Virus record (IMG/VR): IMGVR_UViG_3300033182_000980
Coordinates: 248,001-312,000 of that record
Length of the DNA: 64,000 nucleotides
Direction: 5' to 3' (one strand)
Shown here piece by piece: positions 1 to 64,000 of the stretch. How positions within the stretch are numbered: position 1 is the first letter of the stretch; every line of letters starts with the position of its first letter. The notes under the pieces were generated by a model. The model saw nothing but the letters and a program-made list of their open reading frames with translations, was not told where the DNA came from and searched no databases. The translations under genes and the position numbers were made by a program.

Positions 1-1406
1 GGTGCTTCGGAAACAGAGATTGTTCCTGCTTGGAGAGTCCTAAAACGCACACCTCCACCAGAGATGATCTGTCCAATAGGTACGATGAGGTCAAAAGTAG
101 GTAAAGACCTTGAATAGAAAGTTGCTTCCCCTCTAGCTACTTGTCCAGATAGTCTGACGATCCCTAGATTAGAAGCCAAGCGATCAAAACAGATGTCGAT
201 AAGGTTTTGTACCTGTGTGTCTGTATCGAGGAAATAAGCCTCTTTTAAGAGCTGTTTATAGCTAGAGTTCGATACATAGATGGACTCACCCAATCCTGTG
301 GGGTCGTCTATATCGTTGAGGGAGACAAAGTTAGTCGCCTTGTAGCAGAAATCTAAGAGGACTCTGATGCGAGATACTTCGGAGACAACAGGATCAATGA
401 ATAAGTCTCTTATAGCTGAACCAGCTTGAACACTCGCTGTGGGGTCAGCATCGTAGATTGCCGAGATCATGCTCTCTGTAAGCTGTGAGTCAGTCACATT
501 AGGTAATGTCGTGTTGATGAGCTGTAGGTTGATAGGTGCTGACCCGACCTCAACACTAAAAGCAGACTCTACGGATTGGTTGTCTACAACCTTGACCGCT
601 GTGATGACATAATAAAGAGGAGTGTTCACATTGAGTGAAGCAAACTCGCCTATCTCGATTGTGTTCGCAGAGTTAGGGTTGGTTCGATTGTGTTTGAAAG
701 ATACCTTTGTCTCCAACTCGATTGCGGATACATTTGTTGCGACTCTTAATCGACCCACGCTCTCTGCGATCTCCTGTGTTCCCACATCACTCTCGGTGGT
801 GTTCTGTAGGGCTTTTATAGTGAGAACATTCGGATCTTCTCCAATGGCTTCAATGTCGCTAGATAAATCTACTATTGAGGAGACTTTTTCTGACTTAAAG
901 CCATAGGTGATAGGGTCGATTGGGATCTTGTTGATCTGTTGATAACCATTTCCACCACCACCACTTACAGTTGAAGCGTACACATTATAAGAGCTGATCT
1001 CGGAGTCGGTATGTACCCAACTAAGAACGACATTATCATCAGCTCTCTCGGCTTTTATGTTGATGGGTGGTTGAGGTTTAGCCGTATTTGAGTCTAGGCT
1101 AGAGATAACAATCAGCGTTAAAGATGTTGTATTTATTCCGTCTGTTGCCGAGATAAGGAAGCTGTTAGCTCCTTGATTTAAGTCGATCCCCTCGGATGTA
1201 TTTGGAAATACCCATGATCCATCAGCGATTGTGATGTCTGCATCTACACCCACGGATGTAAATGTCTCGTCTAAGAATGACACTGTGATTTGGTCATACC
1301 CTTCAACAAGACCATGAATGAATACTTCTTCTTTGTCGGTTGAATAACTAGTTGATGTTGAGGAGCTGACTCCATCTGGCTTTACGATTTTTAAGCTATA
1401 ACTCAT
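1..1406 (-). CDS. Baseplate J/wedge-like protein with N-terminal Ig/FN3-like region (partial, runs off window start)
   Basis: Absent from the ORF track (no stop in window). ATG at 1406 overlaps the TGA of the preceding gene (ATGA). Translation MSYSLKIVKPDG...PQPPINIKAERADDNVVLSW...SYNVY (FN3-like), then GSAIRDLFIDPVVSE...DRLASNLGIVRLSGQVARGEATFY, resembling baseplate J proteins; adjacent to a gp25-like gene. Confidence 0.75.
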   Translation of the reverse strand, partial: MSYSLKIVKPDGVSSSTSTSYSTDKEEVFIHGLVEGYDQITVSFLDETFTSVGVDADITIADGSWVFPNTSEGIDLNQGANSFLISATDGINTTSLTLIVISSLDSNTAKPQPPINIKAERADDNVVLSWVHTDSEISSYNVYASTVSGGGGNGYQQINKIPIDPITYGFKSEKVSSIVDLSSDIEAIGEDPNVLTIKALQNTTESDVGTQEIAESVGRLRVATNVSAIELETKVSFKHNRTNPNSANTIEIGEFASLNVNTPLYYVITAVKVVDNQSVESAFSVEVGSAPINLQLINTTLPNVTDSQLTESMISAIYDADPTASVQAGSAIRDLFIDPVVSEVSRIRVLLDFCYKATNFVSLNDIDDPTGLGESIYVSNSSYKQLLKEAYFLDTDTQVQNLIDICFDRLASNLGIVRLSGQVARGEATFYSRSLPTFDLIVPIGQIISGGGVRFRTLQAGTISVSEA

Positions 1407-2443
1407 GTCAAACTCCCATCTAATGAAATGCTACCTGGTACTTCAAAAACTATATTTACGCTCACTTGGCGATTAGCACCACTACGAACGACCACATTAC
1501 ACAATAATGCGGTCGCATTGCCATTGAGTGCTGAAACTTCCACAGATTGAACGCTCACTAATCTTTCTTCTTGGCTGAGGTATTGTACCCTCTTGAGGTC
1601 TTGTTGCATCTTTTGCAACTTATCTAGTGCTTGTTGGACGCTCATTCTTAATGCGACCCCTACCGAAGCATTGTTCTTTTGACCGATGAGTCGGTTAGCG
1701 TTTGAACCGTACCAAGGGTGATATGGGTTAGACCCGATCTCTGTTAGTAGGGTCTTAGCTATATTCTGATAGAGCAGGTCTGTGTCTTGTACCTTTTGAA
1801 GATCTCCGTCAGTACCGAACCTAAAGTCGTTCTCTACCCCTGTGCCACCACATCGTCTACAGTATATCTTTTCAGTCGTGTAAGAGATTTCTAGCAAGCC
1901 CTCTGGTTCTAGTTTGCTCTTGAACTGTATATCGTTTCCGTTGAGCCGTGAAACCAACCCCCAAGCAGGAGTGGTCTTTTTAGTCTTAACGACTTGCTTT
2001 TGCTTAGTGAACCCTAGTGCTTTTAAGAGGCTTCCTGTGAGGGTGAACCCAATACCAAGTTTTCGATCAGAGAACCTCAACGCTTTTGATGTAGTCTCTT
2101 CAACGCTGATCGCTCCGATTTGGCTTTGTATTTCGGAGATGAGGCTCTGTGTGTTGTATATCTTTGTGGGTAAAGTGATTGTGTTCGAGTACCCCTCTGT
2201 GGTGGTGATTGTAAGCACATTAGATGTGCTTCTCACTCTAAAGGGAGACACATTAGGAGTGGTGATAGTAGCCTCTCGGTTATTGCCTTGAGGTTCGAGT
2301 ACGACACCATCTCGTTTAATCACTACAAGACCAGCACCATTGATCGGTGATGCTGGTATAATGTAGATACCATTTTGTAGCCCGACCCTCTCATAGCGAA
2401 TATAATGAGGGCAAGCATAAGAAATCTGTAGATCTTCGCTCAT
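1403..2443 (-). CDS. Baseplate wedge protein with C-terminal gp25/GPW-like domain
   Basis: C-terminal DFRFGTDGDLQKVQDTDLLYQNIAKTLLTEIGSNPYHPWYGS...ERLVSVQSVEV matches the gp25-like pattern; CxxC precedes it; late-promoter motif upstream. Confidence 0.7.
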   Translation of the reverse strand: MSEDLQISYACPHYIRYERVGLQNGIYIIPASPINGAGLVVIKRDGVVLEPQGNNREATITTPNVSPFRVRSTSNVLTITTTEGYSNTITLPTKIYNTQSLISEIQSQIGAISVEETTSKALRFSDRKLGIGFTLTGSLLKALGFTKQKQVVKTKKTTPAWGLVSRLNGNDIQFKSKLEPEGLLEISYTTEKIYCRRCGGTGVENDFRFGTDGDLQKVQDTDLLYQNIAKTLLTEIGSNPYHPWYGSNANRLIGQKNNASVGVALRMSVQQALDKLQKMQQDLKRVQYLSQEERLVSVQSVEVSALNGNATALLCNVVVRSGANRQVSVNIVFEVPGSISLDGSLT

Positions 2444-2486
2444 GTTATCACCAGTAGTCTAGTGGGTTAATACTAGACTACCGATG

Positions 2487-2498
2487 ATAAATAAACTA
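2487..2498 (-). promoter_or_regulatory. Putative late promoter TA-N5-TTTAT (TAGTTTATTTAT)
   Basis: One of 12 similar motifs; about 45 nt upstream of the baseplate gene. Confidence 0.65.
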
Positions 2499-2502
2499 AC
2501 GA

Positions 2503-4887
2503 TTAACCTAAGTGAACAAATGCCTCATACAGCTCGGTTCCTGGTTCGATACCGAACTCTTGGAATACCTTTGTGACTGCGTTTCTCGCGGTGAGTTTCT
2601 TCTTTATAAAGAACTCTTCTCTTGCTTTTAGAGCCGACTGAACTTCATTCGCCCAGTTTGGTAAGATAAACTGATCGTAAGCCTCGCTCTTAACCTCGTT
2701 TAACTCTTTTGTAGGAATAGGACCGACAAGGTATCGGACACGATTATCACAGTCAGCATTACCTAGACCCTTTGGTAAGTTAGCCCCTTCGGTCAGACCA
2801 ATGTCGAGGTAGAAACGATAGCGAACAAGCTCACTAGCGATGCCACTATAGAAGCCTTTAAGTTTACCGCCACTGTTTGTGACAGTTTTATGTGCTTGAC
2901 CTGCTTTCGCAGGTACCGATTTGTAGCTTGGGTTATTGGCAATAGTAATGATGTTATTCAAAAAGTCAGACATCTTATAATCTAAACCTTTTGGTCTATA
3001 CGGAGCGATAAGATCTTCGAGGCTTTTCGTGATCTTTGCAACCTCAGCGTCAGAAGCCACCATAAGTGCGTTTACTAAACCTTTGTAAACAGAATTAGTG
3101 ACTTTGAAGAAACTTAATTTTCCTACTTCAATCTTGTGAGACTTCCCACCTGCTTTTACAGTTGTAAATCCACCGTTTAAGACGAGGGCTAACTCAAGAT
3201 ACCAACCTAGAGTTCCTTTATTGCCACCAATAAACTTTTTGACCAGAGCTTGATCCATACAGTTATCAGCAAACTCTTTGATAGCTATTATCTTTGCTTT
3301 GTCAGCAAAGACAGCAGAGTTAAAGATGTGCTTTAATCCAAGAGGCAAAAGAGGCTCTTGATGTTCTTCGATAGTGTCTTGGATCGCTCTCAAGGCTTTA
3401 GGGTCGGACTCTCTAAGAGCTAAAGACCATTCTGTATCATCGAGATACAGGTTAGCATCAAGCATCCAACTGAAACCGTCATCGGTGAACATCTTTGACA
3501 GCTTTTTCATGTGCTCTAGCGTTAGATTAACTTTAGCTAGTTCAGCGATCACTTCTCCAATTTTACCTTCTGGTAAGCTCAGACCACTTACAGCGACATT
3601 TGCCATCTGGTTGGCTTGACCCTCGATCATCTGGACAGCTTCTTCGGCCTCCACAGAGACTTCGATGTTATCAATCATCCAACCGTCATTAACAAGGTCA
3701 TACTCTGCATCGAGGCGATCAAGCTCATCGAGTTCACCCGAATGGTAGCTTCGGATAAGCTCTTCAAGCTCATCTGTGATAGGATTTCCTGTCATCTCAA
3801 GGAGTTTTCTAGCGAGAGTATTTGATTCGACACTATCATATACACCAGCAAAGAAATCTGGCTTCAAGGTGTCAGAGATCAGAGCATCATCATTACTAAT
3901 GTGGTCGGACAACAAAAGCATCTCTAGCCCTGTGAGCCACTTTAATGGTTCGTTATCCAAACTCCCGTCAGTTAAAAGACCCTCAATCTTATCAAGATCT
4001 TCTTCGCTAAGACCTTTTTCTTCTATGTATTTCTCGGTGTTGGCTTTACCGAGGTTATTCTCAATATGACCCTCGGCGGATAACTGATCGAGTCTGCTAT
4101 ATTCCTCGCCTTCAGAAGATTGACCTTCTGTTGACTCTTGTCTCAGTTTTACCCCTTTTGCGATCTCATCCATTCCTAGCTCTCTTCTTTCTTGAAGAGT
4201 TAGGTAGCGACCTTTAGATGCCATTGCACTGAATACACCTTTACGAATAGCCCCCATAACTCTCTCAGCGATAGAGCTTCCCCCTCCTACATTTTCAGTA
4301 ATTCTTTTCCAAGGGGTGACATCTGTATCTCTTACAGCATTGTCTCTTTTACCAGTCACAGCCCACATAGTGGCCCTCTGCCAAAGGTCTTCAAGGATGT
4401 CGTTACTTAGTCTCGTATACTCTCGGTTGTTATTAACAAAAGCACCATAGGTACTGTTGATGCTTTTAGTGAGAGCAGGTTTGATTTGCTCATAGAGACT
4501 GTTCAAGAAGTTTGCGTATCTTGCAACGCTTGCTTGTCGCCTTCTTCTTCTCATTCGATTCGCAAAGCTACCAACTCCACTAAGTTGGTTTAGGATCTTT
4601 GTCCCATACTCTGTGGGGGAGTCAGCACCAACATCTGGGATAGTCATTCCCTGTAGTGCTGGATCACCTGTCATCTGAGAAAGAGCGGCACTTGCCCAAT
4701 AGAAGAAGATCTTCTTAAGATCAGTGTCACTTTGTAGGTACAACCTCAGATCAGCTTGTTTTTTCATACCCGCTGATTTGATGTACTGCTCAAGCTCTCT
4801 TACAAGCTCTTGAGCAACTTTGGTCTTGGTGTGGAGGCCAGATTTCTTGATCTGATCCAGCATCTGGTTCGCCTGTTTTATGTTCAT
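2503..4887 (-). CDS. Large hypothetical protein, probable virion internal/head protein
   Basis: 794 aa; N-terminal region rich in K/R-x-A motifs (IKQAN, TKVAQ, IKSAG, KKQAD, RRQASVARYA); late motif upstream. Confidence 0.55.
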   Translation of the reverse strand: MNIKQANQMLDQIKKSGLHTKTKVAQELVRELEQYIKSAGMKKQADLRLYLQSDTDLKKIFFYWASAALSQMTGDPALQGMTIPDVGADSPTEYGTKILNQLSGVGSFANRMRRRRRQASVARYANFLNSLYEQIKPALTKSINSTYGAFVNNNREYTRLSNDILEDLWQRATMWAVTGKRDNAVRDTDVTPWKRITENVGGGSSIAERVMGAIRKGVFSAMASKGRYLTLQERRELGMDEIAKGVKLRQESTEGQSSEGEEYSRLDQLSAEGHIENNLGKANTEKYIEEKGLSEEDLDKIEGLLTDGSLDNEPLKWLTGLEMLLLSDHISNDDALISDTLKPDFFAGVYDSVESNTLARKLLEMTGNPITDELEELIRSYHSGELDELDRLDAEYDLVNDGWMIDNIEVSVEAEEAVQMIEGQANQMANVAVSGLSLPEGKIGEVIAELAKVNLTLEHMKKLSKMFTDDGFSWMLDANLYLDDTEWSLALRESDPKALRAIQDTIEEHQEPLLPLGLKHIFNSAVFADKAKIIAIKEFADNCMDQALVKKFIGGNKGTLGWYLELALVLNGGFTTVKAGGKSHKIEVGKLSFFKVTNSVYKGLVNALMVASDAEVAKITKSLEDLIAPYRPKGLDYKMSDFLNNIITIANNPSYKSVPAKAGQAHKTVTNSGGKLKGFYSGIASELVRYRFYLDIGLTEGANLPKGLGNADCDNRVRYLVGPIPTKELNEVKSEAYDQFILPNWANEVQSALKAREEFFIKKKLTARNAVTKVFQEFGIEPGTELYEAFVHLG

Positions 4888-4933
4888 ATCTCTCTCGCTT
4901 TCCGATAGACAAGTTTTACAGAAGATACCAAGT

Positions 4934-4945
4934 ATAAACGATCTA
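4934..4945 (-). promoter_or_regulatory. Putative late promoter (TAGATCGTTTAT)
   Basis: Matches TA-N5-TTTAT, 47 nt upstream of the ATG at 4887. Confidence 0.6.
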
Positions 4946-5064
4946 CAAATCGTATAAAAGAGGGATAAAGGGGTTGCTCCATTGGTCTATGTGTGATAAG
5001 GTGGGGTCTGACTTGGATAGATGTCCAATAAGTCAGCCTTTAACCCGATCAATCGGAGACACAA

Positions 5065-5934
5065 ATGAATAGAATAATCAAGGGTTTACCATACCCTATT
5101 AGGAGTGGTGCGAATATCCACTTCGACATGATGTTTGAGGTGTCGGCAGACGACCACTTCAATATGATCTTCTCATGTACACAACCCAAAGAGGCAAAGC
5201 CTGCTGTGGTGCGTAATGAGACTGAAACTTGGCTCTATGACTCACGATGTGAAAACTATGAGCGTGTGCTTGAGATGGTTCAGAGAAGAACCCCATATAA
5301 CAAGCGTTTCACGCTACCCGAAGATCAGATCGTAAGCTACTTCCACAGCTTCCTCACCGAACACTTCATCGAGAAAAATCAGCTCAAGAAGGAGCTTGAT
5401 AAAGGCAAGTCTGTGAAGCCATCGGTGGTGTATGAGTGGTTCTTGCAGTATGTGGTGCGTGAAAAGTACCAAGAGGGCCAAGACGCTCTACAACGCACTC
5501 GTGGTGCGAGGACTCAATCAGAGGTGACAAAGATCAAGGCATACGAGACAAAGCAGACTAAGAATGCGTATACTCCAGTCCACCATATCAAGAACCTTGA
5601 GTCAGAGGGGTGGCAAGTCGCTCAAGTCGTATCTAAGATGGACGCAGAGACTGGACAACAAGTAGGAGAACCCGACTACTATATCAATGAAGATGCGTAT
5701 AGTAGCCTTGAAGAGCGTTCGGAAAATGCGTACATGAAAGAGCTGTTGCTTGATCGCTTCGGTCAAGACAAGCTGAATATGTACTACTCGCTGTGGCTTG
5801 AGCTTCGCTATGCCGAGTATGAGAGCAAGAAGAAATGGGCTTCGGCTCGTAAGGTATCTTACAAGGTCTTGTCCTCTCAGATCGAGCAAGTACAAGATGT
5901 CTTTAGGGATAACCTTGAAGCCTTTGGCTACTGA
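5065..5934 (+). CDS. Hypothetical protein, possible divergent sigma-70-like/HTH transcription factor
   Basis: GGAG RBS; helical protein with C-terminal KKWASARKVSYKVLSSQIEQV resembling a region-4 HTH. Function is inference. Confidence 0.4.
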   Translation: MNRIIKGLPYPIRSGANIHFDMMFEVSADDHFNMIFSCTQPKEAKPAVVRNETETWLYDSRCENYERVLEMVQRRTPYNKRFTLPEDQIVSYFHSFLTEHFIEKNQLKKELDKGKSVKPSVVYEWFLQYVVREKYQEGQDALQRTRGARTQSEVTKIKAYETKQTKNAYTPVHHIKNLESEGWQVAQVVSKMDAETGQQVGEPDYYINEDAYSSLEERSENAYMKELLLDRFGQDKLNMYYSLWLELRYAEYESKKKWASARKVSYKVLSSQIEQVQDVFRDNLEAFGY

Positions 5935-6689
5935 TACCTAACTCGCCCATAGACCTCTTGGAGTGTACGCTTGTCGGCACTCTCCTTTGGCTCAAAAGGT
6001 CTACCCCTCTCAAGCTCAAACTCTTTGACTAATCTGACAAGGTAGTCATCGGGATCTCTATGTAATCTTATCGTCCTACTATGTCTCGCCAAAGTCATGT
6101 AGAAATCGACCTCTAAACCGAGTCGGTATGCTTTAAGCATGGGTATGAGTTGATCTATCACAGAAGCTTCTCGAATAGCTTTCTTGAGGTCTGCTTTAGG
6201 TAGGGTATGGCCATACCTCAAAGCGAATAGGATGTTGCGTAAAACAGCTCTAGGTCGATCATCAGAGGTCATGCCTACACTAAAAGAACAGGCACTACGC
6301 TTTGCTTCATTGGTGAAATATAACCCTTCTTGACCAAGAAGGACTTGGTTGAGGGTGTTGTCTCTACTCTTAAAGTATTCTTCTACGCTCCAATGCCTTT
6401 CGACATCACCTAGCTTGTGTAGTCGATCAAACTCGTCATATTGCTCATCATTAAAGATGACTTCTTCCTCCCCATATCCGTCATCCCATTCGACATCATC
6501 CCCAAAGACTACAAAGTCAAAGTCCATATTTGGCTTTGTTGCTCGTGCGACATATTCTGGTGTGAAATGGTTAATCAAAGCATCTCTAGCCACTCCACCC
6601 TTGAAGTAGGAATAGGGCTTGAGCGTCTTTAATATACTCATCACTTTAGAGTCTAGTCCGAGCCTCTTTAGTGGGACAAATTGGATCAT
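5928..6689 (-). CDS. Class II (CCA/poly(A) polymerase-like) nucleotidyltransferase, short form
   Basis: YFKGGVARD...MDFDFVV (GGxxRD...DxD) and SRDNTLNQ (RRDFTIN-like). Confidence 0.7.
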   Translation of the reverse strand: MIQFVPLKRLGLDSKVMSILKTLKPYSYFKGGVARDALINHFTPEYVARATKPNMDFDFVVFGDDVEWDDGYGEEEVIFNDEQYDEFDRLHKLGDVERHWSVEEYFKSRDNTLNQVLLGQEGLYFTNEAKRSACSFSVGMTSDDRPRAVLRNILFALRYGHTLPKADLKKAIREASVIDQLIPMLKAYRLGLEVDFYMTLARHSRTIRLHRDPDDYLVRLVKEFELERGRPFEPKESADKRTLQEVYGRVRYQ

Positions 6690-7057
6690 CGTTTTCCACC
6701 ATCATAAGCGACAGCATGACCCATTCGGATCATCTCATCATTAAGAGACTCCCCTAGTTCTTCCATGCCCTCCTCATAGAGCCATATGACACCAAGCCAA
6801 CGACCAAACTTGCCCTTCTTAACTGTGTTGATGACGATGGTCTTACCCTCGATACGAGACTTGAGGTAGTCCTTAGCGGCGTAGCCTCTAGCTTTCTCTT
6901 CAAGGTCTTTGGTTCGTATCTCTGGTGTGTTGATCCCCACCATACGAACCTTGACTCTCGCAAAGTGCTTCATGCCTTGGTCGATCATAACTGTAATGGT
7001 ATCTCCGTCATATACGGATAAGACTTCTGCTTTGTAGTGATATAAATTAAGACTCAT
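6686..7057 (-). CDS. Staphylococcal nuclease (SNase/thermonuclease)-like protein
   Basis: VYDGDTI, VRMVGINTPE and GKFGRWLG motifs. Confidence 0.9.
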   Translation of the reverse strand: MSLNLYHYKAEVLSVYDGDTITVMIDQGMKHFARVKVRMVGINTPEIRTKDLEEKARGYAAKDYLKSRIEGKTIVINTVKKGKFGRWLGVIWLYEEGMEELGESLNDEMIRMGHAVAYDGGKR

Positions 7058-7063
7058 ATTTCA

Positions 7064-8362
7064 TTACCCTTTGATGCTGTATGTAATACCAATGTCGGTA
7101 GCATTTCCGTTGTTTGTGATGTCGAGTGAGACTGTGAACTGATTGTTGTTTCCGTCAATCTCTGAAACCCAGGGTGTCTTAGTGACAGTAAACTGACCGC
7201 CAACACCCCCTACAAACATAAGACTTACAACGATTGAGCTACCACCATTAACAAGACCTGCAACGGGTACTGTCACTGTCACAGATGTTAGATTTTGAGC
7301 GTTAGCGACATTGACGATTTCTTTACCTTGATAGAAGTCGGGGGCGAAGTCAGAGCCTGTACTCTTAACAGCACCACCTACCATGTGGAGAACACCATTC
7401 CCTAAGTGGTCAATGATAAGCTCACCCTCTGTTGCACCATTAGCACCCCCCCCAACAACAAGCTCAATGCTACCACCTGCGTTGCCATTACCATCACCTC
7501 GACCTGCATTTAAGTAAATGCCACCACCATCCGAGTCAGAGTCCGAGCCACCTGCGTTCAAGTAAAACTCGCCCCCAGTATCTCCATGTCCTGTTCCAAG
7601 ATCAACATTAAAGTCACCTCCACTCCCACCAAAGTCTCCACCATTTCCTGTGTTAAAGTGTACAGACCCACCTTTTGTACCCTCATTCTCTTGAGCGTTA
7701 GAAACATAGCCTTTGCCTGTGTAGACTCTAAACTCACCTCCACTTGCATAGTCAGTTTCGGGATCTCCATCATTCTGAAAGCCCTCTAACTTATAGCCCT
7801 CTGCGGTATTGATGTAGATGTCAGCGTCATCTGCGTCTGGACCTCCGTCATTAGGTCCATTACCCTCAAAAACTTGATCTGTGGGTGCGTGGCAGACGAT
7901 TCTTAGACCAGATACGCTACTGTCATAGAACATATCCACATAGCCATTATTCACACCCTCTTTCCCACTTATACGGAATCCTTGGTCATTTTCATCTCCA
8001 TCAAGGTCTACTCCATCATGTTGATCCCTACTCCAAAGACTTGTACCCTCAACCGAGTTTACAGCACCCTTAAGAGTAGCCGTTAGGTGTCCACTTGCAA
8101 TGAGCTTAGAGATAGCACCAGCGTTGTAAGATTTCTCTACAAGATCAGTCATCTCAAGAGTAACTGTATTCTCACCACCTACTCTATAAGTGAGCTGTGT
8201 GGGTTGTGCTTGAGATCGTGTATTCTGAGAGTTATCAAGATCACTAGCAACATCTGTGAAATAGACTGTGAAGCCATCTGTTGCTTGTAGGTTCGTTTGG
8301 GTTCTTGGGTCAAGTGGTCCAAGACCTGTATGAGTTAGAATTAATTTAGAAATAGTAGCCAT
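7064..8362 (-). CDS. Glycine-rich virion fibre-like protein (paralogue of 8381..9847)
   Basis: Shared N-terminus (LTHTGxGPxDPRT) and GG-x-hydrophobic-x-hydrophobic-xx-GxG repeats; GGAG RBS. Confidence 0.6.
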   Translation of the reverse strand: MATISKLILTHTGLGPLDPRTQTNLQATDGFTVYFTDVASDLDNSQNTRSQAQPTQLTYRVGGENTVTLEMTDLVEKSYNAGAISKLIASGHLTATLKGAVNSVEGTSLWSRDQHDGVDLDGDENDQGFRISGKEGVNNGYVDMFYDSSVSGLRIVCHAPTDQVFEGNGPNDGGPDADDADIYINTAEGYKLEGFQNDGDPETDYASGGEFRVYTGKGYVSNAQENEGTKGGSVHFNTGNGGDFGGSGGDFNVDLGTGHGDTGGEFYLNAGGSDSDSDGGGIYLNAGRGDGNGNAGGSIELVVGGGANGATEGELIIDHLGNGVLHMVGGAVKSTGSDFAPDFYQGKEIVNVANAQNLTSVTVTVPVAGLVNGGSSIVVSLMFVGGVGGQFTVTKTPWVSEIDGNNNQFTVSLDITNNGNATDIGITYSIKG

Positions 8363-8380
8363 AGTTTATCTCCTAGTAGA

Positions 8381-9847
8381 TTAAAGACCGATAGAAGCGT
8401 TAAAGACTTGATAGACGATTGTGATAACCCTTTGAGCATTTGCAGTATTGGTCACATCTAGTCCGACTGTGAAAGCGTTGCCACCTACATTGATTGCTTT
8501 GAGATGTGGGGCGACAGCAACTGTGATGTCACCTGGGTTATCGACAACACTTAGAGTAAGCATGACAAGAGCTTGGTTAGATAAAGCACCTGCTAAACCA
8601 TTGTCGTTAATGACGACCTCATTAAGACCTACGAGTGCCCCGATTGTGAAGTTGGCTTTACCAACCCTCATGTCTGTGCTTCTAAGACTATTCCCAGCTA
8701 CATGGAGCAAGCCATCTGCATGGTCGGGGAACTTGATTTCTCCAGCTGTTGCACCATTGTGTCCGACACCAGCTTGAATGATGACATCACCACCTTGAAA
8801 GCCACCATTTCGACCAAAGCCACCTTCAATCGTGACATTACCACCATTACCCCTCGCACCCCCTGCGTTCTGCCAAGGTGAGCCACCTCTAAGAAGAATA
8901 GCACCCCCTGTTGAGTCAGCTGGGTTTAAGACTGTGCCACCATAGATGTTTACAGAGCCTCCCTCTTTATTTGATGCCCAACAGTATCCACCATAAATAG
9001 AGAGATCACCACCATTCTGAGTGCGAGAGCCACCCCCGCCTATATTAACACCACCACCATTACCTGTGCTGTTATCCCAAGCAATCCCACCATAAATACT
9101 TACCGAGCCACCTCTAGTCCCACCAGCGTTGGCATTACCCGCTTGGAAAGTAAACCCACCACCACTTGAAGCATTAGAAGCCCCGCCAGAAAAGTAGACC
9201 CCACCACCACCGTCTTGAGTGCTTGCACCACCAATGAAAGAAAAGCCACCACCATTACCTTGAGTGCCTGCCCCACCCCTCAGAGTAAAGCCACCACCTT
9301 GTCTCTCACCATTTCCTGCTGTGAAAGTGAAGTCTCCACCATCGGATTGGTTTGTGCCTCTACCAGCACCTGTGTAAACCTCAAAGCCACCACCGTCTCC
9401 ACCAAACTCACCACTATTTCCAGAGGTGAAAATGAAGTTAGCTCCATCAGTTCCTGCGAAGTCTACATTGTTTGAGTCAAAGCCTTGTCCTGATGTAAAT
9501 CTTACGACTGGAGCGTTTTCTCCCTCAACTGCATTGTCGGCAACCTCTTCAATGTTATTTGTCTCTTGGATATATCCGTCAATATAACCACGATCAATAT
9601 ACGATCTGATAGACCCATGATTGAACGAGTATTCCACTCTAGCGGTGTATTCTAGTTCAAAGGTATGCTCACCATTAGCGTAATAGGTAAAACTCGATCT
9701 AGGGGCAATAGAGCGTGTGTACTGACTTTGATCTAGCCCATCTGTGAGATCGTTGAAATAAAGGGTACTCCCCTCTGCCGAAAGCTCTTGGTTTGTGCGA
9801 GGGTCGATTGGACCTTTGCCTGTATGTGTTAAGACGAGTCTTGCCAT
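8381..9847 (-). CDS. Glycine-rich virion fibre-like protein
   Basis: Many GG(F/V)x(F/I/L)xxG repeats; late motif and AAGGAG RBS upstream. Confidence 0.6.
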   Translation of the reverse strand: MARLVLTHTGKGPIDPRTNQELSAEGSTLYFNDLTDGLDQSQYTRSIAPRSSFTYYANGEHTFELEYTARVEYSFNHGSIRSYIDRGYIDGYIQETNNIEEVADNAVEGENAPVVRFTSGQGFDSNNVDFAGTDGANFIFTSGNSGEFGGDGGGFEVYTGAGRGTNQSDGGDFTFTAGNGERQGGGFTLRGGAGTQGNGGGFSFIGGASTQDGGGGVYFSGGASNASSGGGFTFQAGNANAGGTRGGSVSIYGGIAWDNSTGNGGGVNIGGGGSRTQNGGDLSIYGGYCWASNKEGGSVNIYGGTVLNPADSTGGAILLRGGSPWQNAGGARGNGGNVTIEGGFGRNGGFQGGDVIIQAGVGHNGATAGEIKFPDHADGLLHVAGNSLRSTDMRVGKANFTIGALVGLNEVVINDNGLAGALSNQALVMLTLSVVDNPGDITVAVAPHLKAINVGGNAFTVGLDVTNTANAQRVITIVYQVFNASIGL

Positions 9848-9888
9848 GATATATCTCCTTTGTTTGTTTATTTACTTACAGAGGAGAT

Positions 9889-9900
9889 ATAAAGAAACTA
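9889..9900 (-). promoter_or_regulatory. Putative late promoter (TAGTTTCTTTAT)
   Basis: Matches the motif, 42 nt upstream of the ATG at 9847. Confidence 0.65.
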
Positions 9901-12660
9901 TTAGTGTCTTAAACCAATGTCCGAGAGTGTCTTGTCAACGAGCTTGCGAACCACTTCAAGATCATCTGTCTTTTTGACCACTCGACCATTGACCTCTACG
10001 ATTAAGTTTTTGTAGTCATAGCCCGATCCACTAGACTTGAAACCACTAATAGAAATCTTAGTGTTTGGGGCTTCAATCTTGATGACCCTCTCTCCTTTTC
10101 GGTCAAGTACACCAGTGACTTTGTGTTGCCCCTTCTTGAACATCCACTGTAGCTGTTTTTCAAATCGGCTGAGATCTTGCCACCCAATGTGGTTGCTAAG
10201 TAGTCCAAACAAGCGAGCTTCCATATAGCGAGAAGCGACTCGAATGGCTGGTAAGTCAGACATAAGGTTCTCTTTGACTTGCTCCTTGTCATAGATGATG
10301 CTTGGGTTTGAGAGATACATATTCCTTAGTTTTGAGGACACAGACATCATAAAGTCTTTCATCCCTCGACCAGAGAATCCTTGATTTCTTGCGAGAGTAG
10401 GCAACAAGCTACGATCTTTTAAAATGGAACTTGGGGATCTCAACGCTTCGACTAACTCTCTTTGTTCTTCTGGAGTCAGTTCAAGAGACAGTTCTTCCAT
10501 TCGCCTTAGTTGTTCACGACTAAGTGTGCCGAGATCATGTTGAAGGTTGAAGCCTCGATTCACGAGGTTGATGAAAAACATATAGGGTAGCTTTCTGCTG
10601 TGCGTAGATAAAGCCGCCCTAAATGATTTATGCTCTCTAGCTATCTCCACGAGAACTTCAATAACACCTAGTTTGTCGAGTGTAAGAAGTGCGTCTTTCC
10701 ATGTCTTGGACTTAAAGATATGGAGTAATTCTCGGTAGACACGATCTGGACTCTGATCCTTTAACTTGTGCTTGTTTCTCTTGATCGCTTGGGCTGTATC
10801 TTTGGGGATAGTCAGACCATATTTGACCACAAACTTAACTGCACGAATGATGCGTGTAGGATCTTTCGATAAGGTCTTATCAGCATCTAGGAAACACCTT
10901 GCTTCACCTGCTTCTAAATCCCTAATGCCGCATCCTGTCATGTCGATGATTTCTGCTTTATCTGGACCATCAGCTAAGTCAGATAGTCTCCACATAAGCA
11001 TATTAAATGTGTAGTCTCTGTTTGTTAGGGAGGTGTAGAGATTTGATCCTTCTAACTTCTCTTCTTCGGGGTATTCCTCAACATCTCTAATCTCGATAGC
11101 CGCATCACCATCTTTTGAGAACTCGCTAAGATCAACACCGTCTACGATCCACTCGGAGTTTACCCAAATGTGTGTGCCATACCAGTCAGTCATCACATGG
11201 GTCTGTGCGGGGATCATGTCTACAAGGTTATTAGCAACCCACTCGGCATCCCTTCCTAGATTTTCAGCGTCTACTACAACATCTACATCTTTCACAGGCA
11301 CATCAATCATAAAGTTGCGAATCGCACCACCTGCGACATAAATGTTTTCTGCCACTCCCCGACCCATAGATTTAGTTGCCCTTGAGAGCCACTTCATAAG
11401 GGCAGTTGAGTGAGCGTTTGAGACAGCTAGTTTCTTTCTTCTGGCCATTTTAGAAATCCTTCTCTTGATTAGATTTGGGTCATTTATGATTGATGGATCA
11501 GAGACATACATCTCTCTTAGTTGATCCATTTTGCGAGACATAAAATCTCTCATGTTCGACTTTCCGACACCCTTATGTCTAGCAAGGGTGGGGAGGAAAG
11601 ATTTGTCTTTAATTGCACCACCAGGAGACTTTATGTATTTAACAAGATCTCTCTGTTCCTCGTCCGTTAAGGCGAAGGCTTTTTCCTCTAGCCTAGCGAT
11701 CTGATTTCGATCTAAGACCGACAGGTCATGTCGAAGGGAGATACCTAAGTTGAGCATCCTAATGAAGAACCTATAGGGTAGCTTCTTCGCTTCTGTACTT
11801 AGTGCCGCTCTGAAGCTAGGTTCTTCTTCGGCTATGTCGGCAAGCACCTCAATCAGACCTAACTCTTCAAAGGTATCTAAAACGCTCTCCCATGTTCTCT
11901 CGGATAGGATGCCTCTAATCTCACCATAGATGCGGTTCGGGGGGACTTTGGTTAGAGCGTATCTCGTCTTTAGGATAGCCCTCTTAGTCTCATTAGGGAT
12001 GTTCAGACCATATTTGACTAGGAACTTAACAGCCCTAAGAATACGAGTAGGGTCATCATAGAATGTTTTTTCGGGGTCTAGTGGACACCTTGCTTCGCCT
12101 GCTTCTAAGTCAGCTAATCCACAGCCTGTCATATCTACGATTTCTGCTTGGTCTGGACCATCCGCTAAGTCAGCTAACCTCCACATAAGAGTGTTGAAGG
12201 TAAAGTCTCTACGATAGATGTCCTCTCGAATAGTGGATTTGGTGATCGAGGGTTTGTACCCACCCCCTGTGTCATCAGAGTAAGTCTCTGATCTAGCGTC
12301 CACGATCTCAATCGCCGCATCACCTTCTGCACTAAACTCACTAAGATCAAGACCGTCTACTATCCATTCAGACTTAACGAAGATCTTAGCTACACCATAC
12401 TGATCGCTCACAGTTTCAGTTCGAGCAGGAATCATGTCTGCCAGCTCGTCAGCGAGCCAAGCCGAGTTCTCCCCAAGAGCTATGGAGTCAAGCACAAGGT
12501 CTACATCTTTAACTGGCTTATTGAGCTTAAAGTTGCGTATAGCTCCACCTACTACATAAGTGTTTTCAGCAACATCTCTACCTAGTCTCTTGGTGGATCT
12601 TGAGAGCCACTTCATTAGAGCTACCGAGTGTTCATTAGATACCATTGCTGACTTAATCAT
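9901..12660 (-). CDS. Tandem-duplicated class II tRNA nucleotidyltransferase (CCA/poly(A) polymerase family), two catalytic units plus small C-terminal domain
   Basis: Two copies of GGAIRN...KDVD and DPTRI(L/I)RAVKF; unit 1 EDIYRRDFTFN, unit 2 TSLTNRDYTFN. Start moved to ATG 12660 (MIKSAM), which overlaps the upstream gene's end. Confidence 0.85.
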   Translation of the reverse strand: MIKSAMVSNEHSVALMKWLSRSTKRLGRDVAENTYVVGGAIRNFKLNKPVKDVDLVLDSIALGENSAWLADELADMIPARTETVSDQYGVAKIFVKSEWIVDGLDLSEFSAEGDAAIEIVDARSETYSDDTGGGYKPSITKSTIREDIYRRDFTFNTLMWRLADLADGPDQAEIVDMTGCGLADLEAGEARCPLDPEKTFYDDPTRILRAVKFLVKYGLNIPNETKRAILKTRYALTKVPPNRIYGEIRGILSERTWESVLDTFEELGLIEVLADIAEEEPSFRAALSTEAKKLPYRFFIRMLNLGISLRHDLSVLDRNQIARLEEKAFALTDEEQRDLVKYIKSPGGAIKDKSFLPTLARHKGVGKSNMRDFMSRKMDQLREMYVSDPSIINDPNLIKRRISKMARRKKLAVSNAHSTALMKWLSRATKSMGRGVAENIYVAGGAIRNFMIDVPVKDVDVVVDAENLGRDAEWVANNLVDMIPAQTHVMTDWYGTHIWVNSEWIVDGVDLSEFSKDGDAAIEIRDVEEYPEEEKLEGSNLYTSLTNRDYTFNMLMWRLSDLADGPDKAEIIDMTGCGIRDLEAGEARCFLDADKTLSKDPTRIIRAVKFVVKYGLTIPKDTAQAIKRNKHKLKDQSPDRVYRELLHIFKSKTWKDALLTLDKLGVIEVLVEIAREHKSFRAALSTHSRKLPYMFFINLVNRGFNLQHDLGTLSREQLRRMEELSLELTPEEQRELVEALRSPSSILKDRSLLPTLARNQGFSGRGMKDFMMSVSSKLRNMYLSNPSIIYDKEQVKENLMSDLPAIRVASRYMEARLFGLLSNHIGWQDLSRFEKQLQWMFKKGQHKVTGVLDRKGERVIKIEAPNTKISISGFKSSGSGYDYKNLIVEVNGRVVKKTDDLEVVRKLVDKTLSDIGLRH

Positions 12661-13228
12661 CTGACTTAACCTCTTCTGGTTCGGGTGTGGTTTCGACACC
12701 AAGTGATTTCTTAACCTTTGCTTTGAACATCTTGATAACGAACGCATTTAAAGCACCCGCACTCGCACCCATATAGACATCAATCATCATAAATGGCTTT
12801 GATAAGGTGACTGCAATACCCGCTCCTGTTAAAACAGCAACAAGTCGGATCACAGCGTCAGCCTTCTCTTTACAGGTTTTGAAGATGAAGGGCTTAATGA
12901 TCTGAGTGATCGCTAGGCTCAAGATAGCGGCGTTGACTACAAGATACACATGACCCATAAAGACATCATGTGTTTCACGACCTTCAGCTTTCCAAGGAAT
13001 ATACTCCATATACTGTGTGCAGGCTACACCCTCTTCGTATATTTTACATTCTTGGTTTTCTTCACCACATAGAAGATCATTACCCTCTATGATTTCGCAC
13101 AGCCTCGGTTCAGACTCCCCATCTTTATTCATGGTTTGACAGAGGATTGTATGAACATCAACAAACTGACAATGGTCTGGTAATGCGTGTAGTGGCTCTG
13201 CACTTATAGGTATGTTATGTTTAGCCAT
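12653..13228 (-). CDS. Membrane protein, holin-like C-terminal part
   Basis: Cys-rich N-terminus followed by about three hydrophobic segments and a charged tail; late motif upstream. Confidence 0.4.
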   Translation of the reverse strand: MAKHNIPISAEPLHALPDHCQFVDVHTILCQTMNKDGESEPRLCEIIEGNDLLCGEENQECKIYEEGVACTQYMEYIPWKAEGRETHDVFMGHVYLVVNAAILSLAITQIIKPFIFKTCKEKADAVIRLVAVLTGAGIAVTLSKPFMMIDVYMGASAGALNAFVIKMFKAKVKKSLGVETTPEPEEVKSDD

Positions 13229-13266
13229 GATTCACCTCGCTTCTTTTTATTTAATAAAGCAAGGCG

Positions 13267-13278
13267 ATAAACAAACTA
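13267..13278 (-). promoter_or_regulatory. Putative late promoter (TAGTTTGTTTAT)
   Basis: Identical 12-mer to the one upstream of the tail tube gene (49991). Confidence 0.7.
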
Positions 13279-13620
13279 TTAAGTGATAGAGATGCTATGG
13301 CTACTAGACTTAAACCTTCGAGCTAAAGAGTCCCACACCCTCAATGCGGACTCGCTCGTCTTACCCTCATAGAGATAGTCTGGTATAAACTGAAAGGGTT
13401 GCCCCTTGCTTTCAACCTTACCCTCTTTGACCACCTCAAGGTATAACCGAGTACCAATCCCTCGCCCTCTGTATTGGTCTTTAAGCTCACTTTCAAGCAA
13501 GACGAGGGTTTGGGTATTGGGTAAGTAAACAGCGTGAGCAAAACCTACCTCTACGCCCTTATCGAGAGCAAGGATATAGAACCGATCTCTTGTATCTGGC
13601 TCACGCTTAAAAGAAATCAC
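13279..13620 (-). CDS. GNAT-fold acetyltransferase-like protein (paralogue 3)
   Basis: YRGRGIGTRLY acetyl-CoA-binding motif A; shared FIPDY...TSESALRVW. Confidence 0.65.
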   Translation of the reverse strand: MISFKREPDTRDRFYILALDKGVEVGFAHAVYLPNTQTLVLLESELKDQYRGRGIGTRLYLEVVKEGKVESKGQPFQFIPDYLYEGKTSESALRVWDSLARRFKSSSHSISIT

Positions 13621-14156
13621 AGGTGGGGCATCTTATCTATGACGATGACATCACCCTCCGAGTGATACTTCTTAGCAAATGATTTCCATACCCTTAGAGC
13701 CTTATCCGAGGTAGACCTATTGTGGCAGTAGTTAGGCATGAACAACAAAGGCAATCTACCATGTTCAAGCCACGCTTCTTTGACTAACTCAACATACATT
13801 TGAACTCCACATCTCTGACCTTGTAGAGACTCATGGAGATAGGAACTAATAACTTCTACAACAAGAATAACTGGTTCATCTCCATCTTCATATCGAAGCA
13901 TTTCGTCCTCAAACCAATACTCTTCGGATAGCTTCTCAATGTCATCTGCACAGGCAAAATGACCTCTACCCATTTCTTCTAGTGTATAGAAAGCTACATG
14001 GGCTTCACAATGCCCCTTGTATTCACCATCAACTTGAAGCTCAACACCAAGATTAGCATTTCTATCGTCATAGTCAGTGGAGACATCAATGGTGATGTTG
14101 CCCTTTTGGTAATTGGCTTTCATGTAGCGACTAGCTACTCTTTCATAGGATTTCAT
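13617..14156 (-). CDS. GNAT-fold acetyltransferase-like protein (paralogue 2) with RVASRY leader
   Basis: LQGQRCGVQMY motif A; FMPNYC...TSDKALRVW; N-terminus MKSYERVASRYMKA. Confidence 0.6.
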   Translation of the reverse strand: MKSYERVASRYMKANYQKGNITIDVSTDYDDRNANLGVELQVDGEYKGHCEAHVAFYTLEEMGRGHFACADDIEKLSEEYWFEDEMLRYEDGDEPVILVVEVISSYLHESLQGQRCGVQMYVELVKEAWLEHGRLPLLFMPNYCHNRSTSDKALRVWKSFAKKYHSEGDVIVIDKMPHL

Positions 14157-14650
14157 CTTGTACTCCCATCATATACAATAACATCACCAGACGATGGGAG
14201 CTTACGAGACAGTGATTTCCAGACCCTTAAAGCGGAGTCTGATGTTTCGTCTTGAACACTCTCACAATAGTTAGGGATAAATAGAAAGGGTGCCTGAACC
14301 ATAGAGTAGGTGTGTTCCAGAAACTTTAGGTACATTTCTATTCCGTAGCCTTTACCTCTTGAAGACTTAGCGATCTTACTATCCTTAATAGAAACGATAT
14401 ATATTTTATCCCCTTTAACTAATTTTGGATAACGATCGATGAGTTTATACATATCCTCATAGCACAAATAAGTATCCCCAATGAATTCGGGTTCGATTTC
14501 GTCTTGTTTAACTTTTTCAATCCTACCACTAATGTTTCCTATCAAACTCCCACTGAGGTAGGCATAGCCTTTAGGGTTGCGAGAATGGTTGTTAAAGTTA
14601 AACACCATTTCACTAGCATATCTTAATGCGACTCTCTGATATGGCTTCAT
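14153..14650 (-). CDS. GNAT-fold acetyltransferase-like protein (paralogue 1) with RVALRY leader
   Basis: SRGKGYGIEMY motif A; FIPNYC...TSDSALRVW; N-terminus MKPYQRVALRYA. Confidence 0.6.
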   Translation of the reverse strand: MKPYQRVALRYASEMVFNFNNHSRNPKGYAYLSGSLIGNISGRIEKVKQDEIEPEFIGDTYLCYEDMYKLIDRYPKLVKGDKIYIVSIKDSKIAKSSRGKGYGIEMYLKFLEHTYSMVQAPFLFIPNYCESVQDETSDSALRVWKSLSRKLPSSGDVIVYDGSTR

Positions 14651-14686
14651 TTTTTGTACTCCTTTAATAAGTACAATAGGAGCATA

Positions 14687-14698
14687 ATAAACAATTTA
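14687..14698 (-). promoter_or_regulatory. Putative late promoter (TAAATTGTTTAT)
   Basis: Matches the motif, upstream of the GNAT triplet. Confidence 0.6.
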
Positions 14699-14705
14699 TT
14701 AAAGG

Positions 14706-15089
14706 ATGGATATTATGGGTGCTGGAGTAATGCTTTTATGCAATAACAAAACGCTAATACTTAAAAGAGCGAACTACAAACATGATCGCTTTTCAGGCTA
14801 TTGGAACTTTCCTGGTGGTCAAGGAGAGCCAAACGAAACGACTTATCAGACAGCCCTAAGAGAGACTGAAGAAGAGACAGGTATCAAACCCGATCAATAT
14901 AAAGTAGTAGACCATGTAGACGACAAGATTTACACGATGTATGTCGGGGTGTGTAAGGAAGAGATCGTGCCTGTCCTAGATCACGAGCATACAGAGTGGG
15001 AGTGGGTTGTCATCTCTAAGATCCCTAGCATGACTCGTGAGATGCACCCCAAGGATTGGCGAGGGTTCAAGAAGTATTATCGGCTTTAG
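14706..15089 (+). CDS. Nudix hydrolase
   Basis: Nudix box PGGQGEPNETTYQTALRETEEETG. Confidence 0.92.
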   Translation: MDIMGAGVMLLCNNKTLILKRANYKHDRFSGYWNFPGGQGEPNETTYQTALRETEEETGIKPDQYKVVDHVDDKIYTMYVGVCKEEIVPVLDHEHTEWEWVVISKIPSMTREMHPKDWRGFKKYYRL

Positions 15090-15092
15090 AAA

Positions 15093-16175
15093 TCACCACA
15101 CTTGGAAGTGAACCCCTAAAGACCAAGTGTTTGAACCGTCAGCACCGATAACCCAACCAAGACCTGGAGCTATGTTGAGGCTCTTACCCATAATGTAAGG
15201 ATGCCATGTACCCATCACCCCTAGATACTGATTGGACTCGGTTAGAGCAAAGTTAGCTCCTAAGCGATAATCGCCCTTAGCAAAGTTGATAAAGCTACCC
15301 CCAATAGACAACCCAAACTCACCACCTTGAAAGGTTGACCCTACAAGTAAGCTCGGCTCGAACATTCTAAGACCAAGACGAACCGAAGTTGCTGGTGTCG
15401 TTGGGATGTAGACGAGTTGTGAATCGAGGTTAGGGTCGCCTGCCATGAGGATACTTTCAAGACCCTCTAGGGGTACAAACTTCCCTTGCTCATCAGTGTA
15501 CCCTCCATATATGTGAATACCTTGGTTTTGAACAGCTCCAGAACCCAAACTATCACCCTCACCATAAGTGATAGCAACAACCTTAAATGCGAGGTTGAAG
15601 TCTATGTGGTTGTCTAGTTCAGCCCAAAGATTTCTACTCCGAAAGGTATATGCTGGCCTACCATTAAAACTAAAAGGAGATCGCCAACTAAACTCAAATG
15701 GCTCACATCTTTCGGGGTGGTCGGAACACCTGTGCCTATCCTCCCTAGAAACACCAGGCCAACTCTGAGGTGGTGCAGGTGTTGGTTCTCTGCCACTTCT
15801 AAGGGATGAGATACCTCTGTTAAGTTTGCCCTCCATACGAACAAATCTTTGACTGATAGCTCTTATCTCTGCACCTGTCTCGGATTTGAAATCGCTTATG
15901 GCTTGCTGTGTTCTTTGGTCAAGACCGCTGATGATCGCATTCGCTCTTTGTTCAAGAGTGACTCGGTCAACCATATGAGACTGAACTGTACCTAGAGTGG
16001 TTTCAATCGCAGAAATCTTCTGTGCGTTCTCGGACAAGATGCCCTTCATTTGATTTTGGATCGTATCGTTCATTCTTTGCATCTTGTAGACAGACCAAGC
16101 GTTGCCTCCTACAGAAATCAAGAACAGGCTCAAGAGTGCGTAAGCTCCATATTTGATGTTCGCCAACTCAATCAT
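15093..16175 (-). CDS. Membrane-anchored coiled-coil protein with C-terminal beta-barrel-like region (spanin-like candidate)
   Basis: N-terminal TM segment (YALLSLFLISVGGNAW), coiled coil, amphipathic beta strands ending SLGVHFQVW. Confidence 0.45.
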   Translation of the reverse strand: MIELANIKYGAYALLSLFLISVGGNAWSVYKMQRMNDTIQNQMKGILSENAQKISAIETTLGTVQSHMVDRVTLEQRANAIISGLDQRTQQAISDFKSETGAEIRAISQRFVRMEGKLNRGISSLRSGREPTPAPPQSWPGVSREDRHRCSDHPERCEPFEFSWRSPFSFNGRPAYTFRSRNLWAELDNHIDFNLAFKVVAITYGEGDSLGSGAVQNQGIHIYGGYTDEQGKFVPLEGLESILMAGDPNLDSQLVYIPTTPATSVRLGLRMFEPSLLVGSTFQGGEFGLSIGGSFINFAKGDYRLGANFALTESNQYLGVMGTWHPYIMGKSLNIAPGLGWVIGADGSNTWSLGVHFQVW

Positions 16176-16254
16176 AGTAAATCTCCTTTCTTTGTTAGGA
16201 GATACTATACCATGACCGAGCTAGTCCACCTTCTTCTTAATCTGATCCGATCTC

Positions 16255-16446
16255 CTATTCTTTATCTTCTACAACTACGATCTCTCGTGTCGTCTTACCT
16301 GTGCTGTAGTCGATGTTCTCACGAACCCGAAAGACAGGTGGTGGTTCGGGTTGTGGTGGTCGGCTGTAGTAGCGAACTTCATTTTTCCACTGACCTCCGA
16401 CTTCGACCCACACTCGCTCTCCATTTTCCATTCGCTTGTAAGGCAT
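16255..16446 (-). CDS. Small hypothetical protein
   Basis: AAGGAG RBS before ATG; 63 aa. Confidence 0.5.
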   Translation of the reverse strand: MPYKRMENGERVWVEVGGQWKNEVRYYSRPPQPEPPPVFRVRENIDYSTGKTTREIVVVEDKE

Positions 16447-16461
16447 TGTATTTCTCCTTTG

Positions 16462-16692
16462 TTAAAGTGTTTTGATAACTTCCCACCAACCTGGTCCACA
16501 TTGTTCGGTACGCTGTAGGACTAAGGTTTGTGAGCCTAGAGGCTCAAGAAAGTCTCTGTGTGTTTTGTCGTATCCATCGCCCCCTTTGGACTTTAAGAGA
16601 GCGTCTGCTGAACAGACAAGCATCTCGTTAAGTCCAAAGTATTGAGCACCGAACAGACCACATTGATCGACATCTGTGTAGACCATCATCAC
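16462..16692 (-). CDS. Small hypothetical protein
   Basis: Co-oriented and tightly packed with neighbours; G-rich RBS-like sequence upstream. Confidence 0.45.
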   Translation of the reverse strand: MMMVYTDVDQCGLFGAQYFGLNEMLVCSADALLKSKGGDGYDKTHRDFLEPLGSQTLVLQRTEQCGPGWWEVIKTL

Positions 16693-16702
16693 CCACCCCC
16701 CT

Positions 16703-17098
16703 TTACTTCTGAAGCATTGAGAGGGGCAACTGCTGGATCACTTGGAAGATACACTCGTTAAAGTGTTCGACCACAAACTCGGTATCGTTGCGACTTGATG
16801 CTGAGGGTTGGATGATGACCACGACATCTCCGTCAGAGAGGCTGACATTGCCACCGACACACTCAGATTTGGTGAGTCCTTGAGCGAGGGCGACAGTGGA
16901 CTCATGTCGGGGGTTGATTGCGTTCTCGAACGCAATGTTCGAGGCACTTTCTGCAAGGGCAACGAGTGCCTTTGCGTCCTCGACAGAGATACTGCTCTTG
17001 TGTACAAGAGCGTTGGTGTCTGTCAGCATACGATTGCTGAAGGCACTTGAGAGGACGACACGGGTGGTAGGTGCTTTGAGGATGTTTGCGATAGTCAT
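16703..17098 (-). CDS. DUF1874/STIV B116/AcrIII-1-like protein (divergent)
   Basis: VVLSSAFSNRML...ISVEDAKAL...NAINPRHESTVALA...VSLSDGDVVVIIQ parallels the DUF1874 pattern as recalled (LLNAFSLNML...ISLEEAK...SAIGHxxTA...IKLxxGDxxxVxQ). Start at 17098 with AAAGGAG RBS. Confidence 0.55.
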   Translation of the reverse strand: MTIANILKAPTTRVVLSSAFSNRMLTDTNALVHKSSISVEDAKALVALAESASNIAFENAINPRHESTVALAQGLTKSECVGGNVSLSDGDVVVIIQPSASSRNDTEFVVEHFNECIFQVIQQLPLSMLQK

Positions 17099-17139
17099 AT
17101 TAGGTTCTCCTTTCAAGAGATTGAGTTGATGACATTGGT

Positions 17140-17228
17140 TATATGATTAAGGGGTTACAGGGGGCGAGGGTTGCTCACTCACAGTGAGGATTGCTCCTCG
17201 GTACACAATCTTATAGATAAGGGGTTAC
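17140..17228 (-). promoter_or_regulatory. Two tandem putative early promoters (GTAACCCCTTATCTATA at 17212-17228; GTAACCCCTTAATCATATA at 17140-17158)
   Basis: The same motif recurs at 30886, 31118 and 31764, each time upstream of small accessory genes. Confidence 0.65.
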
Positions 17229-17241
17229 GCTTTGCCCTTTC

Positions 17242-17250
17242 TCATATAAT
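17242..17250 (+). promoter_or_regulatory. Putative middle promoter element TCATATAAT
   Basis: The same element lies upstream of other replication/nuclease genes (28215, 34873, 45165, 49205). Confidence 0.5.
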
Positions 17251-17287
17251 ATGCGTGTGAGCATTTACTTATAAGGAGGTGCAACTG

Positions 17288-20020
17288 ATGTTTGCCGATA
17301 TGCTTGAGACATTAAGACGACCCGATATAAAGCCCAAGCTGTGGATGAAAGATTGCGAGCTGATCTTGGGTACGAAAGAAAACCTAGATCAGTGCATTGA
17401 TGAGTGTATCAACAGCGTTGCGTATGGGATTGACCTTGAGACAACAGGTCTTGATAATCGTGTGTTCAATGGACGCACACGAGATACGATTGTAGGGGTC
17501 TGCTTGTCAGCCCATAAGGATAAGGGGTACTACTTCCCTGTCGGTCATCAAGAGGGTGTAGAACATAACATCCCTTGGAGGTTGATGTATCCAGCTCTTG
17601 AGCGTCTGTTTGATCTCTCTGTGAAAGCAGAGCCTGTCTTTCACAACGCCGCTTTCGACCAAGAGTTCTTGGAGTTCAACGAGTACAAGTCGGGTCTTGG
17701 TGAGGAGCGTTGGGATTCGTTCAAGTGGCATGACACCTATATCATCCAGTATCTCTTGAACCCTCGTGAAAAGGGAGGTCGAGGACTCAAGCATTTAACG
17801 AATGTTCACCTTGAGCGTGAGATGATTGAGCTGTCTGATCTCATGCCCGATGCCCCCGACAAAAACTACTCTAAGCTCGATGTGAGCTGGGAGCCTTGTG
17901 TTTGGTATGCCGCTAGTGATGCGATGTGTACGCTTGGTCTTTGGGAAATCCTTTATAAGAAGTACACCGAGGCTAAAGAGCATACGCTCTCTATGTATGT
18001 GTTAGAGCGTATGTGTCTGCTCTCAACCCGATGGATGCACAGAAATCGTGTCTACATTGATCGGGACACAGCGTTAAAGTACAGCCAGCAAGGTCAGAAG
18101 TTATGGTTTGACTCTCTGATTGATGTCTATGACGGAGCAAAAGAAATCTTAGGTCGAGACATTACCCCTAACTATGTTCGAGTCCTTAAAGGCGAGTTGA
18201 AGGGCGAGAACAAGTTTAACCACATGGAAGTGGAGGGGATGAGCTATAAGACTCGTGTAGACGAAGCTCGTAAGGAAGCGACTCGTTTATATCCCGATGA
18301 AAAGGGAGTAGTCACTAAGGCTGTGAAGATCATCGGTAAGAGTGCAGGTACAGAGGAGATTGAGTTTCCTTTGACCTATGACATCTTATCCCCTCAAAAG
18401 CTCGGCTTGTTGTTTAGAGAGTTGAGTGTACCAGGTCTTAAGGCGAGTGAAAAGTCGGGGCAAGTCGTAACCTCTAAAGACATTCTTGAAGAGGTCATTG
18501 AGAAGGCATCTGATGACTTTCCATTCATGGCTAAGGTTAAGACCTTTCGTGAGCTTGGAAAGGCTATGGGTCAATACCTCATTCCCTTTGTAGAGGATGT
18601 CGGACAAGACGGTACTCTCAAGCCCAAGTTTGATCAGTTTGCCGCTGACACAGGACGCTTTTCATGTAAGACAAACAGCAAGCCTTGGAAGGTCAAAGAC
18701 GGTGGGTGTCGTGTACCATTTCAAGGTATACCAGCTACCTACGATCCGACTAAGCCCGAAGCTGTGGCTAAGATGCGTTCTTGCGTGGCAGTGCGTGATG
18801 ATGATTGGTGGTTAGCGGCCATTGACTATGCAGGTGTAGAGCTTCGGTTAGTCACAAACTTGAGTCTTGAGCCTAAGTGGATTAAGGCTTTCTTTGAGTG
18901 TTCCGAGTGTGGCACATCTTACCCACAAGAAATCCAAGAGGATGGGTTCGCCAAAGCACCTCCGTCTAACTGTACGAACTGTGGCTCTGATAAGATTGGC
19001 GACTTGCACACGATTACAGCGGTGGCGTTTTATGGTGAGAGTGCTAAGAAGCGTGATGATTGGAAGGCGTTGAGAGGTAATGGTAAGGGTTGCAACTTTG
19101 CTCTGTCTTACGGTGGTACAGGTAAGGCTGTTCAGCGTACCATTGGTTGTTCAGCCGAAGAAGCAGAGGAGAAGTTCAAGAAGTTCACCTCGACTTATAG
19201 TGAGCTGACGAAGTGGTGGTCTAAGCAACACAACTTTGGTCGTAAACATGGTTATGTCAAGACAGGTATGGGTCGTGTTCAGCCATTGCCCGACATCAAC
19301 TCTGATGATTTTAGGTTCAAATCCAAAGATGAGCGTAAGGCTGTTAATGGGCCAGTACAGGGTACGAGTGCAGATGTAACCAAGTTGGCGATGAGCTTCA
19401 TCTACCAAGAGACTAAGAAGCGTGGGTGGCAAGACAAGCTGATGATGATCTTGACCGTCCATGACGAAATCGTCTTTGAGATCCATAAGTCGATCTTGAA
19501 AGAGGCGATTGATATGATCTCCGAGATGATGACTCGCAACAAGGTGATTAAGCGTCTAGGTTGGCGTGTGCCTTTGCTTGTAGATGTTGAGCTTGGTAAG
19601 GATTGGACTGTTCCTTTTGATGTGAAAGATGTAATCGCAGGAGAAGCTGGCGACAAGATCATCAATGCCAAGTACAAGTGCAAGGATTGTGAGGAAAAGA
19701 CACCTCGTGATCCTAAGCCTACGGTTTGTATGCACTGTGGCTCTAGCAACATTAAGTGTGATTACACAGATGAGTTTATTGCCAAGATCAAGAAGCAGAC
19801 CGAACAGCTTTATGCAGACTATGGGGTGAATCCCGATGAGATTGTTAAAGAGGAAGAGGTACCCAATAAGGTTGAGGAAGCTCCCCCAAGCAAGCCTACT
19901 TTCATGCTAGAGTCTTTGACCGAAGATACTGCTAAAGAGCTTGCTGATTGGATTAAAAATCAAGATGGTGAGTATGATGTAGTATATCAAGGTCGTAGTA
20001 TAAATGCTTTACTAGATTGA
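17288..20020 (+). CDS. polA: Family A DNA polymerase with 3'-5' exonuclease domain
   Basis: Exo motifs IDLETTG, FHNAAFD, YAASDA; polymerase motifs AIDYAGVELR (A), RGNGKGCNFALSYGG (B), VHDEI (C); AGGAGGT RBS. Confidence 0.95.
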   Translation: MFADMLETLRRPDIKPKLWMKDCELILGTKENLDQCIDECINSVAYGIDLETTGLDNRVFNGRTRDTIVGVCLSAHKDKGYYFPVGHQEGVEHNIPWRLMYPALERLFDLSVKAEPVFHNAAFDQEFLEFNEYKSGLGEERWDSFKWHDTYIIQYLLNPREKGGRGLKHLTNVHLEREMIELSDLMPDAPDKNYSKLDVSWEPCVWYAASDAMCTLGLWEILYKKYTEAKEHTLSMYVLERMCLLSTRWMHRNRVYIDRDTALKYSQQGQKLWFDSLIDVYDGAKEILGRDITPNYVRVLKGELKGENKFNHMEVEGMSYKTRVDEARKEATRLYPDEKGVVTKAVKIIGKSAGTEEIEFPLTYDILSPQKLGLLFRELSVPGLKASEKSGQVVTSKDILEEVIEKASDDFPFMAKVKTFRELGKAMGQYLIPFVEDVGQDGTLKPKFDQFAADTGRFSCKTNSKPWKVKDGGCRVPFQGIPATYDPTKPEAVAKMRSCVAVRDDDWWLAAIDYAGVELRLVTNLSLEPKWIKAFFECSECGTSYPQEIQEDGFAKAPPSNCTNCGSDKIGDLHTITAVAFYGESAKKRDDWKALRGNGKGCNFALSYGGTGKAVQRTIGCSAEEAEEKFKKFTSTYSELTKWWSKQHNFGRKHGYVKTGMGRVQPLPDINSDDFRFKSKDERKAVNGPVQGTSADVTKLAMSFIYQETKKRGWQDKLMMILTVHDEIVFEIHKSILKEAIDMISEMMTRNKVIKRLGWRVPLLVDVELGKDWTVPFDVKDVIAGEAGDKIINAKYKCKDCEEKTPRDPKPTVCMHCGSSNIKCDYTDEFIAKIKKQTEQLYADYGVNPDEIVKEEEVPNKVEEAPPSKPTFMLESLTEDTAKELADWIKNQDGEYDVVYQGRSINALLD

Positions 20021-20028
20021 GGTTAAAT

Positions 20029-21255
20029 ATGTTTTTTGAGTATGAAAAAAAGAAGTACAACGGAATAGACGATTACACTTGGGTGAGTGGAGGTAAATTA
20101 TTCACACCTGCCCATGAGCTGTCCGAGATCAAATCAAAGTTTACAAGATATGAGATCATACTCAAAATCTGTCAGGTGATATATGACCACCAAATACCAT
20201 TCCCCTATAAAGAGCACAGCGTATCTAAAGCTAAAGGTGAGTTATCTAAGCTCTTTAATACACATTTCCCTGCTGATGAAAGAGAATGGTATTCAGACTT
20301 ATGCGAAGGCATCAAGTGCTTTAAATATAGGGGGGGCTATCTGCGGATAAAGACCAACCACACAGGCACTTATGTCTCTGACCTATTTTGTCATCGTACT
20401 CGATTAAAGGCACAAAAGAAAAGGTACGCTGATGATCGTCTAGGAATGGTAGGTCTTTGGGAGTATCTTTTATCTTACAGGTGCGAGGAGGAGTCTGATA
20501 TAAATACGGTCATGTATATGTTTATCAATGGTATCTTTCACTTTAGCGATAAGATTGACCATACAGCGGTTTACACTTCGGGGAGATTATCTATTGGTAC
20601 TGTAAGTCAATTTAAACCCGCTAGTGCTAAGGCTCTGTACGATTTATTTGGAGCTAAGAATGTACTCGACTTTTGTGCTGGATGGGGGGATAGGCTAGTA
20701 GGATTTCATGCATCCAATGCCGAAACATATATCGGAATTGACCCTAACTCTGATTTGCACCCTCAATATGAAAAGATACATGAGTTTTGTGGCACTGGAA
20801 AAGAAGCAAAGTTCATCTGTTTGCCCGCAGAAGATGTAGATTATTCAGAACTCCGATATGACTTTGTTTTCACATCTCCACCATACTTTGATCTGGAAAT
20901 ATACAATGGAGAAGAGACTCAATCCGTGAAAAGATACCCTAAGATCGACCATTGGTTAAAGGGGTTCTTGTTCAAATCTTTGAGTAAGATTTATGAGTAT
21001 CTAGAAGATGGTGGTAGAATAGCGGTCAATATATCAGACAGTCCAGCAGTGAACATTTTTGTTTGTGAGTCTATGCTAGAGCACATGGAGTCGATAGGTG
21101 CTACTTATGAGGGTACTATAGGTTATGGCCTTGCTCGTAGACCTACCGAGAGTGGGCATAATTATTTAAAAGAAAAGTCTGAGCCTATTTTTATTTGGTC
21201 TAAGGGTGTTGCTCCCGATCCAAATCGACAAACAGATAATTTTTTTGGAGTCTAG
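20029..21255 (+). CDS. DNA amino-methyltransferase (N4-C/N6-A type), paralogue 1
   Basis: LDFCAGWGDR (motif I), YIGIDPN, FTSPPYF (motif IV); start at MFFEYE. Confidence 0.85.
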   Translation: MFFEYEKKKYNGIDDYTWVSGGKLFTPAHELSEIKSKFTRYEIILKICQVIYDHQIPFPYKEHSVSKAKGELSKLFNTHFPADEREWYSDLCEGIKCFKYRGGYLRIKTNHTGTYVSDLFCHRTRLKAQKKRYADDRLGMVGLWEYLLSYRCEEESDINTVMYMFINGIFHFSDKIDHTAVYTSGRLSIGTVSQFKPASAKALYDLFGAKNVLDFCAGWGDRLVGFHASNAETYIGIDPNSDLHPQYEKIHEFCGTGKEAKFICLPAEDVDYSELRYDFVFTSPPYFDLEIYNGEETQSVKRYPKIDHWLKGFLFKSLSKIYEYLEDGGRIAVNISDSPAVNIFVCESMLEHMESIGATYEGTIGYGLARRPTESGHNYLKEKSEPIFIWSKGVAPDPNRQTDNFFGV

Positions 21256-21256
21256 T

Positions 21257-21856
21257 ATGAAGCCCAATAAAGATTTCTTTATCGAGTGCAATGAAGGTGG
21301 GATGATGAGTCCACCAGAGTTTGAACGCACTTTTTGTAATCAATGTAAGAACCGACAATGTGTTCGAGCTAACTGGGCTTTTAGTGCTTGGGATAAGCGA
21401 ATCCTTACCCAAGTGGACCGCTTATTAACAAACCCTAACATTGTGCTTCAATCAGAGGCGAGTCGGTGGGAAGGGGTGTCCGACTTTGAGGGCTTTCAAG
21501 AGCCACAGGTGATCGAGGTTTGGGGTGTACCAGAGGAGCAACCACAAGCTCCTCTGATTATAGGTGATGAGAGGGAAGAAGCAGACACAGTACCAGCACC
21601 TCCTGTCGATCCTCCAGAGATTGAAGAAGAAGATGCTGTGATGACTTCTGCCCCTAAGATTGAGTTAGAACCTCAACCGATACCTCAACCCCAACAGGTG
21701 TATCAGAATCCTTTGAACACACCCCCACAAGAAATCACGATAGGTGAAGCTCCTAAGCCTGCTCAACCACAGTCTCGCCCTAAGAGGTTTCAAGCAGACC
21801 CTTGGGCTGTGTCCGAAACGCTACCTGTAGGTGGCAAGTTTAAGATGGGGAAATAA
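21257..21856 (+). CDS. Hypothetical protein with Cys cluster and Pro/Glu-rich tail
   Basis: C-x14-CNQC-x4-C pattern; ATG 1 nt after the MTase stop. Confidence 0.6.
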   Translation: MKPNKDFFIECNEGGMMSPPEFERTFCNQCKNRQCVRANWAFSAWDKRILTQVDRLLTNPNIVLQSEASRWEGVSDFEGFQEPQVIEVWGVPEEQPQAPLIIGDEREEADTVPAPPVDPPEIEEEDAVMTSAPKIELEPQPIPQPQQVYQNPLNTPPQEITIGEAPKPAQPQSRPKRFQADPWAVSETLPVGGKFKMGK

Positions 21857-21858
21857 GA

Positions 21859-22062
21859 ATGATTGAACTTGTAATCTGTAATCACATCAATAATGGTTAT
21901 AAGGTTGTGTTGCCTAAGAACATGAGTGTAAAGGTCTTACCTAAGTACAACAAGGGGATCGTATCTAGCCCCTCCGATTTGAAGCCTAATGACAAGATTA
22001 AGTTTGTCGGGTGGGTGACAGCTTCAAATGATGATCGCTCATTATGGCGAGATTATCTTTGA
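21859..22062 (+). CDS. Hypothetical protein
   Basis: Tightly packed co-oriented ORF. Confidence 0.45.
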   Translation: MIELVICNHINNGYKVVLPKNMSVKVLPKYNKGIVSSPSDLKPNDKIKFVGWVTASNDDRSLWRDYL

Positions 22063-22412
22063 AATATGAGCGTCTTGTTAAGCCCTCTAAGGTACTCCCT
22101 CCCGACCTTATAAGAGGCTATTATGAACAAGACCCTAAAACCCTTAAAGAGATAGAGGCTTGGCTTTCTAAGAATGGGCTGACCATATTATTTACGCTTG
22201 GAGAAGCCTATGGTAATGAGAGGGTTTATCTAGGCAAAGATAATCGTGTCTATATAGGTACTGAAAAGATCCCTCGCATAAGCTGGCTTAAGAAACAGCT
22301 CTTGAGAGTAAGTACAGAGCTTTTACAGCGAGCGATTAGGGAGGGCTGGACTCGCAAAAAAATGTTTGAGGCACTTAAAAAAAAGTCTGAAGAAGAGCTT
22401 GGAATAGTATAA
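22044..22412 (+). CDS. Hypothetical protein
   Basis: Co-oriented ORF, 122 aa. Confidence 0.5.
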   Translation: MARLSLKYERLVKPSKVLPPDLIRGYYEQDPKTLKEIEAWLSKNGLTILFTLGEAYGNERVYLGKDNRVYIGTEKIPRISWLKKQLLRVSTELLQRAIREGWTRKKMFEALKKKSEEELGIV

Positions 22413-22473
22413 TAAGCGTGTTGGGTGGGCGTTCTACCCATAAACTCAAACCATACACTACAGGAGAATCACT

Positions 22474-22662
22474 ATGAGTGGTATCGCTGATCGTATTGCA
22501 AATCTCAAACAACTCCTCACCGACCTTGAGTCTGACGCAACTAAGACTGACAGTGGCAACAAGGCCGCAGGCACTCGTGTTCGCAAGACTCTTCAAGAGG
22601 TTGTCAACGAGTCTAAAGAGATTCGCAAGGCAGTCATCGAGGCTCGTAATAGCGACAGCTAA
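22474..22662 (+). CDS. Histone H1-like Hc1 family small DNA-binding protein
   Basis: DATKTDSGNKAAGTRVRKTLQE, the GNKAAGTRxRK signature; AGGAG RBS. Confidence 0.8.
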   Translation: MSGIADRIANLKQLLTDLESDATKTDSGNKAAGTRVRKTLQEVVNESKEIRKAVIEARNSDS

Positions 22663-22728
22663 TCGACCCTCTCGGTCTAACTAGACCAAACACACACACA
22701 CATCACACACACAGAAAGGGCATGACCC

Positions 22729-23043
22729 ATGTCTAAGTTAAAAGGCGACCTCGCCCCCAAACCCACCAAGACACCTTATGAAGTTCGTCTTGAGATTTTA
22801 CATCTCGCTCAACACATCGTTGAGGATAAAGCCGAAAAGACAATGCACTATTTACAAACTCAAAGCGACATTGCTCATAACTTCCTCCACAGGGATTATG
22901 AAGAAGAAGCTACGAGTGAAGAAGCAGACGCTCTGGTTCGATCAGCTAAGGCGAACATCAATCAGATGCCTATGCCACAGATGGGTATTGATGAGGTTTT
23001 GAACATTGCTAAGAAGTTGAACGATTTTGTCTCCAATGGGTGA
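22729..23043 (+). CDS. Phage hypothetical protein
   Basis: TPYEVRLEILHLAQ...EVLNIAKKLNDFVS resembles small phage proteins. Confidence 0.6.
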   Translation: MSKLKGDLAPKPTKTPYEVRLEILHLAQHIVEDKAEKTMHYLQTQSDIAHNFLHRDYEEEATSEEADALVRSAKANINQMPMPQMGIDEVLNIAKKLNDFVSNG

Positions 23044-23081
23044 CAGATCATATAACTAAAGCATATTCATTTGTGTCGGAG

Positions 23082-23122
23082 AAACCCTCGATTGCCCTAG
23101 TGGTAGTCGGGGGTTTTTCTTT
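23082..23122 (+). terminator. Rho-independent terminator
   Basis: AAACCCTCGATTGCC-loop-GGTAGTCGGGGGTTT stem (with G-U pairs) followed by a T-tract, between convergent genes. Confidence 0.75.
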
Positions 23123-24366
23123 TAGTGGGCCAGAGACATATATCGGGAAGCAACCCTTGAAGCGGCTCGTGCCATTTGTAGGTTATCTACGAGATCGGGA
23201 TTTCTTTTAATGTCTTTCATTTTAAGGAAATCACCTTGCATAGTCTTTACGAACATATCCTTTTCCGAGGTGAGGTTATTAACTTCTTTAACGACATGGT
23301 TTTCAACTTTCTTTCCTCCAAACCATGACTTCCAGACCTTACCAAACTTCTTTGCCATTTTCTTAGCGAGAACTGATTTGAGTACGCCTGCTAAAGCACC
23401 TTTTGTGAGTAAGGTATAGATAATGCCACCACCAAGAACAGCAGAGACTACTTTTGTTCCTAATAAAGTCGCTAGGATAATTTTGAACCCTGCGTAGGCG
23501 GCCCCAACAAGCAAAGCACCTGTACCAGCGGCAAACGCTTTCATTGTGCCACCTTCACCGTCACCCATTACTTGCTTCCAAGTGTCTTTCATAGCTGGTA
23601 TCAAAGATAGTGGGTTCAAGAGGGCGTTAAGCTCTTTGAGGATTGCTCCGACAACTTTCACACCCATCTCTTTCTGGACGATTTCTTGAGCAGACTGCTT
23701 GATGCTTTTCATGGCTGAATCTGGCATCTTCATTCTTCTAGGGTCTGCCTTTTTCCCACGCTGTTCTTCTAATGACTTTTGTACTCTTGGGTCTGGATTT
23801 TTGATTAACTCGTCATAGTACATCCAGCCCTCTAAATAAGAGTCAAAGTGGAACGCAAATACCTCATTGGTGAATGGGCTACTAAAGTCTTGAGTGTTCC
23901 GATCTTCATCTGTTTGAAACCATCCACTTATAAGCTCACCTGTGTTATAATCCTTATCTTGATCGGTGTCCCACTTAAACTTTCTTTCAACACACCCTTG
24001 CCACCAAGACCAGTAGTTGCCTTCAGCGACTTTACCTATGATGGATTTTTGCAGACCTTCGGTCATCAGATCTACAAAGGGAGTGTCTACAATAAACTTT
24101 TGTAGGAGTTCATAGAAGGTCTTTACAAACTTCTCTTTCAACCCTTTGACCCACGCAAGACCCGTATTGATTGTGTTTGAAATCCAGTTCTTGATCTTAC
24201 CAAAGAAGCCTGTTTTTTGGTACTCAAGCTGTGCGACTCTAAGCTGTAAGAGTGCAATCTTGACCATTTGAGGTTCATCCACCATAGGTAAGCGACTTGC
24301 TCTTTTAGTCCTGTAGTGAGCTTGGAAAACATCTGGGTCTGCGAGTAGATCAAAAGCGTATTTCAT
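23122..24366 (-). CDS. Probable virion-packaged protein with long hydrophobic Gly/Ala segment and C-terminal RVASRY tag
   Basis: Ends ARAASRVASRYMSLAH; hydrophobic AFAAGTGALLVGAAYAG...VLGGGIIYTLL; late motif TAGACTATTTAT at 24406-24417. Confidence 0.55.
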   Translation of the reverse strand: MKYAFDLLADPDVFQAHYRTKRASRLPMVDEPQMVKIALLQLRVAQLEYQKTGFFGKIKNWISNTINTGLAWVKGLKEKFVKTFYELLQKFIVDTPFVDLMTEGLQKSIIGKVAEGNYWSWWQGCVERKFKWDTDQDKDYNTGELISGWFQTDEDRNTQDFSSPFTNEVFAFHFDSYLEGWMYYDELIKNPDPRVQKSLEEQRGKKADPRRMKMPDSAMKSIKQSAQEIVQKEMGVKVVGAILKELNALLNPLSLIPAMKDTWKQVMGDGEGGTMKAFAAGTGALLVGAAYAGFKIILATLLGTKVVSAVLGGGIIYTLLTKGALAGVLKSVLAKKMAKKFGKVWKSWFGGKKVENHVVKEVNNLTSEKDMFVKTMQGDFLKMKDIKRNPDLVDNLQMARAASRVASRYMSLAH

Positions 24367-24403
24367 TGTTCCATTCCTTTACAAATTATTTAGTAAAGAC
24401 AAC

Positions 24404-24763
24404 CTATAAATAGTCTACAAACTCTCCTTCCCAATCAGTATATGTGACTTTGACCACACCAGATTTGTGTATGTGCCTTCGGCAATACTTACAAGGTCGA
24501 GCCATTGTCATCGTACCGTCTTTGAGAAATCTAACGACCTCAAGGCGATCTCCTTCTTGGGTGTGTCTAAGAGCGTCCATCTCTGCGTGTAGGCAAGACA
24601 CAAGTGTTCCGTCTTTGACCCTCCGAGCAAACCTTAAGTCTTGTTTGCTTGAGTTGACTCCAATGTAGACGGGTTTCTTTTTTCGGTAGACTATGCAAGC
24701 GACATGGTACTTTTCACCATTAGACAATGCCATTCTCATAGCTTGTTTATAAATGCGTTTCAT
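24404..24763 (-). CDS. Zn-dependent cytidine/deoxycytidylate deaminase-fold protein
   Basis: HAEMDAL...PCKYC zinc motif. Confidence 0.85.
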   Translation of the reverse strand: MKRIYKQAMRMALSNGEKYHVACIVYRKKKPVYIGVNSSKQDLRFARRVKDGTLVSCLHAEMDALRHTQEGDRLEVVRFLKDGTMTMARPCKYCRRHIHKSGVVKVTYTDWEGEFVDYL

Positions 24764-24835
24764 TATAGGAGGTGCATTATGTGTTATTATGATCCGGTGC
24801 TTCTGATGTGTATCTGTGAGATACTAGAGGAGCTT

Positions 24836-25261
24836 TTAATAGTTTGATTTATCTAGGGCGTTCTCTAACGCCTTGGTGTTGAATCCATAGTCTTGGTACT
24901 TCTTGTGTACTCGCATGAGGTATTCCTCATCGGGTGCTACAAGATTTTTGTTCTCTGTGTAATAGACATGAGCTGTTACATATTCTCCATTATCACACAT
25001 GACATCCATGATTGAACAAGAGCACCCTTCAAACGGTTCGGGTAGCTCCCAATGATCGACCGTATAGAGGACACCCTCTAAGTAGTCGTCCATCTTTCCA
25101 GCTACCATAGAGCAGAATCCGATTTCTCCCTCGCTTTTGTTCGAGAAGATCAGCTTGAACCCTTTGATGAGGGCAAACTTATAAAATCGTGCAGAGGGGT
25201 AGTTATCTACCATGCTGTGTTCTTCAAGGCTCAAGCCATAAGCGAAATAAAGTGCTTTCAT
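24836..25261 (-). CDS. Gamma-glutamyl cyclotransferase (AIG2/GGCT)-like protein
   Basis: LYFAYGLSL start motif, EGVLY, AHVYY, PDEEYL; start at MKALYF with AAGGA RBS. Confidence 0.7.
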   Translation of the reverse strand: MKALYFAYGLSLEEHSMVDNYPSARFYKFALIKGFKLIFSNKSEGEIGFCSMVAGKMDDYLEGVLYTVDHWELPEPFEGCSCSIMDVMCDNGEYVTAHVYYTENKNLVAPDEEYLMRVHKKYQDYGFNTKALENALDKSNY

Positions 25262-25272
25262 CGCATATCCTT

Positions 25273-25593
25273 TTAGTTGTGTACGATAAGGGCAGCCGCC
25301 CCACAGAGACAAAGTGCTAGAACACCTTTCCAGTTGAAACCGAAAAAGTAGCAGTTAAGGATAAGGTCTATTGTTAAGCTACACAAGCCCCAAGTGACCC
25401 CTGCCTTCCACACATCGCCCATCTCAATCAGTTTCCACCAAGCGTACAGGGTCATATAGTTGGTGAAAAGGCTCGTGTAGAGCCACCATTTAAAAGGCGA
25501 CCACTCGAAGCCATAGATGACTTTGGCATTGCCTTTAAACCAGAATACTACATTGGCGAGGCACAACAGGCTCACAGGGATCACATAGTTCAT
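25273..25593 (-). CDS. Small membrane protein with about four TM segments
   Basis: Four hydrophobic segments in 106 aa. Confidence 0.6.
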   Translation of the reverse strand: MNYVIPVSLLCLANVVFWFKGNAKVIYGFEWSPFKWWLYTSLFTNYMTLYAWWKLIEMGDVWKAGVTWGLCSLTIDLILNCYFFGFNWKGVLALCLCGAAALIVHN

Positions 25594-26049
25594 TTAATGC
25601 ACCACATATTCTTCTTCAAAGTCATACCCCAAGAATGAGGGTACGATCTCATGTGGGTCATTCAAAACCGAGGGTTCTGATTGGAACTCGATGTCGGATA
25701 GAAATCCTTTGAACCCTTGCTCTTTAAAATAAGACAGGCCAAAGACGGACTGTCCCCCACTTTTACTATCTTCAATCAAGCACCAAAAAACGAACCCGAT
25801 ACTGTTCTCCACCTCGTGCATCTTTTGGTGTGCGATAAAAGACCAGAAATCTGGACTCACATCTTGTAAGATTTCGGGCAACGAGAAACCGAGCAAGACT
25901 TTATTTTCGTCATGTAAATCTTCGCTTGTCATTACCGAGAGGTGAGGGGGTAAAGTAGATACATCAAGACCGTATTCTCTAGCACCCGATACTGTTGTGC
26001 TTATCATGTTGTAGGCTTCGTTGTGGAAGTCAAAAGGGGAAATGTTCAT
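25594..26049 (-). CDS. Hypothetical protein
   Basis: Start at MNISPFD with GGAG RBS. Confidence 0.55.
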   Translation of the reverse strand: MNISPFDFHNEAYNMISTTVSGAREYGLDVSTLPPHLSVMTSEDLHDENKVLLGFSLPEILQDVSPDFWSFIAHQKMHEVENSIGFVFWCLIEDSKSGGQSVFGLSYFKEQGFKGFLSDIEFQSEPSVLNDPHEIVPSFLGYDFEEEYVVH

Positions 26050-26301
26050 GTCAACTCCATTAAGATCTGCTAGGTCTATCCAGCAAAAAGTCCTCACAAG
26101 CAAGGAGGCTATCAGATCGGTTATTTCTTATTGTACTTATAGGAAAGACGATAGGGTATGCTCCGACAAAGATTTGGCGAAAAAACTCAAGCAAGTAGAC
26201 AGAGAGCTTGGTAGATTACTAGAGTATGTTCAATCGTTAGAGAGTCAAACTCGAAGAGAACAACGAGAAGAGCGTCTCAAGCAAGAAAGTGAGAAAAGAT
26301 A

Positions 26302-26484
26302 ATGCCTACCTATAACTACAGATGTAAAAATGAAGAGTGCAAGCATGAGTTCCAAGCAATGCACAAGATGAGTGAGCCAGCACCACCTTGTCCCGAATGT
26401 AAGACCGAAGAGCCTCAAAAACTTATAAGTAAGAGTAGCTTCGTACTTAAAGGACCAGGTTGGTTTAACTCAGGTGGATATTGA
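26302..26484 (+). CDS. FmdB-family zinc-ribbon protein
   Basis: MPTYNYRC...C.HEF...CPEC...KLIS...FVLKGPGW signature. Confidence 0.85.
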   Translation: MPTYNYRCKNEECKHEFQAMHKMSEPAPPCPECKTEEPQKLISKSSFVLKGPGWFNSGGY

Positions 26485-26764
26485 CTTACTAAAAGAACTC
26501 GTAGACCACCCCAAGTGGAAATGGGAGACTGGATTACTCTGTTTCCCCTATTTCAAACCCACACAAAGGGTACGCATACTTGGGACAGACAAAGACTCTT
26601 GGCTACCTGCTTTAGATGACCCTATTACCCTCGCTTACTTACACCACCTATATGCGATCAATAATGGGTCTGTAAGGCGAGAGAAGAAGATATGGGTAAG
26701 CTCACATGGGGTTGAGGGAAAAGACTTAGCACAGGTGCTTGTAGAGTCTTTCCTTAATCTTTGA
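26474..26764 (+). CDS. Hypothetical protein
   Basis: ORF overlapping the FmdB gene end; WLPALDDPITL motif. Confidence 0.5.
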   Translation: MDIDLLKELVDHPKWKWETGLLCFPYFKPTQRVRILGTDKDSWLPALDDPITLAYLHHLYAINNGSVRREKKIWVSSHGVEGKDLAQVLVESFLNL

Positions 26765-26776
26765 TAGTTTCTTTAT
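26765..26776 (+). promoter_or_regulatory. Putative late promoter (TAGTTTCTTTAT)
   Basis: Identical to the 9889-9900 motif. Confidence 0.65.
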
Positions 26777-26814
26777 GACTCACTTTATTCAACCATTTGA
26801 AAGTTGGAGTCATT

Positions 26815-27858
26815 ATGAAAGTCATTGAGAACACGAAAGGCTTGGTCTATTTCCATGCCCCCAAGTCTAAAGAAAAGCACATCACCAAGACATTAACCGA
26901 GGATCTTTTTTCCGACATCGGTAATGATATGTACGAGAACAGGCTTACCGACTGGGACGGATTCAGCTGGAGTGGTGAGGAGACTGATGCTTTCTTTGAT
27001 GAATGTATGCCCATTGTTCGTAAGAACATAACACTAGAAGTCTTTCCTCGAAGCAGATATGGGTACGACTGTACGATGTTTCGTTTCCATCTTGACTTTG
27101 CAGGCATGGAGCGAGACTTAGCTCGTAAGATCAGAACTCTAAAGTTAAAGGGTAAGCGTTCATCAAGGGATAGGGTAGAGGGTTGGAGTATCACAGTCCC
27201 TTCACTAGCTTTCAATCATGTGTCCTCTGCTTTAAAGAGCATTGGTATTAAATGGGAGTCATCTAAAACATCTAGCTACAATGGAGAGCTAAACATGAGA
27301 AGATCAGCATCAGAAATCATCAATGACCTTGAATCCCGTATTGCCCGACTTGAGTCGGGAAGTTTCAATGTCGGAGATCAAGTAGAATGTGTTGTGCTTG
27401 GAAAACAAGTCAAAGGGGCTATCAAAGCAGACCACTTTGGAAAGTATGTCTTTGTAGACTTTGGCAGTCAAACTCTAGCTGTGCCTTATGAGGACTGTGA
27501 GCTTGTTAATCAAACGACTGCACCTTGGAATCCCAAAGATATGTTTAGGGATCTAGCTAGGTCTTTCCCTAGTTTACCTAGAGGTCAAGCGTACTCTAAA
27601 AATGGTAGTACCCAAATCATTGTGTCCGACATTGGAAAACATTCAGCTCGGATTAATATAGCTGGTCCTACCTATGGAGTCGCCAAAAAGATCATGGCAA
27701 AGATTAGTAAGTTGCTCGCTAAAAAGTATGGGTTTGAAATGGTGAGGTATGACACCCTAGCACTTAATGATGGGAGCGGATACAAGTATACGATTGAAAT
27801 GAGTTCTATGGGGTCAATCAGTTTCGGTTCTAGTGTAGAGACTATTAGGTTGTATTAA
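26815..27858 (+). CDS. Hypothetical two-module protein with internal MRRSASE leader at 27295
   Basis: GGAG RBS before ATG 26815; internal GGAGAG + ATG at 27295 encoding MRRSASEIINDLESRIARLE. Confidence 0.6.
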   Translation: MKVIENTKGLVYFHAPKSKEKHITKTLTEDLFSDIGNDMYENRLTDWDGFSWSGEETDAFFDECMPIVRKNITLEVFPRSRYGYDCTMFRFHLDFAGMERDLARKIRTLKLKGKRSSRDRVEGWSITVPSLAFNHVSSALKSIGIKWESSKTSSYNGELNMRRSASEIINDLESRIARLESGSFNVGDQVECVVLGKQVKGAIKADHFGKYVFVDFGSQTLAVPYEDCELVNQTTAPWNPKDMFRDLARSFPSLPRGQAYSKNGSTQIIVSDIGKHSARINIAGPTYGVAKKIMAKISKLLAKKYGFEMVRYDTLALNDGSGYKYTIEMSSMGSISFGSSVETIRLY

Positions 27859-28181
27859 AATCTAGGTTCTCTACCTCGACACCATTTGGACTCATCTTCA
27901 GTCCAATAGAGCCTAGCCTTACCACGCTTCTTCTTTAGAGCCATCTCTGCTTTCATGGCTTCTGATCTGTTAGCGTATGTGCCATAGGTACACATCAACA
28001 CCCAAGGTCGGTGCTTAGAGGTGTACTTAGCACCGCCTTTGATTTCTCCATTGTGCTGCCGTAGCCTCCGATTAACATCTGTGGTGCTACCCACATAGAA
28101 GAAACCAGGTAGCTGTTTACCTGTCTTAGCTGATCTTCTGATCTGCTGACTCTGAATGACATATACGACCCATTCGCTCAT
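27855..28181 (-). CDS. GIY-YIG nuclease (SLX1-like)
   Basis: WVVYVI...FYVGSTTDVNRRLRQHNGEIKGGAKYT...RPW; start MSEW with AAGGA RBS. Confidence 0.9.
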   Translation of the reverse strand: MSEWVVYVIQSQQIRRSAKTGKQLPGFFYVGSTTDVNRRLRQHNGEIKGGAKYTSKHRPWVLMCTYGTYANRSEAMKAEMALKKKRGKARLYWTEDESKWCRGREPRF

Positions 28182-28186
28182 GTTTG

Positions 28187-28198
28187 TAGTTCCTTTAT
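28187..28198 (+). promoter_or_regulatory. Putative late promoter (TAGTTCCTTTAT)
   Basis: Matches the motif, 41 nt upstream of the ATG at 28239. Confidence 0.6.
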
Positions 28199-28238
28199 AT
28201 CTTGTCACATAGCGATTATATGACGAAGGAATAATACC

Positions 28239-28689
28239 ATGAGAAATCATAACAAGATGGCAAGTCGGGTCGCATATCGCTACATGAAGCAAGCTGGACT
28301 TTTGAGCAAGATTGTAAACTTCTTCTCGGAGTCTCCTCGTGAGAAAGCAAAGAAGCCAGTTTACGATGTCGCTAAGTTTTGGGTGACCGCAGGGATGTAT
28401 GGCACGACTATGGGAGAGGTTTCTAGGGAGCTAAAAACTCAAAGGCAAAGACACAGCGATTATTGATGTCAATGGTCGTAAAGTTAAGCTCTCTCTTGAG
28501 ATGGATCGTGTTAAGATGAAAGATGACGGAGGCATCAAAGGCAACATCTTCGTTGCGATTTCTCTTACAGGGGTAGACGAGAATGTTCCTAAGAGGGATC
28601 TTGAAAAGATGCTTATGCAGATTGTGAAAGAGACTCGTCTTAGGAATGTGTTTACCTCAACCCCTGTGGAACACCCAAGGATGGGCTAG
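28239..28689 (+). pseudogene. RVAYRY-tagged gene split by a +1 frameshift in an A5 run (28433-28437); sequencing error, pseudogene or programmed shift
   Basis: Removing one A joins 28239..28466 and 28501..28689 into a 149-aa ORF (...SRELKLKGKDTAIIDVNGRKVKLSLEMDRV...). Confidence 0.6.
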
Positions 28690-29270
28690 ACCTCTAAGCT
28701 CACCCCAAAGAGCCGACCTTCCGACACCCTGTCGATCTTAATCGACTTCATACCTTGTAGGTTCAGAGACTCTGTGGACAGCTCACCAATCGTGAGGCTT
28801 GACCCTGTGGTGAGGGTGAACATCAGACCTCCGATGTTCACCTCTTTAGTGTCGGTGTTAGTCGGCTCTGATGGAGGTTCTTCACTAGAGGATGTATCAC
28901 CATTCTCCATGATGCTGTGCATCTGATCCCTAAACTTCTTTGGAAGCTCACAGCCGTACAGCCCTTTAAGGTGGCTATTGAGCTGATTGACCGACTTAAA
29001 CCTGTGGCATACCTTCTTTGAGTATTCGAGGATTGAGGCATGGATGAGGACTTTCTCTCCACCTTGAGCACCCCTTTGAGAAGCGTACCTACGGATCGTT
29101 TTTAAAGCACTCGTAAAAAGCTCTTTATCGACTGACCAATTTGGGTGCTTGTGCTGGTGCAGTACAGTCCAGATGTGGTCTGGACTCACTGGATTCTTTT
29201 GACCATGATCGAGGTCAAGGTACTTCATAGGGTTGTGTAGGATGTCCTTTGCCATTGATGACAGGCTCAT
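28686..29270 (-). CDS. Hypothetical protein sharing a C-terminal domain with 29273..30499
   Basis: IGGLMFT...LTIGEL...IKIDRVSEGRLFGV. Confidence 0.6.
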   Translation of the reverse strand: MSLSSMAKDILHNPMKYLDLDHGQKNPVSPDHIWTVLHQHKHPNWSVDKELFTSALKTIRRYASQRGAQGGEKVLIHASILEYSKKVCHRFKSVNQLNSHLKGLYGCELPKKFRDQMHSIMENGDTSSSEEPPSEPTNTDTKEVNIGGLMFTLTTGSSLTIGELSTESLNLQGMKSIKIDRVSEGRLFGVSLEV

Positions 29271-29272
29271 GT

Positions 29273-30499
29273 TTAACCTTTCTTGATCTTAACCCCATAC
29301 AGGGTGTTGTTTTCAATGCGATCTACTTCGAGGTTGATGCCACCGTAAATGTGGATTCCACCCTCTAGCTGTACCTCCCCGATACAGATCACATTGTCGT
29401 TGGGAGTGATTTTAAGAGTACCGAGTAGGACATAAGGTTCTGTCGGTGATTGCTCTTGAGTTGAGACAGGAAGCTCAACAGTCGGATCTTCCTCGATGAT
29501 TGGATTTTGAGCCATTAAGTCATCGCATTCCTCTTGAGTCATAGGTACGACCATGTTCTCCTCTGCTGTGGCTTCGACCACTGCAACAAAGGCTTCCTCT
29601 CGCTCTCGCTTGTTCTTCTTAGCTTTGGGGCGTCCAGGCTTTGGGAAGTGTTCGTCTATGACCTCCACAGTTTCGGGAGACAAGCTATCAATGCTCAACC
29701 CGAAGATCAGCTTTAGAGCATAGTTAAGGTTAGACTTACTTTGAAAGTCTCTTAGGTTCGTTCCTAGATAAGCATCACGCACCCATTGGTCAGCGATCAT
29801 TTTCACTTGACCTAGACCCAAGCTACCCTCTTTGAAAGACTTAAAGACCTCGATCAGCTTAAAGTACGGAGACTTGCCTTTATTGACGATATGGAGAGGT
29901 TGAAGAGTTGCCTTTCGCCCTTCGAGTGAAGCCACACGATTGAGCATATTCCGAGTTGTCTCTGAACTCTCTTTAGAGTAGCTGACCCAAAGACGATCCC
30001 ACTTAGCGACCATTCGCTTCTTACCATCACGAACCCAAGGCATACGCTCGTAGGCATCTTTGCCTGTAAAGACCCCCTCATCGTCCATGCCGAGAAGGGG
30101 TAAAACAAAGAAGTGTTCGCCTAGAAACTCGTTCCAAGTCTCATAAAGGTCAAGCTCCTCTTGAGTGGTATCTAGGTCGGTGCTGATGGGTAACTGATAG
30201 CAATGCCTTATGTCTGTCTCGGCTATTGCTGTCTTGTGCGAGCACTCGATAAACTTGACATTAGCCTTAGTAGCCTCTTGTCTAGCCCAGTTTCTTAAGC
30301 TGTGGTTGCAGTTGGATTTGAGGACAAGGACTAGGTCAGTACCAGAAGGTATATCCTCTCTGCGATCTGCCGATTGATCCCAAGTCTTGTGGTTGCCGAT
30401 GACGAGCTGAAGCTCTTTGCCGAAACGCTTGTTAAGGCGTTCGACAAACTTAGAAGCGAACTTGGACTCGCCTCCGATAACGAATGTGTTCTGTTGCAT
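29273..30499 (-). CDS. DUF2325-like N-terminal domain protein
   Basis: FVIGG...IPSGTDLVLVLKSNCNHSLRNWARQEATKANVKFIEC resembles DUF2325; AGGAG RBS. Confidence 0.55.
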   Translation of the reverse strand: MQQNTFVIGGESKFASKFVERLNKRFGKELQLVIGNHKTWDQSADRREDIPSGTDLVLVLKSNCNHSLRNWARQEATKANVKFIECSHKTAIAETDIRHCYQLPISTDLDTTQEELDLYETWNEFLGEHFFVLPLLGMDDEGVFTGKDAYERMPWVRDGKKRMVAKWDRLWVSYSKESSETTRNMLNRVASLEGRKATLQPLHIVNKGKSPYFKLIEVFKSFKEGSLGLGQVKMIADQWVRDAYLGTNLRDFQSKSNLNYALKLIFGLSIDSLSPETVEVIDEHFPKPGRPKAKKNKREREEAFVAVVEATAEENMVVPMTQEECDDLMAQNPIIEEDPTVELPVSTQEQSPTEPYVLLGTLKITPNDNVICIGEVQLEGGIHIYGGINLEVDRIENNTLYGVKIKKG

Positions 30500-30552
30500 G
30501 GTACTCCTTTGAGAGTGGATTGATAGAGAGGGCTTCCCCCAAGACCCTTATA

Positions 30553-30834
30553 TTATTCAGCCTCGATGGTAGCCGAACAGTTGGTTGCAAAGACGGAGTC
30601 GCCCTCGACGGTCAAGAAAGACCAGATACCCGACCGACCTCCGTAGGAGTTATAAGGGTGTCGCTTGGTCTGATAGTTAGTCCACCCTGTCGGTCCTTCA
30701 CATGAGATGGTGTAGACCTTAGAGGTATCGGACATCTCTCTGTCGGGTCGGGTCGATACTGCGTTCTCATAGCTTGCATTGGGGCTACAAGCTACAGCGA
30801 GTAGGGCTAAGACTGTAAAAGCAATCGCTTTCAT
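30553..30834 (-). CDS. Small lipoprotein
   Basis: MKAIAFTVLALLAVA-C lipobox; AAAGGA RBS; early motif upstream. Confidence 0.7.
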   Translation of the reverse strand: MKAIAFTVLALLAVACSPNASYENAVSTRPDREMSDTSKVYTISCEGPTGWTNYQTKRHPYNSYGGRSGIWSFLTVEGDSVFATNCSATIEAE

Positions 30835-30885
30835 GGTATTGTGTCCTTTCAAGACTGTTAAGAGCAACATCGCTCGATACTAGAC

Positions 30886-30902
30886 GATAGATAAGGGGAT
30901 AC
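30886..30902 (-). promoter_or_regulatory. Putative early promoter (GTATCCCCTTATCTATC)
   Basis: Variant of GTAACCCCTTATCTATA. Confidence 0.55.
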
Positions 30903-30906
30903 AACC

Positions 30907-31140
30907 ATGTATTATGTTCAGAACAAGACCACAGGACAGCCACTCTATTACACGCATAAAGGCAAGGTAGAGAAGGTCTACTCGCTACGCATCGTGGCAG
31001 AAATCGAAGCCGAGAAAGCTGACCAAGCGAACCACTTAAAGACAGCCCGGATTGATGTCGTTGAGCTATCCAAGTCAGCTCGCCTATATATGGAGAACCA
31101 AGCGAGAATGTGTGGCTGTAACCCCTTATCTATACCCTAG
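30907..31140 (+). CDS. Small hypothetical protein
   Basis: AAGGGG RBS-like sequence; 77 aa. Confidence 0.45.
   Translation: MYYVQNKTTGQPLYYTHKGKVEKVYSLRIVAEIEAEKADQANHLKTARIDVVELSKSARLYMENQARMCGCNPLSIP
31118..31134 (+). promoter_or_regulatory. Putative early promoter (GTAACCCCTTATCTATA)
   Basis: Exact copy of the 17212-17228 motif. Confidence 0.65.
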
Positions 31141-31189
31141 TGTCGAGGGCAATGAAGCCCACCAACCACTCCCACTAAGGAGAACAAAA

Positions 31190-31753
31190 ATGACTGCGAC
31201 AGCAACCCCCACCCACTTTGTATGCGACCCTTGCTATGTCCTTCACACTATCGACCCAGAGGGCACTCCCCACTCTGAGGGTCTTTGGGTCAAGAGCTTC
31301 GTTGAGGCTCTTTGCAATGCCGAAGAAGCTGACGACTTTGACGGACACCTCACTTACATGGGACACCCCATCTTTGTGCATAGCACAGCACATGGTGATG
31401 GCTCATACAATGGGTCAGACGGACGCTCTTACTTTGTTGACGCAGGGATCATCGGAGCAATCCCTGTTGAGCTGATCGAGGACGAGGTAGTCCAAGAGAT
31501 GATCAAACAACCTTATGTCCGAGCTGTGAGCATGACCAAGAGTCAACTCGGTATGGCTGACTACTATGAGGGTACTTTCACCTTCTACACAAGTGAGGGC
31601 CGTCTTGAGATCGAGACTGATCCCGAAGAGGAATACAAGTGCGAGGACTGTGGTGAGGAGATCAGCGAGTATGAGTACAACGATGACGCTGTATGTAAGT
31701 GGTGTCGAGCTGACCGAGAGGAGGAGGAGCGAGAGGAGGAAGATGAGGACTAG
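31190..31753 (+). CDS. Phage hypothetical protein with C-terminal Zn ribbon and acidic tail
   Basis: DPCYVL...TAHGDGSY...VDAGIIG motifs; CEDC...CKWC; AAGGAG RBS. Confidence 0.7.
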   Translation: MTATATPTHFVCDPCYVLHTIDPEGTPHSEGLWVKSFVEALCNAEEADDFDGHLTYMGHPIFVHSTAHGDGSYNGSDGRSYFVDAGIIGAIPVELIEDEVVQEMIKQPYVRAVSMTKSQLGMADYYEGTFTFYTSEGRLEIETDPEEEYKCEDCGEEISEYEYNDDAVCKWCRADREEEEREEEDED

Positions 31754-31763
31754 GGGAAAAGTC

Positions 31764-31780
31764 GTAACCCCTTACCTATA
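31764..31780 (+). promoter_or_regulatory. Putative early promoter (GTAACCCCTTACCTATA)
   Basis: One mismatch to consensus; followed by hairpin GTGAGGA-ACGA-TCCTCAC. Confidence 0.65.
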
Positions 31781-31835
31781 ACATCCTGTGAGGAACGATC
31801 CTCACCAACTAACTACTCTGACAAGGAGAGCAAAT

Positions 31836-32204
31836 ATGAGCATGGCGATGGATCTTTACCGAGAAGTAATGAGTGAGTTTAATGATGAGAGCCCGTACTA
31901 TCGACCTCACCTCGCTGATCATGGGTATGACTACGAGGACGGATACTGGTTCGCTGTGTTCGTAAACAAAGATGTAGTCGCTCGTAAAGACTACCCTAAG
32001 TTTGGCATCAAGAAAGGCGAGAAGCATCGCTTCATCAAGAGTAAGTACATCTGTGACGAGACAGGCTGTAGCTCTTGGGAAGTGGAGCGTAAAGCTCTTT
32101 CACCCACAGTAAGCCCCACACCTGTTATGTCTGATAGAGACGCTTGGTATGCCGAGGGATATAAATCAAGTTGGACTGGATCTTGGACTCAAAAGGATAA
32201 ATAA
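31836..32204 (+). CDS. Hypothetical protein
   Basis: AAGGAG RBS before ATG 31836. Confidence 0.6.
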   Translation: MSMAMDLYREVMSEFNDESPYYRPHLADHGYDYEDGYWFAVFVNKDVVARKDYPKFGIKKGEKHRFIKSKYICDETGCSSWEVERKALSPTVSPTPVMSDRDAWYAEGYKSSWTGSWTQKDK

Positions 32205-32277
32205 TGGCATACGCTTTAATCTGTGGACTGATAGAGGTGTCAATCATAATCACCTTAATAAAGGCATGGAGGTCATA

Positions 32278-32535
32278 ATGAGACAAGTAGAAGCTATCAG
32301 CTATCTGTTAGGGCAAGACCCCCGACCTAACGGATCAAATTTTAACTGGTCGGGTATCACCCATTCGGGCGAACGCCTTAGCCTCTATTACGAGGTCAAC
32401 CGTAAACTTAGTGATCTACATTGGGTGGAGGTCATGGACTCACGAGGCGTACTAGGCTTACCTACAGATGACTTTGGTCTAGTCGGTATCAATATCTCGG
32501 ACTTACCCAAATACTTTAAGCAAGAGGAGAAATGA
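32278..32535 (+). CDS. Hypothetical protein
   Basis: GGAGG RBS before MRQVEAISY. Confidence 0.45.
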   Translation: MRQVEAISYLLGQDPRPNGSNFNWSGITHSGERLSLYYEVNRKLSDLHWVEVMDSRGVLGLPTDDFGLVGINISDLPKYFKQEEK

Positions 32536-32536
32536 A

Positions 32537-32866
32537 ATGGGTTTAGATCAATATGGTTTCGCTCGTAAAGAGGGCAAGAAAGATACACAACTCATGCAAT
32601 GGCGTAAGCACTCAAACCTTGAGGGTTGGATGCAAGAGCTTTACGCTGAAAAGGGTGGCACAGAAATGTTCAACTGCGTTGAGCTATCCCTCACCAAAGA
32701 GGATTTGTTGAGGCTCAAGGCAGAGTACAAGAGTTTAGAGGAAGCATCTGGGTTCTTTTGGGGTACAAGTCAATCCTCGGATGATGTGGACACTGGTCGC
32801 TTTATTGAGCTTGCCCTTGTCGCTTTAGAGGAGGGGTATGAGGTCATCTACACATCCTGGTGGTGA
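32537..32866 (+). CDS. Conserved phage protein (MGLDxY...WRK...GFFxG...YxSxW type)
   Basis: MGLDQY, WRKHSNLEGW, GFFWG, YTSWW; GAGGAG RBS. Confidence 0.7.
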   Translation: MGLDQYGFARKEGKKDTQLMQWRKHSNLEGWMQELYAEKGGTEMFNCVELSLTKEDLLRLKAEYKSLEEASGFFWGTSQSSDDVDTGRFIELALVALEEGYEVIYTSWW

Positions 32867-33835
32867 CGATTTATATTTTCTTTATAAGATCTCCATTGGT
32901 GCTAACCCTTAACCGACAATGGAGAATGACCTATGAGAAGATCAGCATCAGAAGTAATCAGAGAGCTTGAGTCAAGAGTCGATCAGCTTGAAAAACAAGC
33001 TGGTCTATTTGATTTCTTTCGCAGTGAGAAAACGATTCAAACCGAGACTAAAGAGCTTGAGAAGTTAGTCAAGTCTATACGAGGTGTCAGTCGTGTTGCC
33101 ATTGACATCAAAAACCGAGATCGTTGCAAAATGAAAGTAACCTATGAAGGTGAAACCCTTATTCTTAAAGGGTGGTGCAATGATGATGAGTTAGGTATTT
33201 ATGGTAAGGGCAAAAGAGCTGTCTATATACCAGGTAGTCCAGGTGTCGGACTTTTGACAACACACGGCATAAGATCAAGGGGAGGAAGACCTTCATCTAA
33301 AGGGGGGAAGATTAACACTTATGTATTTGGGGGTCAGATAAGACGAGGCAAAGTGATTACAGTCAGTCTCTACACCATGAATGGATCTCGTGTTAAAGAT
33401 ACCAAAGAACTTGAGGCTTTCTTAGATTTGATTTTAGAGGATGCACTCGATGATGGACCTCGCAAGAGGGAAGAAGAAATCGAGAGACAGAGGATTGAGA
33501 AGGAAAGGGTTGAACAGGAGAGGGTACACAACAGAAAGGTGCAGAAGGAGAGGGAAGAGCGTAAGCGTCAAAAGAGGGAGATGTTTGAAAAGAACAGACA
33601 AAAAAAGATGCAGGGTAGGCAAGCCAGCCTAAGCTCAAACCGATTAGTAAAGAGCAGAAGCCATTGGTGATGGATATGGAGTCATCTACACTTCGTGGTA
33701 GTGATTTTTATAAATTATTTATAGGTTCTCATAAGTGATCTAACCTTAACCCCTATGGAGAATGAACATGAGAAGGTCTGCTTCAGAAGTTATCAGAAAC
33801 CTTGAAATGAGGATTGCTCGTCTTGAGCGAGTTGC
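32833..33835 (+). repeat. Imperfect direct repeat (about 32833-33000 and 33671-33835): gene tail + late promoter + RBS + MRRSASE leader
   Basis: GTCATCTACAC.TC.TGGT.GTGA, TA-N5-TTTATA, CTAACC(C)TTAACC, ATGGAGAATGA, ATGAGAAG.TC.GC.TCAGAAGT.ATCAGA in both copies. Confidence 0.8.
32933..33670 (+). CDS. Hypothetical protein with MRRSASE leader (probable virion cargo)
   Basis: MRRSASEVIRELESRVDQLEKQAG; late motif at 32874-32885. Confidence 0.65.
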   Translation: MRRSASEVIRELESRVDQLEKQAGLFDFFRSEKTIQTETKELEKLVKSIRGVSRVAIDIKNRDRCKMKVTYEGETLILKGWCNDDELGIYGKGKRAVYIPGSPGVGLLTTHGIRSRGGRPSSKGGKINTYVFGGQIRRGKVITVSLYTMNGSRVKDTKELEAFLDLILEDALDDGPRKREEEIERQRIEKERVEQERVHNRKVQKEREERKRQKREMFEKNRQKKMQGRQASLSSNRLVKSRSHW

Positions 33836-34496
33836 GAAGTCAGATGGTCCAGTGCTGAAAGCCATCAATTCTTCAAATGCTTACCATCACCCGCATTATG
33901 GTGGAAGCTACACCACTGCGATGCTTTTTGAGTTAAGATCTAATAAGAGATGGGAAGCAGTCCTTGACGGAAATGTTGTCATCGTATCTCAAGGATTGAT
34001 CGACGGTAAAACCAAGACTACTAAGAAAACCTTTGATGACGGTGTTGATGCTGAACGACACTTTAGGAGAATCTTGGGTAGGAAACTTAATCAAGGTGGG
34101 GTGGATTGGACATCTGCGTTCTATGCAAAAGACGGAGATAAGAGCGAGAGAGGAAGGCATCATGGTCCTTCCGAAATAATGTATGGTCGTTATCCTACCC
34201 CTAATAACCTACAGGAGAGATACCACGCAACCGCTTTACCAGACATTAAATCTGCTCTTGACGAGTTAGAGGGTATGGCTATTCCTGCTCTTATGGAAGA
34301 TGACTTTCATAGCGGGGATAGACATCTACAACACGCACTCGTACTGATTGGTAGCCACAACGGTCATGAAGATTTGTCCACCTCATTATTTGAGGGGATC
34401 TTATCTGCCAAGCAAAACTTAAAGAGTGGATTAGACTCTGATCAAGTAATCAGAGATATATCTGATCTCGTGGATCAGATCAGACGCAAGATGTGA
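33768..34496 (+). CDS. Hypothetical protein with MRRSASE leader; weakly WGR-domain-like middle
   Basis: MRRSASEVIRNLEMRIARLERVA; SNKRWEAVLDGNVVIVSQGLIDGKTKTTKKTF...AERHF..ILGRKLNQG resembles a WGR domain; late motif at 33711-33722. Confidence 0.6.
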   Translation: MRRSASEVIRNLEMRIARLERVAKSDGPVLKAINSSNAYHHPHYGGSYTTAMLFELRSNKRWEAVLDGNVVIVSQGLIDGKTKTTKKTFDDGVDAERHFRRILGRKLNQGGVDWTSAFYAKDGDKSERGRHHGPSEIMYGRYPTPNNLQERYHATALPDIKSALDELEGMAIPALMEDDFHSGDRHLQHALVLIGSHNGHEDLSTSLFEGILSAKQNLKSGLDSDQVIRDISDLVDQIRRKM

Positions 34497-34505
34497 TTAG
34501 ATAAG

Positions 34506-34853
34506 TTAAGATTTCCACCAGTCATCGAACGCTCCCCATTCGATCATCTCATATAGGTCAGTAGGGATCGACCCGACACAATCATGGTGAAACCACTCAC
34601 CATTTTGCCTTATACGCCACTTTTTGAGTTCTTCATGTAGGTGGGCTTCCCTCCACCCTAAACCTTCAAAAGAGGCTATAAGGCGAAGCTCATGTGAAGC
34701 ACCTGTTTGGAGTTGCTTGAGTCTCTTCTTAGGGTGCTTGGATCGACCTATCTTAATCATGCCTGTCTTGCTCGCCTGGATGAAGTACAGATAGTCTCCC
34801 TGCTTTCGTTGCTTTTGCTCACGATTTCTATTTAACATTTCTTCTAAGGTCAT
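34506..34853 (-). CDS. T5orf172/MUG113-type GIY-YIG domain protein
   Basis: YLYFIQ...IKIGRSKHPKKRLKQLQTG...EAHLH...GEWF. Confidence 0.85.
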   Translation of the reverse strand: MTLEEMLNRNREQKQRKQGDYLYFIQASKTGMIKIGRSKHPKKRLKQLQTGASHELRLIASFEGLGWREAHLHEELKKWRIRQNGEWFHHDCVGSIPTDLYEMIEWGAFDDWWKS

Positions 34854-34883
34854 CGTATTACTCCTTGTGTGTATTATATGAGC

Positions 34884-36059
34884 TTAAAAGAAATAATCAT
34901 CCCTAACCCATTTAGGTTCGGATGTTAAACCCTTACTCCAAATAAAGATCGGCTCACAAGTTGGGAGGTCTGTTTTCTGACCTCCTCGCTCGGACATACG
35001 ATAGCCAATCACACCCTCATAGGTCGCTCCTAAGTTTCTCATGTGTTCAAGCATCGGTGTGCAGATGTCCTCACCTTTTTTATCTGCGATGTTGATTGCT
35101 ATCCTACCACCCTCTTTAAGTACCGACCAGCATTTAGTGAGGGTAGCGAGTAAGAAATCGTTGACCCAATCTTTAAGATCTGGATAACGCTTCCACGATT
35201 GAGTCTCCTCTTGGCTGTACCTCTCGATGTCGAAGTAAGGTGGACTCGTAAATACAAAGTCCACCTTAACATCAGATAGATCAGCATCCTCTGCTGGAGA
35301 GCAAATAAATCGAGTGGTCTTACCTGTATCGCAGAGATTGACGATTTGCTGGTAAGGCTCATGAAGGTTCGTATTAGGATCAATCCCGATATAAGACTCC
35401 GCGTTCGAGGCAAGGAAACCGACAAGCCTATCGCCCCACCCTGCCGAGAAATCTAAGACACTTTTGGCTTGGAACAGATCGTAGAGAGCTTTAGCTGATT
35501 CGGCTTTAAACTGACTTGCCATATATGTGTGCATCTTTAAGGCTCTTCTAAGGGTTTGCTTATTGACTCCACCTCTCTCATAGATGTCTCTCTCACAAAT
35601 GCCAAAGAAGCATCTTAAGAATGAGTTGCTTTTACTGGCATTGACCCACTCATCATAGGGTGAGTTTCCTTGAGTTCGATAGCTACATTTCATCCTCTGT
35701 GATTGGGTAAACAGATTAGAGACAGCCTTACCTTTGTAGTAGCTGTTAAGGTAAACATATTTACCTTGATAGGTTGTGTCTAGGGGTGTAGCTTGGCGAG
35801 GTGCGATCCATTCTTCAAATACGAATGGATCTTCCTTTGCTTTAAGATCATTAAAGTCGTTTATTGCCTGTCCTACTGTGTACTCGGAGTAGGGGTAAGG
35901 CAAAGACTCAATGATGGGTGCGATGTGATCTTTGATCTGTTCCTTAGTGTATGTCTCACGAAGCATACTCCACTCATTAGGGAGTATGTGAATATATCCG
36001 TCTTTGATATACTCAATGTCATCTAGCGACTTGAGTGTGGTTTTATAGTCAAAGTACAT
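34884..36059 (-). CDS. DNA amino-methyltransferase paralogue 2
   Basis: LDFSAGWGDR, FTSPPYF, EPIFIWSKG. Confidence 0.85.
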   Translation of the reverse strand: MYFDYKTTLKSLDDIEYIKDGYIHILPNEWSMLRETYTKEQIKDHIAPIIESLPYPYSEYTVGQAINDFNDLKAKEDPFVFEEWIAPRQATPLDTTYQGKYVYLNSYYKGKAVSNLFTQSQRMKCSYRTQGNSPYDEWVNASKSNSFLRCFFGICERDIYERGGVNKQTLRRALKMHTYMASQFKAESAKALYDLFQAKSVLDFSAGWGDRLVGFLASNAESYIGIDPNTNLHEPYQQIVNLCDTGKTTRFICSPAEDADLSDVKVDFVFTSPPYFDIERYSQEETQSWKRYPDLKDWVNDFLLATLTKCWSVLKEGGRIAINIADKKGEDICTPMLEHMRNLGATYEGVIGYRMSERGGQKTDLPTCEPIFIWSKGLTSEPKWVRDDYFF

Positions 36060-36893
36060 TTAAGCACCTAAATTCCAGAATAGGGTTTTCCCTTTTAACT
36101 TGTATGGATTTTCAGTGATCCACTCCCATGCTTTTTTATCCCAGAGTTTGTTGCAAGGGAATGGGGTTGTGAAGTGATCCATCTCATCGTAGAAATCGTA
36201 CTCGGACTTATAAATCTTGAGGCAAGATGGGACACTTCCTAGATTAGAGATCAGAGCCTTCTCTATAGTCTTAACGCTAGAGGTAGCAACGATTACAATC
36301 TTCTTCCCTTCAAAGTCTGGCTCAAACATAACACCAGCGATGTAGTCAACACCTAAGAACCCTTTAATCAGCCCAACACTTGTAATGCCACTACCCCCTT
36401 CAATGACTAGTGTGTTGTATTCATTCCGAGAGAAGAACTCTTTAGAACGCTCTGTCCAATAGTTGATGTAGACAGGGTGGTTGAACGCATCTGGACACAT
36501 CTGCCAATCGTTTTGAGAAGCTATTTTCTTTGTCTGCGAGGACAAGATAGCTACCATGTTGTGCTTTAAGGGGATCAACTCTCCACCATATAACTCGACC
36601 TTTTTCAGCATCTCTTGAGAGTACGCTTTTGTGTTCGGGTAAGCTATTTTGATGTCATAGCCTAGCTCTTTGCCCCAATAAGCTAACGCCCACCCTGTGT
36701 ACGATCCTCTGACTGTGAGGTGTACAATGGGTTTATCTTTTGTGAAGTAGTCCGAGGCGAGAAGTCTCCTTATGCCTTCAAGTTTCGCCCAAGGGGGGAG
36801 ATCGAGGGAGCCGTTGAGTAGATCATCTCTTTTGACATCGACATTTTTGTGTTTGACTTTGTATGTTTCTACTGGAGTATCAAAGTTTAACAT
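36060..36893 (-). CDS. PLP-dependent fold-type II enzyme (ACC deaminase/D-cysteine desulfhydrase/TrpB-like superfamily)
   Basis: VKRDDLL...WAKLEG (candidate Schiff-base Lys), GSYTGWALA, GGSGITSVG, LFWNLG; start at MLNFDTP. Confidence 0.75.
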   Translation of the reverse strand: MLNFDTPVETYKVKHKNVDVKRDDLLNGSLDLPPWAKLEGIRRLLASDYFTKDKPIVHLTVRGSYTGWALAYWGKELGYDIKIAYPNTKAYSQEMLKKVELYGGELIPLKHNMVAILSSQTKKIASQNDWQMCPDAFNHPVYINYWTERSKEFFSRNEYNTLVIEGGSGITSVGLIKGFLGVDYIAGVMFEPDFEGKKIVIVATSSVKTIEKALISNLGSVPSCLKIYKSEYDFYDEMDHFTTPFPCNKLWDKKAWEWITENPYKLKGKTLFWNLGA

Positions 36894-37791
36894 TGAACAT
36901 CGCCTTTTCTTCAAACTCTATGTCTTTGAGTATTTGGTTGTATATCGCTCTAGTGTCTTTATATGAAGTCCCTGCTAATAAGACTCTTCTGTGTAAGCCC
37001 TTTAAGCCTCCACTTTTCCCTGTGGTGTGGAAGTTGGATCTGTTCGTTTTGTGTTTATCAAAGTATTCTTTATGCGTATGTTCGGTAATGAACCATTTGG
37101 GCTGGATCTTATTACTAGCTGGATTGAGCAGTAGCTGATCCCACAGTAGAGATTTACACAAGGACTCTATTCGGGGTGTGCGAAATGGACACAACACTTC
37201 AATACCCTTACTTTTTAAGAACTGTCTTATCACCCACAGGTTGTGAGGGCTTCCAGAAGGGTACTTTTCTTCTAGCTCTTTCTCGACTAAGTTTTTGAAA
37301 TAGTTATCTAGGGCAACCCTAGACCCTCCTTTTTTGTATGCTCCCCAAAGGCTGTTAACTTTCGCTCCGCTGTGAGCAAACATCGTAGTGTAAAACCCTG
37401 TGATCAGATAGGGTGTGGTCATTTGATTTCTCATGTAAGAATAAGCATGACAAACCTGTGTCTCTATATTCCTCGTTGTGCGTGTGGTCTTAATGACTTC
37501 CTTAACTTCCCTTAACAAGTCATCTCGAATAGGGTCAGAGGGGATGGTAGCCACTTTCAAGGGTAGGTCATAATGCTTTGCTATTTGTTGAGCATACTCA
37601 AGGTCTTTGGAATACTCGCCCTCAATCTCAAAGGTGATCAGCTCTTTTGGCGGCCTTCTTAGCTCTATCATTGTGAACAATAGCATGGAAGAATCTATCC
37701 CACCAGAAAACGAGAGACTAATGTCTTGGGGTAGGTTTCTTACCGAGTCATAGATTGCTTCTTTAAATTCCTGTACCCATGTGTGTGTCAT
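36880..37791 (-). CDS. Asparagine synthetase-like PP-loop ATP pyrophosphatase (synthetase domain only)
   Basis: LSFSGGIDSS PP-loop; DLEYAQQIAKHY, LITG, EVLCPF; no glutaminase domain. Confidence 0.75.
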   Translation of the reverse strand: MTHTWVQEFKEAIYDSVRNLPQDISLSFSGGIDSSMLLFTMIELRRPPKELITFEIEGEYSKDLEYAQQIAKHYDLPLKVATIPSDPIRDDLLREVKEVIKTTRTTRNIETQVCHAYSYMRNQMTTPYLITGFYTTMFAHSGAKVNSLWGAYKKGGSRVALDNYFKNLVEKELEEKYPSGSPHNLWVIRQFLKSKGIEVLCPFRTPRIESLCKSLLWDQLLLNPASNKIQPKWFITEHTHKEYFDKHKTNRSNFHTTGKSGGLKGLHRRVLLAGTSYKDTRAIYNQILKDIEFEEKAMFNVKL

Positions 37792-38470
37792 ATCTTCTCA
37801 TCAACTCTCTTGAGTTTTTTAACTCGTTGTTTTGAGTCCTTACATGACAAGAATGAGCAAACGAGGTTACGAGTCCGAAATCTAAACAGCCACTCTCTTT
37901 ACAGAGGAAATCGCATAGGTCAACGAGAGCCATGTAGTCAGCATATCCAGACTTGGACACAGCTTGGCTTCTAAAGTTAGCTGTTAAGTTAAGTTTCCCA
38001 CCTCTAGGTTTCAAGTCGATTGTCAGTAAGCAAGGCATACCGCCCATAACCTTTTTACCATCCGACTGAGGATCATATACACCAATGACAATCGTTTTAG
38101 CTTGCTTGTTTTCCCTTAGCCTCTTAATCGCCTGCTCGATTTGATTGAAGCCTCCGTTCCAAGAAATCATTCGCCCCCAATAACTATTCGTCCATTTCCC
38201 CTCTTTGTTCTGCTGATACTCTAACATCTGTGGGAACAACATATTAGGTTCTGGCTTCACAAAGGTAACAGACTTAGCATAGTCGATACGCTCATCTCCA
38301 AAGATGTCTCTAAACTCTTTATCAAACACAGGGCAGACCTCGGAGGATTTGATCTCTATACCCATGTTTAAAATCTCATAAAGACCTCCCATATTCATGC
38401 CTTTGTCAAGGATGTCTTGAGTCGCTTTGACCCATGCTTCTGCACAGTTGTTTGCTGTTATGTGATACAT
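37763..38470 (-). CDS. Thymidylate synthase/dCMP hydroxymethylase-fold protein (divergent, cytosine-type Asp)
   Basis: YWGR, NQIEQAIKRL, MPCL (catalytic Cys), FRSQAVSKSGYADY, HSCH. Confidence 0.8.
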   Translation of the reverse strand: MYHITANNCAEAWVKATQDILDKGMNMGGLYEILNMGIEIKSSEVCPVFDKEFRDIFGDERIDYAKSVTFVKPEPNMLFPQMLEYQQNKEGKWTNSYWGRMISWNGGFNQIEQAIKRLRENKQAKTIVIGVYDPQSDGKKVMGGMPCLLTIDLKPRGGKLNLTANFRSQAVSKSGYADYMALVDLCDFLCKESGCLDFGLVTSFAHSCHVRTQNNELKNSRELMRRYDTHMGTGI

Positions 38471-38473
38471 ATT

Positions 38474-39679
38474 CTACACTCCAAAGAAGTTGTCTTGATG
38501 CCATTTAGGTTCGGGAGCTTCACCCTTACTCCAGATAAAGATCGGTTCGCAAAACACATCTATCTTCGACAACTCATCGTTTAAGGAATGGTGATTGCCT
38601 GGCCTCTTAGACATACGATAACCCATGACTCCTTCATAGGTTGCCCCTAGTGAGTCCATGTACTCGATCATGGGCTGACATACTCGTATGTCTCCTCTTA
38701 CTTTATCCGAGATGTTCACGCATATACGACCCCCATCTTCTAAAGCGTCCCAACATTTTTTTAGAGTCGGGTAGAGGAAGCCATTAAGCCAGTCATCTGT
38801 ATCTGGATAACGCTTCCATGATTGCGTGTCCTCTTGGCTGTACTTCTCGGTATCAAAGTAAGGTGGACTAGTGAATACAAAGTCTACTTTAACATCGGAT
38901 AGATCAGCATCCTCTGCCGGCGAACAGATAAACCGAGTGGACTTATTCGTAGAACAATAATCAGCGATCTTCTGATAAGGTTCATGGAGCTTAGTGTTAG
39001 GGTCTAGTCCGACATAAGACTCCGCATCCGAGGCTAAAAACCCAACTAACCTGTCGCCCCACCCCATAGAGAAATCTAAGACTCGTTTAGCTCCGAAGAA
39101 GTTATACATAGCCTTAGCTAAGGTAGGCTTAAACTGAGCTGGAATATATCCAGACATACCGATAGCGTTTACAAGTATCTTGCTATTCACACCCTTTGAC
39201 GGATCGTATAGTGTCCATAGAGGTCTAAGGAACGCTCTCTTTTTGGACTTGAGGTCTGTTCGAGTCCATTGCCTCATTGCACTTGGGAACTGCTTATGAT
39301 CAACCTCTAAACGCATAGGCTCACTATATTGGTTAGACACCTTGAGTCCTTTGTTATTAGGGGCGAAGTAAAGATACCTCCCTTGATAGGTATGGGGCTG
39401 ATCTATCTCGCACCGAGGCAACCCCCACTCTCCCTCAATCGGGGTCATGTAATCGGATTGAACCTCTAGCCAGTCTTTCTTGATCTCTTGAGGAGTGTAC
39501 TTAGTGAATGGGTAAGGTAGCCCTTCAATCTTTGCCGACAGGTAGTCTGTGATCTCATCTCTACTAAAGTTATCTACCATCTCTAACCACTGATGCGGTG
39601 GTATAAAGATTTCTTGTCCGCTCACAACAGCATAATCTTCAAGACTATCTTTTTTGGTTTTTTCATAATCAAAGAACAT
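38474..39679 (-). CDS. DNA amino-methyltransferase paralogue 3
   Basis: LDFSMGWGDR, FTSPPYF; near-duplicate of 40876..42081. Confidence 0.85.
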   Translation of the reverse strand: MFFDYEKTKKDSLEDYAVVSGQEIFIPPHQWLEMVDNFSRDEITDYLSAKIEGLPYPFTKYTPQEIKKDWLEVQSDYMTPIEGEWGLPRCEIDQPHTYQGRYLYFAPNNKGLKVSNQYSEPMRLEVDHKQFPSAMRQWTRTDLKSKKRAFLRPLWTLYDPSKGVNSKILVNAIGMSGYIPAQFKPTLAKAMYNFFGAKRVLDFSMGWGDRLVGFLASDAESYVGLDPNTKLHEPYQKIADYCSTNKSTRFICSPAEDADLSDVKVDFVFTSPPYFDTEKYSQEDTQSWKRYPDTDDWLNGFLYPTLKKCWDALEDGGRICVNISDKVRGDIRVCQPMIEYMDSLGATYEGVMGYRMSKRPGNHHSLNDELSKIDVFCEPIFIWSKGEAPEPKWHQDNFFGV

Positions 39680-39708
39680 ACTTAAATCCTTTCAAGATAC
39701 TTATAGGA

Positions 39709-40872
39709 TTATACTCCAAAGTAGTTATCTTGATGCCACTTAGGTTCTGGAGCTTCCCCTTTACTCCAAATAAAGATCGGTTCGCAGAATACCTCTCCTA
39801 GATTCATTCCGTTTCGCTTTTGCATCTTGTAGCCAATGACACCTTCATAGGTAGCCCCTAATCTCTCCATGTGGTCAATCATTGGCGAACAGATGTCTAA
39901 TCCTTTTTTGTCGGCTATGTTGATTGCTATCCGACCACCTTCTTCTAACGCTTCATAACACTTAGTAAGCGTGGGTAGCAGAAATGATTTAATCCACTGT
40001 TGAGGATTTCTGTATCGTTTCCACGATTGCGTATCTTCATCGCTATATCTTTCTATGTCGAAGTAAGGGGGGCTTGTAAAAACGAAGTCTACTTTAACAT
40101 CGGATAGATCAGCATCCTCTGCTGGAGAACAGATAAATCGAGTCTCCTTGTTCGTATCGCAGAAGCGTACAATCTGTCCATAAGGCTCATGGAGCTGGGT
40201 ATTAGGATCAATGCCGATATAGGACTCGGCATTGGAGGCGAGGAAGCCAACTAACCTATCGCCCCAACCAGCAGAGAAATCTAAAACCCGTTTAGCTCCG
40301 AAGAAGTTATATAAGGCGAGGGCAGTCTCTGGTTTAAACTGACTTGCCATATAGGTGTGCATCTTTAAGGCTCGGTACAGGACGCTGTTATTAAGCCCAC
40401 TTGCCTTGACCTCATCTTTAAGTATTCCAAACAGACACCTCAAAAATGAGCTTGGCTTGTTTGGGTGTTGCCATTCAAACATCGGGGAGTTTCCGTTATG
40501 GTATCCACAACACATCCTCTGCACTTGAGTAAACTGATTGGAGACTTTTTGACCCTTATTACTTGGCGTAAAGTATAAGGCTCTACCCTTATAAGTAAGC
40601 TCTATTGCTTCTGTTTGTCTTGGTGCGTTCCAAGTACCCAAAGTGTATGTAGGGGTAGCACCTTGAACTTGTGACCAGTCGCCTTGCGTTTCAAGTTCAA
40701 GGTATCTTCGTAGAGGGAAGGGCTTATCTTTTATGATCTCGGTTAAGTGTTGTTTTATCTCTTGGTCAGAGTAAAACTTTTTAAGGGCTTCCCAGTCCGA
40801 TGGTTTGCAGGACACAGTATCTGTGAAATACTCTGATATATCTTTCTTTTCGATCTCATAGTCAAAGAACAT
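39709..40872 (-). CDS. DNA amino-methyltransferase paralogue 4
   Basis: LDFSAGWGDR, FTSPPYF; closest to 34884..36059. Confidence 0.85.
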   Translation of the reverse strand: MFFDYEIEKKDISEYFTDTVSCKPSDWEALKKFYSDQEIKQHLTEIIKDKPFPLRRYLELETQGDWSQVQGATPTYTLGTWNAPRQTEAIELTYKGRALYFTPSNKGQKVSNQFTQVQRMCCGYHNGNSPMFEWQHPNKPSSFLRCLFGILKDEVKASGLNNSVLYRALKMHTYMASQFKPETALALYNFFGAKRVLDFSAGWGDRLVGFLASNAESYIGIDPNTQLHEPYGQIVRFCDTNKETRFICSPAEDADLSDVKVDFVFTSPPYFDIERYSDEDTQSWKRYRNPQQWIKSFLLPTLTKCYEALEEGGRIAINIADKKGLDICSPMIDHMERLGATYEGVIGYKMQKRNGMNLGEVFCEPIFIWSKGEAPEPKWHQDNYFGV

Positions 40873-40875
40873 AGC

Positions 40876-42081
40876 TCATACCCCAAAGTAGTTATCTTGA
40901 TGCCATTTAGGTTCGGGTGCTTCCCCCTTACTCCAAATGAAGATAGGCTCACAGAATATATCTACCTTAGCCAGCTCATCGTTTAAGGAATGGTGATTAC
41001 CTGGCCTCTTAGACATACGATAGCCCATCACCCCCTCATAGGTTGCTCCTAGTGAGTCCATGTACTCAATCATAGGTTGGCACACCCTAACATCTCCATG
41101 TACTTTGTCGGAGATGTTTACACAGATACGACCTCCTTCTTCTAAAGCGTCCCAACACTTCTTGAGCGTTGGGTAGAGGAAACCTTTAAGCCAGTCATCT
41201 GTTTCTGGATATCGCTTCCAACTCTGTGTATCTTCTTGACTGTACTTTTCGGTATCAAAGTATGGTGGGCTGGTAAATACAAAATCAACTTTAACATCGG
41301 ATAGGTCAGCATCTTCCGCAGGGGAACAGATGAACCTCGTTTTCTTATTGGTGTTGCAATAAGCCTCTATCTGTCCATAAGGTTCATGGAGCTTGGTATT
41401 AGGGTCAATCCCGACATAAGACTCTGCATCAGAAGCTAAGAATCCGACTAACCGATCACCCCAACCCATAGAGAAATCTAGCACCCTTTTAGCTCCGAAG
41501 AAGTTATACATGGCTTTGGCTAGAGTAGGCTTGAACTGAGCCGGTATGTAATAAGACATATTAATGGCGTTATAGAGCATCTTGCTGTTAACCCCTTTCG
41601 ACCTATCGTATAGGGTGAAGAAGGGTCTTAGGAAGTATCTCTTGTCGCCCTTCATCCCTATGCGAGTCCATTGAGTGATGGCACTTTTATATTGTAGGTG
41701 GTCAACCTCTAAACGCATAGGCTCGGTGAACTGATTAGATACCTTGAGTCCTTTGTTATTAGGAGCGAAATAAAGATACTTACCTTGATAAGTATGAGAC
41801 TCATCTATCTCACAGCGTGGTAATCCCCATTCTCCCTCAATCGGAGTCATGTAATCAGATTGAACCTCTAGCCAGTCACGATGTACCTCTTGGGGAGTGT
41901 ACTTGGTATATGGGAAAGGCAGACCTTCAATCTTAGTAGATAAGTAAGTGATGATCTCATCACGAGTGAACTTATCTAGCATCTGTGACCATTCGTGAGG
42001 GGGTATAAAGATTTCTTGTCCTCTTACGACTTCATATTCTTCTATGTTGTCTTTGGCTTTCTTTTCATATTCAAAAAACAT
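40876..42081 (-). CDS. DNA amino-methyltransferase paralogue 5
   Basis: LDFSMGWGDR, FTSPPYF. Confidence 0.85.
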   Translation of the reverse strand: MFFEYEKKAKDNIEEYEVVRGQEIFIPPHEWSQMLDKFTRDEIITYLSTKIEGLPFPYTKYTPQEVHRDWLEVQSDYMTPIEGEWGLPRCEIDESHTYQGKYLYFAPNNKGLKVSNQFTEPMRLEVDHLQYKSAITQWTRIGMKGDKRYFLRPFFTLYDRSKGVNSKMLYNAINMSYYIPAQFKPTLAKAMYNFFGAKRVLDFSMGWGDRLVGFLASDAESYVGIDPNTKLHEPYGQIEAYCNTNKKTRFICSPAEDADLSDVKVDFVFTSPPYFDTEKYSQEDTQSWKRYPETDDWLKGFLYPTLKKCWDALEEGGRICVNISDKVHGDVRVCQPMIEYMDSLGATYEGVMGYRMSKRPGNHHSLNDELAKVDIFCEPIFIWSKGEAPEPKWHQDNYFGV

Positions 42082-42907
42082 TCATTCTCCTAAAAATAGT
42101 CCTACATTGAGGCAGACTTTCCCTGCGTTCTTTACAGGTATTATACTTATATTGAAGCCCATTTAACCTGTCTCTTTCTCTCCACAGATCACCCCTCTCC
42201 TCTCTACAAGTTTCGTTTTCTGCTACTTGTTGCTCTCTCTCTTTATGTCTGCCTTCTATATTGGCTTGCAGGACTTGTAGCTCTTCTTTCAATCTAGCAA
42301 GTTCCACTCGTATTTCTTCTTCTTCATCGGGATCGACACTAGACTTGTTTGGTGAGTAAACAGGCATCTCTAGCACCCCGAACCTTTCAGTGAAAACATC
42401 TCTCTGTCCGTTGTAGTAGAGGTTGGTGAAAGACACCCCTTGTCGATCACCGTTAAGGTTGTAGAACCTCACCGTCTCGTCTAAATCTACGATCAAGGCT
42501 TTTTCTTCTCTGAGCCTACCAGTCTGTGTGGACTCAACCTGACCCTCAAAGACCACACCTCTATCTTCGGTATAAGCCAGAACAACTGACACATAAGGGA
42601 GTGAATACTGAATACCCCTATCTGCCTCTTGTGTTCTCACAGCAATATGCTGTTGGAGGTCATCTTCTTGAGTTAACCACCCCATGAGTTCTTCATCATA
42701 AATAATATGTGGCACTCTTGAACAGGACATACTGTCAGCCTGTCTCTTCAGAGATGCGATTTGTTCCGAGAAATCCTCGTGTGTGATTGAGCAATCAACG
42801 CTAGTTCGAGCTTTGGTTCTCTCTACGACATCTCTCCAAGACTTTTCACATCTCTCTTTTAAGGTTGCACACCCAGAAAAGAGGAGGGCGAAAATCAGCA
42901 GACGCAT
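42071..42907 (-). CDS. Predicted lipoprotein with coiled coils
   Basis: MRLLIFALLFSG-C lipobox; C-terminal coiled coil and several Cys. Confidence 0.55.
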   Translation of the reverse strand: MRLLIFALLFSGCATLKERCEKSWRDVVERTKARTSVDCSITHEDFSEQIASLKRQADSMSCSRVPHIIYDEELMGWLTQEDDLQQHIAVRTQEADRGIQYSLPYVSVVLAYTEDRGVVFEGQVESTQTGRLREEKALIVDLDETVRFYNLNGDRQGVSFTNLYYNGQRDVFTERFGVLEMPVYSPNKSSVDPDEEEEIRVELARLKEELQVLQANIEGRHKEREQQVAENETCREERGDLWRERDRLNGLQYKYNTCKERRESLPQCRTIFRRMNVF

Positions 42908-44433
42908 TACAGATCCATTAGTGCGTCTAATGGATCATCAAAGACCTCTGTCTTTTTATCCTTGTTCTTGTAGGTGGTGTTCGTTTGGAACTGCAAAGGC
43001 ATATTCATAATGCGACCATAAGGCCAGACGATTTGAGCATCAAACTCCTCAAAGGGAGCTTGGTCACGAGACTTGAGGCATTGATACTTGACCATGCTAT
43101 TCTCACGCTTGTCATCTCCGTACCATGATGAGATAACCACATCTGCCGAACGCTCTGCTTCATTGGCATAGCTCAAGTGCGTGAGGTTGTATGATCCACC
43201 ATTCTTCTCGGCAGACTTGTACCCCTCACGACTGATTTGGAATAGACAGAGGACAGGAATACCCTCACCTCGATTGAAGCCTAGAGCAGTCTTTTTAAGA
43301 TCACGAATGACCTCATTCAATCGGTCTGTAGTCGAGGCAACCCATTTACGAGGAGATACCAAGAGAGCGTGGTCAACAACCATCATCTTGAATGGTGTTT
43401 TCTGATAAAGAAGCTCGGCACGAGTCCGAATGTTCTCTACTGTGAAGTCAAGTACATCTGGATCAGCCACCTCAATATGGATTGACCCATAAGTACCTTG
43501 CTTCATCCCATCGTCAAGGTCTTTGATGACTTCTTTCATAAAGGACATCTCATCCTCGTTCAGCTCACCCTTTTTAATCTTAGAAGGCTCGATACCTGCG
43601 TCTGTTTGCCCTTGTTGGATGCCAAGGGCGATACGCTTCTCTCGGAACTTGGGGTGCATGGAATGGTAGACATAGATGATGCGTCTACATTGAGGATAGT
43701 GCATCTCAAGTGAGAAGTAGAGGGTGCTTGTTCCACCATAGACTGCTTGGTTATACACCCAATTAAGAGATGAGGTTGACTTGAGGTGTCCTGTAAACGC
43801 CGCCATGATGTAAAGCTCTTTACGCTTGAACCCACCGATAGCGTTGTCGATGATCTGTAGACCAGTTTGTGGTCTGATGTCTGTGGTCGCATTTTTAGTG
43901 CGTTCGTATTCCTCCCAAAAGTCTGAACCATCACCTAAGATTTCTCCACCGATACGAGAACCGAATGTCGGGGTGTTGATCTTAGCGATCTCATTTAAGA
44001 GGAAGTTGCCAGCATCTCTTGAGCCTTTGAGGATCTTCTTTTCCCTACCCTCTTTGACCTCTAGTCCTGCACGAGCGATGACTTTAGCATCTGCCATGAC
44101 AGACGCTAGTCGAGTCATGCGTCCTTCTTCTACTCGCCTCTCAATGAGCGAGATGAAGTCTCCTCGATATGACACAGGTCGGTTAGCGATCTGTTGGATA
44201 CGGTCAGCTTCATCAAAAGACTGATTCTCTTCAAAGTGTTCTCGGACAGATTGTTGTGAGGGTAAGTGTCCGTGTTTGAGGGTGAAGTCCTCAACATACT
44301 CAAAGACATTGATCTCGGCGGGTAAGTCAAAGCGTAGTACCGACTCTTTAAGAGCACAGTAGTTTTGGAACATGAGCTTGGGGTCATCCCCTCTAGGTTC
44401 ATCAGGGAGTATGCTTCGTAATATATCACTCAT
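42907..44433 (-). CDS. dnaB: DnaB-like replicative helicase
   Basis: AAFTGHLKST (variant Walker A), YFSLEM, VVDH, LFQISR, ERSADVV, KSRD. Confidence 0.85.
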   Translation of the reverse strand: MSDILRSILPDEPRGDDPKLMFQNYCALKESVLRFDLPAEINVFEYVEDFTLKHGHLPSQQSVREHFEENQSFDEADRIQQIANRPVSYRGDFISLIERRVEEGRMTRLASVMADAKVIARAGLEVKEGREKKILKGSRDAGNFLLNEIAKINTPTFGSRIGGEILGDGSDFWEEYERTKNATTDIRPQTGLQIIDNAIGGFKRKELYIMAAFTGHLKSTSSLNWVYNQAVYGGTSTLYFSLEMHYPQCRRIIYVYHSMHPKFREKRIALGIQQGQTDAGIEPSKIKKGELNEDEMSFMKEVIKDLDDGMKQGTYGSIHIEVADPDVLDFTVENIRTRAELLYQKTPFKMMVVDHALLVSPRKWVASTTDRLNEVIRDLKKTALGFNRGEGIPVLCLFQISREGYKSAEKNGGSYNLTHLSYANEAERSADVVISSWYGDDKRENSMVKYQCLKSRDQAPFEEFDAQIVWPYGRIMNMPLQFQTNTTYKNKDKKTEVFDDPLDALMDL

Positions 44434-45137
44434 AGTTTAACTCGCTTGTGCGATCCCATATTAGATACGCTTTTCTTATTTGTTGATCGAGAGGAGGAAC
44501 GACTCGAAGAAGTCTTTTCATTAAGATTTATACGATCCCAAGGAAGAATGGTGTCCTCTAAAAGACGACTCCACGCAATATGTCCTTCTTCAAGAGGCTT
44601 GTCTGGATCAATAATCAACCAAGTGGGCTTCTTGAGGTGTTCTCGGATCTCGATAGTCTCGGTTACAACCTCGGACATAGCCGCGTTTCGTGCGACTTTT
44701 GTACCAAGCCGAATGACCATCAGATAAGGTGCTTCAGCGAGATCGTCCAAAGAGTAGACCTTTAAGTCTCGCTGAAAGTCTGGATCAGCGATGTCTTTGC
44801 CTTGAATCATCATAGACCCAAGCCAAGCTGACATCAGCGTGTGATCTCCGATGACCTTAACGAACAGGTTTGGGTTTCTCATATTCCCAAGAGCTGATCT
44901 TAGGTGTAGCCTTAGTTGGTCTGTGGTCGCTGTGATGACAAGGTTCTTAGAAATCTTACCATTAAGCATAGAACGCTTTCGTATCGGGGCAACGCTCAGA
45001 TAGTTCCATGCCCTTTCTGCTTGCTCGTCAATCGCTTTATCAATAACGCAATCGCATTGGATGGCTTGAGGCATACCCATGTGTCCGTCATCGGTTTGGG
45101 TGTAGCCTAATCCACCACATTTTTTACATTCACTCAT
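44430..45137 (-). CDS. DnaC/DnaI-like helicase loader, degenerate ATPase
   Basis: N-terminal CKKCGGLGY...QCDC; AAA+-like strand pattern without GKT; directly upstream of DnaB. Confidence 0.5.
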   Translation of the reverse strand: MSECKKCGGLGYTQTDDGHMGMPQAIQCDCVIDKAIDEQAERAWNYLSVAPIRKRSMLNGKISKNLVITATTDQLRLHLRSALGNMRNPNLFVKVIGDHTLMSAWLGSMMIQGKDIADPDFQRDLKVYSLDDLAEAPYLMVIRLGTKVARNAAMSEVVTETIEIREHLKKPTWLIIDPDKPLEEGHIAWSRLLEDTILPWDRINLNEKTSSSRSSSRSTNKKSVSNMGSHKRVKL

Positions 45138-45187
45138 AGTCTTGCTGACCTCCTTTGGTTATTCATTATATGAATAAGGAGGCAACT

Positions 45188-46354
45188 TTATACGCCAAAA
45201 AAATTATCTTGTTGCCACTTGGGTTCGGGGGGGTTAGACCCCTTACTCCAAACAAAAATAGGTTCCGCTACATTCTCCTTTACACCCTGTCGTGGAGATA
45301 GCGGATAGCCAATCGAACCTTCATAGGTTAAACCTAAAGACCTAGCGTGTTCTAAAAGAGGAGTGCTGACCACCACTTTCTTCCCTTTCCACATGAAGTC
45401 GCTGATGTTAATCGCTATCCTCCCATTCTCTTTTAGAGACTCCACTATGAGTGAGACGGTCTTGAGTAAAAACTCATTTAGCCACAGGTCAAAGTCTTGA
45501 TAGCGGGAAGAAGACTGGGTGTCCTCATCGGAGTAAATCTCTAGGTTGAAGTATGGTGGGGATGTGAAAACGAAGTCATACTCAAGCGATGAGAAGTCCA
45601 CATCTTCCGAGGGGGAGCAGAGAAGCCTAACCTCTTTATCGGGAGCATACGCATTATGTATCTGACGATAAGGTTCATGTAGCTTAGTGTTAGGGTCTAT
45701 CCCTATGTAAGATTCAGCATCCGAGGCTAAGAAGCCGACAAGCCGATCACCCCAACCAGCCGAGAAATCTAAGACGCTCTTAGCTCCGAAAAAGTCATAC
45801 AGGTGCTTTGCACAGTTGGGCTTAAACTGTGTGAGCGTTCGTATGGTTCTTTCATTTGAGAAGGCGTGTATGATTGAGCTTCTGCTCAACTTAGGCTTCA
45901 TAAAGAGTCCTGTTAGTCTTGAGAAGTCATTTTCTTTTCTTTTACCTTGTTCCCAGTAATCTATGGGAGATAGGCCATTTGAGTATCTCCCCTCATGTCT
46001 TGCCTTGATCATGTACTTGCTAGACAACCGATTATAAATAGAAGTGTTTGGTGAAAGTTGTAAGTAAGACCCTTTGTAGAGAGGGTCGGTGTCGGAGTAA
46101 AGGCTTACCCAAGGTCCTTTGATGATCTGTGGTTTGTCATTCTTCAAACTGCGGAAGAGGCTGTTTAGGTCGCAGTTGATCTCTGCAAATGGGAAAGGTG
46201 AGTCAAGCTCTATAACCTTGTCTCGTATGAAGACTAAGACATCTTTCCTATCGTAGTTGTCTTTAATGTACTCCCAATCTTCTTTAGGGCAGTATGGGAA
46301 TCCATCTTTTGACCCTATCAATCCCCCAAGGGTTTTATCGACCTCAAAGAACAT
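45188..46354 (-). CDS. DNA amino-methyltransferase paralogue 6
   Basis: LDFSAGWGDR, FTSPPYF; start at MFFEVD (46354), 1 nt after the upstream stop. Confidence 0.85.
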   Translation of the reverse strand: MFFEVDKTLGGLIGSKDGFPYCPKEDWEYIKDNYDRKDVLVFIRDKVIELDSPFPFAEINCDLNSLFRSLKNDKPQIIKGPWVSLYSDTDPLYKGSYLQLSPNTSIYNRLSSKYMIKARHEGRYSNGLSPIDYWEQGKRKENDFSRLTGLFMKPKLSRSSIIHAFSNERTIRTLTQFKPNCAKHLYDFFGAKSVLDFSAGWGDRLVGFLASDAESYIGIDPNTKLHEPYRQIHNAYAPDKEVRLLCSPSEDVDFSSLEYDFVFTSPPYFNLEIYSDEDTQSSSRYQDFDLWLNEFLLKTVSLIVESLKENGRIAINISDFMWKGKKVVVSTPLLEHARSLGLTYEGSIGYPLSPRQGVKENVAEPIFVWSKGSNPPEPKWQQDNFFGV

Positions 46355-46355
46355 A

Positions 46356-47570
46356 CTAAACCCCGAAAAAGTTGTCTTGGTTATACTTAGGTTCGGGTGC
46401 TTCCCCTTTAGACCAAATGAAAATAGGTTCAGAAGATGTGTTCTTCTCGCCATTGGGTAAGGGTCTATTTGAAAGACCATACCCTATCACCCCCTCATAA
46501 GTCGCACCTAGCGATTCCATATGTTTGAGTAAATCTTTACAGATGAACACCTTAAAATTAGGGTTGTCTGATATGTTGATCGCAATCCGACCTCCTACTT
46601 TAAGGCTTTGATATACCTTAGTAAGCGTCTTAAAAAGAAACCCATCTAACCACAGATCAAGATTGGGGTATCTGATGATTGATTGAGTCTCTTCTTTTGT
46701 GTAGGACTCTATGTTAAAGTAAGGGGGTGAGGTTAAAACAAAGTCATAATCTAGCTCGGTATAATCGACATCTTCTGCGGGGCTACAGATAAAGTTTGCT
46801 TCTTTTCCGGTGCCACAAAACTCATGTATCTGTTGATAAGGTTCATGTAGCTTTGTATTAGGGTCAATCCCGATATACGAGTCGGCATTAGACGCATGAA
46901 ATCCAACCAAACGATCACCCCATCCAGCACAAAAATCTAAGATCCTCTTAGCCCCGAAGAAGTCATAAATGCCTTTAGCTGTAGAGGGTTTAAATTGAGA
47001 TACCGAACCACAGCCTAGCCGACCCGCAGTATATACTGCATCTTTGTTTAGTTTGTCGTTGAGGAATACAAACGCACTTAAAAAGTTCAGAGTAGGTGAA
47101 TCGTACTGTGAGGGATGAAACTCATCTTGTTTCATGTGATTCCATACACCAACTATACCCTCATACTTACCCGCCCTCCGTTGGTTTTGAGCTTTTAATC
47201 TTTCCTCGTGTGTGAACTGATCAGAGATTTTTGTTCCAGCAACGGCCGAAAAGACCCATTGGTTACCTTTATATGTGAAGTCTTTAATCTCACACTTTTG
47301 AGTGCTCCACTCCCTCTCAACAGGGGAGTAGTAGCTAGACTTTAACTGATTGAACAGAGCTTTGCACTCGATACGAGAAAAGGTCTTCAAAGGAAAGTCT
47401 ATTTGGTGCTCATGGATTAGCTTGTAGATATGAACATATATCTGTTTTCGTGCAAACTTTGCTTTGATCTCATCAAAGTCTTCCTTACAAACTTCAAAGA
47501 ATCCATCTTTTATCCACACATAATCATCTAGGGAGGTTCTTACCTGTTTTTTTTCATAGTCAAAGAACAT
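46356..47570 (-). CDS. DNA amino-methyltransferase paralogue 7
   Basis: LDFCAGWGDR, LTSPPYF; closest to 20029..21255. Confidence 0.85.
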   Translation of the reverse strand: MFFDYEKKQVRTSLDDYVWIKDGFFEVCKEDFDEIKAKFARKQIYVHIYKLIHEHQIDFPLKTFSRIECKALFNQLKSSYYSPVEREWSTQKCEIKDFTYKGNQWVFSAVAGTKISDQFTHEERLKAQNQRRAGKYEGIVGVWNHMKQDEFHPSQYDSPTLNFLSAFVFLNDKLNKDAVYTAGRLGCGSVSQFKPSTAKGIYDFFGAKRILDFCAGWGDRLVGFHASNADSYIGIDPNTKLHEPYQQIHEFCGTGKEANFICSPAEDVDYTELDYDFVLTSPPYFNIESYTKEETQSIIRYPNLDLWLDGFLFKTLTKVYQSLKVGGRIAINISDNPNFKVFICKDLLKHMESLGATYEGVIGYGLSNRPLPNGEKNTSSEPIFIWSKGEAPEPKYNQDNFFGV

Positions 47571-49172
47571 TTACTTAACCTTAATAATGTCTCGTGCGTC
47601 ATCGAGTAGACCATCAAACAGGTCAGCAATCTCGGACTGACCAACCTCAAGTACAGCGTCATCTTCTCCGTCCTCTTTTAGACGCTTACCTAAGACAGCT
47701 TCAATGAGGTTCATCTTAGCCTTAAGGGTTTTCATAACCCTCTCGTCAATGGTCTTGGGGGCACAGATATGGTAGCTATAGACCTTATCGTGAATAGACC
47801 CGATACGAATCATTCTACCGATGATCTGCAAGTAATCACCAGCAGACCAAGGGGTATCGAAGAAGATAACAGCCTTAGCAAGTTGAAGATTTACACCCTC
47901 TGCCGCCGCCATTGTAATGAGGCAAACCTTAGTGTCGCTCTCTGGATCTTGGAAAGCCTTCTGACTTGCAAGCCTTTCTTCTCCAGACTCTGCCCCTGTG
48001 ATACGACAAGTCTTGATCTTCTTGCTCTCGATTTCTGCTTCGAGGATGTCTACCATGCCCCTAAAGCGAGAGAAGATGATGACCTTTTCACCCTCAAGCT
48101 CATTCTCTAAGAGATCAAGCAAGGTTTCGAGTTTACCAGAGTCTCCGTCACAATCGACAAGTGCTGGATGGTTTACGATTTGTTGACAGATCGTGACTGC
48201 TGTGAGCTTGGTTACCTCACGCTCCATCATCTCACCAGTCTCTGGATCAATGTACTCAAGCAACCCCTCAAGAGCTTCGGCATATTTGTTTTTCTGTTGC
48301 TTGCTCAAGTCGCAGTTTACAACCTTTGTTGTAAGAGGGGGCAACTCCTGTGCAACCTCATGCTTAGGGCGACCTAAGAAATAAGGGTCGATGTGTTCCC
48401 TAAATGCTTCGATGTCTCGCTTACGGTGTCCAACTACGATTTGAATACGCCTACGAGAACCAGGGATAGGTTGATCTCTAGTGATGCAATACTCACGCAT
48501 GAAGTGGGTCTTTGTGGAGAACAGGTGAGGTACAGTCACTTTATAGATCGCCCATGCTTCCATGAGTCGGTTCTTAATGATGGTCGCTGATAAAGACCAT
48601 ACACGCTCGGCTGAACCCGCGAGATGCTTACAGACTTGGTGGACTTGAGAGCGATCATTCTTAAAGGCTGTCGCTTCATCAAAGATCATCACATGACCTG
48701 TGATGTCTTGGAGATGTTGGAAATCTTGAACTGCTGTCCGATAACCCATAATGAGAGCTTTAGGGCCTTCATAAGCCTTGAACTCATTGTGGATCTTCTC
48801 ACGCTTCTTCTTTGTGCCTAGACACTTAAAGACTTTAACCCCTGTAGTGAACTTATCGAACTCGGATTCCCATTGTCCGACAGCCGACTTGGTAGTGCAG
48901 ATGAGAGCAGGTATGTCGGGTCGCTTGTCCCATAGGTAAGAGAGTGTAGCGATAGTCTGTAAGGTCTTACCCAGACCAGTATCATCACCAAGCACGAACC
49001 GAGGCATGGCGAGTAAGTGCAACACGCCTTGTATCTGATACTGTCTTAGCTTTAGCTCAACTCCATTAGGGAGATGCGAGTTAAGGATCTTACAGGCTGG
49101 TGGAGTCAGATCATCTTTAACTCTGATCTCCCTGAGCTTTTCAATTGTAGCGAGTAGTTTCTTGTTGTCCAT
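47571..49172 (-). CDS. SNF2-family helicase/translocase
   Basis: LRQYQ, DDTGLGKT, FDEAT, SAT, KVIIFS, EGVNLQ, QIIGRMIRIG. Confidence 0.92.
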   Translation of the reverse strand: MDNKKLLATIEKLREIRVKDDLTPPACKILNSHLPNGVELKLRQYQIQGVLHLLAMPRFVLGDDTGLGKTLQTIATLSYLWDKRPDIPALICTTKSAVGQWESEFDKFTTGVKVFKCLGTKKKREKIHNEFKAYEGPKALIMGYRTAVQDFQHLQDITGHVMIFDEATAFKNDRSQVHQVCKHLAGSAERVWSLSATIIKNRLMEAWAIYKVTVPHLFSTKTHFMREYCITRDQPIPGSRRRIQIVVGHRKRDIEAFREHIDPYFLGRPKHEVAQELPPLTTKVVNCDLSKQQKNKYAEALEGLLEYIDPETGEMMEREVTKLTAVTICQQIVNHPALVDCDGDSGKLETLLDLLENELEGEKVIIFSRFRGMVDILEAEIESKKIKTCRITGAESGEERLASQKAFQDPESDTKVCLITMAAAEGVNLQLAKAVIFFDTPWSAGDYLQIIGRMIRIGSIHDKVYSYHICAPKTIDERVMKTLKAKMNLIEAVLGKRLKEDGEDDAVLEVGQSEIADLFDGLLDDARDIIKVK

Positions 49173-49219
49173 ATAAGTGAACCCTCCTTTGGGTGTGGGA
49201 TGTACTTATATGATTTTAC

Positions 49220-49969
49220 CTACCCCTCAAATAAGTACCTAAGCAATCTAGTATATTCTACATTGAACTCAACATTATGGAGCGTTAAAAACTCAACTCG
49301 AATGGTACGGATCGGTATGTCTCCCGATGCGACCCATACCTTAGACCACACTTTACTCGACCAGTAAATGTGGCAGTATTTACAGATCTTATAGAGAGTT
49401 TTGTAAGCTACCTTTTCTTCTTGGTAAGTGATGTCCGACACCTTTTCTTCGTGGTGCATTAGTCCAGAAATCTTACCTAAGATGCGAGCTTCTGTGGAAA
49501 TCCTAAACATATATGTGGGGAACTTACCATAGGTGAACATATACCATACGAGCTGTTCTTCACGCTCTGTGGTGGTATTGGACTTAATGATCTTAGTGAT
49601 ATGGTCAAGACCTTTGCTCACAAGCTGATCTAGCTTCCCGCTGATCCTCATTGTCCTTCTTCTGATTTCTTGTTGCTCTTTCTTCGTCCAAGTCGCTTTT
49701 TTCTTCCTACTAGGGAAGTAGTCGTCTGTCTCTTTCTTACAATGAGGTGATCCTGGCTTCTTGTACTTACAATAAATCGACCAAGCCACAGCCCATGCTT
49801 TGCCCTCGTCTTTCTCTTTTTGCTTCTCCATGATCTCCTCTACTTTATCATGGACATAAGCTGGTACATTCTTGTTTCTCTCTTTTTTGTCTGCCGATCT
49901 CTCGGCATTACGCATGGGAGAGAAAGACGAATAACCCCCATAAGATTTCTCATTTGATGTAAATGACAT
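49220..49969 (-). CDS. Hypothetical protein with ChaB-like motif
   Basis: EGKAWAVAWSIYC motif; start MSFTS with GAGG RBS. Confidence 0.5.
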   Translation of the reverse strand: MSFTSNEKSYGGYSSFSPMRNAERSADKKERNKNVPAYVHDKVEEIMEKQKEKDEGKAWAVAWSIYCKYKKPGSPHCKKETDDYFPSRKKKATWTKKEQQEIRRRTMRISGKLDQLVSKGLDHITKIIKSNTTTEREEQLVWYMFTYGKFPTYMFRISTEARILGKISGLMHHEEKVSDITYQEEKVAYKTLYKICKYCHIYWSSKVWSKVWVASGDIPIRTIRVEFLTLHNVEFNVEYTRLLRYLFEG

Positions 49970-49990
49970 AGTACCTCGCATAGACTTTAA

Positions 49991-50002
49991 TAGTTTGTTT
50001 AT
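49991..50002 (+). promoter_or_regulatory. Putative late promoter of the tail operon (TAGTTTGTTTAT)
   Basis: Consensus motif upstream of the tail tube gene. Confidence 0.7.
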
Positions 50003-50065
50003 AGTCCGATTATAAATGAATAACAAACTTTCCCTTAGCTCATGTCAATCATCTAGGAGGACATC

Positions 50066-50914
50066 ATGCCAGCAACAAATAAAGATATGAACCCACAGGC
50101 AGGTATTGCAGGTACATCTGCCCTGTACAAGTTCAACTCATCTCCAAACACTCGTGCAGTTGTTTCACAGAAGTGTCGCATCCTCACCCCTGCTTATGGA
50201 AGTGGTGACGGGCTTCTATATCAAATCGGTGTGGTTGCTTCATTCTCAATCTCGGCTTCTTCAAGAGGTGCAGAGCCATATCGTGGTGTCGGTTTCGGTG
50301 ATCAGATCGCTGAACTCGTTCCAAGTGTTTCTGACCCACACAGTGCGTCATTCACTCGTACACTCCTTTACCTCTCAAACGCTCACCAAGCATTTGGTTA
50401 TGCTGGTGGTGTTGATGGTCCAGTTCGTACACTACAACAACACAGATGGCCTTTCGACATTGAGCAACAGCTTGTGTTCTCAACTCTTGCTGACACCGAA
50501 GCACCAGCAAATGGTCCTAATGGTCTTGTGAATGTCGATTTCTCATCTCAAAACGCTACCAATGGTGCTTTGTCTCCCGCACAGCGAGAGGATTTGGACG
50601 CAGGCGAGAGAGATGGTACTCCAGGTGAAGGGGGTTCTCAGAAGCACAAAGCTCTCATCACTTATTGTGAGGGTTGCTGGATCACCTCGATGGATCATGG
50701 CGAGATGTCAGCCGATGGTGGCATCATTCAGCAATCTATCGAAGCTCAGATTACTGATGTGCATGACCTATACTCTACCTATGGTGAGTTCATGGCTACA
50801 GGTAATGATCCGACACTTGGTCAGAACAGCTCACTCCTTTATAATGAGCGAGCGACTACTGCTGTTGAGCGTTCCACAGGAGCGGCAGCAACAGGTGTAG
50901 CACCAGGCGAGTAA
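50066..50914 (+). CDS. Tail tube protein (putative)
   Basis: AGGAGG RBS; IGVVASFS...GFGDQIAELVP...PFDI...YCEGCWITS beta pattern; first gene ahead of chaperones and tape measure. Confidence 0.7.
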   Translation: MPATNKDMNPQAGIAGTSALYKFNSSPNTRAVVSQKCRILTPAYGSGDGLLYQIGVVASFSISASSRGAEPYRGVGFGDQIAELVPSVSDPHSASFTRTLLYLSNAHQAFGYAGGVDGPVRTLQQHRWPFDIEQQLVFSTLADTEAPANGPNGLVNVDFSSQNATNGALSPAQREDLDAGERDGTPGEGGSQKHKALITYCEGCWITSMDHGEMSADGGIIQQSIEAQITDVHDLYSTYGEFMATGNDPTLGQNSSLLYNERATTAVERSTGAAATGVAPGE

Positions 50915-50983
50915 TCTTTAGCCTTACATGGTATTATGAGGGTAGCCGTACCCTCTACAAATAAACGGACAGGATGAAAATAA

Positions 50984-51523
50984 ATGACTATCAACTTATC
51001 ACAGCTCAAAGAGCTGATGTCTCCTCTTACCCAGCTTTGCCAAAGGGAAAGAGAGGTAGACCTTCAAGGTATTAAAGTTGTCCTCAAGCACCTCACACCC
51101 AAAGAGGAGCTTGAGGTACAAAAGATGTTACCCGAACTCGACTCGGCTACTGCTGTCGAGTTTGCCGATGTGTTTCGTAGAGAGACACTTGCTCGGTCAA
51201 TCGTTCAAGTAGGAGATCTCGATTTACGAGACATGAAAGAAATCGAGACAGGTGAAACCTTACCGAACGGTAAAGCAGTTAAAGTCTCCAAAGAAGAAGC
51301 TGTCGTTCAAGTGATGGACAAGTGGTCTAAGTTTGTACTCGCTAAGTTATTCGAGCAGTACGGGTTTCTATCCGAGGAGATCGAGCAAGGGTTAGATGAG
51401 AGCTTAAAGATCAACATTGAGGACACAGAGGTGGAAAAAGAGAACTTGAAAGCTCGTATTGAAAACCTTGAAGTTTCTCAAAAGTTAGAAAATCTTGAAA
51501 GCAATGAAAAAGAAGTACCATGA
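50984..51523 (+). CDS. Tail assembly chaperone (putative)
   Basis: Position between tube and tape measure; VVLKHLTPKEE pattern, acidic. Confidence 0.6.
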   Translation: MTINLSQLKELMSPLTQLCQREREVDLQGIKVVLKHLTPKEELEVQKMLPELDSATAVEFADVFRRETLARSIVQVGDLDLRDMKEIETGETLPNGKAVKVSKEEAVVQVMDKWSKFVLAKLFEQYGFLSEEIEQGLDESLKINIEDTEVEKENLKARIENLEVSQKLENLESNEKEVP

Positions 51524-52574
51524 AGCCATACACGACTACATTAAGACAGGTGGTCAAGGCTTAGTAGTCTCTGTTAAAAAGGGGTACACGCTTCGGTTTC
51601 GACTACCTATGCTTGAAGATATTCAGCGTAGTGATGACTATGCTGAATATGAGGTCGAAAAAAGCTCATTCATACTGGCTAGGACTTTACAGTCAGTCGG
51701 TGGGTTTGATGTACCTCAATCTTCCTCGTTTGAGGTTTTGAATCAGTTTTTGTCTTGCCCTCGTTTTACAACGAGGGTGATCAAGTATTACTGGTGTTGT
51801 GTGAAGGAGTCTCAATCTTTTGCGAGTTTCTTTGAGGCTTTTTGCTACACTCAAAAGTCTCGTACTTTATGGGAAGAGTGGAAACAAGCGACACGGTTCG
51901 GAATGGCTTTTACTGCACAGAACTTTCCCCTCACCGACTTACAAATGAGTTGGATCGCCTATAACGAAGCGGAAGATCAGAAGGCAGACATCGAGGACGA
52001 GTGGGGTAGAGCGTTCTTCATAGCTTCTTCAATGAATCCTAAAGGTGTGCAAAAAGCACAGAGAGATTGGGAAGATCGAAAGAAGAAAGAATCAGAGTAC
52101 CGAGCGAGGTTAATCGAAGAAGCTAATAAAGGTGAGTTAGATGAGAAGAAGGCCGAAGATCTTCGAGCCGAGAAATCTGTGCAGGAGCTACAAGGAGAGT
52201 ATTGGGACTGGGTTGACGGCAAAGAGGACGATCACGATAGAGCTGTTCGGGAATATAAAGAGCAGGTGATGAAACACATAGAGGAGAGGAAAGGGTTTTT
52301 GAGTCGTCAAGCTCAAGAGGCTCGTGAAATGGCGATGCAAGTGCAAGAGATGAATAGTTTATCTATGAGTTCACCTATTAGAGCATACACAGATGACGAG
52401 GTGGCTAAGATGACTCAAGGAAGAGAACGAAGCACGATTAACTTTGACGAGGGTCAAGAATACTCGGAACACCTCTCTAAGAGATACTTTAAATCACAGC
52501 AAGTGCCAGGTGGCAAGATGCCTTCTTTACAGGAGCAGATTGCGAATAGACCTTTACCGAAGTTAGAGAGGTAA
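51504..52574 (+). CDS. Second tail assembly chaperone-like protein
   Basis: Overlaps the previous gene by 20 nt; directly precedes the tape measure gene. Confidence 0.5.
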   Translation: MKKKYHEAIHDYIKTGGQGLVVSVKKGYTLRFRLPMLEDIQRSDDYAEYEVEKSSFILARTLQSVGGFDVPQSSSFEVLNQFLSCPRFTTRVIKYYWCCVKESQSFASFFEAFCYTQKSRTLWEEWKQATRFGMAFTAQNFPLTDLQMSWIAYNEAEDQKADIEDEWGRAFFIASSMNPKGVQKAQRDWEDRKKKESEYRARLIEEANKGELDEKKAEDLRAEKSVQELQGEYWDWVDGKEDDHDRAVREYKEQVMKHIEERKGFLSRQAQEAREMAMQVQEMNSLSMSSPIRAYTDDEVAKMTQGRERSTINFDEGQEYSEHLSKRYFKSQQVPGGKMPSLQEQIANRPLPKLER

Positions 52575-52578
52575 TGTT

Positions 52579-55500
52579 ATGGCTAATCCTACAGAGTTAA
52601 CAAGCATATTTGAGACATTAGTTAAAGAGATCAATGAGGCTGGACAATCCGATTTATTAAAGGGTTCGCTAGGGTCTATTAAAGACTTACAAGCAGTCCT
52701 TAAAGAGCAAGATAAACTCATAGACAAGACTCTTAGGGCGGGTGATCAGCAAGCGGCGATGCGTATTCTTAAAGCCGCAAAACAAGCTCAAGAGGCACAG
52801 GTAGAGGCAACGAACAACCTTAGAGATGCAAAGGAAAAACTGTTAAAGTTAGAGCAAGAGGGCAATACAAAAGGGAGAGATGCACAGCTCAAGGTTATTG
52901 GGAAGATCAACCAAGAAATCAATCGCTTGGCTAGAGAAGCCAAACTCATGCAGAAGAACGCCGCCGAGTTTGGTAAGGGTGCAGAGTATAGTCTCTTGCA
53001 ATACTCAAGGGTCTTGGAAAACCGAGAAGAGCGTATCAAAGAGCTTGGTAAGACTGGTGCTCTTATAGAGGAGAAGTTTGCTAACAGATTTGAAGCATCG
53101 GTTAATGCGTTCACATCGGGGGTGGGTGATCTTGAGAGCTTTGGCGATACCTTTGCAGGAAGCCTCAAATCATTAGGTTCTTATTTACAACAGCGAGCTG
53201 GTAAAGCCGCCGAGAAAGCTCAAGCAGGTCAAGGTAGCTTGGGCTTGGCTAATATGCTCGGTACTTTTTCCAAGATAGCGGCGACAGCGGCGGTAGTAGC
53301 AGGTTCTGTTATGATGCTTGTGAAGCTATTTCAGTTCATTGAGGGTAGTGTTCTTGAAGCAAACAAAAAACTTCTCGCACAGGCTTCTATCGCTGATTTA
53401 TCTGCTGTCGCTTTCGGTTCTACAGCAGATAACTTGAAAGCTATGAGGAAAGAGTTTCAACGAGCTGACTTTGCTAATGAGATGAACATCACACTCGATG
53501 AGGCGTTAGAACTCACAGGTGCTTTTAATCAACTGAACCTTGGCGTTAAACAATTTGGGGGAGGTCTTACAGGTATTCGGAATATGAAGGAGGCCATGAA
53601 AGAAGCAAAAGGGCAAAGTTATGCTTTGGGTATCTCAATGGATGAGGCATCTCAATACATGGCAAAGTTTTCTTTCGATTTAGGGGTGGCCGCTAGTGAT
53701 AGCAACTTTTTGTCTATGATGGCAGATGAGTTTGCTTCTATCAGAGATATGGCAATACAGTCGGGGTATAGCACCGCTAACTTCTTCAAGAAAGTGGAGG
53801 AGCTTGCGGGTAGCTTAGAAAACATGAACTATCGCTCTAGGGAAGCAGGGATCTTGTTTTTAAGGTTCTCTAAAGTATTAGGGAAAAGTGGTCTGGATAA
53901 AGCTCTGCAATCTTTATTTTCGGGGTTTCGGGGTGAGGACTATCTTGAGCAATTAAAGCGTAATATGATCTCGAAATCTGGTGAGTTGCGAAGGGCTACC
54001 GAGGTTGAAGCTGTTAGATTCGCTAATAACTTCCAAAGAATGTTTGGAGGAGATCAAGCACAAGCCGCACTTAGAGAAGCGGGTCTTGATTTAGAGGGTC
54101 TAAACTCACAGCAAATCGTGGCGAAAATAGGTGCTTTAAATGAAGCACAAAGACAAGAAATCATGGGTGTTCTCGTAGACGACTCACGAGTCTCTGGAGA
54201 GATGAGAGATCAACTTTATAGTTTTATGAGACTAGCAAGAGGAACGAACGCTAGAGCGAGCACCGCAGAAAAGATAGCCGCACAGGAAGAGTTTTCAGCA
54301 GGTGGTAATCTGAGGGCTAACTTTGCTCGGATGTCCGCATTTCTCGGAGATAGGAACATTAATGACCTAGGCCAAGCAGGTAGAGCTTCACTACTAGCTC
54401 TACCTGGTGTCACAAAAGAAATGGTTCAACAGTTTGCCCAGCTACAGACTAGTTTTAAAGGGCAATTTGAACGCATAAAAGGGATCGCTAGTGGAGACAT
54501 TGCTGTCCCTGGATCAGCAACCGTTAGGGGTGCGGATGGTGAAGAAAGACCAATGACGAAAGCTGAATATATAGCTTCTCTCAATGCTGGTGTGTCATTA
54601 GATGAGAATGGTCAGCTTGTTATGACAGACACACGAATGGCAATCGGGACTTTTACAGATTTCTTACAGGCGAAGCAGTCTGAATCAGCCGACCCCGAAG
54701 CTCAAGCCGAGAGAGAAAAAACCACGAATGAGTATCTTGCGGAAGGTCGAGAAGCAACGCAGTCGGTTTTTGATGTCTTGAATAACAACATCCAAGCTAT
54801 CTTAAGAGACATAGCTGGTGGCATTATGGAGATGGTCACTTGGCTAACAGGGGGTGAGGAGAGTGAAGAAACTAAAAGGGCGAAGCAACAAGTATTAGAC
54901 CAGTATCAAGGGATGATGGAGGAACTTTTAGCTACCGACAGAGATGACGCTGAAAGACTACGAAACAGGAAAAGGGAACTAGCAGTTGTTGAAGCTAGAA
55001 CAGATCTTTCAGCAGAAGAAAAAGCATCTCAAAGGCAATCACTTACTGCCGACATAGCCGCAATAGAAGCTCGTAGAGTACAAACATCCGAACAGAGAGA
55101 AACAATAAGGGCAAGGCAATCTTTCGTCAGAAGAAATAAGTTTTCAGCCACTTCTGCCGGTGCACTTAACAGAGAGGCTACTCGACAAGGTGTCGAACAA
55201 AATCTTGAAGAGTTCATGCCAGCTAATGTCCGAGCAGTAATGGAAGCAGAGAATAGATTTTTCAACGAGCAGTTACCAGACGGTAGAACTGTTGGTGCTT
55301 TAACAGGACAAACAACTTTTGAAGGATTAAAGGCGTGGTTAAATAACACAGATCCAGGAGTTATTTCTGCATCTGGTATCGGACAGGTAATGAGTAAATT
55401 CGGAATGACTGCGATCAAAGTTCACAGTAAAGCACAAGCAACAGGTGCGTCTGCGTTCTCTGGTGTACGCAGTGAAGTAATCGGTAGCCAACAGACAGCA

Positions 55501-56529
55501 AACAGGCAATATGTCACAGATGCTGAAAGGCGAGCTGGTCATAGAGGTCAACAAGGCGTGGCAAGTTTCGATGCATCAGCGGCCCAAGCGTCTTTTGGTA
55601 CTGTTGATGCTGTTTACTTAGAAATGAATGGGTTAGACTTAGGTAGAACTGGTGGTGATACTCAAGTTAGAGCAAATGAAGGGAACATGAGAAGCAGGAG
55701 AGGGAGAGGTCCAGGGTATCAAGGCATGAGCAGAGCAAAAGCGAGCGGTGGTTCGCAAAATACATCAGCAACAGCCGCCCTTCAAGCCCAAGCACAAGAA
55801 CAAGGTAATGCGTCATTAGAGGCTATTAGAACGGCAGTAGAAACCACAGCCGCAGAGAGAAGAAGACTGTCGGAAGAGGATCAAAAAGCGAGAGCAAAGG
55901 AAGCGATAGATCAGCAAAAGCAGGCTTATTTAGAGGCACTAGATCAACAGTCAGAAGATCAGCTACAGGCTGTCGCTACAGCTTTAGGTGCTCAAGGAAC
56001 TTCTCCAGAACAAATAATGAGTGCATTAGACTCGGCTAGTGAGGCTCAAATGGCAAAACTTAGGGGGTTGAGTGCAACAAATGCGGTTGCTCGTAACCTT
56101 TTAGGTGGAGGTGATGCTCCCTATGTGGAAACGCCATATGTGGAAACGCCAGATCCAGAGACGGACGCAGAGATGGCAGCCGGATTAAATGATCCAGAGC
56201 TAGGAGGCCATGTGGGTATGGATGGTCAACCCATAGAGAAGCTACAGGACTTTTGGATTGATAGGAGTGGTAAGATTTGGAAAATTGACCCTCAAGATAT
56301 GCCCTCGCCTTTAGGACCAGGTGGGTCAATGGCTATGACCAAACCTGGAGGTGCAGTACAAAACTATGTGACAGAAGTTATGAACTCCATTCTTGGACAA
56401 GGCGGTATGGGTGGGGGCTTTAGCATCACAGTTAATGTTAATGGTGCTCAAAGTCCAGCAGAGACGGGTAGGGCAGTCGTACAAGAAATCAGAAGAGCAC
56501 AAGAGAGTCTTACAGGGAGGACTAGATGA
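52579..56529 (+). CDS. Tape measure protein
   Basis: 1316 aa, Ala/Gln-rich helical with a hydrophobic segment and C-terminal ITVNVNG; canonical position. Confidence 0.8.
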   Translation: MANPTELTSIFETLVKEINEAGQSDLLKGSLGSIKDLQAVLKEQDKLIDKTLRAGDQQAAMRILKAAKQAQEAQVEATNNLRDAKEKLLKLEQEGNTKGRDAQLKVIGKINQEINRLAREAKLMQKNAAEFGKGAEYSLLQYSRVLENREERIKELGKTGALIEEKFANRFEASVNAFTSGVGDLESFGDTFAGSLKSLGSYLQQRAGKAAEKAQAGQGSLGLANMLGTFSKIAATAAVVAGSVMMLVKLFQFIEGSVLEANKKLLAQASIADLSAVAFGSTADNLKAMRKEFQRADFANEMNITLDEALELTGAFNQLNLGVKQFGGGLTGIRNMKEAMKEAKGQSYALGISMDEASQYMAKFSFDLGVAASDSNFLSMMADEFASIRDMAIQSGYSTANFFKKVEELAGSLENMNYRSREAGILFLRFSKVLGKSGLDKALQSLFSGFRGEDYLEQLKRNMISKSGELRRATEVEAVRFANNFQRMFGGDQAQAALREAGLDLEGLNSQQIVAKIGALNEAQRQEIMGVLVDDSRVSGEMRDQLYSFMRLARGTNARASTAEKIAAQEEFSAGGNLRANFARMSAFLGDRNINDLGQAGRASLLALPGVTKEMVQQFAQLQTSFKGQFERIKGIASGDIAVPGSATVRGADGEERPMTKAEYIASLNAGVSLDENGQLVMTDTRMAIGTFTDFLQAKQSESADPEAQAEREKTTNEYLAEGREATQSVFDVLNNNIQAILRDIAGGIMEMVTWLTGGEESEETKRAKQQVLDQYQGMMEELLATDRDDAERLRNRKRELAVVEARTDLSAEEKASQRQSLTADIAAIEARRVQTSEQRETIRARQSFVRRNKFSATSAGALNREATRQGVEQNLEEFMPANVRAVMEAENRFFNEQLPDGRTVGALTGQTTFEGLKAWLNNTDPGVISASGIGQVMSKFGMTAIKVHSKAQATGASAFSGVRSEVIGSQQTANRQYVTDAERRAGHRGQQGVASFDASAAQASFGTVDAVYLEMNGLDLGRTGGDTQVRANEGNMRSRRGRGPGYQGMSRAKASGGSQNTSATAALQAQAQEQGNASLEAIRTAVETTAAERRRLSEEDQKARAKEAIDQQKQAYLEALDQQSEDQLQAVATALGAQGTSPEQIMSALDSASEAQMAKLRGLSATNAVARNLLGGGDAPYVETPYVETPDPETDAEMAAGLNDPELGGHVGMDGQPIEKLQDFWIDRSGKIWKIDPQDMPSPLGPGGSMAMTKPGGAVQNYVTEVMNSILGQGGMGGGFSITVNVNGAQSPAETGRAVVQEIRRAQESLTGRTR

Positions 56530-57179
56530 TTAAATCACCAATCCCACATAAAGATATAGCCGACTCTAATCTCGGCATCAGACCATTTGTATTCGATATA
56601 GTCGCTCCCGATGGTGTTACATCTTTACTTCCAGATGATATAAAGATGACCCTACATACGAACCCAAAGAACATCTCATTTTCATACGAGAAGAAGCATG
56701 AGATTTCTCCTACGCTGAGTGGGTGGGTGGAATACTATTGGGGAGATAACCCTACGACCATCTCACTTGAAGCATCTAGTGGAGCTTTCATTCGACCATA
56801 TACAGGTTTAAGTGCAGTAACCGGTCCTGTTACTATCCCGAATGAGTTTAATAACTCGGTGTCAAATGGTGAGGGGCAAGCCAGTACCATTGGGGCAAGT
56901 ATCGGAGGTACAAGACGAGATACGATTACTTATGACAAGTACCTCGATCTACTCGCTCTCTTTCATAACAATGGGTCGGTCTATGATCAGACAGGTAGGG
57001 TAGTCGTACAAGGCAAGATCAAGATGATCTTTGACGGTGGGGTGTGGTTCGGGTGGTTTCAGTCATTCAGCGTGACTGATGACGCAAGCACTCCTTATAG
57101 CTTCAATGTGAGCTTGGCTATGCAAATAGAGAGGGAGTATCATGGGGTAAGAACCCAAATGCCATCAGAAAGGTTTTAG
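56526..57179 (+). CDS. Baseplate/tube-initiator-like protein
   Basis: NPKNISFSY...YWGD...GWFQSFS...PYSF; paralogous to the next gene. Confidence 0.6.
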   Translation: MIKSPIPHKDIADSNLGIRPFVFDIVAPDGVTSLLPDDIKMTLHTNPKNISFSYEKKHEISPTLSGWVEYYWGDNPTTISLEASSGAFIRPYTGLSAVTGPVTIPNEFNNSVSNGEGQASTIGASIGGTRRDTITYDKYLDLLALFHNNGSVYDQTGRVVVQGKIKMIFDGGVWFGWFQSFSVTDDASTPYSFNVSLAMQIEREYHGVRTQMPSERF

Positions 57180-57181
57180 TC

Positions 57182-58279
57182 ATGGCTAAAGCGACAGTAG
57201 ATACAAAACCCTTTGTAGACTTACCAACCACAGAAGAGTTTATTTTATTCCCCGAAGATAATCCAGGGACGATTCCTTTAGAGCATGGACGCTTAGATCA
57301 TTTAAGGTCAATGTCTCCCTTCGTGTTAAGGATCAAGCCCCCTTACATTGGTGAGTACATAAAAAACTCTAGTGGTCGTCCTTTTAGTGGGGTAGCTCGG
57401 TCAAGGGGTAGGATTTCTGCAACACAGAATAAAGAAGTGGCAATGTTCAAGCCTAACTTATCCACTTACGCTTTAAGACCGATAGACGGTGCGAGAAGGG
57501 ATGAGAACAACGAGCTGAGACAAGATGCCGGTATTACAGACCAAGATCAGATTCGTTCAATCATGGCACAGCATAGAAGAATGTTAGATTTGCCTCCTAT
57601 TGTCTTTGCCATCAACCCAACCTCTATACAGTTCAGCTATAACGACAGACAGAGTTATGGAGATGTCACTCGCTATGGTTTTATCTTTCATCGTTGGGGT
57701 GAGGAGCAAACCGAAATCAACATCACTTGTACGATAGGTGCATTTATCGCTGGTCGGGATAAAGTGGAGGTACCAGACTTTGACGGAAACATCCAAGGCA
57801 TATCGGGCTTACAATATGTGAGTCGTAGGGATAGTTTAGCGTTTAGAAATCTAACCTCAATCCTCGCTTTATATCGCAACAGTGCCACCATCGTTGACCT
57901 TCTTGGTAGGTCGAGAGCTTATCATGCTGTGGGTACACAATGTATTCATTATGACGGTCAGACTTGGGAAGGTCGTCTTAAGAGCATGGAGTTTTCTTTA
58001 AGTGAGGATCAACCACATGGGGGGATTGAGTTCAGTTTGAGCTTTACTGTATTCAAGCACACACAAGAGGGATTTGAGTATAAGTCGCAGTTATTCCCTA
58101 TGAAGCCACCTTCAGCGAGTGCCGATCAAGTAGGTAGTATAGATCAGATCCTCAATGATGCAGATAGTATAGGAGACAGTGCAAGCTCGATAGGTAGCTC
58201 AATTTCATCTAGTACATCAGAGGCCCTAAATGCAATAGCCAATAACTTTAGTGGCAATGTTGATCTTGGTGGTTTTTAA
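57182..58279 (+). CDS. Baseplate/tube-initiator-like protein (paralogue)
   Basis: NPTSIQFSY...RWGE...YDGQTWEGRLKSMEFS...EFSLSF. Confidence 0.6.
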   Translation: MAKATVDTKPFVDLPTTEEFILFPEDNPGTIPLEHGRLDHLRSMSPFVLRIKPPYIGEYIKNSSGRPFSGVARSRGRISATQNKEVAMFKPNLSTYALRPIDGARRDENNELRQDAGITDQDQIRSIMAQHRRMLDLPPIVFAINPTSIQFSYNDRQSYGDVTRYGFIFHRWGEEQTEINITCTIGAFIAGRDKVEVPDFDGNIQGISGLQYVSRRDSLAFRNLTSILALYRNSATIVDLLGRSRAYHAVGTQCIHYDGQTWEGRLKSMEFSLSEDQPHGGIEFSLSFTVFKHTQEGFEYKSQLFPMKPPSASADQVGSIDQILNDADSIGDSASSIGSSISSSTSEALNAIANNFSGNVDLGGF

Positions 58280-58288
58280 GGAGTTAAT

Positions 58289-61200
58289 ATGAAAGTAAGT
58301 GATAGACCATATGCAGGAAACTGGTCAGAGGACTTTGTAAATAAGTACCGAAAGACTCGCTCTTGGACTCCTGATGCCATTGTGACTTTTAATGGTGAGA
58401 CTACGCTACCAGGTTGCCCGACTTGTAGGAACAAGATTGATTTCTCTAGGTTCATCACGAGCGTTAATACAAGTGGGGGGGTAGATGGGTCAAATAGTTG
58501 TGATATAAGTTTAAAGATCCCTTGGGCTTATGGAGACTCTGTATATAAAGACGGTAAGTTTATCCTCGTATCCGGTATCGAGGTTTTCGTTTATTATAGG
58601 GGCTTCTTTCAAGTTAAAGACCTTGCCTTAAAAGCAGACAACATCAACCTAGAAAACGGAGAAGTGTTATCTGCACCTGATGCCGAGATCAGACCTTATT
58701 ACCCTGTCTTTCATGGTGTCATATCGGGTGTAGATGTGAGTCTAACAGACGGAGCATATGAGGTGTCTATCTCCACGAGAAATATGCTCTCGTTTTGGGA
58801 TAATCAGCAGATCAATACACAGCAAGGGTACTTTGCCGCTGACCCAACCATGTCTCGTGGTTCAGTTAATCTTAGAGGTCATGTATACACAGGGATGACC
58901 CCACACCAAGTCATCTACGATCTGTTTTTAGATGCAGGAGGTAGTGCCGAGGGTACAGGGTTTGCTTTGTCAAAGAAGTCGAATGTTAAAGCTCGATCAA
59001 GCACAGGACCACAACTTTATTCTTTGATGATTAGGTACTTAGAGCAACGCTTCAAGAATGGTATGTATGGGCTTCGTATGTATGGTGCATCAGGTCGTAT
59101 GTACTCAGCGATAGAAACACAGATTATTGCGAATAAAGCAGTCACCAAGTCTGAAAACTCGGCAGAGTTCAGAGAGGTGGTAACAAGACAGAATAAACCC
59201 TATTCACAGCCTAAATCGAACGAGATTTCTTTTTCTCGATTGGTCAAGGCGGGACTGATCGCTTTTGAACATAACAACGCTACTGGCGGTCGGGTTCAAA
59301 GGACAATGGACGCTAGATTCTTGGGTAAGGTAACCGAGGAGGATAAGACAGGTTTGAGCGTATTTTCACTCAAGCCTTTCGTGCCGGACTTGGGGTCGTT
59401 TGGTCAGATTGAGTTCTTTGAATCTCAGATGGAGACAAAAAAATCCATTGCTGATCGTGTTTGTCAAGCGACAGGATATGAGTTCTATCAAGACATGGAC
59501 GGAGACTTAGTATTCAAACCTCCGATGTATAACATGGACACATCGGGAGATCGAGTTTATAACATCTACCGAGAAGATTGTATCGACATCAGCTTTACTC
59601 ATGCTGAACCCGAAGCAACTTATATCACTATGAAAGGATCTCACTTTAGGAACTTCAATGGTGTAGCACCGACAGGAGAGTGGGGTGTTAAAGGTGTCTA
59701 TGTAGACTATGCTTTGGTCGCTAAATATGGGTGGAAGGGTCAAGACTTCGACTCGTCTTTTTATAGCAATGGAAGGCAAGCCTATTACGCGGCCGCTGTG
59801 GAGCTAGACAAGCAAAATAAGACGACCGAGGGGTGTAGTGTGACCATCCCTCTCCGCCCCGAAATCAAAGCTGGATACCCTGTCTACATTGAGGAGAACG
59901 ACTGCTACTACTATGTGGAATCAGTCAACCATTCATTCAGTTATGGTGGGTCATGTACGACCTCTCTAACCTTAACCTGTCAGCGTAAGAAGTTTATTCC
60001 ACCAGGAGATGCTTCTGTTAAGTATAGAGATGATCCTTCAAAGGCAGTGGACTTAGGTCGTACCGAGTTGCCCGAACGCTATCTTTACAAGAGGTATGAT
60101 CGCACTGATGAGGGTAGTAGACAGATCAACGCTCAAACACAAGACACAGACATTGCGTACAGGAAGATCACAGGATTTCCTAATGTGGTGATGGCATTTG
60201 ACCATCAAAATGTGAGTCCGAATATGTTGTTCTTCACACCCGACTTACAAAACTTGGGGGGTAAGGGTACAAGAGAGCGAGAGCGATATAGAAACATGAT
60301 TATCAATGAGGGGCTTCGTTTAGGTGTCCTCAATGTCGAGAATGGAAATGACCAGCGTAGAGGTCCTTGGTTCTTAATGGTTCCGCAAGCAGATGGGTCT
60401 GCACCGAGAAAAGTAGTGCTTCCTTTGGACGGAACTGACATTGCGGGTACAGATCAGTTAAGGAGAGTTTCAGAACGATCTCGTAGAGATGCTGAACGAG
60501 CGGCGAAGAGAATAGGTAAAGGGGGTCAAGCGGCTGCTGTTGAGAGAGCGAGGAAGAGGGAAGCTGACCGGTTAGACGCATTACAAGGCAACATTCAGAG
60601 AGCTGTTGGCACAGCAGGTGTCTATGAGGGTTCAGAAGAAACCACAGGTTCATCTCCCACAGCTACGATCCTTGACCTCATTTATCTGATTCAATCACAA
60701 AGAGGTCGCAACCCTGGCAACTCACCTTTAACAAACTTAATGTCAGCTTTGACGGATAAGAAATCGAGCTTTGTGCCTAGAGCACAGGGATACTTTAGAT
60801 ACTATTCATCATCACACCCTAGCCCCGAACATCAAGGACCAGATCTCTTTGAATACAATATAGACAGTGAAGGGGATACCCCCGAACTTGTTTTCAACGA
60901 CAATGTACCCGACACAGTTAGGGATAATGTAGTCAAGGCTAAACCAGATGGGGATGGGGATACAGTTATCTTCGGTAATGACGCAGATGATCGTAGTCAG
61001 ATCGTTCGAGGGTTATTGACAAAGACCATGTATTCTAATGGTTTGGAATATGTGCCGACTAAAGACATCACCTCTTTATCTTTTCAAGTCAGTGGTGATT
61101 TTAAAGTCGGCTACTCTTCTGGGCCAATAGTCAAGCTGTCGGAAGTTTGGTATCAACGAAACTATGAACCAGGTACAGAGTTTTGGGAGATGACATACAG

Positions 61201-62617
61201 ATCAGTAAGAAGATCTCTATCTCGTGCGATTGACAAAGCCACACCGTTTGGGACTTTCTTAAACTTTTTCAATAAGGAAGCAGATGGAGCAATCACGCAG
61301 ATCTCAATGCCCCTTATCAAAAAAGACTTCCCACCTGCGACTTGGGCGAGTGAGGAAGCTGAAGCATATTTTAATGATGAGAACAACTATCCTATAACTG
61401 CTGTTGACACTTTAAGTTTTGATGTCAAAAACCTCAAGTATGACCCAGATGGTACTTCTTCTCGGAGGGGGAGAACCATCACTAACAAAAACACAATAGC
61501 GAGTCATGTGGCATCAGTCTTTTTATATGCCCTTTGGAAGAAATCTAAAGAGGTACACCCTTCTGCATACGACACAGAGAAATGGCAGAGGTTAGTAGCA
61601 GATGTATCTCTTGATTCTATAGCAGAGCAAGAATCACTGATAGGCGGTGTAAGGGCATATGTATATGGTTTGGCTGACTCAACAATGGGACTCCCTATTA
61701 GATCCCTCCCAATCTTAAAGAGTCAGACGACCTTCCAAGTAAAAGAGCGAACACAGACAATCACTCCAATCTTCCCTATCTCTGACGCTAAGGGGTATGA
61801 GGTGTTCGGAGCGTATCAATATGGTAGGGGTCTTACACCAGCTAGGGGTACATTATTTGACGCTCTCTTAAGGCAAGACCCTTCTCAGATCTTTACACCA
61901 GAAGATCTTAAGCAAGCGATGGATAATTTAGACGCGGCTAACAACCAAACCGAGTTTCGAGCGAGGTTGAAGCAAATGTATATACGCAGAGTGACGGACA
62001 TGAGTCCAGAAGATCGAGATCGTCTTAGGGTAGGGTTAGGGTTGGACGGTGAGATACGAGACACCGAAGATAATAGAATCGAAGATGAAGTAAGTGCGTT
62101 AGCAAACAGGCTTATGACTCGTAGTGATGAGCAGGTCATCACGAACATTCCTTCATCTCTTGCCGAGATTTATCCAAGCGAAGATGGGAATGAGGTTTGT
62201 GAATGTAGAATACACAGTACAGACGCAATCTTATTGGAGGGGTCATTAGACTTAGACAACTTCTTAGAGATTGAGAATCCAGCACTTAGAGGTATTAGAA
62301 ACATGACCGAGAAGAAGGCAGTTGAATGGAGAGAGCATCAGACAGCTCTGCGTGGCGAAAACCTTACACGACCAGTACCAGGACAAGGGGGCTTTGCCAC
62401 CTCGTCCTCATTTGGGTCGGACTTTGATTTTAACAATCGTGGCAACAATCGTTTGCTGAACTCGTTTACTAGGGTCAATGAAAACAACGAGCTTGAGTTT
62501 GCGAACCCATTTGCAGGGGCTGTCTCAAGTGCGAGTGCAGGGGCTGATCAGTTAAGCGATCAAGCAAGAGCCATCAAAGCGGCTTCCGAACGATTAGGAG
62601 GAGATGATAATGACTGA
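58289..62617 (+). CDS. Baseplate hub protein (gp27/late control D-like) with long C-terminal extension
   Basis: PVFHGVISGV, GYEFYQDMDGDLVFKPP, LRPEIKAGYPVY...YYVESVNHSF...TTSLTL hub-like motifs. Confidence 0.75.
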   Translation: MKVSDRPYAGNWSEDFVNKYRKTRSWTPDAIVTFNGETTLPGCPTCRNKIDFSRFITSVNTSGGVDGSNSCDISLKIPWAYGDSVYKDGKFILVSGIEVFVYYRGFFQVKDLALKADNINLENGEVLSAPDAEIRPYYPVFHGVISGVDVSLTDGAYEVSISTRNMLSFWDNQQINTQQGYFAADPTMSRGSVNLRGHVYTGMTPHQVIYDLFLDAGGSAEGTGFALSKKSNVKARSSTGPQLYSLMIRYLEQRFKNGMYGLRMYGASGRMYSAIETQIIANKAVTKSENSAEFREVVTRQNKPYSQPKSNEISFSRLVKAGLIAFEHNNATGGRVQRTMDARFLGKVTEEDKTGLSVFSLKPFVPDLGSFGQIEFFESQMETKKSIADRVCQATGYEFYQDMDGDLVFKPPMYNMDTSGDRVYNIYREDCIDISFTHAEPEATYITMKGSHFRNFNGVAPTGEWGVKGVYVDYALVAKYGWKGQDFDSSFYSNGRQAYYAAAVELDKQNKTTEGCSVTIPLRPEIKAGYPVYIEENDCYYYVESVNHSFSYGGSCTTSLTLTCQRKKFIPPGDASVKYRDDPSKAVDLGRTELPERYLYKRYDRTDEGSRQINAQTQDTDIAYRKITGFPNVVMAFDHQNVSPNMLFFTPDLQNLGGKGTRERERYRNMIINEGLRLGVLNVENGNDQRRGPWFLMVPQADGSAPRKVVLPLDGTDIAGTDQLRRVSERSRRDAERAAKRIGKGGQAAAVERARKREADRLDALQGNIQRAVGTAGVYEGSEETTGSSPTATILDLIYLIQSQRGRNPGNSPLTNLMSALTDKKSSFVPRAQGYFRYYSSSHPSPEHQGPDLFEYNIDSEGDTPELVFNDNVPDTVRDNVVKAKPDGDGDTVIFGNDADDRSQIVRGLLTKTMYSNGLEYVPTKDITSLSFQVSGDFKVGYSSGPIVKLSEVWYQRNYEPGTEFWEMTYRSVRRSLSRAIDKATPFGTFLNFFNKEADGAITQISMPLIKKDFPPATWASEEAEAYFNDENNYPITAVDTLSFDVKNLKYDPDGTSSRRGRTITNKNTIASHVASVFLYALWKKSKEVHPSAYDTEKWQRLVADVSLDSIAEQESLIGGVRAYVYGLADSTMGLPIRSLPILKSQTTFQVKERTQTITPIFPISDAKGYEVFGAYQYGRGLTPARGTLFDALLRQDPSQIFTPEDLKQAMDNLDAANNQTEFRARLKQMYIRRVTDMSPEDRDRLRVGLGLDGEIRDTEDNRIEDEVSALANRLMTRSDEQVITNIPSSLAEIYPSEDGNEVCECRIHSTDAILLEGSLDLDNFLEIENPALRGIRNMTEKKAVEWREHQTALRGENLTRPVPGQGGFATSSSFGSDFDFNNRGNNRLLNSFTRVNENNELEFANPFAGAVSSASAGADQLSDQARAIKAASERLGGDDND

Positions 62618-64000
62618 TGTAAACTTAATGAGGGAACAAAACGCAATAGATAACATGAACGCTGACTCAAGCAGAGGCTGGTCAGCTCTTTCGATGTGTA
62701 TTGCTCAGATTGTTGAGATTCATTGGGAGGAGATGAGGTGTACTTTAGAAATCCTTAATGGGAACGGAGCTGACACGAGGGCATTAACAGGGGTGGAACT
62801 ACTGATGCCTTCTATGGGTAATCGCCACTTCATGGGAGGCATACCAGAGATTGGTGATCAATGTGTTGTGGGTTGGTTTGCACATGACACAAGAGCAGGC
62901 ACAGCAGGTAAGACCCCTGCCATCTTAGCGTGGTGGCCTTCAACACCTTGGGTCAGACATGATTGGCACATGACTCAAGGTTTCGACCCCGATGAAAACA
63001 TAATGGAGGACAATGTAAATAGACAGATTGTCCAAAACTTTTATCAGCGTATCCGACATAAAATGAGACACTTCTCTCCTGGCAATATAGGAGCGAGTTC
63101 ATCTCAAGGGTCAGATATGGTTCTTGATGAGAGCGTCTTGTTGAGCAATCGGAGAGCGAATGAGATCATCATAAGAGATCAAGACCAAGCGATCATTATG
63201 AGATCTTTACAGCAGTTTCATGCGATGTCGGGAGCTAGGGTCTATGCTGGTATGGTTCAAAGAGATGCTAGGACTTTACCGAGAGAGATGTTCTCTGATG
63301 GGATCAAATGGGATGCCAACATACAAATAGACTCCGAGGGTAATCCTTATAATCCATTTAGTGGTGGCGAGGGCTTTGAAAACCCTTTAGAGCAAGGAGA
63401 GCTACAGCCTCATCCAGTTTTCCAAAGAGACGAATTTGAGGGAGTCGGTGTAAACATTGAGGGTGAGCGTACCAACTATAAAGGTAGGTTTCCGACTCAT
63501 TTAGACCCTTATGTTTTCTTGTACAACGCAGGGTTTGTGGATGATAACTATGATGAGCTGAACGAAGAAAGCGACATCATTTATGGTGGTAAGTCGATAC
63601 TAAGAGTCGGTAATGAGTTTGGTAAAAATGCGTTTGATAATGGTCAAGCCTTTACCGAGTATCGTATTGAGATGAACCACCTAACAGACGGTATTCTTCC
63701 TGTAACCGAACAGACAGATGGGTTTGACTCTGATAGGGCGAGCAATAGACCTAACGAGAACAGGACTCCTCCATTTATCGAATGGGTGCTAGGAACACCT
63801 GTAGGGAATGATGCGTTTTCAGCTAAGGGCAAAGCTGAATACGGACTACCTGTCGTACCTAGTTTAGCAAATCTTGGAGTGGCGAATGGAGAAACACCTT
63901 TCGCAGATCATGCGGCGACTCTCTTAAGAATCACACCTGTTGTCCCTAACACAGACGACTCTTTTGTGTCATTTACGAAGGGTGGGAAGCTCAAGGCTAA
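62610..64000 (+). CDS. Baseplate spike / gp5-VgrG-like OB-fold protein (partial, runs off window end)
   Basis: Absent from the ORF track; ATG 62610 with GGAGGAG RBS; IAQIVEIHWEEMRCTL...GGIPEIGDQCVVGW OB-fold pattern. Confidence 0.7.
   Translation, partial: MTDVNLMREQNAIDNMNADSSRGWSALSMCIAQIVEIHWEEMRCTLEILNGNGADTRALTGVELLMPSMGNRHFMGGIPEIGDQCVVGWFAHDTRAGTAGKTPAILAWWPSTPWVRHDWHMTQGFDPDENIMEDNVNRQIVQNFYQRIRHKMRHFSPGNIGASSSQGSDMVLDESVLLSNRRANEIIIRDQDQAIIMRSLQQFHAMSGARVYAGMVQRDARTLPREMFSDGIKWDANIQIDSEGNPYNPFSGGEGFENPLEQGELQPHPVFQRDEFEGVGVNIEGERTNYKGRFPTHLDPYVFLYNAGFVDDNYDELNEESDIIYGGKSILRVGNEFGKNAFDNGQAFTEYRIEMNHLTDGILPVTEQTDGFDSDRASNRPNENRTPPFIEWVLGTPVGNDAFSAKGKAEYGLPVVPSLANLGVANGETPFADHAATLLRITPVVPNTDDSFVSFTKGGKLKA

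What the first reader, a model, noticed from the sequence alone, without database searches (positions are those of the whole stretch)
20029..47570. Seven paralogous SPPY methyltransferases with a variable N-terminal half
Seen: seven genes of about 390-410 aa sharing a QFK(P/A)-LDFxxGWGDR-YxGxDPN-TSPPYF-EPIFxWSKG core behind a divergent ~190-aa N-terminal region. They fall into four types: 20029/46356, 34884/39709, 38474/40876 and 45188. No cognate restriction enzyme is evident, and all lie in replication-gene operons. Established: SPPY is typical of N4-cytosine (some N6-adenine) MTases. Inference: an anti-restriction array diversified in target recognition, with the putative TRD placed first; alternatively some copies serve the neighbouring base-modification pathway.
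Basis: partly seen in the sequence, partly recalled or inferred. Interest (0 to 1): 0.7.

Follow-up and report, generated by a model that had tools for sequence, protein, structure and literature searches.

The report
Seven-gene methyltransferase array in jumbo phage
A 376-kb marine jumbo phage carries seven old, intact copies of a virus-only methyltransferase that most likely marks its DNA at seven different short sequences, in a genome that has also purged nearly all common restriction sites.

Summary
Seven intact paralogues of 387-408 aa share a conserved C-terminal SAM-methyltransferase half (57-93% identity) and a much more divergent N-terminal half (19-75%). One start needs correcting: 45188-46354, not 46480.

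The catalytic half is a circularly permuted relative of the PF01555 N4-cytosine/N6-adenine DNA methylases, with an invariant TSPPYF. The N-terminal ~180 aa matches no solved or AFDB structure. It occurs almost only fused to this methyltransferase.

The two-domain family is virus-only: more than 3,200 metagenomic hits, in jumbo phages and in giant eukaryotic viruses. It splits into at least 15 subfamilies, and each phage carries 2 to 11 or more copies. The window's copies are ancient (dS saturated) and under purifying selection.

Two findings reshape the picture. First, the array is interleaved with a conserved thymidylate-synthase-like/PP-loop/PLP cassette, even in distant jumbo phages. Second, the genome shows extreme restriction-site avoidance: ACGT and GCGC 0 times in 376 kb, and median observed/expected (O/E) of 0.09 for 6-bp palindromes.

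Best reading (confidence about 0.55): sequence-specific DNA amino-methyltransferases, probably m4C, with an N-terminal recognition domain, acting against restriction. Substrate, target base and specificity are not shown. A role in base hypermodification is not excluded.

The parts
20029..21255 (+). Paralogue A (408 aa), type 1. N-domain residues 1-193, methyltransferase half from QFK at 194, SPPY at 283.
   Evidence: Starts 8 nt after the PolA stop. Orthologue in L001 at 76% identity.
34884..36059 (-). Paralogue B (391 aa), type 2. QFKA at 183, SPPY at 272. Directly downstream of the PLP-enzyme gene.
38474..39679 (-). Paralogue C (401 aa), type 3. N-domain at 39137-39679, methyltransferase half at 38474-39136. 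This is the copy that was modelled.
   Evidence: (pLDDT 92, pTM 0.90).
39709..40872 (-). Paralogue D (387 aa), type 2.
40876..42081 (-). Paralogue E (401 aa), type 3. 85% identical to C overall, but dS is about 1.5-1.8.
45188..46354 (-). Paralogue F (388 aa with the corrected start), type 4.
   Evidence: The MFFEVDK start lies one base after the stop of G.
46356..47570 (-). Paralogue G (404 aa), type 1.
17279..20020 (+). Family A DNA polymerase with 3'-5' exonuclease, immediately upstream of paralogue A.
36060..36914 (-). Fold-type II PLP enzyme (284 aa). 29% identical over its full length to the PLP enzyme of the thymidine-hypermodification cluster of Pseudomonas phages M6 and YuA.
   Evidence: (phrog_7093). 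Conserved next to family members in other phages.
36880..37791 (-). PP-loop ATPase of the asparagine-synthase type (303 aa), without a glutaminase domain.
   Evidence: The homologue in G003 has GATase plus Asn_synthase domains.
37763..38470 (-). Thymidylate-synthase-like enzyme (235 aa), a candidate pyrimidine hydroxymethylase or methylase.
   Evidence: 44% identical to the copy in G003.
42071..42907 (-). Unannotated 278-aa ORF between paralogue E and DnaB.
   Evidence: No hit in Pfam, PHROGs or NCBIfam.
42907..44433 (-). DnaB-like replicative helicase.
   Evidence: 91% identical to the copy in L001.
44430..45137 (-). Unannotated 235-aa ORF, conserved in L001 at 83% identity.
47571..49172 (-). 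SNF2-family helicase, directly upstream of paralogue G in the same transcription direction.

Best explanation
The seven genes encode a virus-specific family of SAM-dependent amino-methyltransferases. The C-terminal ~210 aa is a class I methyltransferase domain. Its motif IV-VIII region is homologous to the PF01555 N4-cytosine/N6-adenine DNA methylases, but its motif order is permuted: X-I-II-III then IV-VIII. The N-terminal ~180 aa is a family-specific domain of unrecognised fold. It occupies the position that the target-recognition domain holds in the circular motif order of beta- and gamma-class enzymes, between motif VIII and motif X.

The most likely mechanism is as follows. Each paralogue binds phage DNA through its own N-domain plus two variable catalytic-domain loops. 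It flips a base in a different short sequence and methylates an exocyclic amine, probably N4 of cytosine given the invariant TSPPYF. The genes are co-transcribed with PolA, DnaB and SNF2, so they would act on newly replicated DNA. Methylation would cover sites that the phage has not eliminated from its genome, complementing its very strong restriction-site avoidance.

Shown: paralogy, motifs, fold, family range, age and selection, gene linkage, and site avoidance.
Inferred: DNA as substrate, N4-cytosine as target, N-domain as the recognition domain, and an anti-restriction role.
For: - PF01555 is the only amino-methyltransferase Pfam family matched. All 7 copies exceed the cut-off, and 80 of 82 relatives match.
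- A profile of the family matches the beta-class methylase TTHA0409 (2zie) across motif IV and the following helix.
- Motif I, the acidic residues of motifs II and III, and TSPPYF are invariant in 82 sequences.
- The full-length model is confident (pLDDT 92, pTM 0.90) and has a class I methyltransferase fold.
- The N-domain occurs in 337 50%-identity clusters, almost always at the N-terminus of 360-460-aa proteins with this methyltransferase.
- dN/dS is 0.11 in the N-domain and 0.03 in the catalytic domain. dS is saturated, so the copies are old and individually maintained.
- 10 of 14 subfamily-specific columns lie in N-domain residues 18-153. The rest lie in loops at 277 and 355-364.
- Each copy has orthologues in other phages, and repertoires differ between phages, from 2 to 11 or more copies.
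- Genes are packed into replication operons.
- Restriction pressure is evident: ACGT 0 observed against 652 expected, GCGC 0 against 445, median O/E of 6-bp palindromes 0.09, with different profiles in relatives.
- Marine myovirus-like genomes carry several m4C motifs in varying combinations and 0-6 methyltransferase genes (PMC8919816). This is circumstantial; the link to this family was not shown.
Against: - No biochemical or methylome data exist for any member.
- Pfam scores are only 26.8-33.5 bits against a cut-off of 26.7.
- The best structural matches of the catalytic half are RNA m2G methyltransferases (Trm11, TrmN, Trm14; Z 15-16). No DNA methylase is among the top 50. Beta-class DNA enzymes are permuted, which penalises sequential aligners.
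- The proteins are acidic overall (pI 5.3-6.0). Only the N-domain is neutral to basic.
- The N-domain has no similarity to any known DNA-binding fold.
- The array is tightly linked to a putative base-hypermodification cassette.
- 6-bp sites containing non-avoided 4-mers, such as AAGCTT and GAGCTC around AGCT, are still purged. Methylation therefore does not make avoidance unnecessary.
Confidence: 0.55

Rival explanations
1. Some or all copies belong to a pyrimidine hypermodification pathway. The TS-like enzyme makes a 5-substituted pyrimidine. The PLP enzyme and the asparagine-synthase-like PP-loop enzyme build an amino-acid-derived side chain that ends in an amine or carboxamide. The (S)PPY methyltransferases then N-methylate that group on DNA, possibly in different sequence contexts.
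For: - The cassette MTase-TS-PP-loop-PLP-MTase is conserved in G000, G001 and G004. The variant MTase-390aa-TS-(GATase-AsnS)-PLP occurs in the distant PolB-type jumbo phage G003, where the methyltransferase is only 33% identical.
- The PLP gene lies within 3.5 kb of a family member in 9 of 10 records that have it.
- The PLP enzyme is 29% identical to that of the M6/YuA thymidine-hypermodification cluster.
- From my own knowledge: (D/N/S)PPY enzymes also methylate amide nitrogens, as PrmC/HemK does.
Against: - One cassette per genome faces 2-11 methyltransferases.
- The copies flanking the cassette belong to different subfamilies in different phages, so no orthologue is dedicated to it.
- No 5-hmU DNA kinase, aGPT-Pplase or radical-SAM homologue is found in G000 by tblastn.
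- The closely related contig L001 has 11 copies in 21 kb with no BLAST-detectable homologue of this trio in that stretch.
Confidence: 0.2
2. They are RNA methyltransferases of the Trm11/TrmN/TrmN6 kind (m2G or m6A). Different N-domains would direct them to different tRNAs, rRNA sites or phage transcripts.
For: - The top structural matches of the catalytic half are Trm11, TrmN, Trm14, METTL5 and TrmN6.
- The motif order is the same as in those enzymes.
- A few relatives weakly match Tgs1 (PF09445, 3 of 82) or RsmD (PF03602, 1 of 82).
- The phage has 9 tRNA genes.
Against: - None of the 82 matches PF01170 (the Trm11/RlmL family) at E<=0.01, while 80 match PF01555.
- There is no THUMP or other RNA-binding fold in the N-domain.
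- The genes sit in DNA replication and modification operons, 75-120 kb away from the tRNA cluster.
- Z scores for Trm11 (16.2) are barely above those for unrelated small-molecule O-methyltransferases (15.6).
Confidence: 0.08
3. They are DNA methyltransferases, but the purpose is not defence against host restriction. Candidate purposes are self-marking, so that phage-encoded nucleases can destroy unmethylated host or competitor DNA, or regulation of packaging and transcription.
For: - Several conserved unannotated ORFs lie in the array: 42071-42907, 44430-45137 and 21206-21856.
- A genome wholly lacking ACGT and GCGC could also tolerate its own nucleases of those specificities.
- The copies are old and stably kept.
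Against: - No nuclease domain is recognised next to any copy.
- The avoidance profile spans dozens of known Type II sites and differs between relatives. That is the pattern expected from host restriction.
Confidence: 0.1
4. They methylate proteins or small molecules, for example host defence or translation factors. The variable N-domains would act as protein-recognition modules.
For: - The family is virus-only and multi-copy, with a variable N-terminal module of unknown fold.
- The proteins are acidic.
- From my own knowledge: NPPY-type enzymes include the protein glutamine methyltransferase PrmC.
Against: - Profile similarity is to DNA methylases.
- All copies are embedded in DNA-metabolism operons.
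Confidence: 0.05

Closest known systems
Beta-class N4-cytosine/N6-adenine DNA methyltransferases (Pfam PF01555; M.PvuII, M.RsrI, M.MboIIA, TTHA0409)
   Same: - The (D/N/S)PPY motif IV is followed by the characteristic segment and the 'L..GG.i.i' strand.
- Motif I is glycine-rich.
- Pfam and PDB profile matches.
- TSPPY, as in N4-cytosine enzymes.
- They are orphan, as many phage copies are.
   Different: - The motif order is permuted: the AdoMet-binding half comes before the catalytic half.
- The recognition-domain candidate is N-terminal rather than inserted between the halves, and its fold is unrecognised.
- Scores are only marginally above the family cut-off.
Rare permutation classes of the Malone-Bujnicki scheme with a terminal recognition domain (delta/epsilon; M.MwoI from memory)
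   Same: The linear order is recognition domain, then AdoMet-binding region, then catalytic region. That is one of the arrangements the permutation model predicts. The preprint 10.1101/2023.12.13.571470 describes delta and epsilon as having remained hypothetical.
   Different: I could not read the original paper, so the class letter is not assigned. No sequence comparison with M.MwoI was possible.
Multispecific phage methyltransferases (Bacillus phages SPbeta, phi3T, rho11s; from my own knowledge)
   Same: A phage covers several restriction specificities with related methyltransferase modules.
   Different: - Those are single C5-cytosine enzymes carrying several recognition domains in one polypeptide.
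- Here there are 7 separate amino-methyltransferase genes, each with one N-terminal domain.
THUMP-type tRNA m2G methyltransferases Trm11/TrmN/Trm14
   Same: They are the best structural match of the catalytic half (Z about 16). They share the motif order and an N-terminal substrate-binding domain followed by the catalytic domain.
   Different: - The N-domain is not a THUMP domain.
- There is no PF01170 match.
- Motif IV is SPPY rather than DPPY.
- The genomic context is DNA replication.
Thymidine hypermodification clusters of Pseudomonas phages M6/YuA and Salmonella phage ViI (for the neighbouring cassette)
   Same: A homologous PLP enzyme (29% identity, full length) sits together with a thymidylate-synthase-family enzyme.
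   Different: - No 5-hmU DNA kinase, aGPT-Pplase, radical-SAM or Nmad5 homologue is present.
- A PP-loop/asparagine-synthase-like enzyme is present instead.
- The cassette is embedded in a methyltransferase array.

Membership tests
N6/N4 DNA amino-methyltransferases (PF01555-like) | Match to the family profile above the curated cut-off | tested here: met
   All 7 copies score 26.8-33.5 bits against a cut-off of 26.7, and 80 of 82 relatives match at E<=0.01. The match is marginal and covers only profile positions 1-110.
N6/N4 DNA amino-methyltransferases (PF01555-like) | Catalytic motif IV (D/N/S)PP(Y/F) and a glycine-rich AdoMet motif I | tested here: met
   TSPPYF and LDFxxGWGDR are invariant in the 7 copies and in 82 relatives.
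N6/N4 DNA amino-methyltransferases (PF01555-like) | Beta-class linear order: motifs IV-VIII, then recognition domain, then X-I-III | tested here: not met
   The order here is N-domain, X (QFKP helix), I, II, III, IV-VIII. It is a permuted variant.
N6/N4 DNA amino-methyltransferases (PF01555-like) | Class I Rossmann-like methyltransferase fold | tested here: met
   The model has pLDDT 92, and residues ~180-385 align to many class I methyltransferases at Z 14-16.
N6/N4 DNA amino-methyltransferases (PF01555-like) | Methylation of DNA at a defined sequence | not testable with these tools
   The protein-DNA complex job was not folded. No methylome data are available.
N4-cytosine-specific subgroup | Serine in motif IV ([LIVMF]-T-S-P-P-[FY], the PROSITE N4 signature, recalled from memory) | tested here: met
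   (F/L)TSPPY is present in all 7 copies. Tgs1-type N2-guanine enzymes also use SPPW, so the motif is suggestive, not proof.
Type II restriction-modification system | Cognate restriction endonuclease gene next to the methyltransferase | tested here: not met
   No nuclease domain is found in the adjacent ORFs by Pfam, PHROGs or NCBIfam. Four adjacent ORFs are unannotated, so this is absence of evidence. The GIY-YIG gene at 27855-28292 is not adjacent to any copy.
THUMP-type tRNA m2G methyltransferases (Trm11/TrmN) | N-terminal THUMP domain and a PF01170 catalytic domain | tested here: not met
   The N-domain has no PDB or AFDB match (best Z 3.1). None of the 82 relatives hits PF01170 at E<=0.01. 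Only the generic catalytic fold is shared.
M6/ViI-type thymidine hypermodification pathway (neighbouring cassette) | 5-hmU DNA kinase, aGPT-Pplase, and PLP and/or radical-SAM enzymes, together with a dUMP hydroxymethylase | tested here: inconclusive
   The PLP enzyme (29% identity) and a TS-like enzyme are present. Kinase, aGPT-Pplase1/2, radical-SAM and Nmad5 are not found by tblastn in the genome. BLAST may miss distant homologues.

The most novel reading that the evidence does not exclude
The arrays are a combinatorial DNA-marking toolkit shared by jumbo phages and giant eukaryotic viruses. It would be built on a new class of amino-methyltransferase whose N-terminal domain is a previously unseen DNA-recognition fold.

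In the most novel version, the enzymes act together with the conserved TS-like/PLP/asparagine-synthase-like cassette. They would N-methylate, in a sequence-specific way, the amine or carboxamide of a new hypermodified pyrimidine. That would yield a DNA modification not yet described.
Probability: 0.15. Interest if true: 0.85.

Novelty: new variant of a known kind. Interest (0 to 1): 0.62.

Why it matters
If each paralogue has its own target, this family offers dozens of new DNA methylation specificities. The recognition module would be separable and N-terminal, with an unknown fold. That is useful for understanding how specificity evolves and for enzyme engineering.

It would also show how jumbo phages in restriction-rich hosts combine two strategies: near-complete loss of restriction sites and a variable set of methyltransferases. 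It could further explain the multiple m4C motifs seen in marine viral metaepigenomes.

The conserved link to a TS-like/PP-loop/PLP cassette points to an undescribed DNA base modification pathway. The presence of the same two-domain protein in pithovirus-like viruses, Satyrvirus and a fish poxvirus raises the question of gene flow between phages and giant viruses.

Tried and rejected
- Megablast of 14 kb against 50,697 phage records found no match. tblastn found only partial, catalytic-half matches in cultured phages.
- The ORFs of similar size at 23122-24366 and 29273-30499 were tested as possible extra paralogues and are unrelated. Including them spoiled the first PDB profile search.
- N-domain fold searches in PDB (Foldseek and VIA-align wide) and in AFDB clusters found nothing above noise.
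- The protein-DNA-SAM complex prediction was accepted but not folded, so it gives no evidence.
- Two look-ups of encoding contigs failed because the match boundaries were not gene boundaries.
- The Bujnicki 2002 permutation paper is not held, so the class letter is left open.
- Literature searches for a description of this family or of such arrays found nothing specific.
- I tried to guess specificities by comparing site-avoidance profiles with methyltransferase repertoires in G000, G001, G003, G004 and G005. The profiles differ, but with so few genomes no motif can be assigned.
- The idea that one particular orthologue is dedicated to the TS/PP-loop/PLP cassette was rejected. The flanking copies belong to different subfamilies in different phages.
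- The idea of recent diversifying selection was rejected: dS is saturated and dN/dS is well below 1 in both halves.
- LAGLIDADG fusions in some relatives look like homing-endonuclease insertions and are not functional clues.

Full report
**Where the window lies.** The window is bases 248,001-312,000 of a 375,691-bp IMG/VR virus record that CheckV rates as complete. GC content is 45%. Nine tRNA genes lie elsewhere in the genome. Near-identical words occur in wetland, lagoon, seawater and marine metagenomes. No cultured phage is close: megablast finds nothing, and the nearest PolA is in an uncultured 485-kb phage, LR745208.1.

**The observation.** Seven ORFs at the stated positions align end to end, and 91 columns are invariant among them. 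A six-frame search of the whole genome finds exactly these seven copies, all intact. The part before QFK (172-193 aa) is 19-40% identical between types and 75% within the closest pair. The part after QFK is 57-75% identical between types and 93% within that pair. The four types are confirmed. The 45188 gene should start at 46354 (MFFEVDK), not 46480.

Six copies lie in one tightly packed minus-strand run: [268 aa]-SNF2-G-F-[235 aa]-DnaB-[278 aa]-E-D-C-TS-like-PP-loop-PLP-B. Gaps between genes are 0-50 nt or the genes overlap. Copy A starts 8 nt after PolA.

**The catalytic half.**
- PF01555 (N6_N4_Mtase) is the only amino-methyltransferase family that Pfam matches. The margin is narrow, 26.8-33.5 bits against a cut-off of 26.7, and only the motif IV-VIII part of the profile aligns. 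Of 82 family members, 80 match it. Three match Tgs1 (PF09445), one matches RsmD (PF03602), and none matches the Trm11 family PF01170.
- A family profile aligns with the beta-class methylase TTHA0409 (2zie) from motif IV through the following helix and strand.
- Motif I precedes motif IV here, whereas beta-class enzymes have the reverse order. The family is therefore a circular permutant.
- The AlphaFold model of copy C, built from an 82-sequence alignment, is confident (pLDDT 92, pTM 0.90). Residues ~180-385 form a class I methyltransferase fold.
- The best structural matches are the tRNA m2G enzymes Trm11, TrmN and Trm14 (Z 15-16). Unrelated O-methyltransferases score almost the same (Z 15.6), so fold ranking does not decide the substrate.

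**The N-terminal half.**
- Modelled alone it is still confident (pLDDT 87).
- It has no match in the PDB by Foldseek (best E = 2.3), in AFDB clusters, or in an exhaustive VIA-align scan of 48,161 chains (best Z 3.1).
- It matches only viral clusters in the ESM Atlas (TM 0.64-0.68).
- A profile of this domain searched against 1.8 billion representatives finds 337 clusters. In almost all of them the domain sits at the N-terminus of a 360-460-aa protein with this methyltransferase. Exceptions carry an extra LAGLIDADG endonuclease in front.
- It is therefore a dedicated partner of this catalytic domain.
- In circular motif order it lies between motif VIII and motif X. That is where the target-recognition domain lies in beta- and gamma-class enzymes (my inference from textbook motif orders).
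- A recent classification preprint notes that arrangements with a terminal recognition domain of this kind (delta, epsilon) remained hypothetical.

**The family at large.**
- A profile search returned more than 3,200 full-length relatives among the 8,000 candidates scored. Nearly all are unnamed and come from marine and other metagenomes.
- The nearest ESM Atlas clusters are 100% viral.
- In the viral structure library, full-length look-alikes (TM 0.66-0.76) occur in Pithovirus-like LCPAC viruses (several per virus), Satyrvirus and salmon gill poxvirus.
- In IMG/VR the family lies on fragments of large genomes and on complete 276-290-kb genomes.
- Copy number varies. There are 7 here and 11 in 21 kb of the closely related contig MDTC01012631.1 (DnaB 91% identical). 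G001 has 3, the G004 fragment at least 4, the G005 fragment at least 3, and G003 about 2.

**Age and selection.**
- Every window copy groups with orthologues from other contigs rather than with its neighbours. At least 15 well-supported subfamilies exist, many of them absent from this genome.
- Synonymous sites are saturated even for the closest pair (dS 1.5-1.8). For that pair dN/dS is 0.11 in the N-domain and 0.03 in the catalytic half.
- The copies are therefore old, each kept by purifying selection. This is not a recently diversifying array.
- Columns conserved within subfamilies but different between them are concentrated in the N-domain: 10 of 14, at residues 18-153. The other four lie in two catalytic-domain loops, at 277 just after motif IV and at 355-364.

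**Context I: a conserved modification cassette.** Between copies B and C lie three genes:
- a fold-type II PLP enzyme;
- a PP-loop ATPase of the asparagine-synthase type;
- a thymidylate-synthase-like enzyme.

The same order, MTase-TS-PP-loop-PLP-MTase, is found in G001 and G004. The distant jumbo phage G003 has GC 31%, PolB and a T4-like replication module, and its methyltransferase is only 33% identical. It still has MTase-[390 aa]-TS-(GATase-AsnS)-PLP. The PLP gene is present in all four complete genomes. It lies within 3.5 kb of a family member in 9 of the 10 records that have it.

The PLP enzyme's nearest cultured relatives, at 29% identity over the full length, are the PLP enzymes of the thymidine-hypermodification clusters of Pseudomonas phages M6 and YuA. 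The other components of that pathway are not detectable here. The methyltransferase copies flanking the cassette belong to different subfamilies in different phages. The linkage is therefore between the cassette and the array, not with one orthologue.

**Context II: restriction pressure.**
- The genome has no ACGT (652 expected) and no GCGC (445 expected).
- CGCG occurs 32 times against 361 expected, CCGG 56 against 365, AATT 207 against 936, and GGCC 211 against 562.
- The median O/E of 6-bp palindromes is 0.09, against 1.00 for non-palindromes. Of 45 testable palindromes, 23 are below 0.1.
- The most depleted non-palindromes fit degenerate or type IIS restriction sites: RCATGY, CYCGRG, GRGCYC, GGYRCC, GRCGYC, GGTCTC and GAAGAC. 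GCWGC, CGWCG and GGWCC are also depleted.
- Relatives show equally strong but different profiles.
- GATC, TTAA, GTAC, AGCT, TATA and ATAT are not avoided here.

This is the signature of hosts rich in Type II systems. It makes an anti-restriction role for orphan methyltransferases plausible. It also shows that methylation does not replace avoidance.

**Other methyltransferases in the genome.** A conventional DPPY beta-class PF01555 locus lies outside the window, at genome positions about 20.3-24.6 kb. It has three repeated modules and an HNH-like ORF. No C5 (PF00145) or Dam-type (PF02086) enzyme is found.

**Weighing the readings.**
- Sequence-specific DNA amino-methyltransferases, probably m4C, with an N-terminal recognition domain: supported by the PF01555 homology, the invariant TSPPY, the behaviour of the N-domain, the replication-operon setting, the variable repertoires and the restriction pressure.
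- Against that reading, or neutral: marginal profile scores, RNA enzymes as best structural neighbours, acidic proteins (pI 5.3-6.0, with the N-domain at 5.9-8.9), an N-domain unlike any known DNA binder, and the conserved link with a putative hypermodification cassette.
- Circumstantial support: a marine metaepigenomic study found myovirus-like viral genomes with several m4C motifs (RGCY, CCWGG, GGWCC) in varying combinations and 0-6 methyltransferase genes (PMC8919816). I could not connect those genomes to this family.
- My estimates: about 0.55 for the main reading, 0.2 for a role in hypermodification, and the rest for RNA, protein or non-defensive roles.

**Novelty.** The kind of system, orphan phage DNA methyltransferases, is known. 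New here are the permuted architecture with an N-terminal domain of unrecognised fold, the size and virus-only range of the family, the arrays of 2 to 11 or more old paralogues, and the conserved embedding of a TS-like/PP-loop/PLP cassette. I found no paper describing any of this.

Noticed in passing
Whole genome G000, window 1-64000 included: Extreme restriction-site avoidance. ACGT and GCGC are absent from 375,691 bp (652 and 445 expected). CGCG, CCGG, AATT and GGCC are at O/E 0.09-0.38. The median O/E of 6-bp palindromes is 0.09, against 1.00 for non-palindromes. The depleted non-palindromes match degenerate and type IIS sites (RCATGY, CYCGRG, GRGCYC, GGYRCC, GRCGYC, GGTCTC, GAAGAC). Relatives G001, G003, G004 and G005 have different but also strong profiles.
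   Followed up: partly
window 36060-38470 (-): A cassette of PLP enzyme, asparagine-synthase-type PP-loop ATPase and thymidylate-synthase-like enzyme is conserved inside the methyltransferase array of distant jumbo phages. The PLP enzyme is related to that of the M6/YuA thymidine-hypermodification cluster, but the kinase, aGPT-Pplase and radical-SAM partners are missing. This may be an undescribed base-modification pathway.
   Followed up: partly
Genome G000:C1 about 20,300-24,600 (outside the window): A second methyltransferase locus. It holds a conventional DPPY PF01555 ORF (589-aa open frame), an HNH-like ORF in another frame, and three repeated modules that each begin ...MIITLLRKP.EGSV..NTLK.GCGAINID and end ...GGASRFFKQF. 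It looks like a split or multi-module beta-class methylase.
   Followed up: partly
L001 (MDTC01012631.1) 12439-13362: In the closely related 86.6-kb contig, a PF00291 PLP-enzyme gene also sits inside the methyltransferase array. It is not BLAST-similar to the window's PLP enzyme. That 21-kb stretch also holds a 693-aa Asp/Arg-hydroxylase-domain protein.
   Followed up: no
Viral structure library hits: The full two-domain architecture recurs in giant eukaryotic viruses. These include Pithovirus-like LCPAC viruses (several copies per virus), Satyrvirus (fused into a 699-aa protein named glutathione synthase) and salmon gill poxvirus (422 aa, uncharacterised).
   Followed up: no
P0141, P0150 (relatives found): Some relatives carry a LAGLIDADG_2 homing-endonuclease domain in front of the N-domain. 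This suggests mobile endonuclease insertions in or next to these genes.
   Followed up: no
window 27855-28292 (-): GIY-YIG/T5orf172 endonuclease-domain ORF (145 aa), probably a homing endonuclease. It is not adjacent to any methyltransferase copy.
   Followed up: no
window 19658-19777 (PolA residues 794-833) and 31592-31720 (residues 181-223 of ORF 31052-31753): Both proteins have a weak HypA-like zinc-ribbon match near the C-terminus. The second ORF is conserved in L001 at 72% identity.
   Followed up: no
Genome G000:C1 173,376-180,001 (outside the window): A cluster of nine tRNA genes: Arg x2, Gly, Asn, Tyr, Glu, Lys, Leu and Met. There are none in the window.
   Followed up: no

What the first reader, a model, noticed from the sequence alone, without database searches (positions are those of the whole stretch)
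32833..33835. Cassette accretion footprint: gene tail + late promoter + RBS + tag duplicated in front of a different cargo
Seen: DNA after gene 32933 repeats the DNA before it, including an orphan remnant of the upstream gene's 3' end (GYEVIYTSWW-stop versus GYGVIYTSW-stop), the late motif, CTAACC(C)TTAACC, GGAGAATGA and about 22 codons of leader; beyond the leader the two proteins are unrelated. Inference: recombination at this module adds or swaps cargo genes, building an expandable array of packaged effectors without a dedicated integrase.
Basis: partly seen in the sequence, partly recalled or inferred. Interest (0 to 1): 0.65.

Follow-up and report, generated by a model that had tools for sequence, protein, structure and literature searches.

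The report
Tagged-cargo gene array in huge phage
An uncultured 376-kb marine phage has a swap-prone slot holding two unrelated genes that carry the same start signals and 23-residue protein tag, plus a scar showing the second came from a relative; the layout resembles phage T4's injected internal proteins, but the tag's job is untested.

Summary
Window 32831-32991 repeats at 33669-33826 (121/156 identical; local score 67 against 11.6±1.8 for shuffles). The repeat covers the last 12 codons of gene 32537-32866 (geneX), a promoter-like box, a conserved 5' UTR with its ribosome-binding site (SD), and a 23-residue leader. Beyond the leader the two proteins are unrelated.

The unit is not local. At least 31 ORFs across this 375,691-bp phage carry the leader, and it is common in related marine viral contigs.

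Relatives keep one alternative cargo in the same slot, between geneX and a GIY-YIG/T5orf172 gene:
- cargo A, full length 314 aa;
- cargo B, 242 aa;
- a 187-aa cargo, or a deleted remnant of it;
- nothing.

This genome is an A-type allele. The last ~221 nt of gene A were replaced by a B-type segment that begins 36-45 nt inside geneX, which explains the orphan tail. The left join is non-homologous. A second assembly carries the same junction.

Two points are not: the crossover of this event did not lie in the shared module, and "packaged effectors" remains an inference by analogy with the T4 capsid-targeting sequence.

The parts
32149..32535 (+). Small gene before geneX (called o32149 here; 84-90 aa in relatives). 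It is homologous (32-37% identity) to the C-terminal domain 'C' of full-length cargo A.
32537..32866 (+). geneX: conserved 109-aa gene of unknown function and left border of the slot. Its last 12 codons are the first copy of the duplicated tail.
   Evidence: (104 homologues, no Pfam or PHROG family)
32831..32991 (+). Repeat copy A: geneX tail, promoter-like box, 5' UTR, SD and most of the leader.
32874..32885 (+). Promoter-like box of cassette A (TATTTTCTTTAT). It departs from the genome-wide consensus TAGTTTnTTTAT at one base.
32890..32932 (+). Conserved 5' UTR of cassette A, with TAACCCTTAACC and ATGGAGAA (SD GGAG at 32921-32924).
32933..33001 (+). Leader A: 23 codons, MRRSASEVIRELESRVDQLEKQA. 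The model of the full-length homologue P0106 places its equivalent leader in an N-terminal helix (residues 5-25) followed by a low-confidence stretch (23-31).
32933..33670 (+). Cargo A gene, 245 aa. It is a truncated form of a 314-aa protein (leader, alpha/beta core, long charged helix, domain C) and lacks domain C. It ends in a new tail, ..KSRSHW-stop.
33657..33671 (+). Left recombination junction. A-type homology (90.9% to L171) ends at 33656; B-type homology (83.5% to L173) starts at 33669.
   Evidence: an X2 contig continues past 33653 with the A-type sequence
33660..33704 (+). Orphan remnant of a geneX 3' end (..AIGDGYGVIYTSW-stop). It is decayed (TGG to TAG) and its frame is open for 17 codons only.
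33669..33826 (+). Repeat copy B: orphan tail, promoter-like box, 5' UTR, SD and leader.
33711..33722 (+). Promoter-like box of cassette B (TAAATTATTTAT). It departs from the consensus at two bases.
33768..33836 (+). Leader B: 23 codons, MRRSASEVIRNLEMRIARLERVA. The SD GGAG at 33757-33760 favours the ATG at 33768 over the one at 33762.
33768..34496 (+). Cargo B gene, 242 aa: leader helix, flexible linker, WGR-like beta domain (48-107), disordered stretch, four-helix bundle (148-241).
34506..34853 (-). T5orf172/MUG113 (GIY-YIG-type nuclease domain) gene, convergent with cargo B. It is the right border of the slot and a candidate homing endonuclease.
27295..27858 (+). Another leader cargo (187 aa), read in frame inside a 353-aa ORF (26797-27858). 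Its 80%-identical orthologue occupies the geneX slot in relative L120. It too is followed by a convergent GIY-YIG gene (27855-28292).

Best explanation
The locus is a hypervariable slot in an uncultured 375.7-kb marine phage. It lies between a conserved 109-aa gene (geneX) and a GIY-YIG/T5orf172 gene.

The slot is filled by 'leader cassettes'. Each cassette has the phage's own promoter-like box, a conserved 5' UTR with the SD, a 23-residue N-terminal amphipathic helix (consensus MRRSASEIIRNLEMRIARLERQA) and an unrelated cargo domain. At least 31 such genes are scattered over the genome.

Related phages carry alternative single alleles in this slot: A fused to C, B, a 187-aa cargo, or none.

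Shown: this genome is an A-type allele in which the last ~221 nt of the A.C fusion gene were replaced by a segment of a B-type allele. That segment began 36-45 nt before the stop of the donor's geneX and ran through the module and cargo B towards the T5orf172 gene. The result is a truncated cargo A, an orphan geneX tail and a second complete cassette.

Inferred: the exchange happened between co-infecting relatives. The right side was resolved in shared flank homology and the left side by an illegitimate join, possibly during repair of a break made by the neighbouring GIY-YIG enzyme.

Inferred by analogy only: the leader is a protein-level address tag that brings diverse cargos to one common destination. 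The most likely destination is the assembling capsid, as with the T4 capsid-targeting sequence, perhaps with removal by the ClpP-type head maturation protease.
For: Repeat and scar.

Mosaic structure:
- Window 32001-33656 is 90.9% identical to L171, which carries geneX, a 314-aa cargo A and T5orf172.
- Window 33669-35000 is one continuous 83.5% match to L173 756-2106, which carries geneX, cargo B and T5orf172. The match starts inside geneX.
- A contig of run X2 continues with the A-type sequence past 33653.
- The same junction occurs in a second assembly, L178, at 100% identity.

Slot contents in relatives.

A.C is an older fusion of two cassettes. Stand-alone leader+C (P0113, 81% identity) and stand-alone leader+A-core proteins exist.

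Leader family:
- 22 strict matches and about 31 loose-motif leader ORFs after two doubtful ones are set aside.
- More than 100 stretches in IMG/VR contigs.
- Cargos are mutually unrelated except for three weak pairs.
- The peptide is under selection: amino-acid identity 75%, third codon positions 52%, dN/dS 0.19 with dS about 1.2.
- The leader is modelled as a separate helix followed by a low-confidence stretch.

Circumstantial support for a capsid role:
- A portal gene and a ClpP-type head maturation protease (phrog_94, E 1.7e-43) flank a 573-aa protein with an internal leader and a WGR domain.
- The promoter box also precedes an Mtd_N tail-fibre gene.
- In-frame multi-leader fusions are kept as open reading frames.

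Both GIY-YIG/T5orf172 genes of the genome abut leader genes.
Against: - No public run or relative holds the B-type donor itself. L173 is only 83% identical and 2.8 kb long, so the donor is inferred.
- The right crossover cannot be placed: T5orf172 is equally similar to L171 and L173 (91%).
- Both promoter-like boxes at this locus deviate from the consensus, so expression of A and B is not assured.
- Nothing shows packaging, cleavage or injection. No T4-type (S77) or HK97-type (S78) protease was found and no major capsid protein was identified.
- Cargo charge is the same as the genome background.
- The leader-protease complex prediction gave no answer.
- The leader is not found in any deposited phage, so no proteomic data can be borrowed.
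Confidence: 0.7

Rival explanations
1. Two-unit ancestor. The ancestor already carried geneX-A-C-geneX'-B. This genome lost C and most of geneX' by one deletion. The single-cargo relatives lost the other unit by separate deletions or by unequal crossing-over between the geneX copies.
For: Deletions and in-frame fusions are frequent in this slot (L124 internal deletion; L122 and L171 fusions). The left breakpoint falls exactly at the start of domain C. Domain C is homologous to the gene that precedes geneX, so a C-geneX unit mirrors o32149-geneX.
Against: None of about 10 distinct relatives carries two geneX copies or both A and B. This model needs more events than one exchange between A-type and B-type alleles. 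The geneX of L173 is a normal orthologue (92.6% amino-acid identity) and is contiguous with module B.
Confidence: 0.12
2. Simple local tandem duplication of tail, module and gene, followed by divergence of the second copy.
For: The repeat units are direct and adjacent, and the two genes have nearly equal lengths (245 and 242 aa).
Against: There is no similarity after residue 23. The predicted folds differ: WGR plus helix bundle for B, an alpha/beta core plus long helix for A. Each has its own paralogue elsewhere in the genome and its own orthologue as the sole occupant of the slot in other phages.
Confidence: 0.03
3. Homing-endonuclease-driven exchange. The GIY-YIG/T5orf172 gene next to the slot cuts genomes of co-infecting relatives nearby. 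Repair copies the nuclease gene together with the adjacent cassette. On this view the slot's variability and the scar are by-products of a selfish nuclease, and the shared module plays no part.
For: The genome has only two GIY-YIG/T5orf172 genes, and both are convergent 3' neighbours of leader genes. The same pairing occurs in L124 and L120. In L122, no nuclease gene is called and the slot holds no cargo. This model is compatible with the best explanation.
Against: Only two cases in this genome. The 115-aa protein is a nuclease domain with no obvious DNA-binding domain. The P0001 contig and L124 carry T5orf172 but no intact cargo. Most leader genes have no such neighbour.
Confidence: 0.3
4. 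The leader is not a capsid address. It may be a generic short coiled-coil that docks many proteins onto another common partner, such as a phage-built compartment, a host complex or a chaperone. Alternatively the module plus leader is simply a shared high-expression start cassette.
For: The leader has hydrophobic residues at heptad-like spacing (residues 8/9, 12, 16, 19) and is modelled as a free helix. No packaging data exist, cargo charge is unremarkable, and the promoter box also drives non-structural genes such as a topoisomerase IB-like gene and an HNH endonuclease.
Against: A pure expression role does not fit the saturated synonymous sites combined with a conserved peptide, nor the leaders retained in frame inside fusion proteins. 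A leader protein sits between the portal and protease genes.
Confidence: 0.35
5. Assembly artefact joining an A-type and a B-type strain.
For: The record is a metagenomic assembly, and both allele types circulate in related samples.
Against: The junction does not lie in sequence shared by the two types. The orphan tail is diverged from the intact geneX tail (29/36 bases, premature TAG). A contig from another sample's assembly is identical across the junction.
Confidence: 0.02

Closest known systems
Internal proteins of T4 and other T-even phages (IPI, IPII, IPIII and over 30 variants) with the capsid-targeting sequence (CTS), and their polymorphic IP loci (Repoila et al. 1994, as cited in PMC3012670 and PMC2839356)
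   Same: A short conserved N-terminal peptide sits on otherwise unrelated small proteins. The conserved regulatory sequence lies just upstream of each gene. The loci differ between related phages in the number and identity of cargos. The T4 cargos are described as a diverse set of injected defence proteins with only the CTS conserved (PMC3012670; PMC2839356).
   Different: No sequence similarity to any deposited phage. The leader is 23 residues, against about 10 for the CTS (T4 figure from my own knowledge). There are at least 31 tagged genes in one genome, dispersed on both strands rather than held at two loci. In-frame multi-leader fusion proteins occur. No T4-type gp21 protease was found; a ClpP-type one is present instead. 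Packaging, cleavage and injection are untested.
[quoted passage not shown] 2010, PMC2839356; Comeau et al. 2014, PMC4122927)
   Same: Repeated small regulatory cassettes flank non-essential variable genes in hyperplastic regions. Insertions, deletions and replacements between close relatives end at or near them (abstract; here).
   Different: PeSLs are sigma-70-like early promoters plus terminator stem-loops, and recombination occurs between the PeSLs themselves. Here the motif is different, no conserved stem-loop exists, the repeat extends into the coding region as a protein tag, and the join studied here lies outside the module.
Free-standing GIY-YIG homing endonucleases of T4-type phages (Seg proteins; from my own knowledge)
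   Same: A small GIY-YIG-type gene sits between conserved genes, shows presence/absence differences among relatives, and lies beside a region of allele replacement.
   Different: No activity or target site is known. The protein is only 115 aa and lacks a recognisable DNA-binding domain.
Integron gene cassettes
   Same: An expandable array of promoter-proximal, unrelated cargo genes at one site.
   Different: No integrase gene lies at the locus. No attC-type recombination site was looked for. The repeats are promoter/UTR/leader units, and each cassette brings its own promoter.

Membership tests
T4-type CTS-bearing internal proteins | Short N-terminal peptide shared by otherwise unrelated small proteins of one phage | tested here: met
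   22 strict and about 31 loose matches to the leader. Cargos are unrelated apart from 3 weak pairs.
T4-type CTS-bearing internal proteins | Sequence homology of the tag or cargos to T-even internal proteins | tested here: not met
   tblastn of the leader alone and of cargos A and B against 50,697 deposited phage records found no match. PHROGs found nothing.
T4-type CTS-bearing internal proteins | T4-type prohead protease (gp21, Peptidase_S77) that removes the tag | tested here: inconclusive
   PF03420 was not found, but the control genomes did not ring either. PF04586 is absent. A ClpP-type head maturation protease is present. No cleavage site could be assigned.
T4-type CTS-bearing internal proteins | Proteins are present in the capsid and injected with the DNA | not testable with these tools
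   Uncultured phage, no proteome. RNA or protein data are absent.
T4-type CTS-bearing internal proteins | Polymorphic locus: number and identity of cargos differ among close relatives | tested here: met
   The slot holds none, a 187-aa cargo, A.C, B, A+B, a 251-aa cargo or a three-unit fusion.
PeSL cassettes | Promoter followed by a conserved stem-loop terminator | tested here: not met
   RNAalifold predicts no pairs on 53 module copies. The proposed 9-bp stem is paired in 61.3% of cells, equal to the shuffle mean of 61.6%.
PeSL cassettes | Rearrangement endpoints lie in the repeated cassettes | tested here: inconclusive
   Endpoints lie in or at the module in L124, L122 and the fusion genes. 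The G000 join lies outside it.
Integron | Integrase gene at the array | tested here: not met
   Pfam scan of the ten neighbouring proteins found no integrase or recombinase. The only Phage_integrase/Topoisomerase IB hit is about 219 kb away in the genome.
WGR-domain proteins (cargo B) | Match to Pfam PF05406 or the WGR fold | tested here: inconclusive
   Cargo B itself has no Pfam hit at E 0.01. Its paralogue hits WGR at E 1.2e-12. The best Foldseek hits of the model are 2ra8 and PARP1 WGR, at E 1e-3 to 1e-2. JGI names the homologue P0109 a WGR protein.
Free-standing GIY-YIG homing endonuclease | GIY-YIG-type nuclease domain in a small intergenic-type gene | tested here: met
   PF10544 at E 3e-10 and PF13455 at E 1e-10 for window 34506-34853. 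PF01541 at E 1e-13 for window 27855-28292.
Free-standing GIY-YIG homing endonuclease | Site-specific cleavage of nuclease-less alleles and biased inheritance | not testable with these tools
   Needs biochemistry or mixed infections.

The most novel reading that the evidence does not exclude
The 23-residue leader is a previously undescribed capsid-loading and processing signal of a clade of uncultured marine huge phages. It would direct 30 or more unrelated proteins per genome into the head for delivery to the host. These include WGR DNA-binding proteins and a DUF4258 toxin-like protein. In-frame multi-leader fusions would act as polyproteins cut apart by the ClpP-type head protease. Slots next to GIY-YIG genes would be where new cargos are traded between relatives.
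Probability: 0.35. Interest if true: 0.8.

Novelty: new variant of a known kind. Interest (0 to 1): 0.62.

Why it matters
If the leader is a capsid address, this phage clade carries by far the largest known repertoire of tagged, co-delivered proteins. It has about 31 per genome; T4 has a handful (T4 figure from my own knowledge). In that case the leader would mark candidate early-acting effectors or anti-defence proteins directly in metagenomes, with no culture needed. It would also offer a short tag for loading foreign proteins into large capsids.

Independently of function, the locus is a clean natural record of how phage accessory genes are gained. Alternative alleles sit in one slot, a dated scar marks the addition, cassettes fuse in frame, and a possible nuclease driver lies next door.

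Tried and rejected
- **5' UTR hairpin.** In copy A, CTCCATTGG pairs with CCAATGGAG and would sequester the SD. Rejected as a family feature: RNAalifold predicts no pairs on 53 copies, and the stem is paired in 61.3% of cells against 61.6% in shuffles, with no covariation.
- **Module as substrate for homologous recombination.** Weakened: the longest exact runs between the two copies are 11 nt, and the leader paralogues have saturated synonymous sites.
- **Close relatives among deposited phages.** megablast and tblastn found none. The DNA polymerase's best hit is a 485-kb uncultured phage at 45% identity.
- **The search for related loci with geneX.** No confirmed hit; relatives came from the protein index instead.
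- **Capsid and protease families.** T4-type and HK97-type protease and capsid Pfam models were not found. The major capsid protein remains unidentified.
- **PHROGs and Pfam on cargos.** Scans of about 30 cargos were almost all blank.
- **Basic charge of cargos.** No bias: median pI 6.4 against 6.2 for the background.
- **Public reads.** No run holds the stretch; only relatives' pieces were found, and no RNA.
- **Complex prediction of leader (residues 1-47 of cargo B) with the ClpP-type protease.** No answer, score 0.00; this is not evidence either way.
- **ESM Atlas look-up of the 573-aa protein's N-terminal half.** Nothing usable.
- **Foldseek of the cargo A model.** No significant match.
Full report
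**What the window is.** The window is bases 248001-312000 of a 375,691-bp IMG/VR virus record with 45% G+C, rated complete by CheckV. It has no near relative among 50,697 deposited phages. Its family-A DNA polymerase is 45% identical to that of a 485-kb uncultured phage. Homologues of local genes come from marine and estuarine metagenomes.

**Observation.** Window 32831-32991 and 33669-33826 align with 121 of 156 identical bases. The local score is 67, against 11.6±1.8 (max 21) for dinucleotide shuffles. Each copy contains:
- the end of a reading frame: GYEVIYTSWW-stop, the true end of the 109-aa gene 32537-32866 (here geneX), versus an orphan GYGVIYTSW-stop whose frame is open for only 17 codons;
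- an A/T-rich promoter-like box;
- a conserved UTR with TAACC(C)TTAACC and ATGGAGAA;
- an ATG and 23 leader codons.

After residue 23 the two proteins (245 aa and 242 aa) show no similarity.

**The module is genome-wide.**
- A DNA search of the whole genome with copy A gives 28 matches on both strands.
- A strict peptide pattern finds 22 ORFs starting with the leader (consensus MRRSASEIIRNLEMRIARLERQA). A looser pattern finds about 31 once two doubtful matches are dropped, and four of these have the leader inside a longer ORF.
- A degenerate DNA pattern for the first leader codons finds more than 100 stretches in IMG/VR contigs.
- Upstream of most copies lies TAGTTTnTTTAT at about -60, followed by a conserved UTR.
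- That box occurs 48 times in the genome, 40-65 nt before start codons of many other genes. These include a 2,084-aa Mtd_N tail-fibre protein, a topoisomerase IB-like gene and an HNH endonuclease. It is therefore the phage's own promoter type. A late class is plausible but not shown. Both boxes at this locus deviate from the consensus.
- Only the gene-tail part of the repeat is unique to this pair.

**The leader is a protein-level element.** Across 24 paralogues:
- codons 2-21 are 75% identical in amino acids;
- third codon positions are only 52% identical;
- dN/dS is 0.19 with dS about 1.2;
- serine switches between the TCN and AGY codon families.

The copies are therefore old and are not being homogenised, and the peptide is what is conserved. 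AlphaFold models place the leader in a separate helix (residues 5-25) followed by a low-confidence stretch.

**The cargos are diverse.**
- Among about 31 cargos, only three pairs show any similarity. These include A with the gene at genome 147797, and B with the C-terminal half of a 573-aa protein at genome 78106.
- Pfam and PHROGs are almost blank for them.
- Cargo B is WGR-like. Its paralogue hits PF05406 at E 1.2e-12, Foldseek's best hits are 2ra8 and PARP1 WGR, and JGI names a homologue a WGR protein. A C-terminal four-helix bundle follows.
- Cargo A has an alpha/beta core with a Gly/Arg-rich loop and a 70-residue charged helix. It has no PDB match.
- A and B are not homologous by any test available here.

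**The slot in relatives.** geneX has 104 homologues. Contexts were read:

| Relative | Content between geneX and the nuclease gene |
|---|---|
| Contig with the closest geneX (89%) | Nothing; T5orf172 follows directly |
| L122 | No cargo; a truncated module abuts T5orf172-like sequence |
| L120/L121 | One 187-aa cargo, 80% identical to the gene at window 27295-27858, i.e. at another site in this genome |
| L124 | A module followed by only the last ~28 codons of that 187-aa cargo, an internal deletion |
| L123 | A 251-aa cargo with half a leader |
| L171/L172 (flanks ~91% identical to this genome) | One 314/315-aa cargo A |
| L173 | One 242-aa cargo B (74% amino-acid identity) |
| G001 | A 445-aa protein made of three leader-cargo units fused in frame; the nuclease and methylase flank lies 28 kb away |

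The locus is thus far from invariant.

**How this array arose.** blastn shows the following:
- Window 32001-33656 is 90.9% identical to L171 up to 221 nt before the end of its cargo A gene.
- Window 33669-35000 is one continuous 83.5% match to L173. It starts 36 nt before the stop of L173's intact geneX and runs through module, cargo B, T5orf172 and methylase.
- The right flank from 34515 again matches L171 at 91%.
- The junction (33657-33671) has no evident homology.
- A contig of an independent run continues past 33653 with the A-type sequence.
- Cargo A is truncated from 314 to 245 aa and ends in four new residues.

HMMER against 1.8 billion representatives shows that the 314-aa protein is itself a fusion. 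Stand-alone leader + A-core proteins of 202-227 aa exist. So do stand-alone leader + domain-C proteins of 105-113 aa, up to 81% identical. The fusion joint retains the last residues of the second leader. This genome shares that joint.

The order of events was therefore:
1. an A + C array;
2. an A.C fusion;
3. replacement of the body of C by geneX tail + module + B.

The orphan tail has since decayed (TGG to TAG). A contig from a second sample's assembly is 100% identical across the junction, so the arrangement is real.

**Selection.**

| Comparison | dN/dS |
|---|---|
| Cargo A vs L171 | 0.21-0.26 |
| Cargo B vs L173 | 0.62 |
| geneX and T5orf172 | 0.09-0.16 |

The cargos evolve faster than the frame around them.

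**Mechanism of exchange.**
- The two module copies share exact runs of at most 11 nt, and the join lies outside them. This event was therefore not homologous recombination within the module.
- Other rearrangement endpoints do lie at or in modules (L124, L122, the fusions). Selection for intact expression signals could also explain that pattern.
- Pfam models find only two GIY-YIG/T5orf172 genes in the genome. Both are convergent 3' neighbours of leader genes (window 34506-34853 next to B; window 27855-28292 next to the 187-aa cargo). The same pairing recurs in relatives.
- Break repair triggered by such a nuclease is a plausible driver. It is inferred, not shown.

**What the leader does.**

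Shown:
- it is a conserved, separately modelled helix on about 31 unrelated proteins;
- it is kept in frame inside fusion proteins;
- one leader protein (573 aa, internal leader + WGR) lies between the portal gene and a ClpP-type head maturation protease.

Inferred by analogy with the T4 capsid-targeting sequence, where only the CTS is conserved among diverse injected internal proteins (PMC3012670):
- it is a tag that loads cargos into the prohead and is perhaps cut off.

Not supported by any direct evidence here:
- no T4-type protease or capsid gene was recognised;
- cargo charge is unremarkable;
- a leader-protease complex prediction gave no answer.

I put a virion-loading role at about 0.35-0.45. 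Another common docking role comes next, and a pure expression role is unlikely.

**Comparison with known systems.** The closest are the T-even internal-protein loci, which are polymorphic and have conserved upstream regulatory elements and a CTS (Repoila 1994, as summarised in PMC2839356). Next are PeSL-mediated modular shuffling (PMC2839356; PMC4122927). The differences here are:
- no sequence relationship to those systems;
- a longer tag;
- about 31 dispersed members;
- in-frame multi-unit fusions;
- no stem-loop;
- a different protease type;
- a GIY-YIG neighbour.

I rate it a new variant of a known kind.

**Verdict.** The accretion and swap reading is supported and is now documented with donor-type and recipient-type alleles. 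The claims that recombination occurred at the module, that no dedicated enzyme is involved, and that the cargos are packaged effectors are not established.

Noticed in passing
genome-wide; in the window e.g. 2443-2498 (-), 9847-9900 (-), 13228-13278 (-), 26765-26815 (+), 49991-50066 (+): The motif TAGTTTnTTTAT occurs 48 times, 40-65 nt upstream of start codons. In many non-leader genes the bases just after the box are a near-perfect inverted repeat of the SD region (for example genome 12010, 47461, 67291, 189956, 197827; window 2498, 9900). The transcript's 5' end could therefore pair with its own ribosome-binding site.
   Followed up: partly
window 27855-28292 (-) and 34506-34853 (-): These are the only two GIY-YIG/T5orf172-type genes found in the 376-kb genome. 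Each lies tail-to-tail against a leader-cargo gene. The same pairing is seen in relatives L120 and L124.
   Followed up: partly
window 26797-27858 (+); genome 78106-79827; L118 2955-4292 (-); L117 9833-10876 (-): Leaders also occur inside longer ORFs. These are in-frame fusions of two or three leader-cargo units, or of an unrelated N-terminal domain with a leader cargo. In the relative's 445-aa protein, the SD and ATG of the third unit were deleted, which left the frame open.
   Followed up: partly
window 32149-32535 (+) versus L171 5725-5945: The small gene preceding geneX is 32-37% identical to domain C, the C-terminal domain of full-length cargo A. In other phages domain C exists as a stand-alone leader-tagged protein. 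One small fold therefore occurs with and without the tag.
   Followed up: yes
window 34884-42081 (-): A run of genes with N6/N4 DNA methylase, PLP-dependent enzyme (PALP), asparagine-synthase-like and thymidylate-synthase-like domains, followed by further methylases. It is conserved in relatives (L122, L171) and looks like a DNA base-modification pathway.
   Followed up: no
genome 67345-67938 (+), locus L148: A 197-aa protein with a divergent leader-like N-terminus (..LLNLERRVADLE..) carries a DUF4258 domain (E 2e-5, at the cut-off). From memory, DUF4258 is a putative toxin-type domain.
   Followed up: no
genome 61721-63145 (+), locus L129: A 474-aa gene driven by the same promoter box matches eukaryotic-type topoisomerase IB (PF01028, E 1e-12) and Phage_integrase.
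   Followed up: no
window 9901-12747 (-): A 948-aa protein with two matches to tRNA nucleotidyltransferase PHROG families.
   Followed up: no
window 33768-34496 versus L173 858-1586: Cargo B evolves much faster than its flanks: dN/dS is 0.62, against about 0.1 for geneX and T5orf172 in the same pair of genomes.
   Followed up: yes
G001 (IMG/VR 3300025707_000006) 17.8 kb versus 46.2 kb: In this relative, the two flanks of the slot (geneX side and T5orf172/methylase side) lie 28 kb apart. Several leader genes, an actin/ParM-like gene and a metallophosphatase lie between them. This is a large rearrangement with a leader gene next to each end.
   Followed up: partly

Follow-up and report, generated by a model that had tools for sequence, protein, structure and literature searches.

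Genes at the locus

We analyzed a 64,000-nt window (positions 248,001 to 312,000) of the IMG/VR record IMGVR_UViG_3300033182_000980, a 375-kb jumbo-phage contig. Three overlapping minus-strand genes of the window encode a thymidylate-synthase (TS)-fold protein, a glutaminase-less Asn-synthetase-type PP-loop ligase and a fold-type-II PLP enzyme. They are situated among seven paralogous genes for SPPY methyltransferases (Table 1). The observation made in the first-pass annotation, namely that such a trio lies nested among methyltransferases, was confirmed. None of the three genes contains an in-frame stop. The mechanical ORF call places the start of the PLP gene at 36914 (a TTG), but homologs start at its Met8 and therefore the ATG at 36893 is the more probable start. 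The TS and ligase genes overlap by 29 nt, whereas the ligase and PLP genes overlap by 14 nt (35 nt with the TTG start).

Table 1. Features of the locus (window coordinates; MT_a to MT_g denote the methyltransferase paralogs)
Coordinates	Strand	Feature	Remarks
37763..38470	-	Predicted TS-fold enzyme of a new clade	235 aa; Cys147, Arg167-Ser168, Asp178 (the N177D position) and His209 kept; Ala170 at the folate-binding Asp169 position
36880..37791	-	Asn-synthetase-family PP-loop ATP-dependent amide ligase (predicted)	303 aa; no glutaminase domain; SGGIDS at residues 29-34
36060..36893	-	Fold-type-II PLP enzyme (predicted), homolog of the M6 gp52 / ViI gp226 DNA-adduct decarboxylases	Probable start; Lys44 (ORF numbering) is the Schiff-base lysine
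38474..39679	-	SPPY amino-methyltransferase paralog MT_b	Directly upstream of the TS gene; motif I FSMGWGDR, motif IV TSPPYF
34884..36059	-	SPPY amino-methyltransferase paralog MT_a	Directly downstream of the PLP gene
39709..40872	-	SPPY methyltransferase paralog MT_c
40876..42081	-	SPPY methyltransferase paralog MT_d
45188..46354	-	SPPY methyltransferase paralog MT_e	Probable start; the mechanical ORF runs to 46480, but paralogs start at the internal MFF
46356..47570	-	SPPY methyltransferase paralog MT_f
20017..21255	+	SPPY methyltransferase paralog MT_g	Next to the DNA polymerase gene

The domain assignments are supported by Pfam. Thymidylat_synt (PF00303; 1.6e-6, 27.9 bits against a cut-off of 24.3) and Asn_synthase (2.6e-8) score above their cut-offs. 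The ligase has no GATase domain and, in addition, gives weak matches to QueC, PAPS_reduct, TilS and MnmA. PALP scores just below its cut-off (2.5e-7), but PHROG 7093 matches the PLP protein at 7e-24. The methyltransferases match N6_N4_Mtase (PF01555) with 26.5-33.5 bits against a cut-off of 26.7 (6.7e-8 for MT_b). The motifs DFSxGWGDR and TSPPYF are invariant in the seven paralogs and in 24 relatives, and only annotations of distant relatives name N4-cytosine as the target. Single-sequence searches of the PDB with the three proteins of the trio produced only marginal hits, and a family profile was needed for the TS protein.

The cassette lies among replication and nucleotide-metabolism genes (DnaB, SNF2 and PolA in the window; RNR, thioredoxin and PolB in relatives). 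The window also encodes a large CCA-adding/poly(A) polymerase-like protein and has no tRNA genes. In agreement with the first-pass annotation, we detected no 5-hmdU DNA kinase, aGPT-Pplase or glycosyltransferase among about 50 ORFs of the window, a set that did not include every small ORF. Searches for the 5-hmdU DNA kinase and the amino-acid:DNA transferase with M6 gp51 and gp54 (tblastn against the window and blastp against all 1472 proteins of the related loci) gave no hit, and the M6 radical-SAM isomerase (gp53) likewise has no detectable relatives in the window or the related loci.

Conservation of the gene set

To find out whether the trio is more than a chance arrangement, we searched for the TS clade with a profile and compared gene neighborhoods. 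The same gene order recurs in 78 viral loci and 4 further contigs. Among 13 TS lineages (clusters at 70% identity), 11 carry the ligase, 11 the methyltransferase (next to the TS gene) and 8 the PLP enzyme, while the other five carry a B12-type radical-SAM enzyme. Many of the loci are related phages, and therefore these counts are not fully independent. The same four-gene unit occurs in three MAG contigs, in one case beside an excisionase-like gene on a 3.28-Mb contig, and in locus L102. A lack of synteny elsewhere had been set beforehand as a condition that would refute the proposed pathway, yet the trio is syntenic well beyond close relatives. The junctions are tight. TS to ligase is +1 nt or overlapping in 66 of 67 loci, and ligase to PLP overlaps by 10 nt in 54 of 63.

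In one further protein (P0127), a complete TS domain is joined to a complete radical-SAM domain with CX3CX2C. Two other apparent fusions were rejected. The 710-aa TS~GATase~AsnS protein of locus L092, at first read as a Rosetta-stone fusion, lacks the C-terminal helix of the TS domain and the first ~14 residues of the glutaminase, including the catalytic Cys1. It is an in-frame deletion and was not used as evidence. The 484-aa 'fusion' in locus L023 is a GIY-YIG homing-endonuclease ORF running in frame into the TS gene. The PLP and radical-SAM enzymes are not strictly exclusive either, as two loci (L034 and L059) have both, so that a shared role can be argued only as a tendency.

Megablast of the 7.4-kb region against 50 697 phage records found nothing, and no cultured phage in this collection carries the TS clade. 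A scan of GTDB species genomes gave only three true hits, and the host assignment is therefore weak. Literature searches found no paper describing the cassette.

A distinct clade of predicted TS-fold proteins

The AlphaFold model of the TS-fold protein (pLDDT 92) matches 396 PDB entries in a Foldseek search at E<=0.001. At the top are the CMP hydroxymethylase MilA (1.4e-12), the phage HY126 dCMP hydroxylase 9iqc (6e-12) and many TS entries. No paper was found under the code 9IQC, but the enzyme could be identified from the Foldseek description and PMC13326640. The best NCBIfam hit is the methanogen-type thymidylate synthase model (5e-19), below its cut-off.

Alignment with E. coli ThyA and T4 gp42, both taken from database records, reproduced the earlier alignment by eye. 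It gives RSQAVSKSGYAD at residues 167-178, which places Cys147 at C146, Arg167-Ser168 at R166-S167, Ala170 at D169 and Asp178 at N177. AKT (124-126) falls at SRR and HVR (209-211) at HxY. We then examined these positions in 89 unique family members. C146, R166, S167, H207 and N177D are invariant. The D169 position is Arg in 74 members, Ala in 14 and Thr in 1; it is never the Asp of folate enzymes or the Asn of flavin 5-hydroxy-dCMP synthases. It is also Arg or Ala in all 13 closest 50% clusters of 1.84 billion representatives. The R126 position is an invariant Lys, the R127 position is Arg in 54 members and the Y209 position is not conserved. The AKT and HVR details noted in the first-pass annotation are specific to this lineage, whereas the family-wide signature is Arg or Ala at D169. 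The L143 position, which is acidic in folate-dependent dCMP hydroxymethylases (PMC13326640), is Gly, Ser or Lys and never acidic. The identity of residue 169 has been shown to track product chemistry, with Asp in folate enzymes and Asn in flavin hydroxylases (PMC13326640).

The ligase, PLP enzyme and methyltransferases

The nearest cultured-phage homolog of the window's ligase is Staphylococcus phage vB-SscS-F1 gp67 (26% identity, E 1e-8). It lies between CmoA and a C5 DNA methyltransferase, the position of CmoY, the DNA 5-carboxymethylcytosine amide ligase that is the precedent for DNA-borne carboxylates (PMC12783734). Neither CmoA nor a C5 methyltransferase was found in the window or the related loci. 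The neighbors of the ligase in a protein atlas are short viral Asn-synthase proteins, some of them fused to a C5 methyltransferase. The window protein has only the PP-loop, with neither a glutaminase domain nor the AsnB SGEGSDE motif. In contrast, most relatives carry a full AsnB-like, glutamine-dependent enzyme of 501 aa with an active-looking glutaminase domain starting MCGI, including Cys1, and with a synthetase domain that has the PP-loop and SGEGSDE. The two ligase types replace each other in otherwise syntenic loci, which suggests the same acyl substrate with different amines.

The PLP protein is a full-length homolog of phage M6 gp52, the decarboxylase of DNA-borne amino-acid adducts (PMC8989533). 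The two share 29% identity over 99% of the length (tblastn, E 2e-18; 2e-22 at best), and blastp of M6 gp52 hits all 69 cassette PLP proteins. Lys44 aligns with the Schiff-base lysine of M6 gp52 (Lys36; PMC8989533) and is invariant, although at this level of identity the reaction specificity within fold type II could differ.

The model of MT_b has a pLDDT of 89, and its catalytic half resembles the tRNA/rRNA m2G enzymes Trm11, RlmKL and TrmN. However, these matches cover only the generic Rossmann half (TM about 0.35).

A proposed cytosine hypermodification pathway

In our view, the three genes, together with the SPPY methyltransferase family, form a conserved phage operon that most likely hypermodifies cytosine at C5 in the phage's own DNA, yielding a still unknown, amino-acid-like, amidated decoration. 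We put the probability of this reading at roughly 0.55. The analysis itself establishes the conserved gene set and its tight order, the retention of the covalent-catalysis and phosphate-binding residues and of the cytosine-selecting Asp alongside loss of the folate-binding Asp, and the membership of the PLP protein and of the ligase in the M6 gp52 family and the Asn-synthetase/CmoY family of carboxylate-adenylating amide ligases, respectively. The reactions, including decarboxylation by the PLP enzyme, amide formation by the ligase and action of the methyltransferases on DNA, are inferred from homology and synteny only. In this scheme, the TS-fold enzyme would add its cysteine to C6 of dCMP before replication, making C5 nucleophilic, and would install a group other than methyl, hydroxymethyl or hydroxyl. 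The Arg and Lys that line the former folate pocket suggest an anionic, carboxyl-bearing partner or an amino acid. The side chain would be or become an amino-acid-like moiety, formed or trimmed by the PLP enzyme (the only tested relatives decarboxylate) or, in sister lineages, by the B12-type radical-SAM enzyme instead or as well. The ligase would adenylate the carboxylate of the side chain and convert it to an amide, with ammonia from glutamine in most lineages and with an unidentified external amine in that of the window. The SPPY methyltransferases would N-methylate an amino or amide nitrogen, either of the decorated base or of cytosine N4/adenine N6 in particular sequence contexts, and their variable N-terminal domains would explain the many paralogs. 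The expected role is protection of phage DNA from host nucleases.

There are several difficulties with this scheme. The 501-aa ligase of most relatives scores above the NCBI cut-off for genuine asparagine synthase (287 versus 267 bits) and could simply make asparagine. If the PLP enzyme only decarboxylates and the ligase amidates, they compete for one carboxylate, unless the side chain has two or the steps are ordered in a way that we cannot deduce. Without a kinase or aGPT-Pplase, nothing in the data shows how an amino acid would be attached. Finally, the structural similarity of the methyltransferase to RNA m2G enzymes means that an RNA or small-molecule target is not excluded.

The interpretation offered in the first-pass annotation is supported in part. 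Its outline, an undescribed route in which a cytosine is modified at C5 by an atypical TS-fold enzyme, amidated through an adenylating ligase and tailored by a PLP enzyme, holds only on the evidence of synteny and of homology to M6 gp52 and to CmoY-position proteins. However, the methyltransferases are co-conserved members of the cassette rather than just neighbors, and a radical-SAM enzyme replaces or joins the PLP enzyme in sister lineages. The requirement for an external amine does not extend to most relatives, whose ligase has its own glutaminase domain; the common reaction is therefore probably amidation of a carboxylate with ammonia, the window's ligase being a swapped-in variant. The suggestion that the TS-fold enzyme acts on DNA or on an unusual sugar is not supported by anything we could test. 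Arg166, Ser167 and a basic residue at R126 are kept. Isoelectric points did not discriminate DNA binding from nucleotide-level action.

Alternative explanations all appear unlikely. The cassette might make a free modified cytosine nucleotide or a peptidyl-nucleoside-like small molecule, for example an inhibitor or signal used during infection. Cytosine nucleoside antibiotic pathways (mildiomycin, blasticidin S) also combine a TS-fold CMP hydroxymethylase with radical-SAM, PLP, amide-forming and N-methylating enzymes. The closest solved structure to the TS-fold protein is indeed MilA of mildiomycin biosynthesis, the cassette has a similar set of parts (TS, radical SAM and/or PLP, ligase and N-methyltransferase), and the phosphate-binding residues suit a mononucleotide. 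On the other hand, no nucleotide hydrolase, glycosyltransferase or export gene was seen beside the cassette, the only characterized relatives of the PLP enzyme act on DNA, and the nearest relatives of the ligase sit in DNA-modification clusters and are sometimes fused to C5 DNA methyltransferases. Up to seven methyltransferase paralogs with variable N-terminal domains also fit polymer sequence recognition better than a single small molecule. Modification of RNA, for example of host or phage tRNA cytidines or uridines, is even less likely. It would agree with the structural neighbors of the methyltransferase, with the frequent occurrence of PP-loop ATPases in tRNA modification and the weak TilS, QueC and MnmA hits of the ligase, with the CCA-adding/poly(A) polymerase-like protein and with the ribonucleotide substrate of MilA. 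Yet no TS-fold enzyme is known to act on RNA, the window has no tRNA genes, the neighbors are DNA replication and dNTP-synthesis genes, and the PLP and ligase relatives of known function act on DNA.

It is similarly improbable that the genes are unrelated auxiliary metabolic genes (a thymidylate synthase, an asparagine synthetase and a threonine dehydratase or cysteine-synthase-like enzyme) accompanied by ordinary anti-restriction DNA methylases. Database names ('thymidylate synthase', 'threonine dehydratase'), the asparagine synthase score of the 501-aa homolog and the NCBIfam hit of the TS protein point in this direction. Against it stand the fixed gene order with overlapping coding regions across 13 lineages, the TS~radical-SAM fusion, the features of the window's ligase and the replacement of Asn177 by Asp together with loss of the folate-binding Asp throughout the clade, which argues against dTMP synthesis. 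Moreover, the PLP protein matches cysteine synthases in the PDB only at E 0.03.

A more speculative possibility, unlikely on present evidence but not excluded, is that the clade with Arg or Ala at the folate-Asp position catalyzes a reaction new to this superfamily, joining C5 of dCMP directly to a non-folate, carboxylate-bearing electrophile or to an amino acid. The cassette would then finish a diphthamide-like side chain (amino-acid-derived, amidated, N-methylated) on cytosine. This would be a new natural DNA base, made by a route independent of both the kinase/aGPT-Pplase route and the Cx-SAM route.

Phage DNA hypermodifications decide whether restriction enzymes, CRISPR nucleases and sequencing chemistries can read phage DNA, and each new pathway has yielded new enzymology. 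Position 169 of TS homologs was shown in 2026 to predict the product, Asp indicating one-carbon transfer and Asn flavin-dependent hydroxylation. A third state (Arg or Ala), locked into an operon with an amide ligase, a PLP or radical-SAM enzyme and an amino-methyltransferase, points to a further, unknown cytosine derivative, and new chemistry is likely. The genes are short, and the cassette is widespread, occurring in large and jumbo phages from many aquatic metagenomes and in a probable prophage of Kapaibacteria/Ignavibacteria. An unrecognized base could explain poor amplification or sequencing of such phages.

Comparison with known systems

The thymidine hypermodification pathways of phages M6 and ViI comprise a dUMP hydroxymethylase, a 5-hmdU DNA kinase, an aGPT-Pplase amino-acid:DNA transferase, a radical-SAM isomerase and a PLP decarboxylase (PMC8989533). 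The cassette likewise combines a TS-fold enzyme with a PLP enzyme of the same family and lies among replication genes, and radical-SAM, GNAT and amidoligase-type tailoring genes combine in varied ways in relatives. It differs in having no detected kinase or aGPT-Pplase, in the cytosine-type Asp and the missing folate Asp of the TS-fold enzyme, in radical-SAM enzymes not detectably related to M6 gp53, and in having an Asn-synthetase-type ligase and SPPY methyltransferases as core members. With the CmoA/CmoX/CmoY 5-carboxymethylcytosine system of Synechococcus phage S-B43 and relatives (PMC12783734) it shares an Asn-synthetase-family ATP-dependent amide ligase attached to a cytosine C5 modification module, with ligase variants both with and without a glutaminase domain. 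Here, however, C5 activation would be performed by a TS-fold enzyme instead of the C5 (SPPC) DNA methyltransferase, and a PLP and/or radical-SAM enzyme is added.

The TS-fold dCMP-modifying enzymes, namely the T4 gp42 and MilA hydroxymethylases and the flavin-dependent 5-hydroxy-dCMP synthases (RB69 gp48, DLP3 gp80 and HY126 AfhB; PMC13326640, PDB 9iqc and 9iqu), share with the new clade the fold, the catalytic Cys, Arg166-Ser167, the N177D cytosine signature and a short C-terminus. The clade departs from them at position 169 (Arg or Ala, not Asp or Asn) and at position 143 (Gly or Ser, not Asp or Glu), in the loss of the Tyr209 sugar contact and in deletion of the R21 loop, and no glycosyltransferase follows the TS gene. 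Finally, by analogy of logic only, the parts list (a radical-SAM or PLP enzyme, an amino-methyltransferase and a PP-loop amidating enzyme) matches that of diphthamide biosynthesis, in which radical-SAM-type amino-carboxypropyl transfer is followed by N-methylation and then by PP-loop ATP-dependent amidation, although the substrate there is a protein histidine and no TS-fold enzyme is involved.

Gene organization of the window

The three genes named in the first-pass annotation were confirmed, as its coordinates bracket exactly three minus-strand ORFs encoding a TS-fold protein, an Asn-synthetase-family PP-loop protein and a PLP enzyme. Pfam supports all three assignments, and the ligase has no glutaminase domain. 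Homologues of the PLP protein begin at its eighth residue, and therefore the real start is probably the ATG at 36893, which is preceded by AAGG. The TS gene starts 3 nt after the stop codon of the upstream methyltransferase gene, behind a GGAG. The TS and ligase genes overlap by 29 nt, and the ligase and PLP genes by 14 nt. The coordinates of these and other features discussed below are collected in the table.

The window is part of IMG/VR contig IMGVR_UViG_3300033182_000980 (375 691 bp), a jumbo phage with PolA, DnaB and SNF2 genes. It has no close relative among 50 697 deposited phage genomes. The gamma-glutamyl cyclotransferase-like ORF (matching the PHROG family of this name at 3e-11) lies 11 kb from the cassette, and a link to amino-acid-derived DNA modification is conceivable. 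The ORF immediately downstream of the last methyltransferase of the block matches PHROG families of unknown function at about 1e-14 and an endonuclease family at 3e-6, suggesting that it may be a homing endonuclease. Although one large protein, with two PolyA_pol head domains and two PolyA_pol RNA-binding domains, looks like a tandemly duplicated CCA-adding or poly(A) polymerase-like enzyme, ARAGORN finds no tRNA gene in the window. The family-A DNA polymerase has extra zinc-ribbon-like segments (HypA-like at residues 794-833 and MCM_OB-like at 529-571), and a similar HypA-like ribbon is present in a separate ORF, but all these hits are below their cut-offs.

Coordinates of cassette genes and other features in the window and in related loci
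Sequence	Coordinates	Strand	Length (aa)	Feature
Window	37763-38470	-	235	TS-fold protein
Window	36880-37791	-	303	Asn-synthetase-family PP-loop ligase
Window	36060-36914	-		PLP-enzyme ORF
Window	20017-21255	+		SPPY methyltransferase paralogue
Window	34884-36059	-		SPPY methyltransferase paralogue
Window	38474-39679	-		SPPY methyltransferase paralogue
Window	39709-40872	-		SPPY methyltransferase paralogue
Window	40876-42081	-		SPPY methyltransferase paralogue
Window	45188-46480	-		SPPY methyltransferase paralogue; ORF with a spurious 42-residue N-terminal extension that overlaps the next gene
Window	46356-47570	-		SPPY methyltransferase paralogue
Window	9901-12747	-	948	CCA-adding or poly(A) polymerase-like protein
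Window	24836-25312	-	158	Gamma-glutamyl cyclotransferase-like ORF
Window	34506-34853	-	115	Possible homing endonuclease
Window	17279-20020	+		Family-A DNA polymerase
Window	31052-31753	+	233	ORF with a HypA-like ribbon
Locus L102	7088-9118		676	Protein P0127, TS~radical-SAM fusion
Locus L092	10001-12133		710	TS~GATase~Asn-synthetase ORF
Locus L055 (also L056, L057)	8766-9938		390	ABC-type ATPase~GNAT protein
Locus L100 (CALNXW010000016.1)	6635-10898			Cassette (methyltransferase, TS, ligase, radical SAM)
Locus L026	14837-15655			Glycoside hydrolase family 6 protein

Active-site residues of the TS-fold protein

To examine the residue assignments that the first-pass annotation had made by eye, we aligned E. 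coli thyA and T4 gene 42 products, taken from annotated records, with members of the family. The hand alignment proved to be right. Cys147 of the window protein corresponds to C146 of E. coli ThyA, Arg167-Ser168 to R166-S167, Ala170 to D169, Asp178 to N177, Ala-Lys-Thr 124-126 to S125-R126-R127 and His209-Val-Arg211 to H207-x-Y209. In addition, the R21 loop is deleted and the C-terminal segment that closes over folate is absent. A census of 89 unique family members refined this picture. The Cys, Arg166, Ser167, His207 and the Asp at the N177 position are invariant. The R126 position is always Lys, the R127 position is Arg in 54 members, and the Y209 position is not conserved. The D169 position is Arg in 74, Ala in 14 and Thr in 1, but never Asp or Asn. 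The L172 and P175 positions are occupied by an invariant Lys and Tyr, respectively.

The AlphaFold model of the protein is confident (pLDDT 92). Its best PDB matches are MilA (a CMP hydroxymethylase) and the flavin-dependent dCMP hydroxylase of phage HY126, in agreement with the profile search. It was shown in 2026 that position 169 tracks chemistry in viral TS homologues, being Asp in folate-dependent enzymes and Asn in 5-hydroxy-dCMP synthases (PMC13326640). The window's clade is neither. In an exhaustive search of 1.84 billion representatives only 13 clusters match at E<=1e-30, and all of them have Arg or Ala at that position, while more distant short TS homologues keep Asp.

Conservation of gene order

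A word-based protein search found at least 181 relatives of the TS protein, and the genomic contexts retrieved for distant members (44-50% identity) showed the same neighbours. We then performed a profile scan of IMG/VR, which gave 78 loci. ORFs in these loci were called, clustered and labelled with HMMs built from the window's proteins. Among the 13 TS clusters at 70% identity, the Asn-synthetase-type ligase is present in 11, the SPPY methyltransferase in 11 and the PLP enzyme in 8, while the other 5 have a B12-type radical-SAM enzyme. The commonest order is methyltransferase, TS, ligase, PLP. Two loci carry both the radical-SAM and the PLP enzyme. The junction between TS and ligase is +1 nt or overlapping in 66 of 67 loci, and ligase and PLP overlap by 10 nt in 54 of 63. 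That the trio should be found syntenic elsewhere had been set beforehand as a test of the idea, and it is. Moreover, the methyltransferase should be counted as a fourth member of the cassette.

A scan of GTDB species genomes found only three true hits (loci L098, L099 and L100), on MAG contigs of Ignavibacteria and Kapaibacterium. Each has methyltransferase, TS, ligase and radical SAM in a row. One of them, L100, sits on a chromosome-sized 3.28-Mb contig next to an excisionase-like HTH_17 gene and is probably a prophage, which also suggests a possible host group.

Two long ORFs at first sight represent fusions of cassette components. One representative, P0127, is a complete TS-clade domain fused to a complete B12-type radical-SAM domain with its CX3CX2C motif. 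In its contig (L102) it is preceded by a methyltransferase (583 aa) and a ligase (296 aa) and followed by a RecA-like gene. In contrast, the second apparent fusion (locus L092) is an in-frame deletion that removes the last helix of the TS domain and the catalytic Cys1 of the glutaminase. The protein is probably defective or the ORF is an assembly artefact, and we do not count it. In locus L023 a GIY-YIG/NUMOD3 endonuclease ORF runs in frame into the TS gene.

Additional genes accompany the cassette in some of the loci. In L055, L056 and L057 a protein with an ABC-type ATPase N-terminal half and a GNAT acetyltransferase C-terminal half is inserted between the methyltransferase and the TS gene. 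In L014 and L047 a plain GNAT and a conserved 326-357-aa protein of unknown function accompany the ligase. These may represent further tailoring steps, such as N-acetylation of an amine. In one phage lineage (L026) a glycoside hydrolase family 6 (cellulase-type) protein (Pfam 1.7e-43) is encoded four genes downstream of the cassette.

The PLP enzyme

A tblastn search against phage genomes gave 65 records, all with at least 80% coverage, led by Pseudomonas phage M6 and its relatives (29% identity, E 2e-18). The M6 gene is gp52, which was shown biochemically to be a PLP-dependent decarboxylase that converts C-alpha-glycinylthymidine in DNA to 5-aminoethyl-dU; ViI gp226 does the same with O-serinylthymidine (PMC8989533). 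M6 gp52 matches all 69 cassette PLP proteins, and its predicted Schiff-base Lys36 aligns with the invariant Lys44 of the window's ORF. The other M6 components (aGPT-Pplase gp51, radical-SAM gp53 and kinase gp54) have no detectable counterpart in the window or the related loci.

The ligase

The window's protein has the PP-loop SGGIDS but lacks SGEGSDE of AsnB. Its best hit in cultured phages is gp67 of Staphylococcus phage vB-SscS-F1. The corresponding gene lies between a CmoA homologue (TIGR00740, 9e-49) and a C5 DNA methyltransferase. This is the arrangement described for CmoA/CmoY/CmoX, in which CmoY ligates glycine to DNA 5-carboxymethylcytosine (PMC12783734). Atlas neighbours of the window's ligase are short viral Asn-synthase proteins, some of them fused to C5 methyltransferases.

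Three ligase types occupy the same position in the cassette. One is a 501-aa AsnB-like enzyme that starts with MCGI (a predicted active Ntn glutaminase), keeps SGEGSDE and matches E. coli AsnB at 1e-39. The other two are the window's type (297-308 aa) and a CmoY-like type (271-285 aa, 33-36% identical to F1 gp67). The first two types replace each other in loci that are otherwise syntenic and belong to one TS cluster. The simplest reading is that there is one carboxylate substrate and different amines, namely ammonia from glutamine in most lineages and an as yet unidentified amine in the window's lineage.

The methyltransferases

Each of the seven paralogues in the 64-kb window (about 390-410 aa) has motif I (DFSxGWGDR) and motif IV (TSPPYF), and four of them directly flank the trio. 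Their catalytic halves are near-identical, whereas the N-terminal ~170 residues diverge. Related phages carry two to five such genes. The structural model (pLDDT 89) matches known structures only through the Rossmann half, with Trm11, RlmKL and TrmN, (D/N)PPY enzymes methylating guanine N2 in RNA, coming first. The function can be assigned only at the level of amino-group methyltransferases, without specifying the nitrogen. Distant relatives are annotated as N4-cytosine DNA methylases.

Possible pathway and alternative explanations

The analysis itself establishes the conserved, tightly coupled gene set, the retained Cys, phosphate and cytosine residues of the TS-fold enzyme together with its rebuilt cosubstrate pocket, and the family membership of the PLP enzyme and the ligase. 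The reactions are inferred. In this view, the TS-fold enzyme would activate C5 of dCMP and install something other than methyl, hydroxymethyl or hydroxyl, and its Arg/Lys-rich pocket would suit an anionic partner. An amino-acid-like side chain would be formed or trimmed by the PLP and/or radical-SAM enzyme, and the ligase would turn its carboxylate into an amide. The methyltransferases would N-methylate it, or methylate neighbouring exocyclic amines in particular sequence contexts. The route put forward in the first-pass annotation, modification of a cytosine derivative at C5 followed by ligation to an amine or amino acid and tailoring by the PLP enzyme, is partly supported, its outline holding on homology and synteny only.

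Two more specific schemes fit the parts, and sequence alone does not allow choosing between them. One resembles the thymidine pathways, in which an amino-acid adduct is made, then decarboxylated and amidated. However, if the PLP enzyme only decarboxylates, it and the ligase would compete for one carboxylate unless the side chain has two, and this remains a problem for the scheme. The other resembles diphthamide synthesis, with amino-carboxyalkyl transfer, amidation and N-methylation.

It might be argued that the cassette makes a free nucleoside-type small molecule, since the parts list recalls cytosine peptidyl-nucleoside pathways and MilA is the closest structure. The genes might also be unrelated auxiliary metabolic genes, considering that the 501-aa ligase homologue passes the asparagine-synthase cut-off, or they might target RNA, because the nearest solved structures of the methyltransferase are RNA enzymes. 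Although none of these possibilities is excluded, the fixed operon structure, the TS~radical-SAM fusion, the active-site changes and the DNA-acting relatives of the PLP enzyme and the ligase argue against each of them.

Relationship to known hypermodification systems

Full-text literature searches found no description of this cassette. The nearest statements are that amidoligase and glutamine amidotransferase genes of unknown role occur in thymidine-hypermodification contigs (PMC8989533), and that CmoY homologues, some with glutaminase domains, accompany CmoX (PMC12783734). From sequence evidence, we place the cassette within phage pyrimidine hypermodification built on a TS homologue plus tailoring enzymes, as a variant that includes a TS clade whose chemistry may be new.
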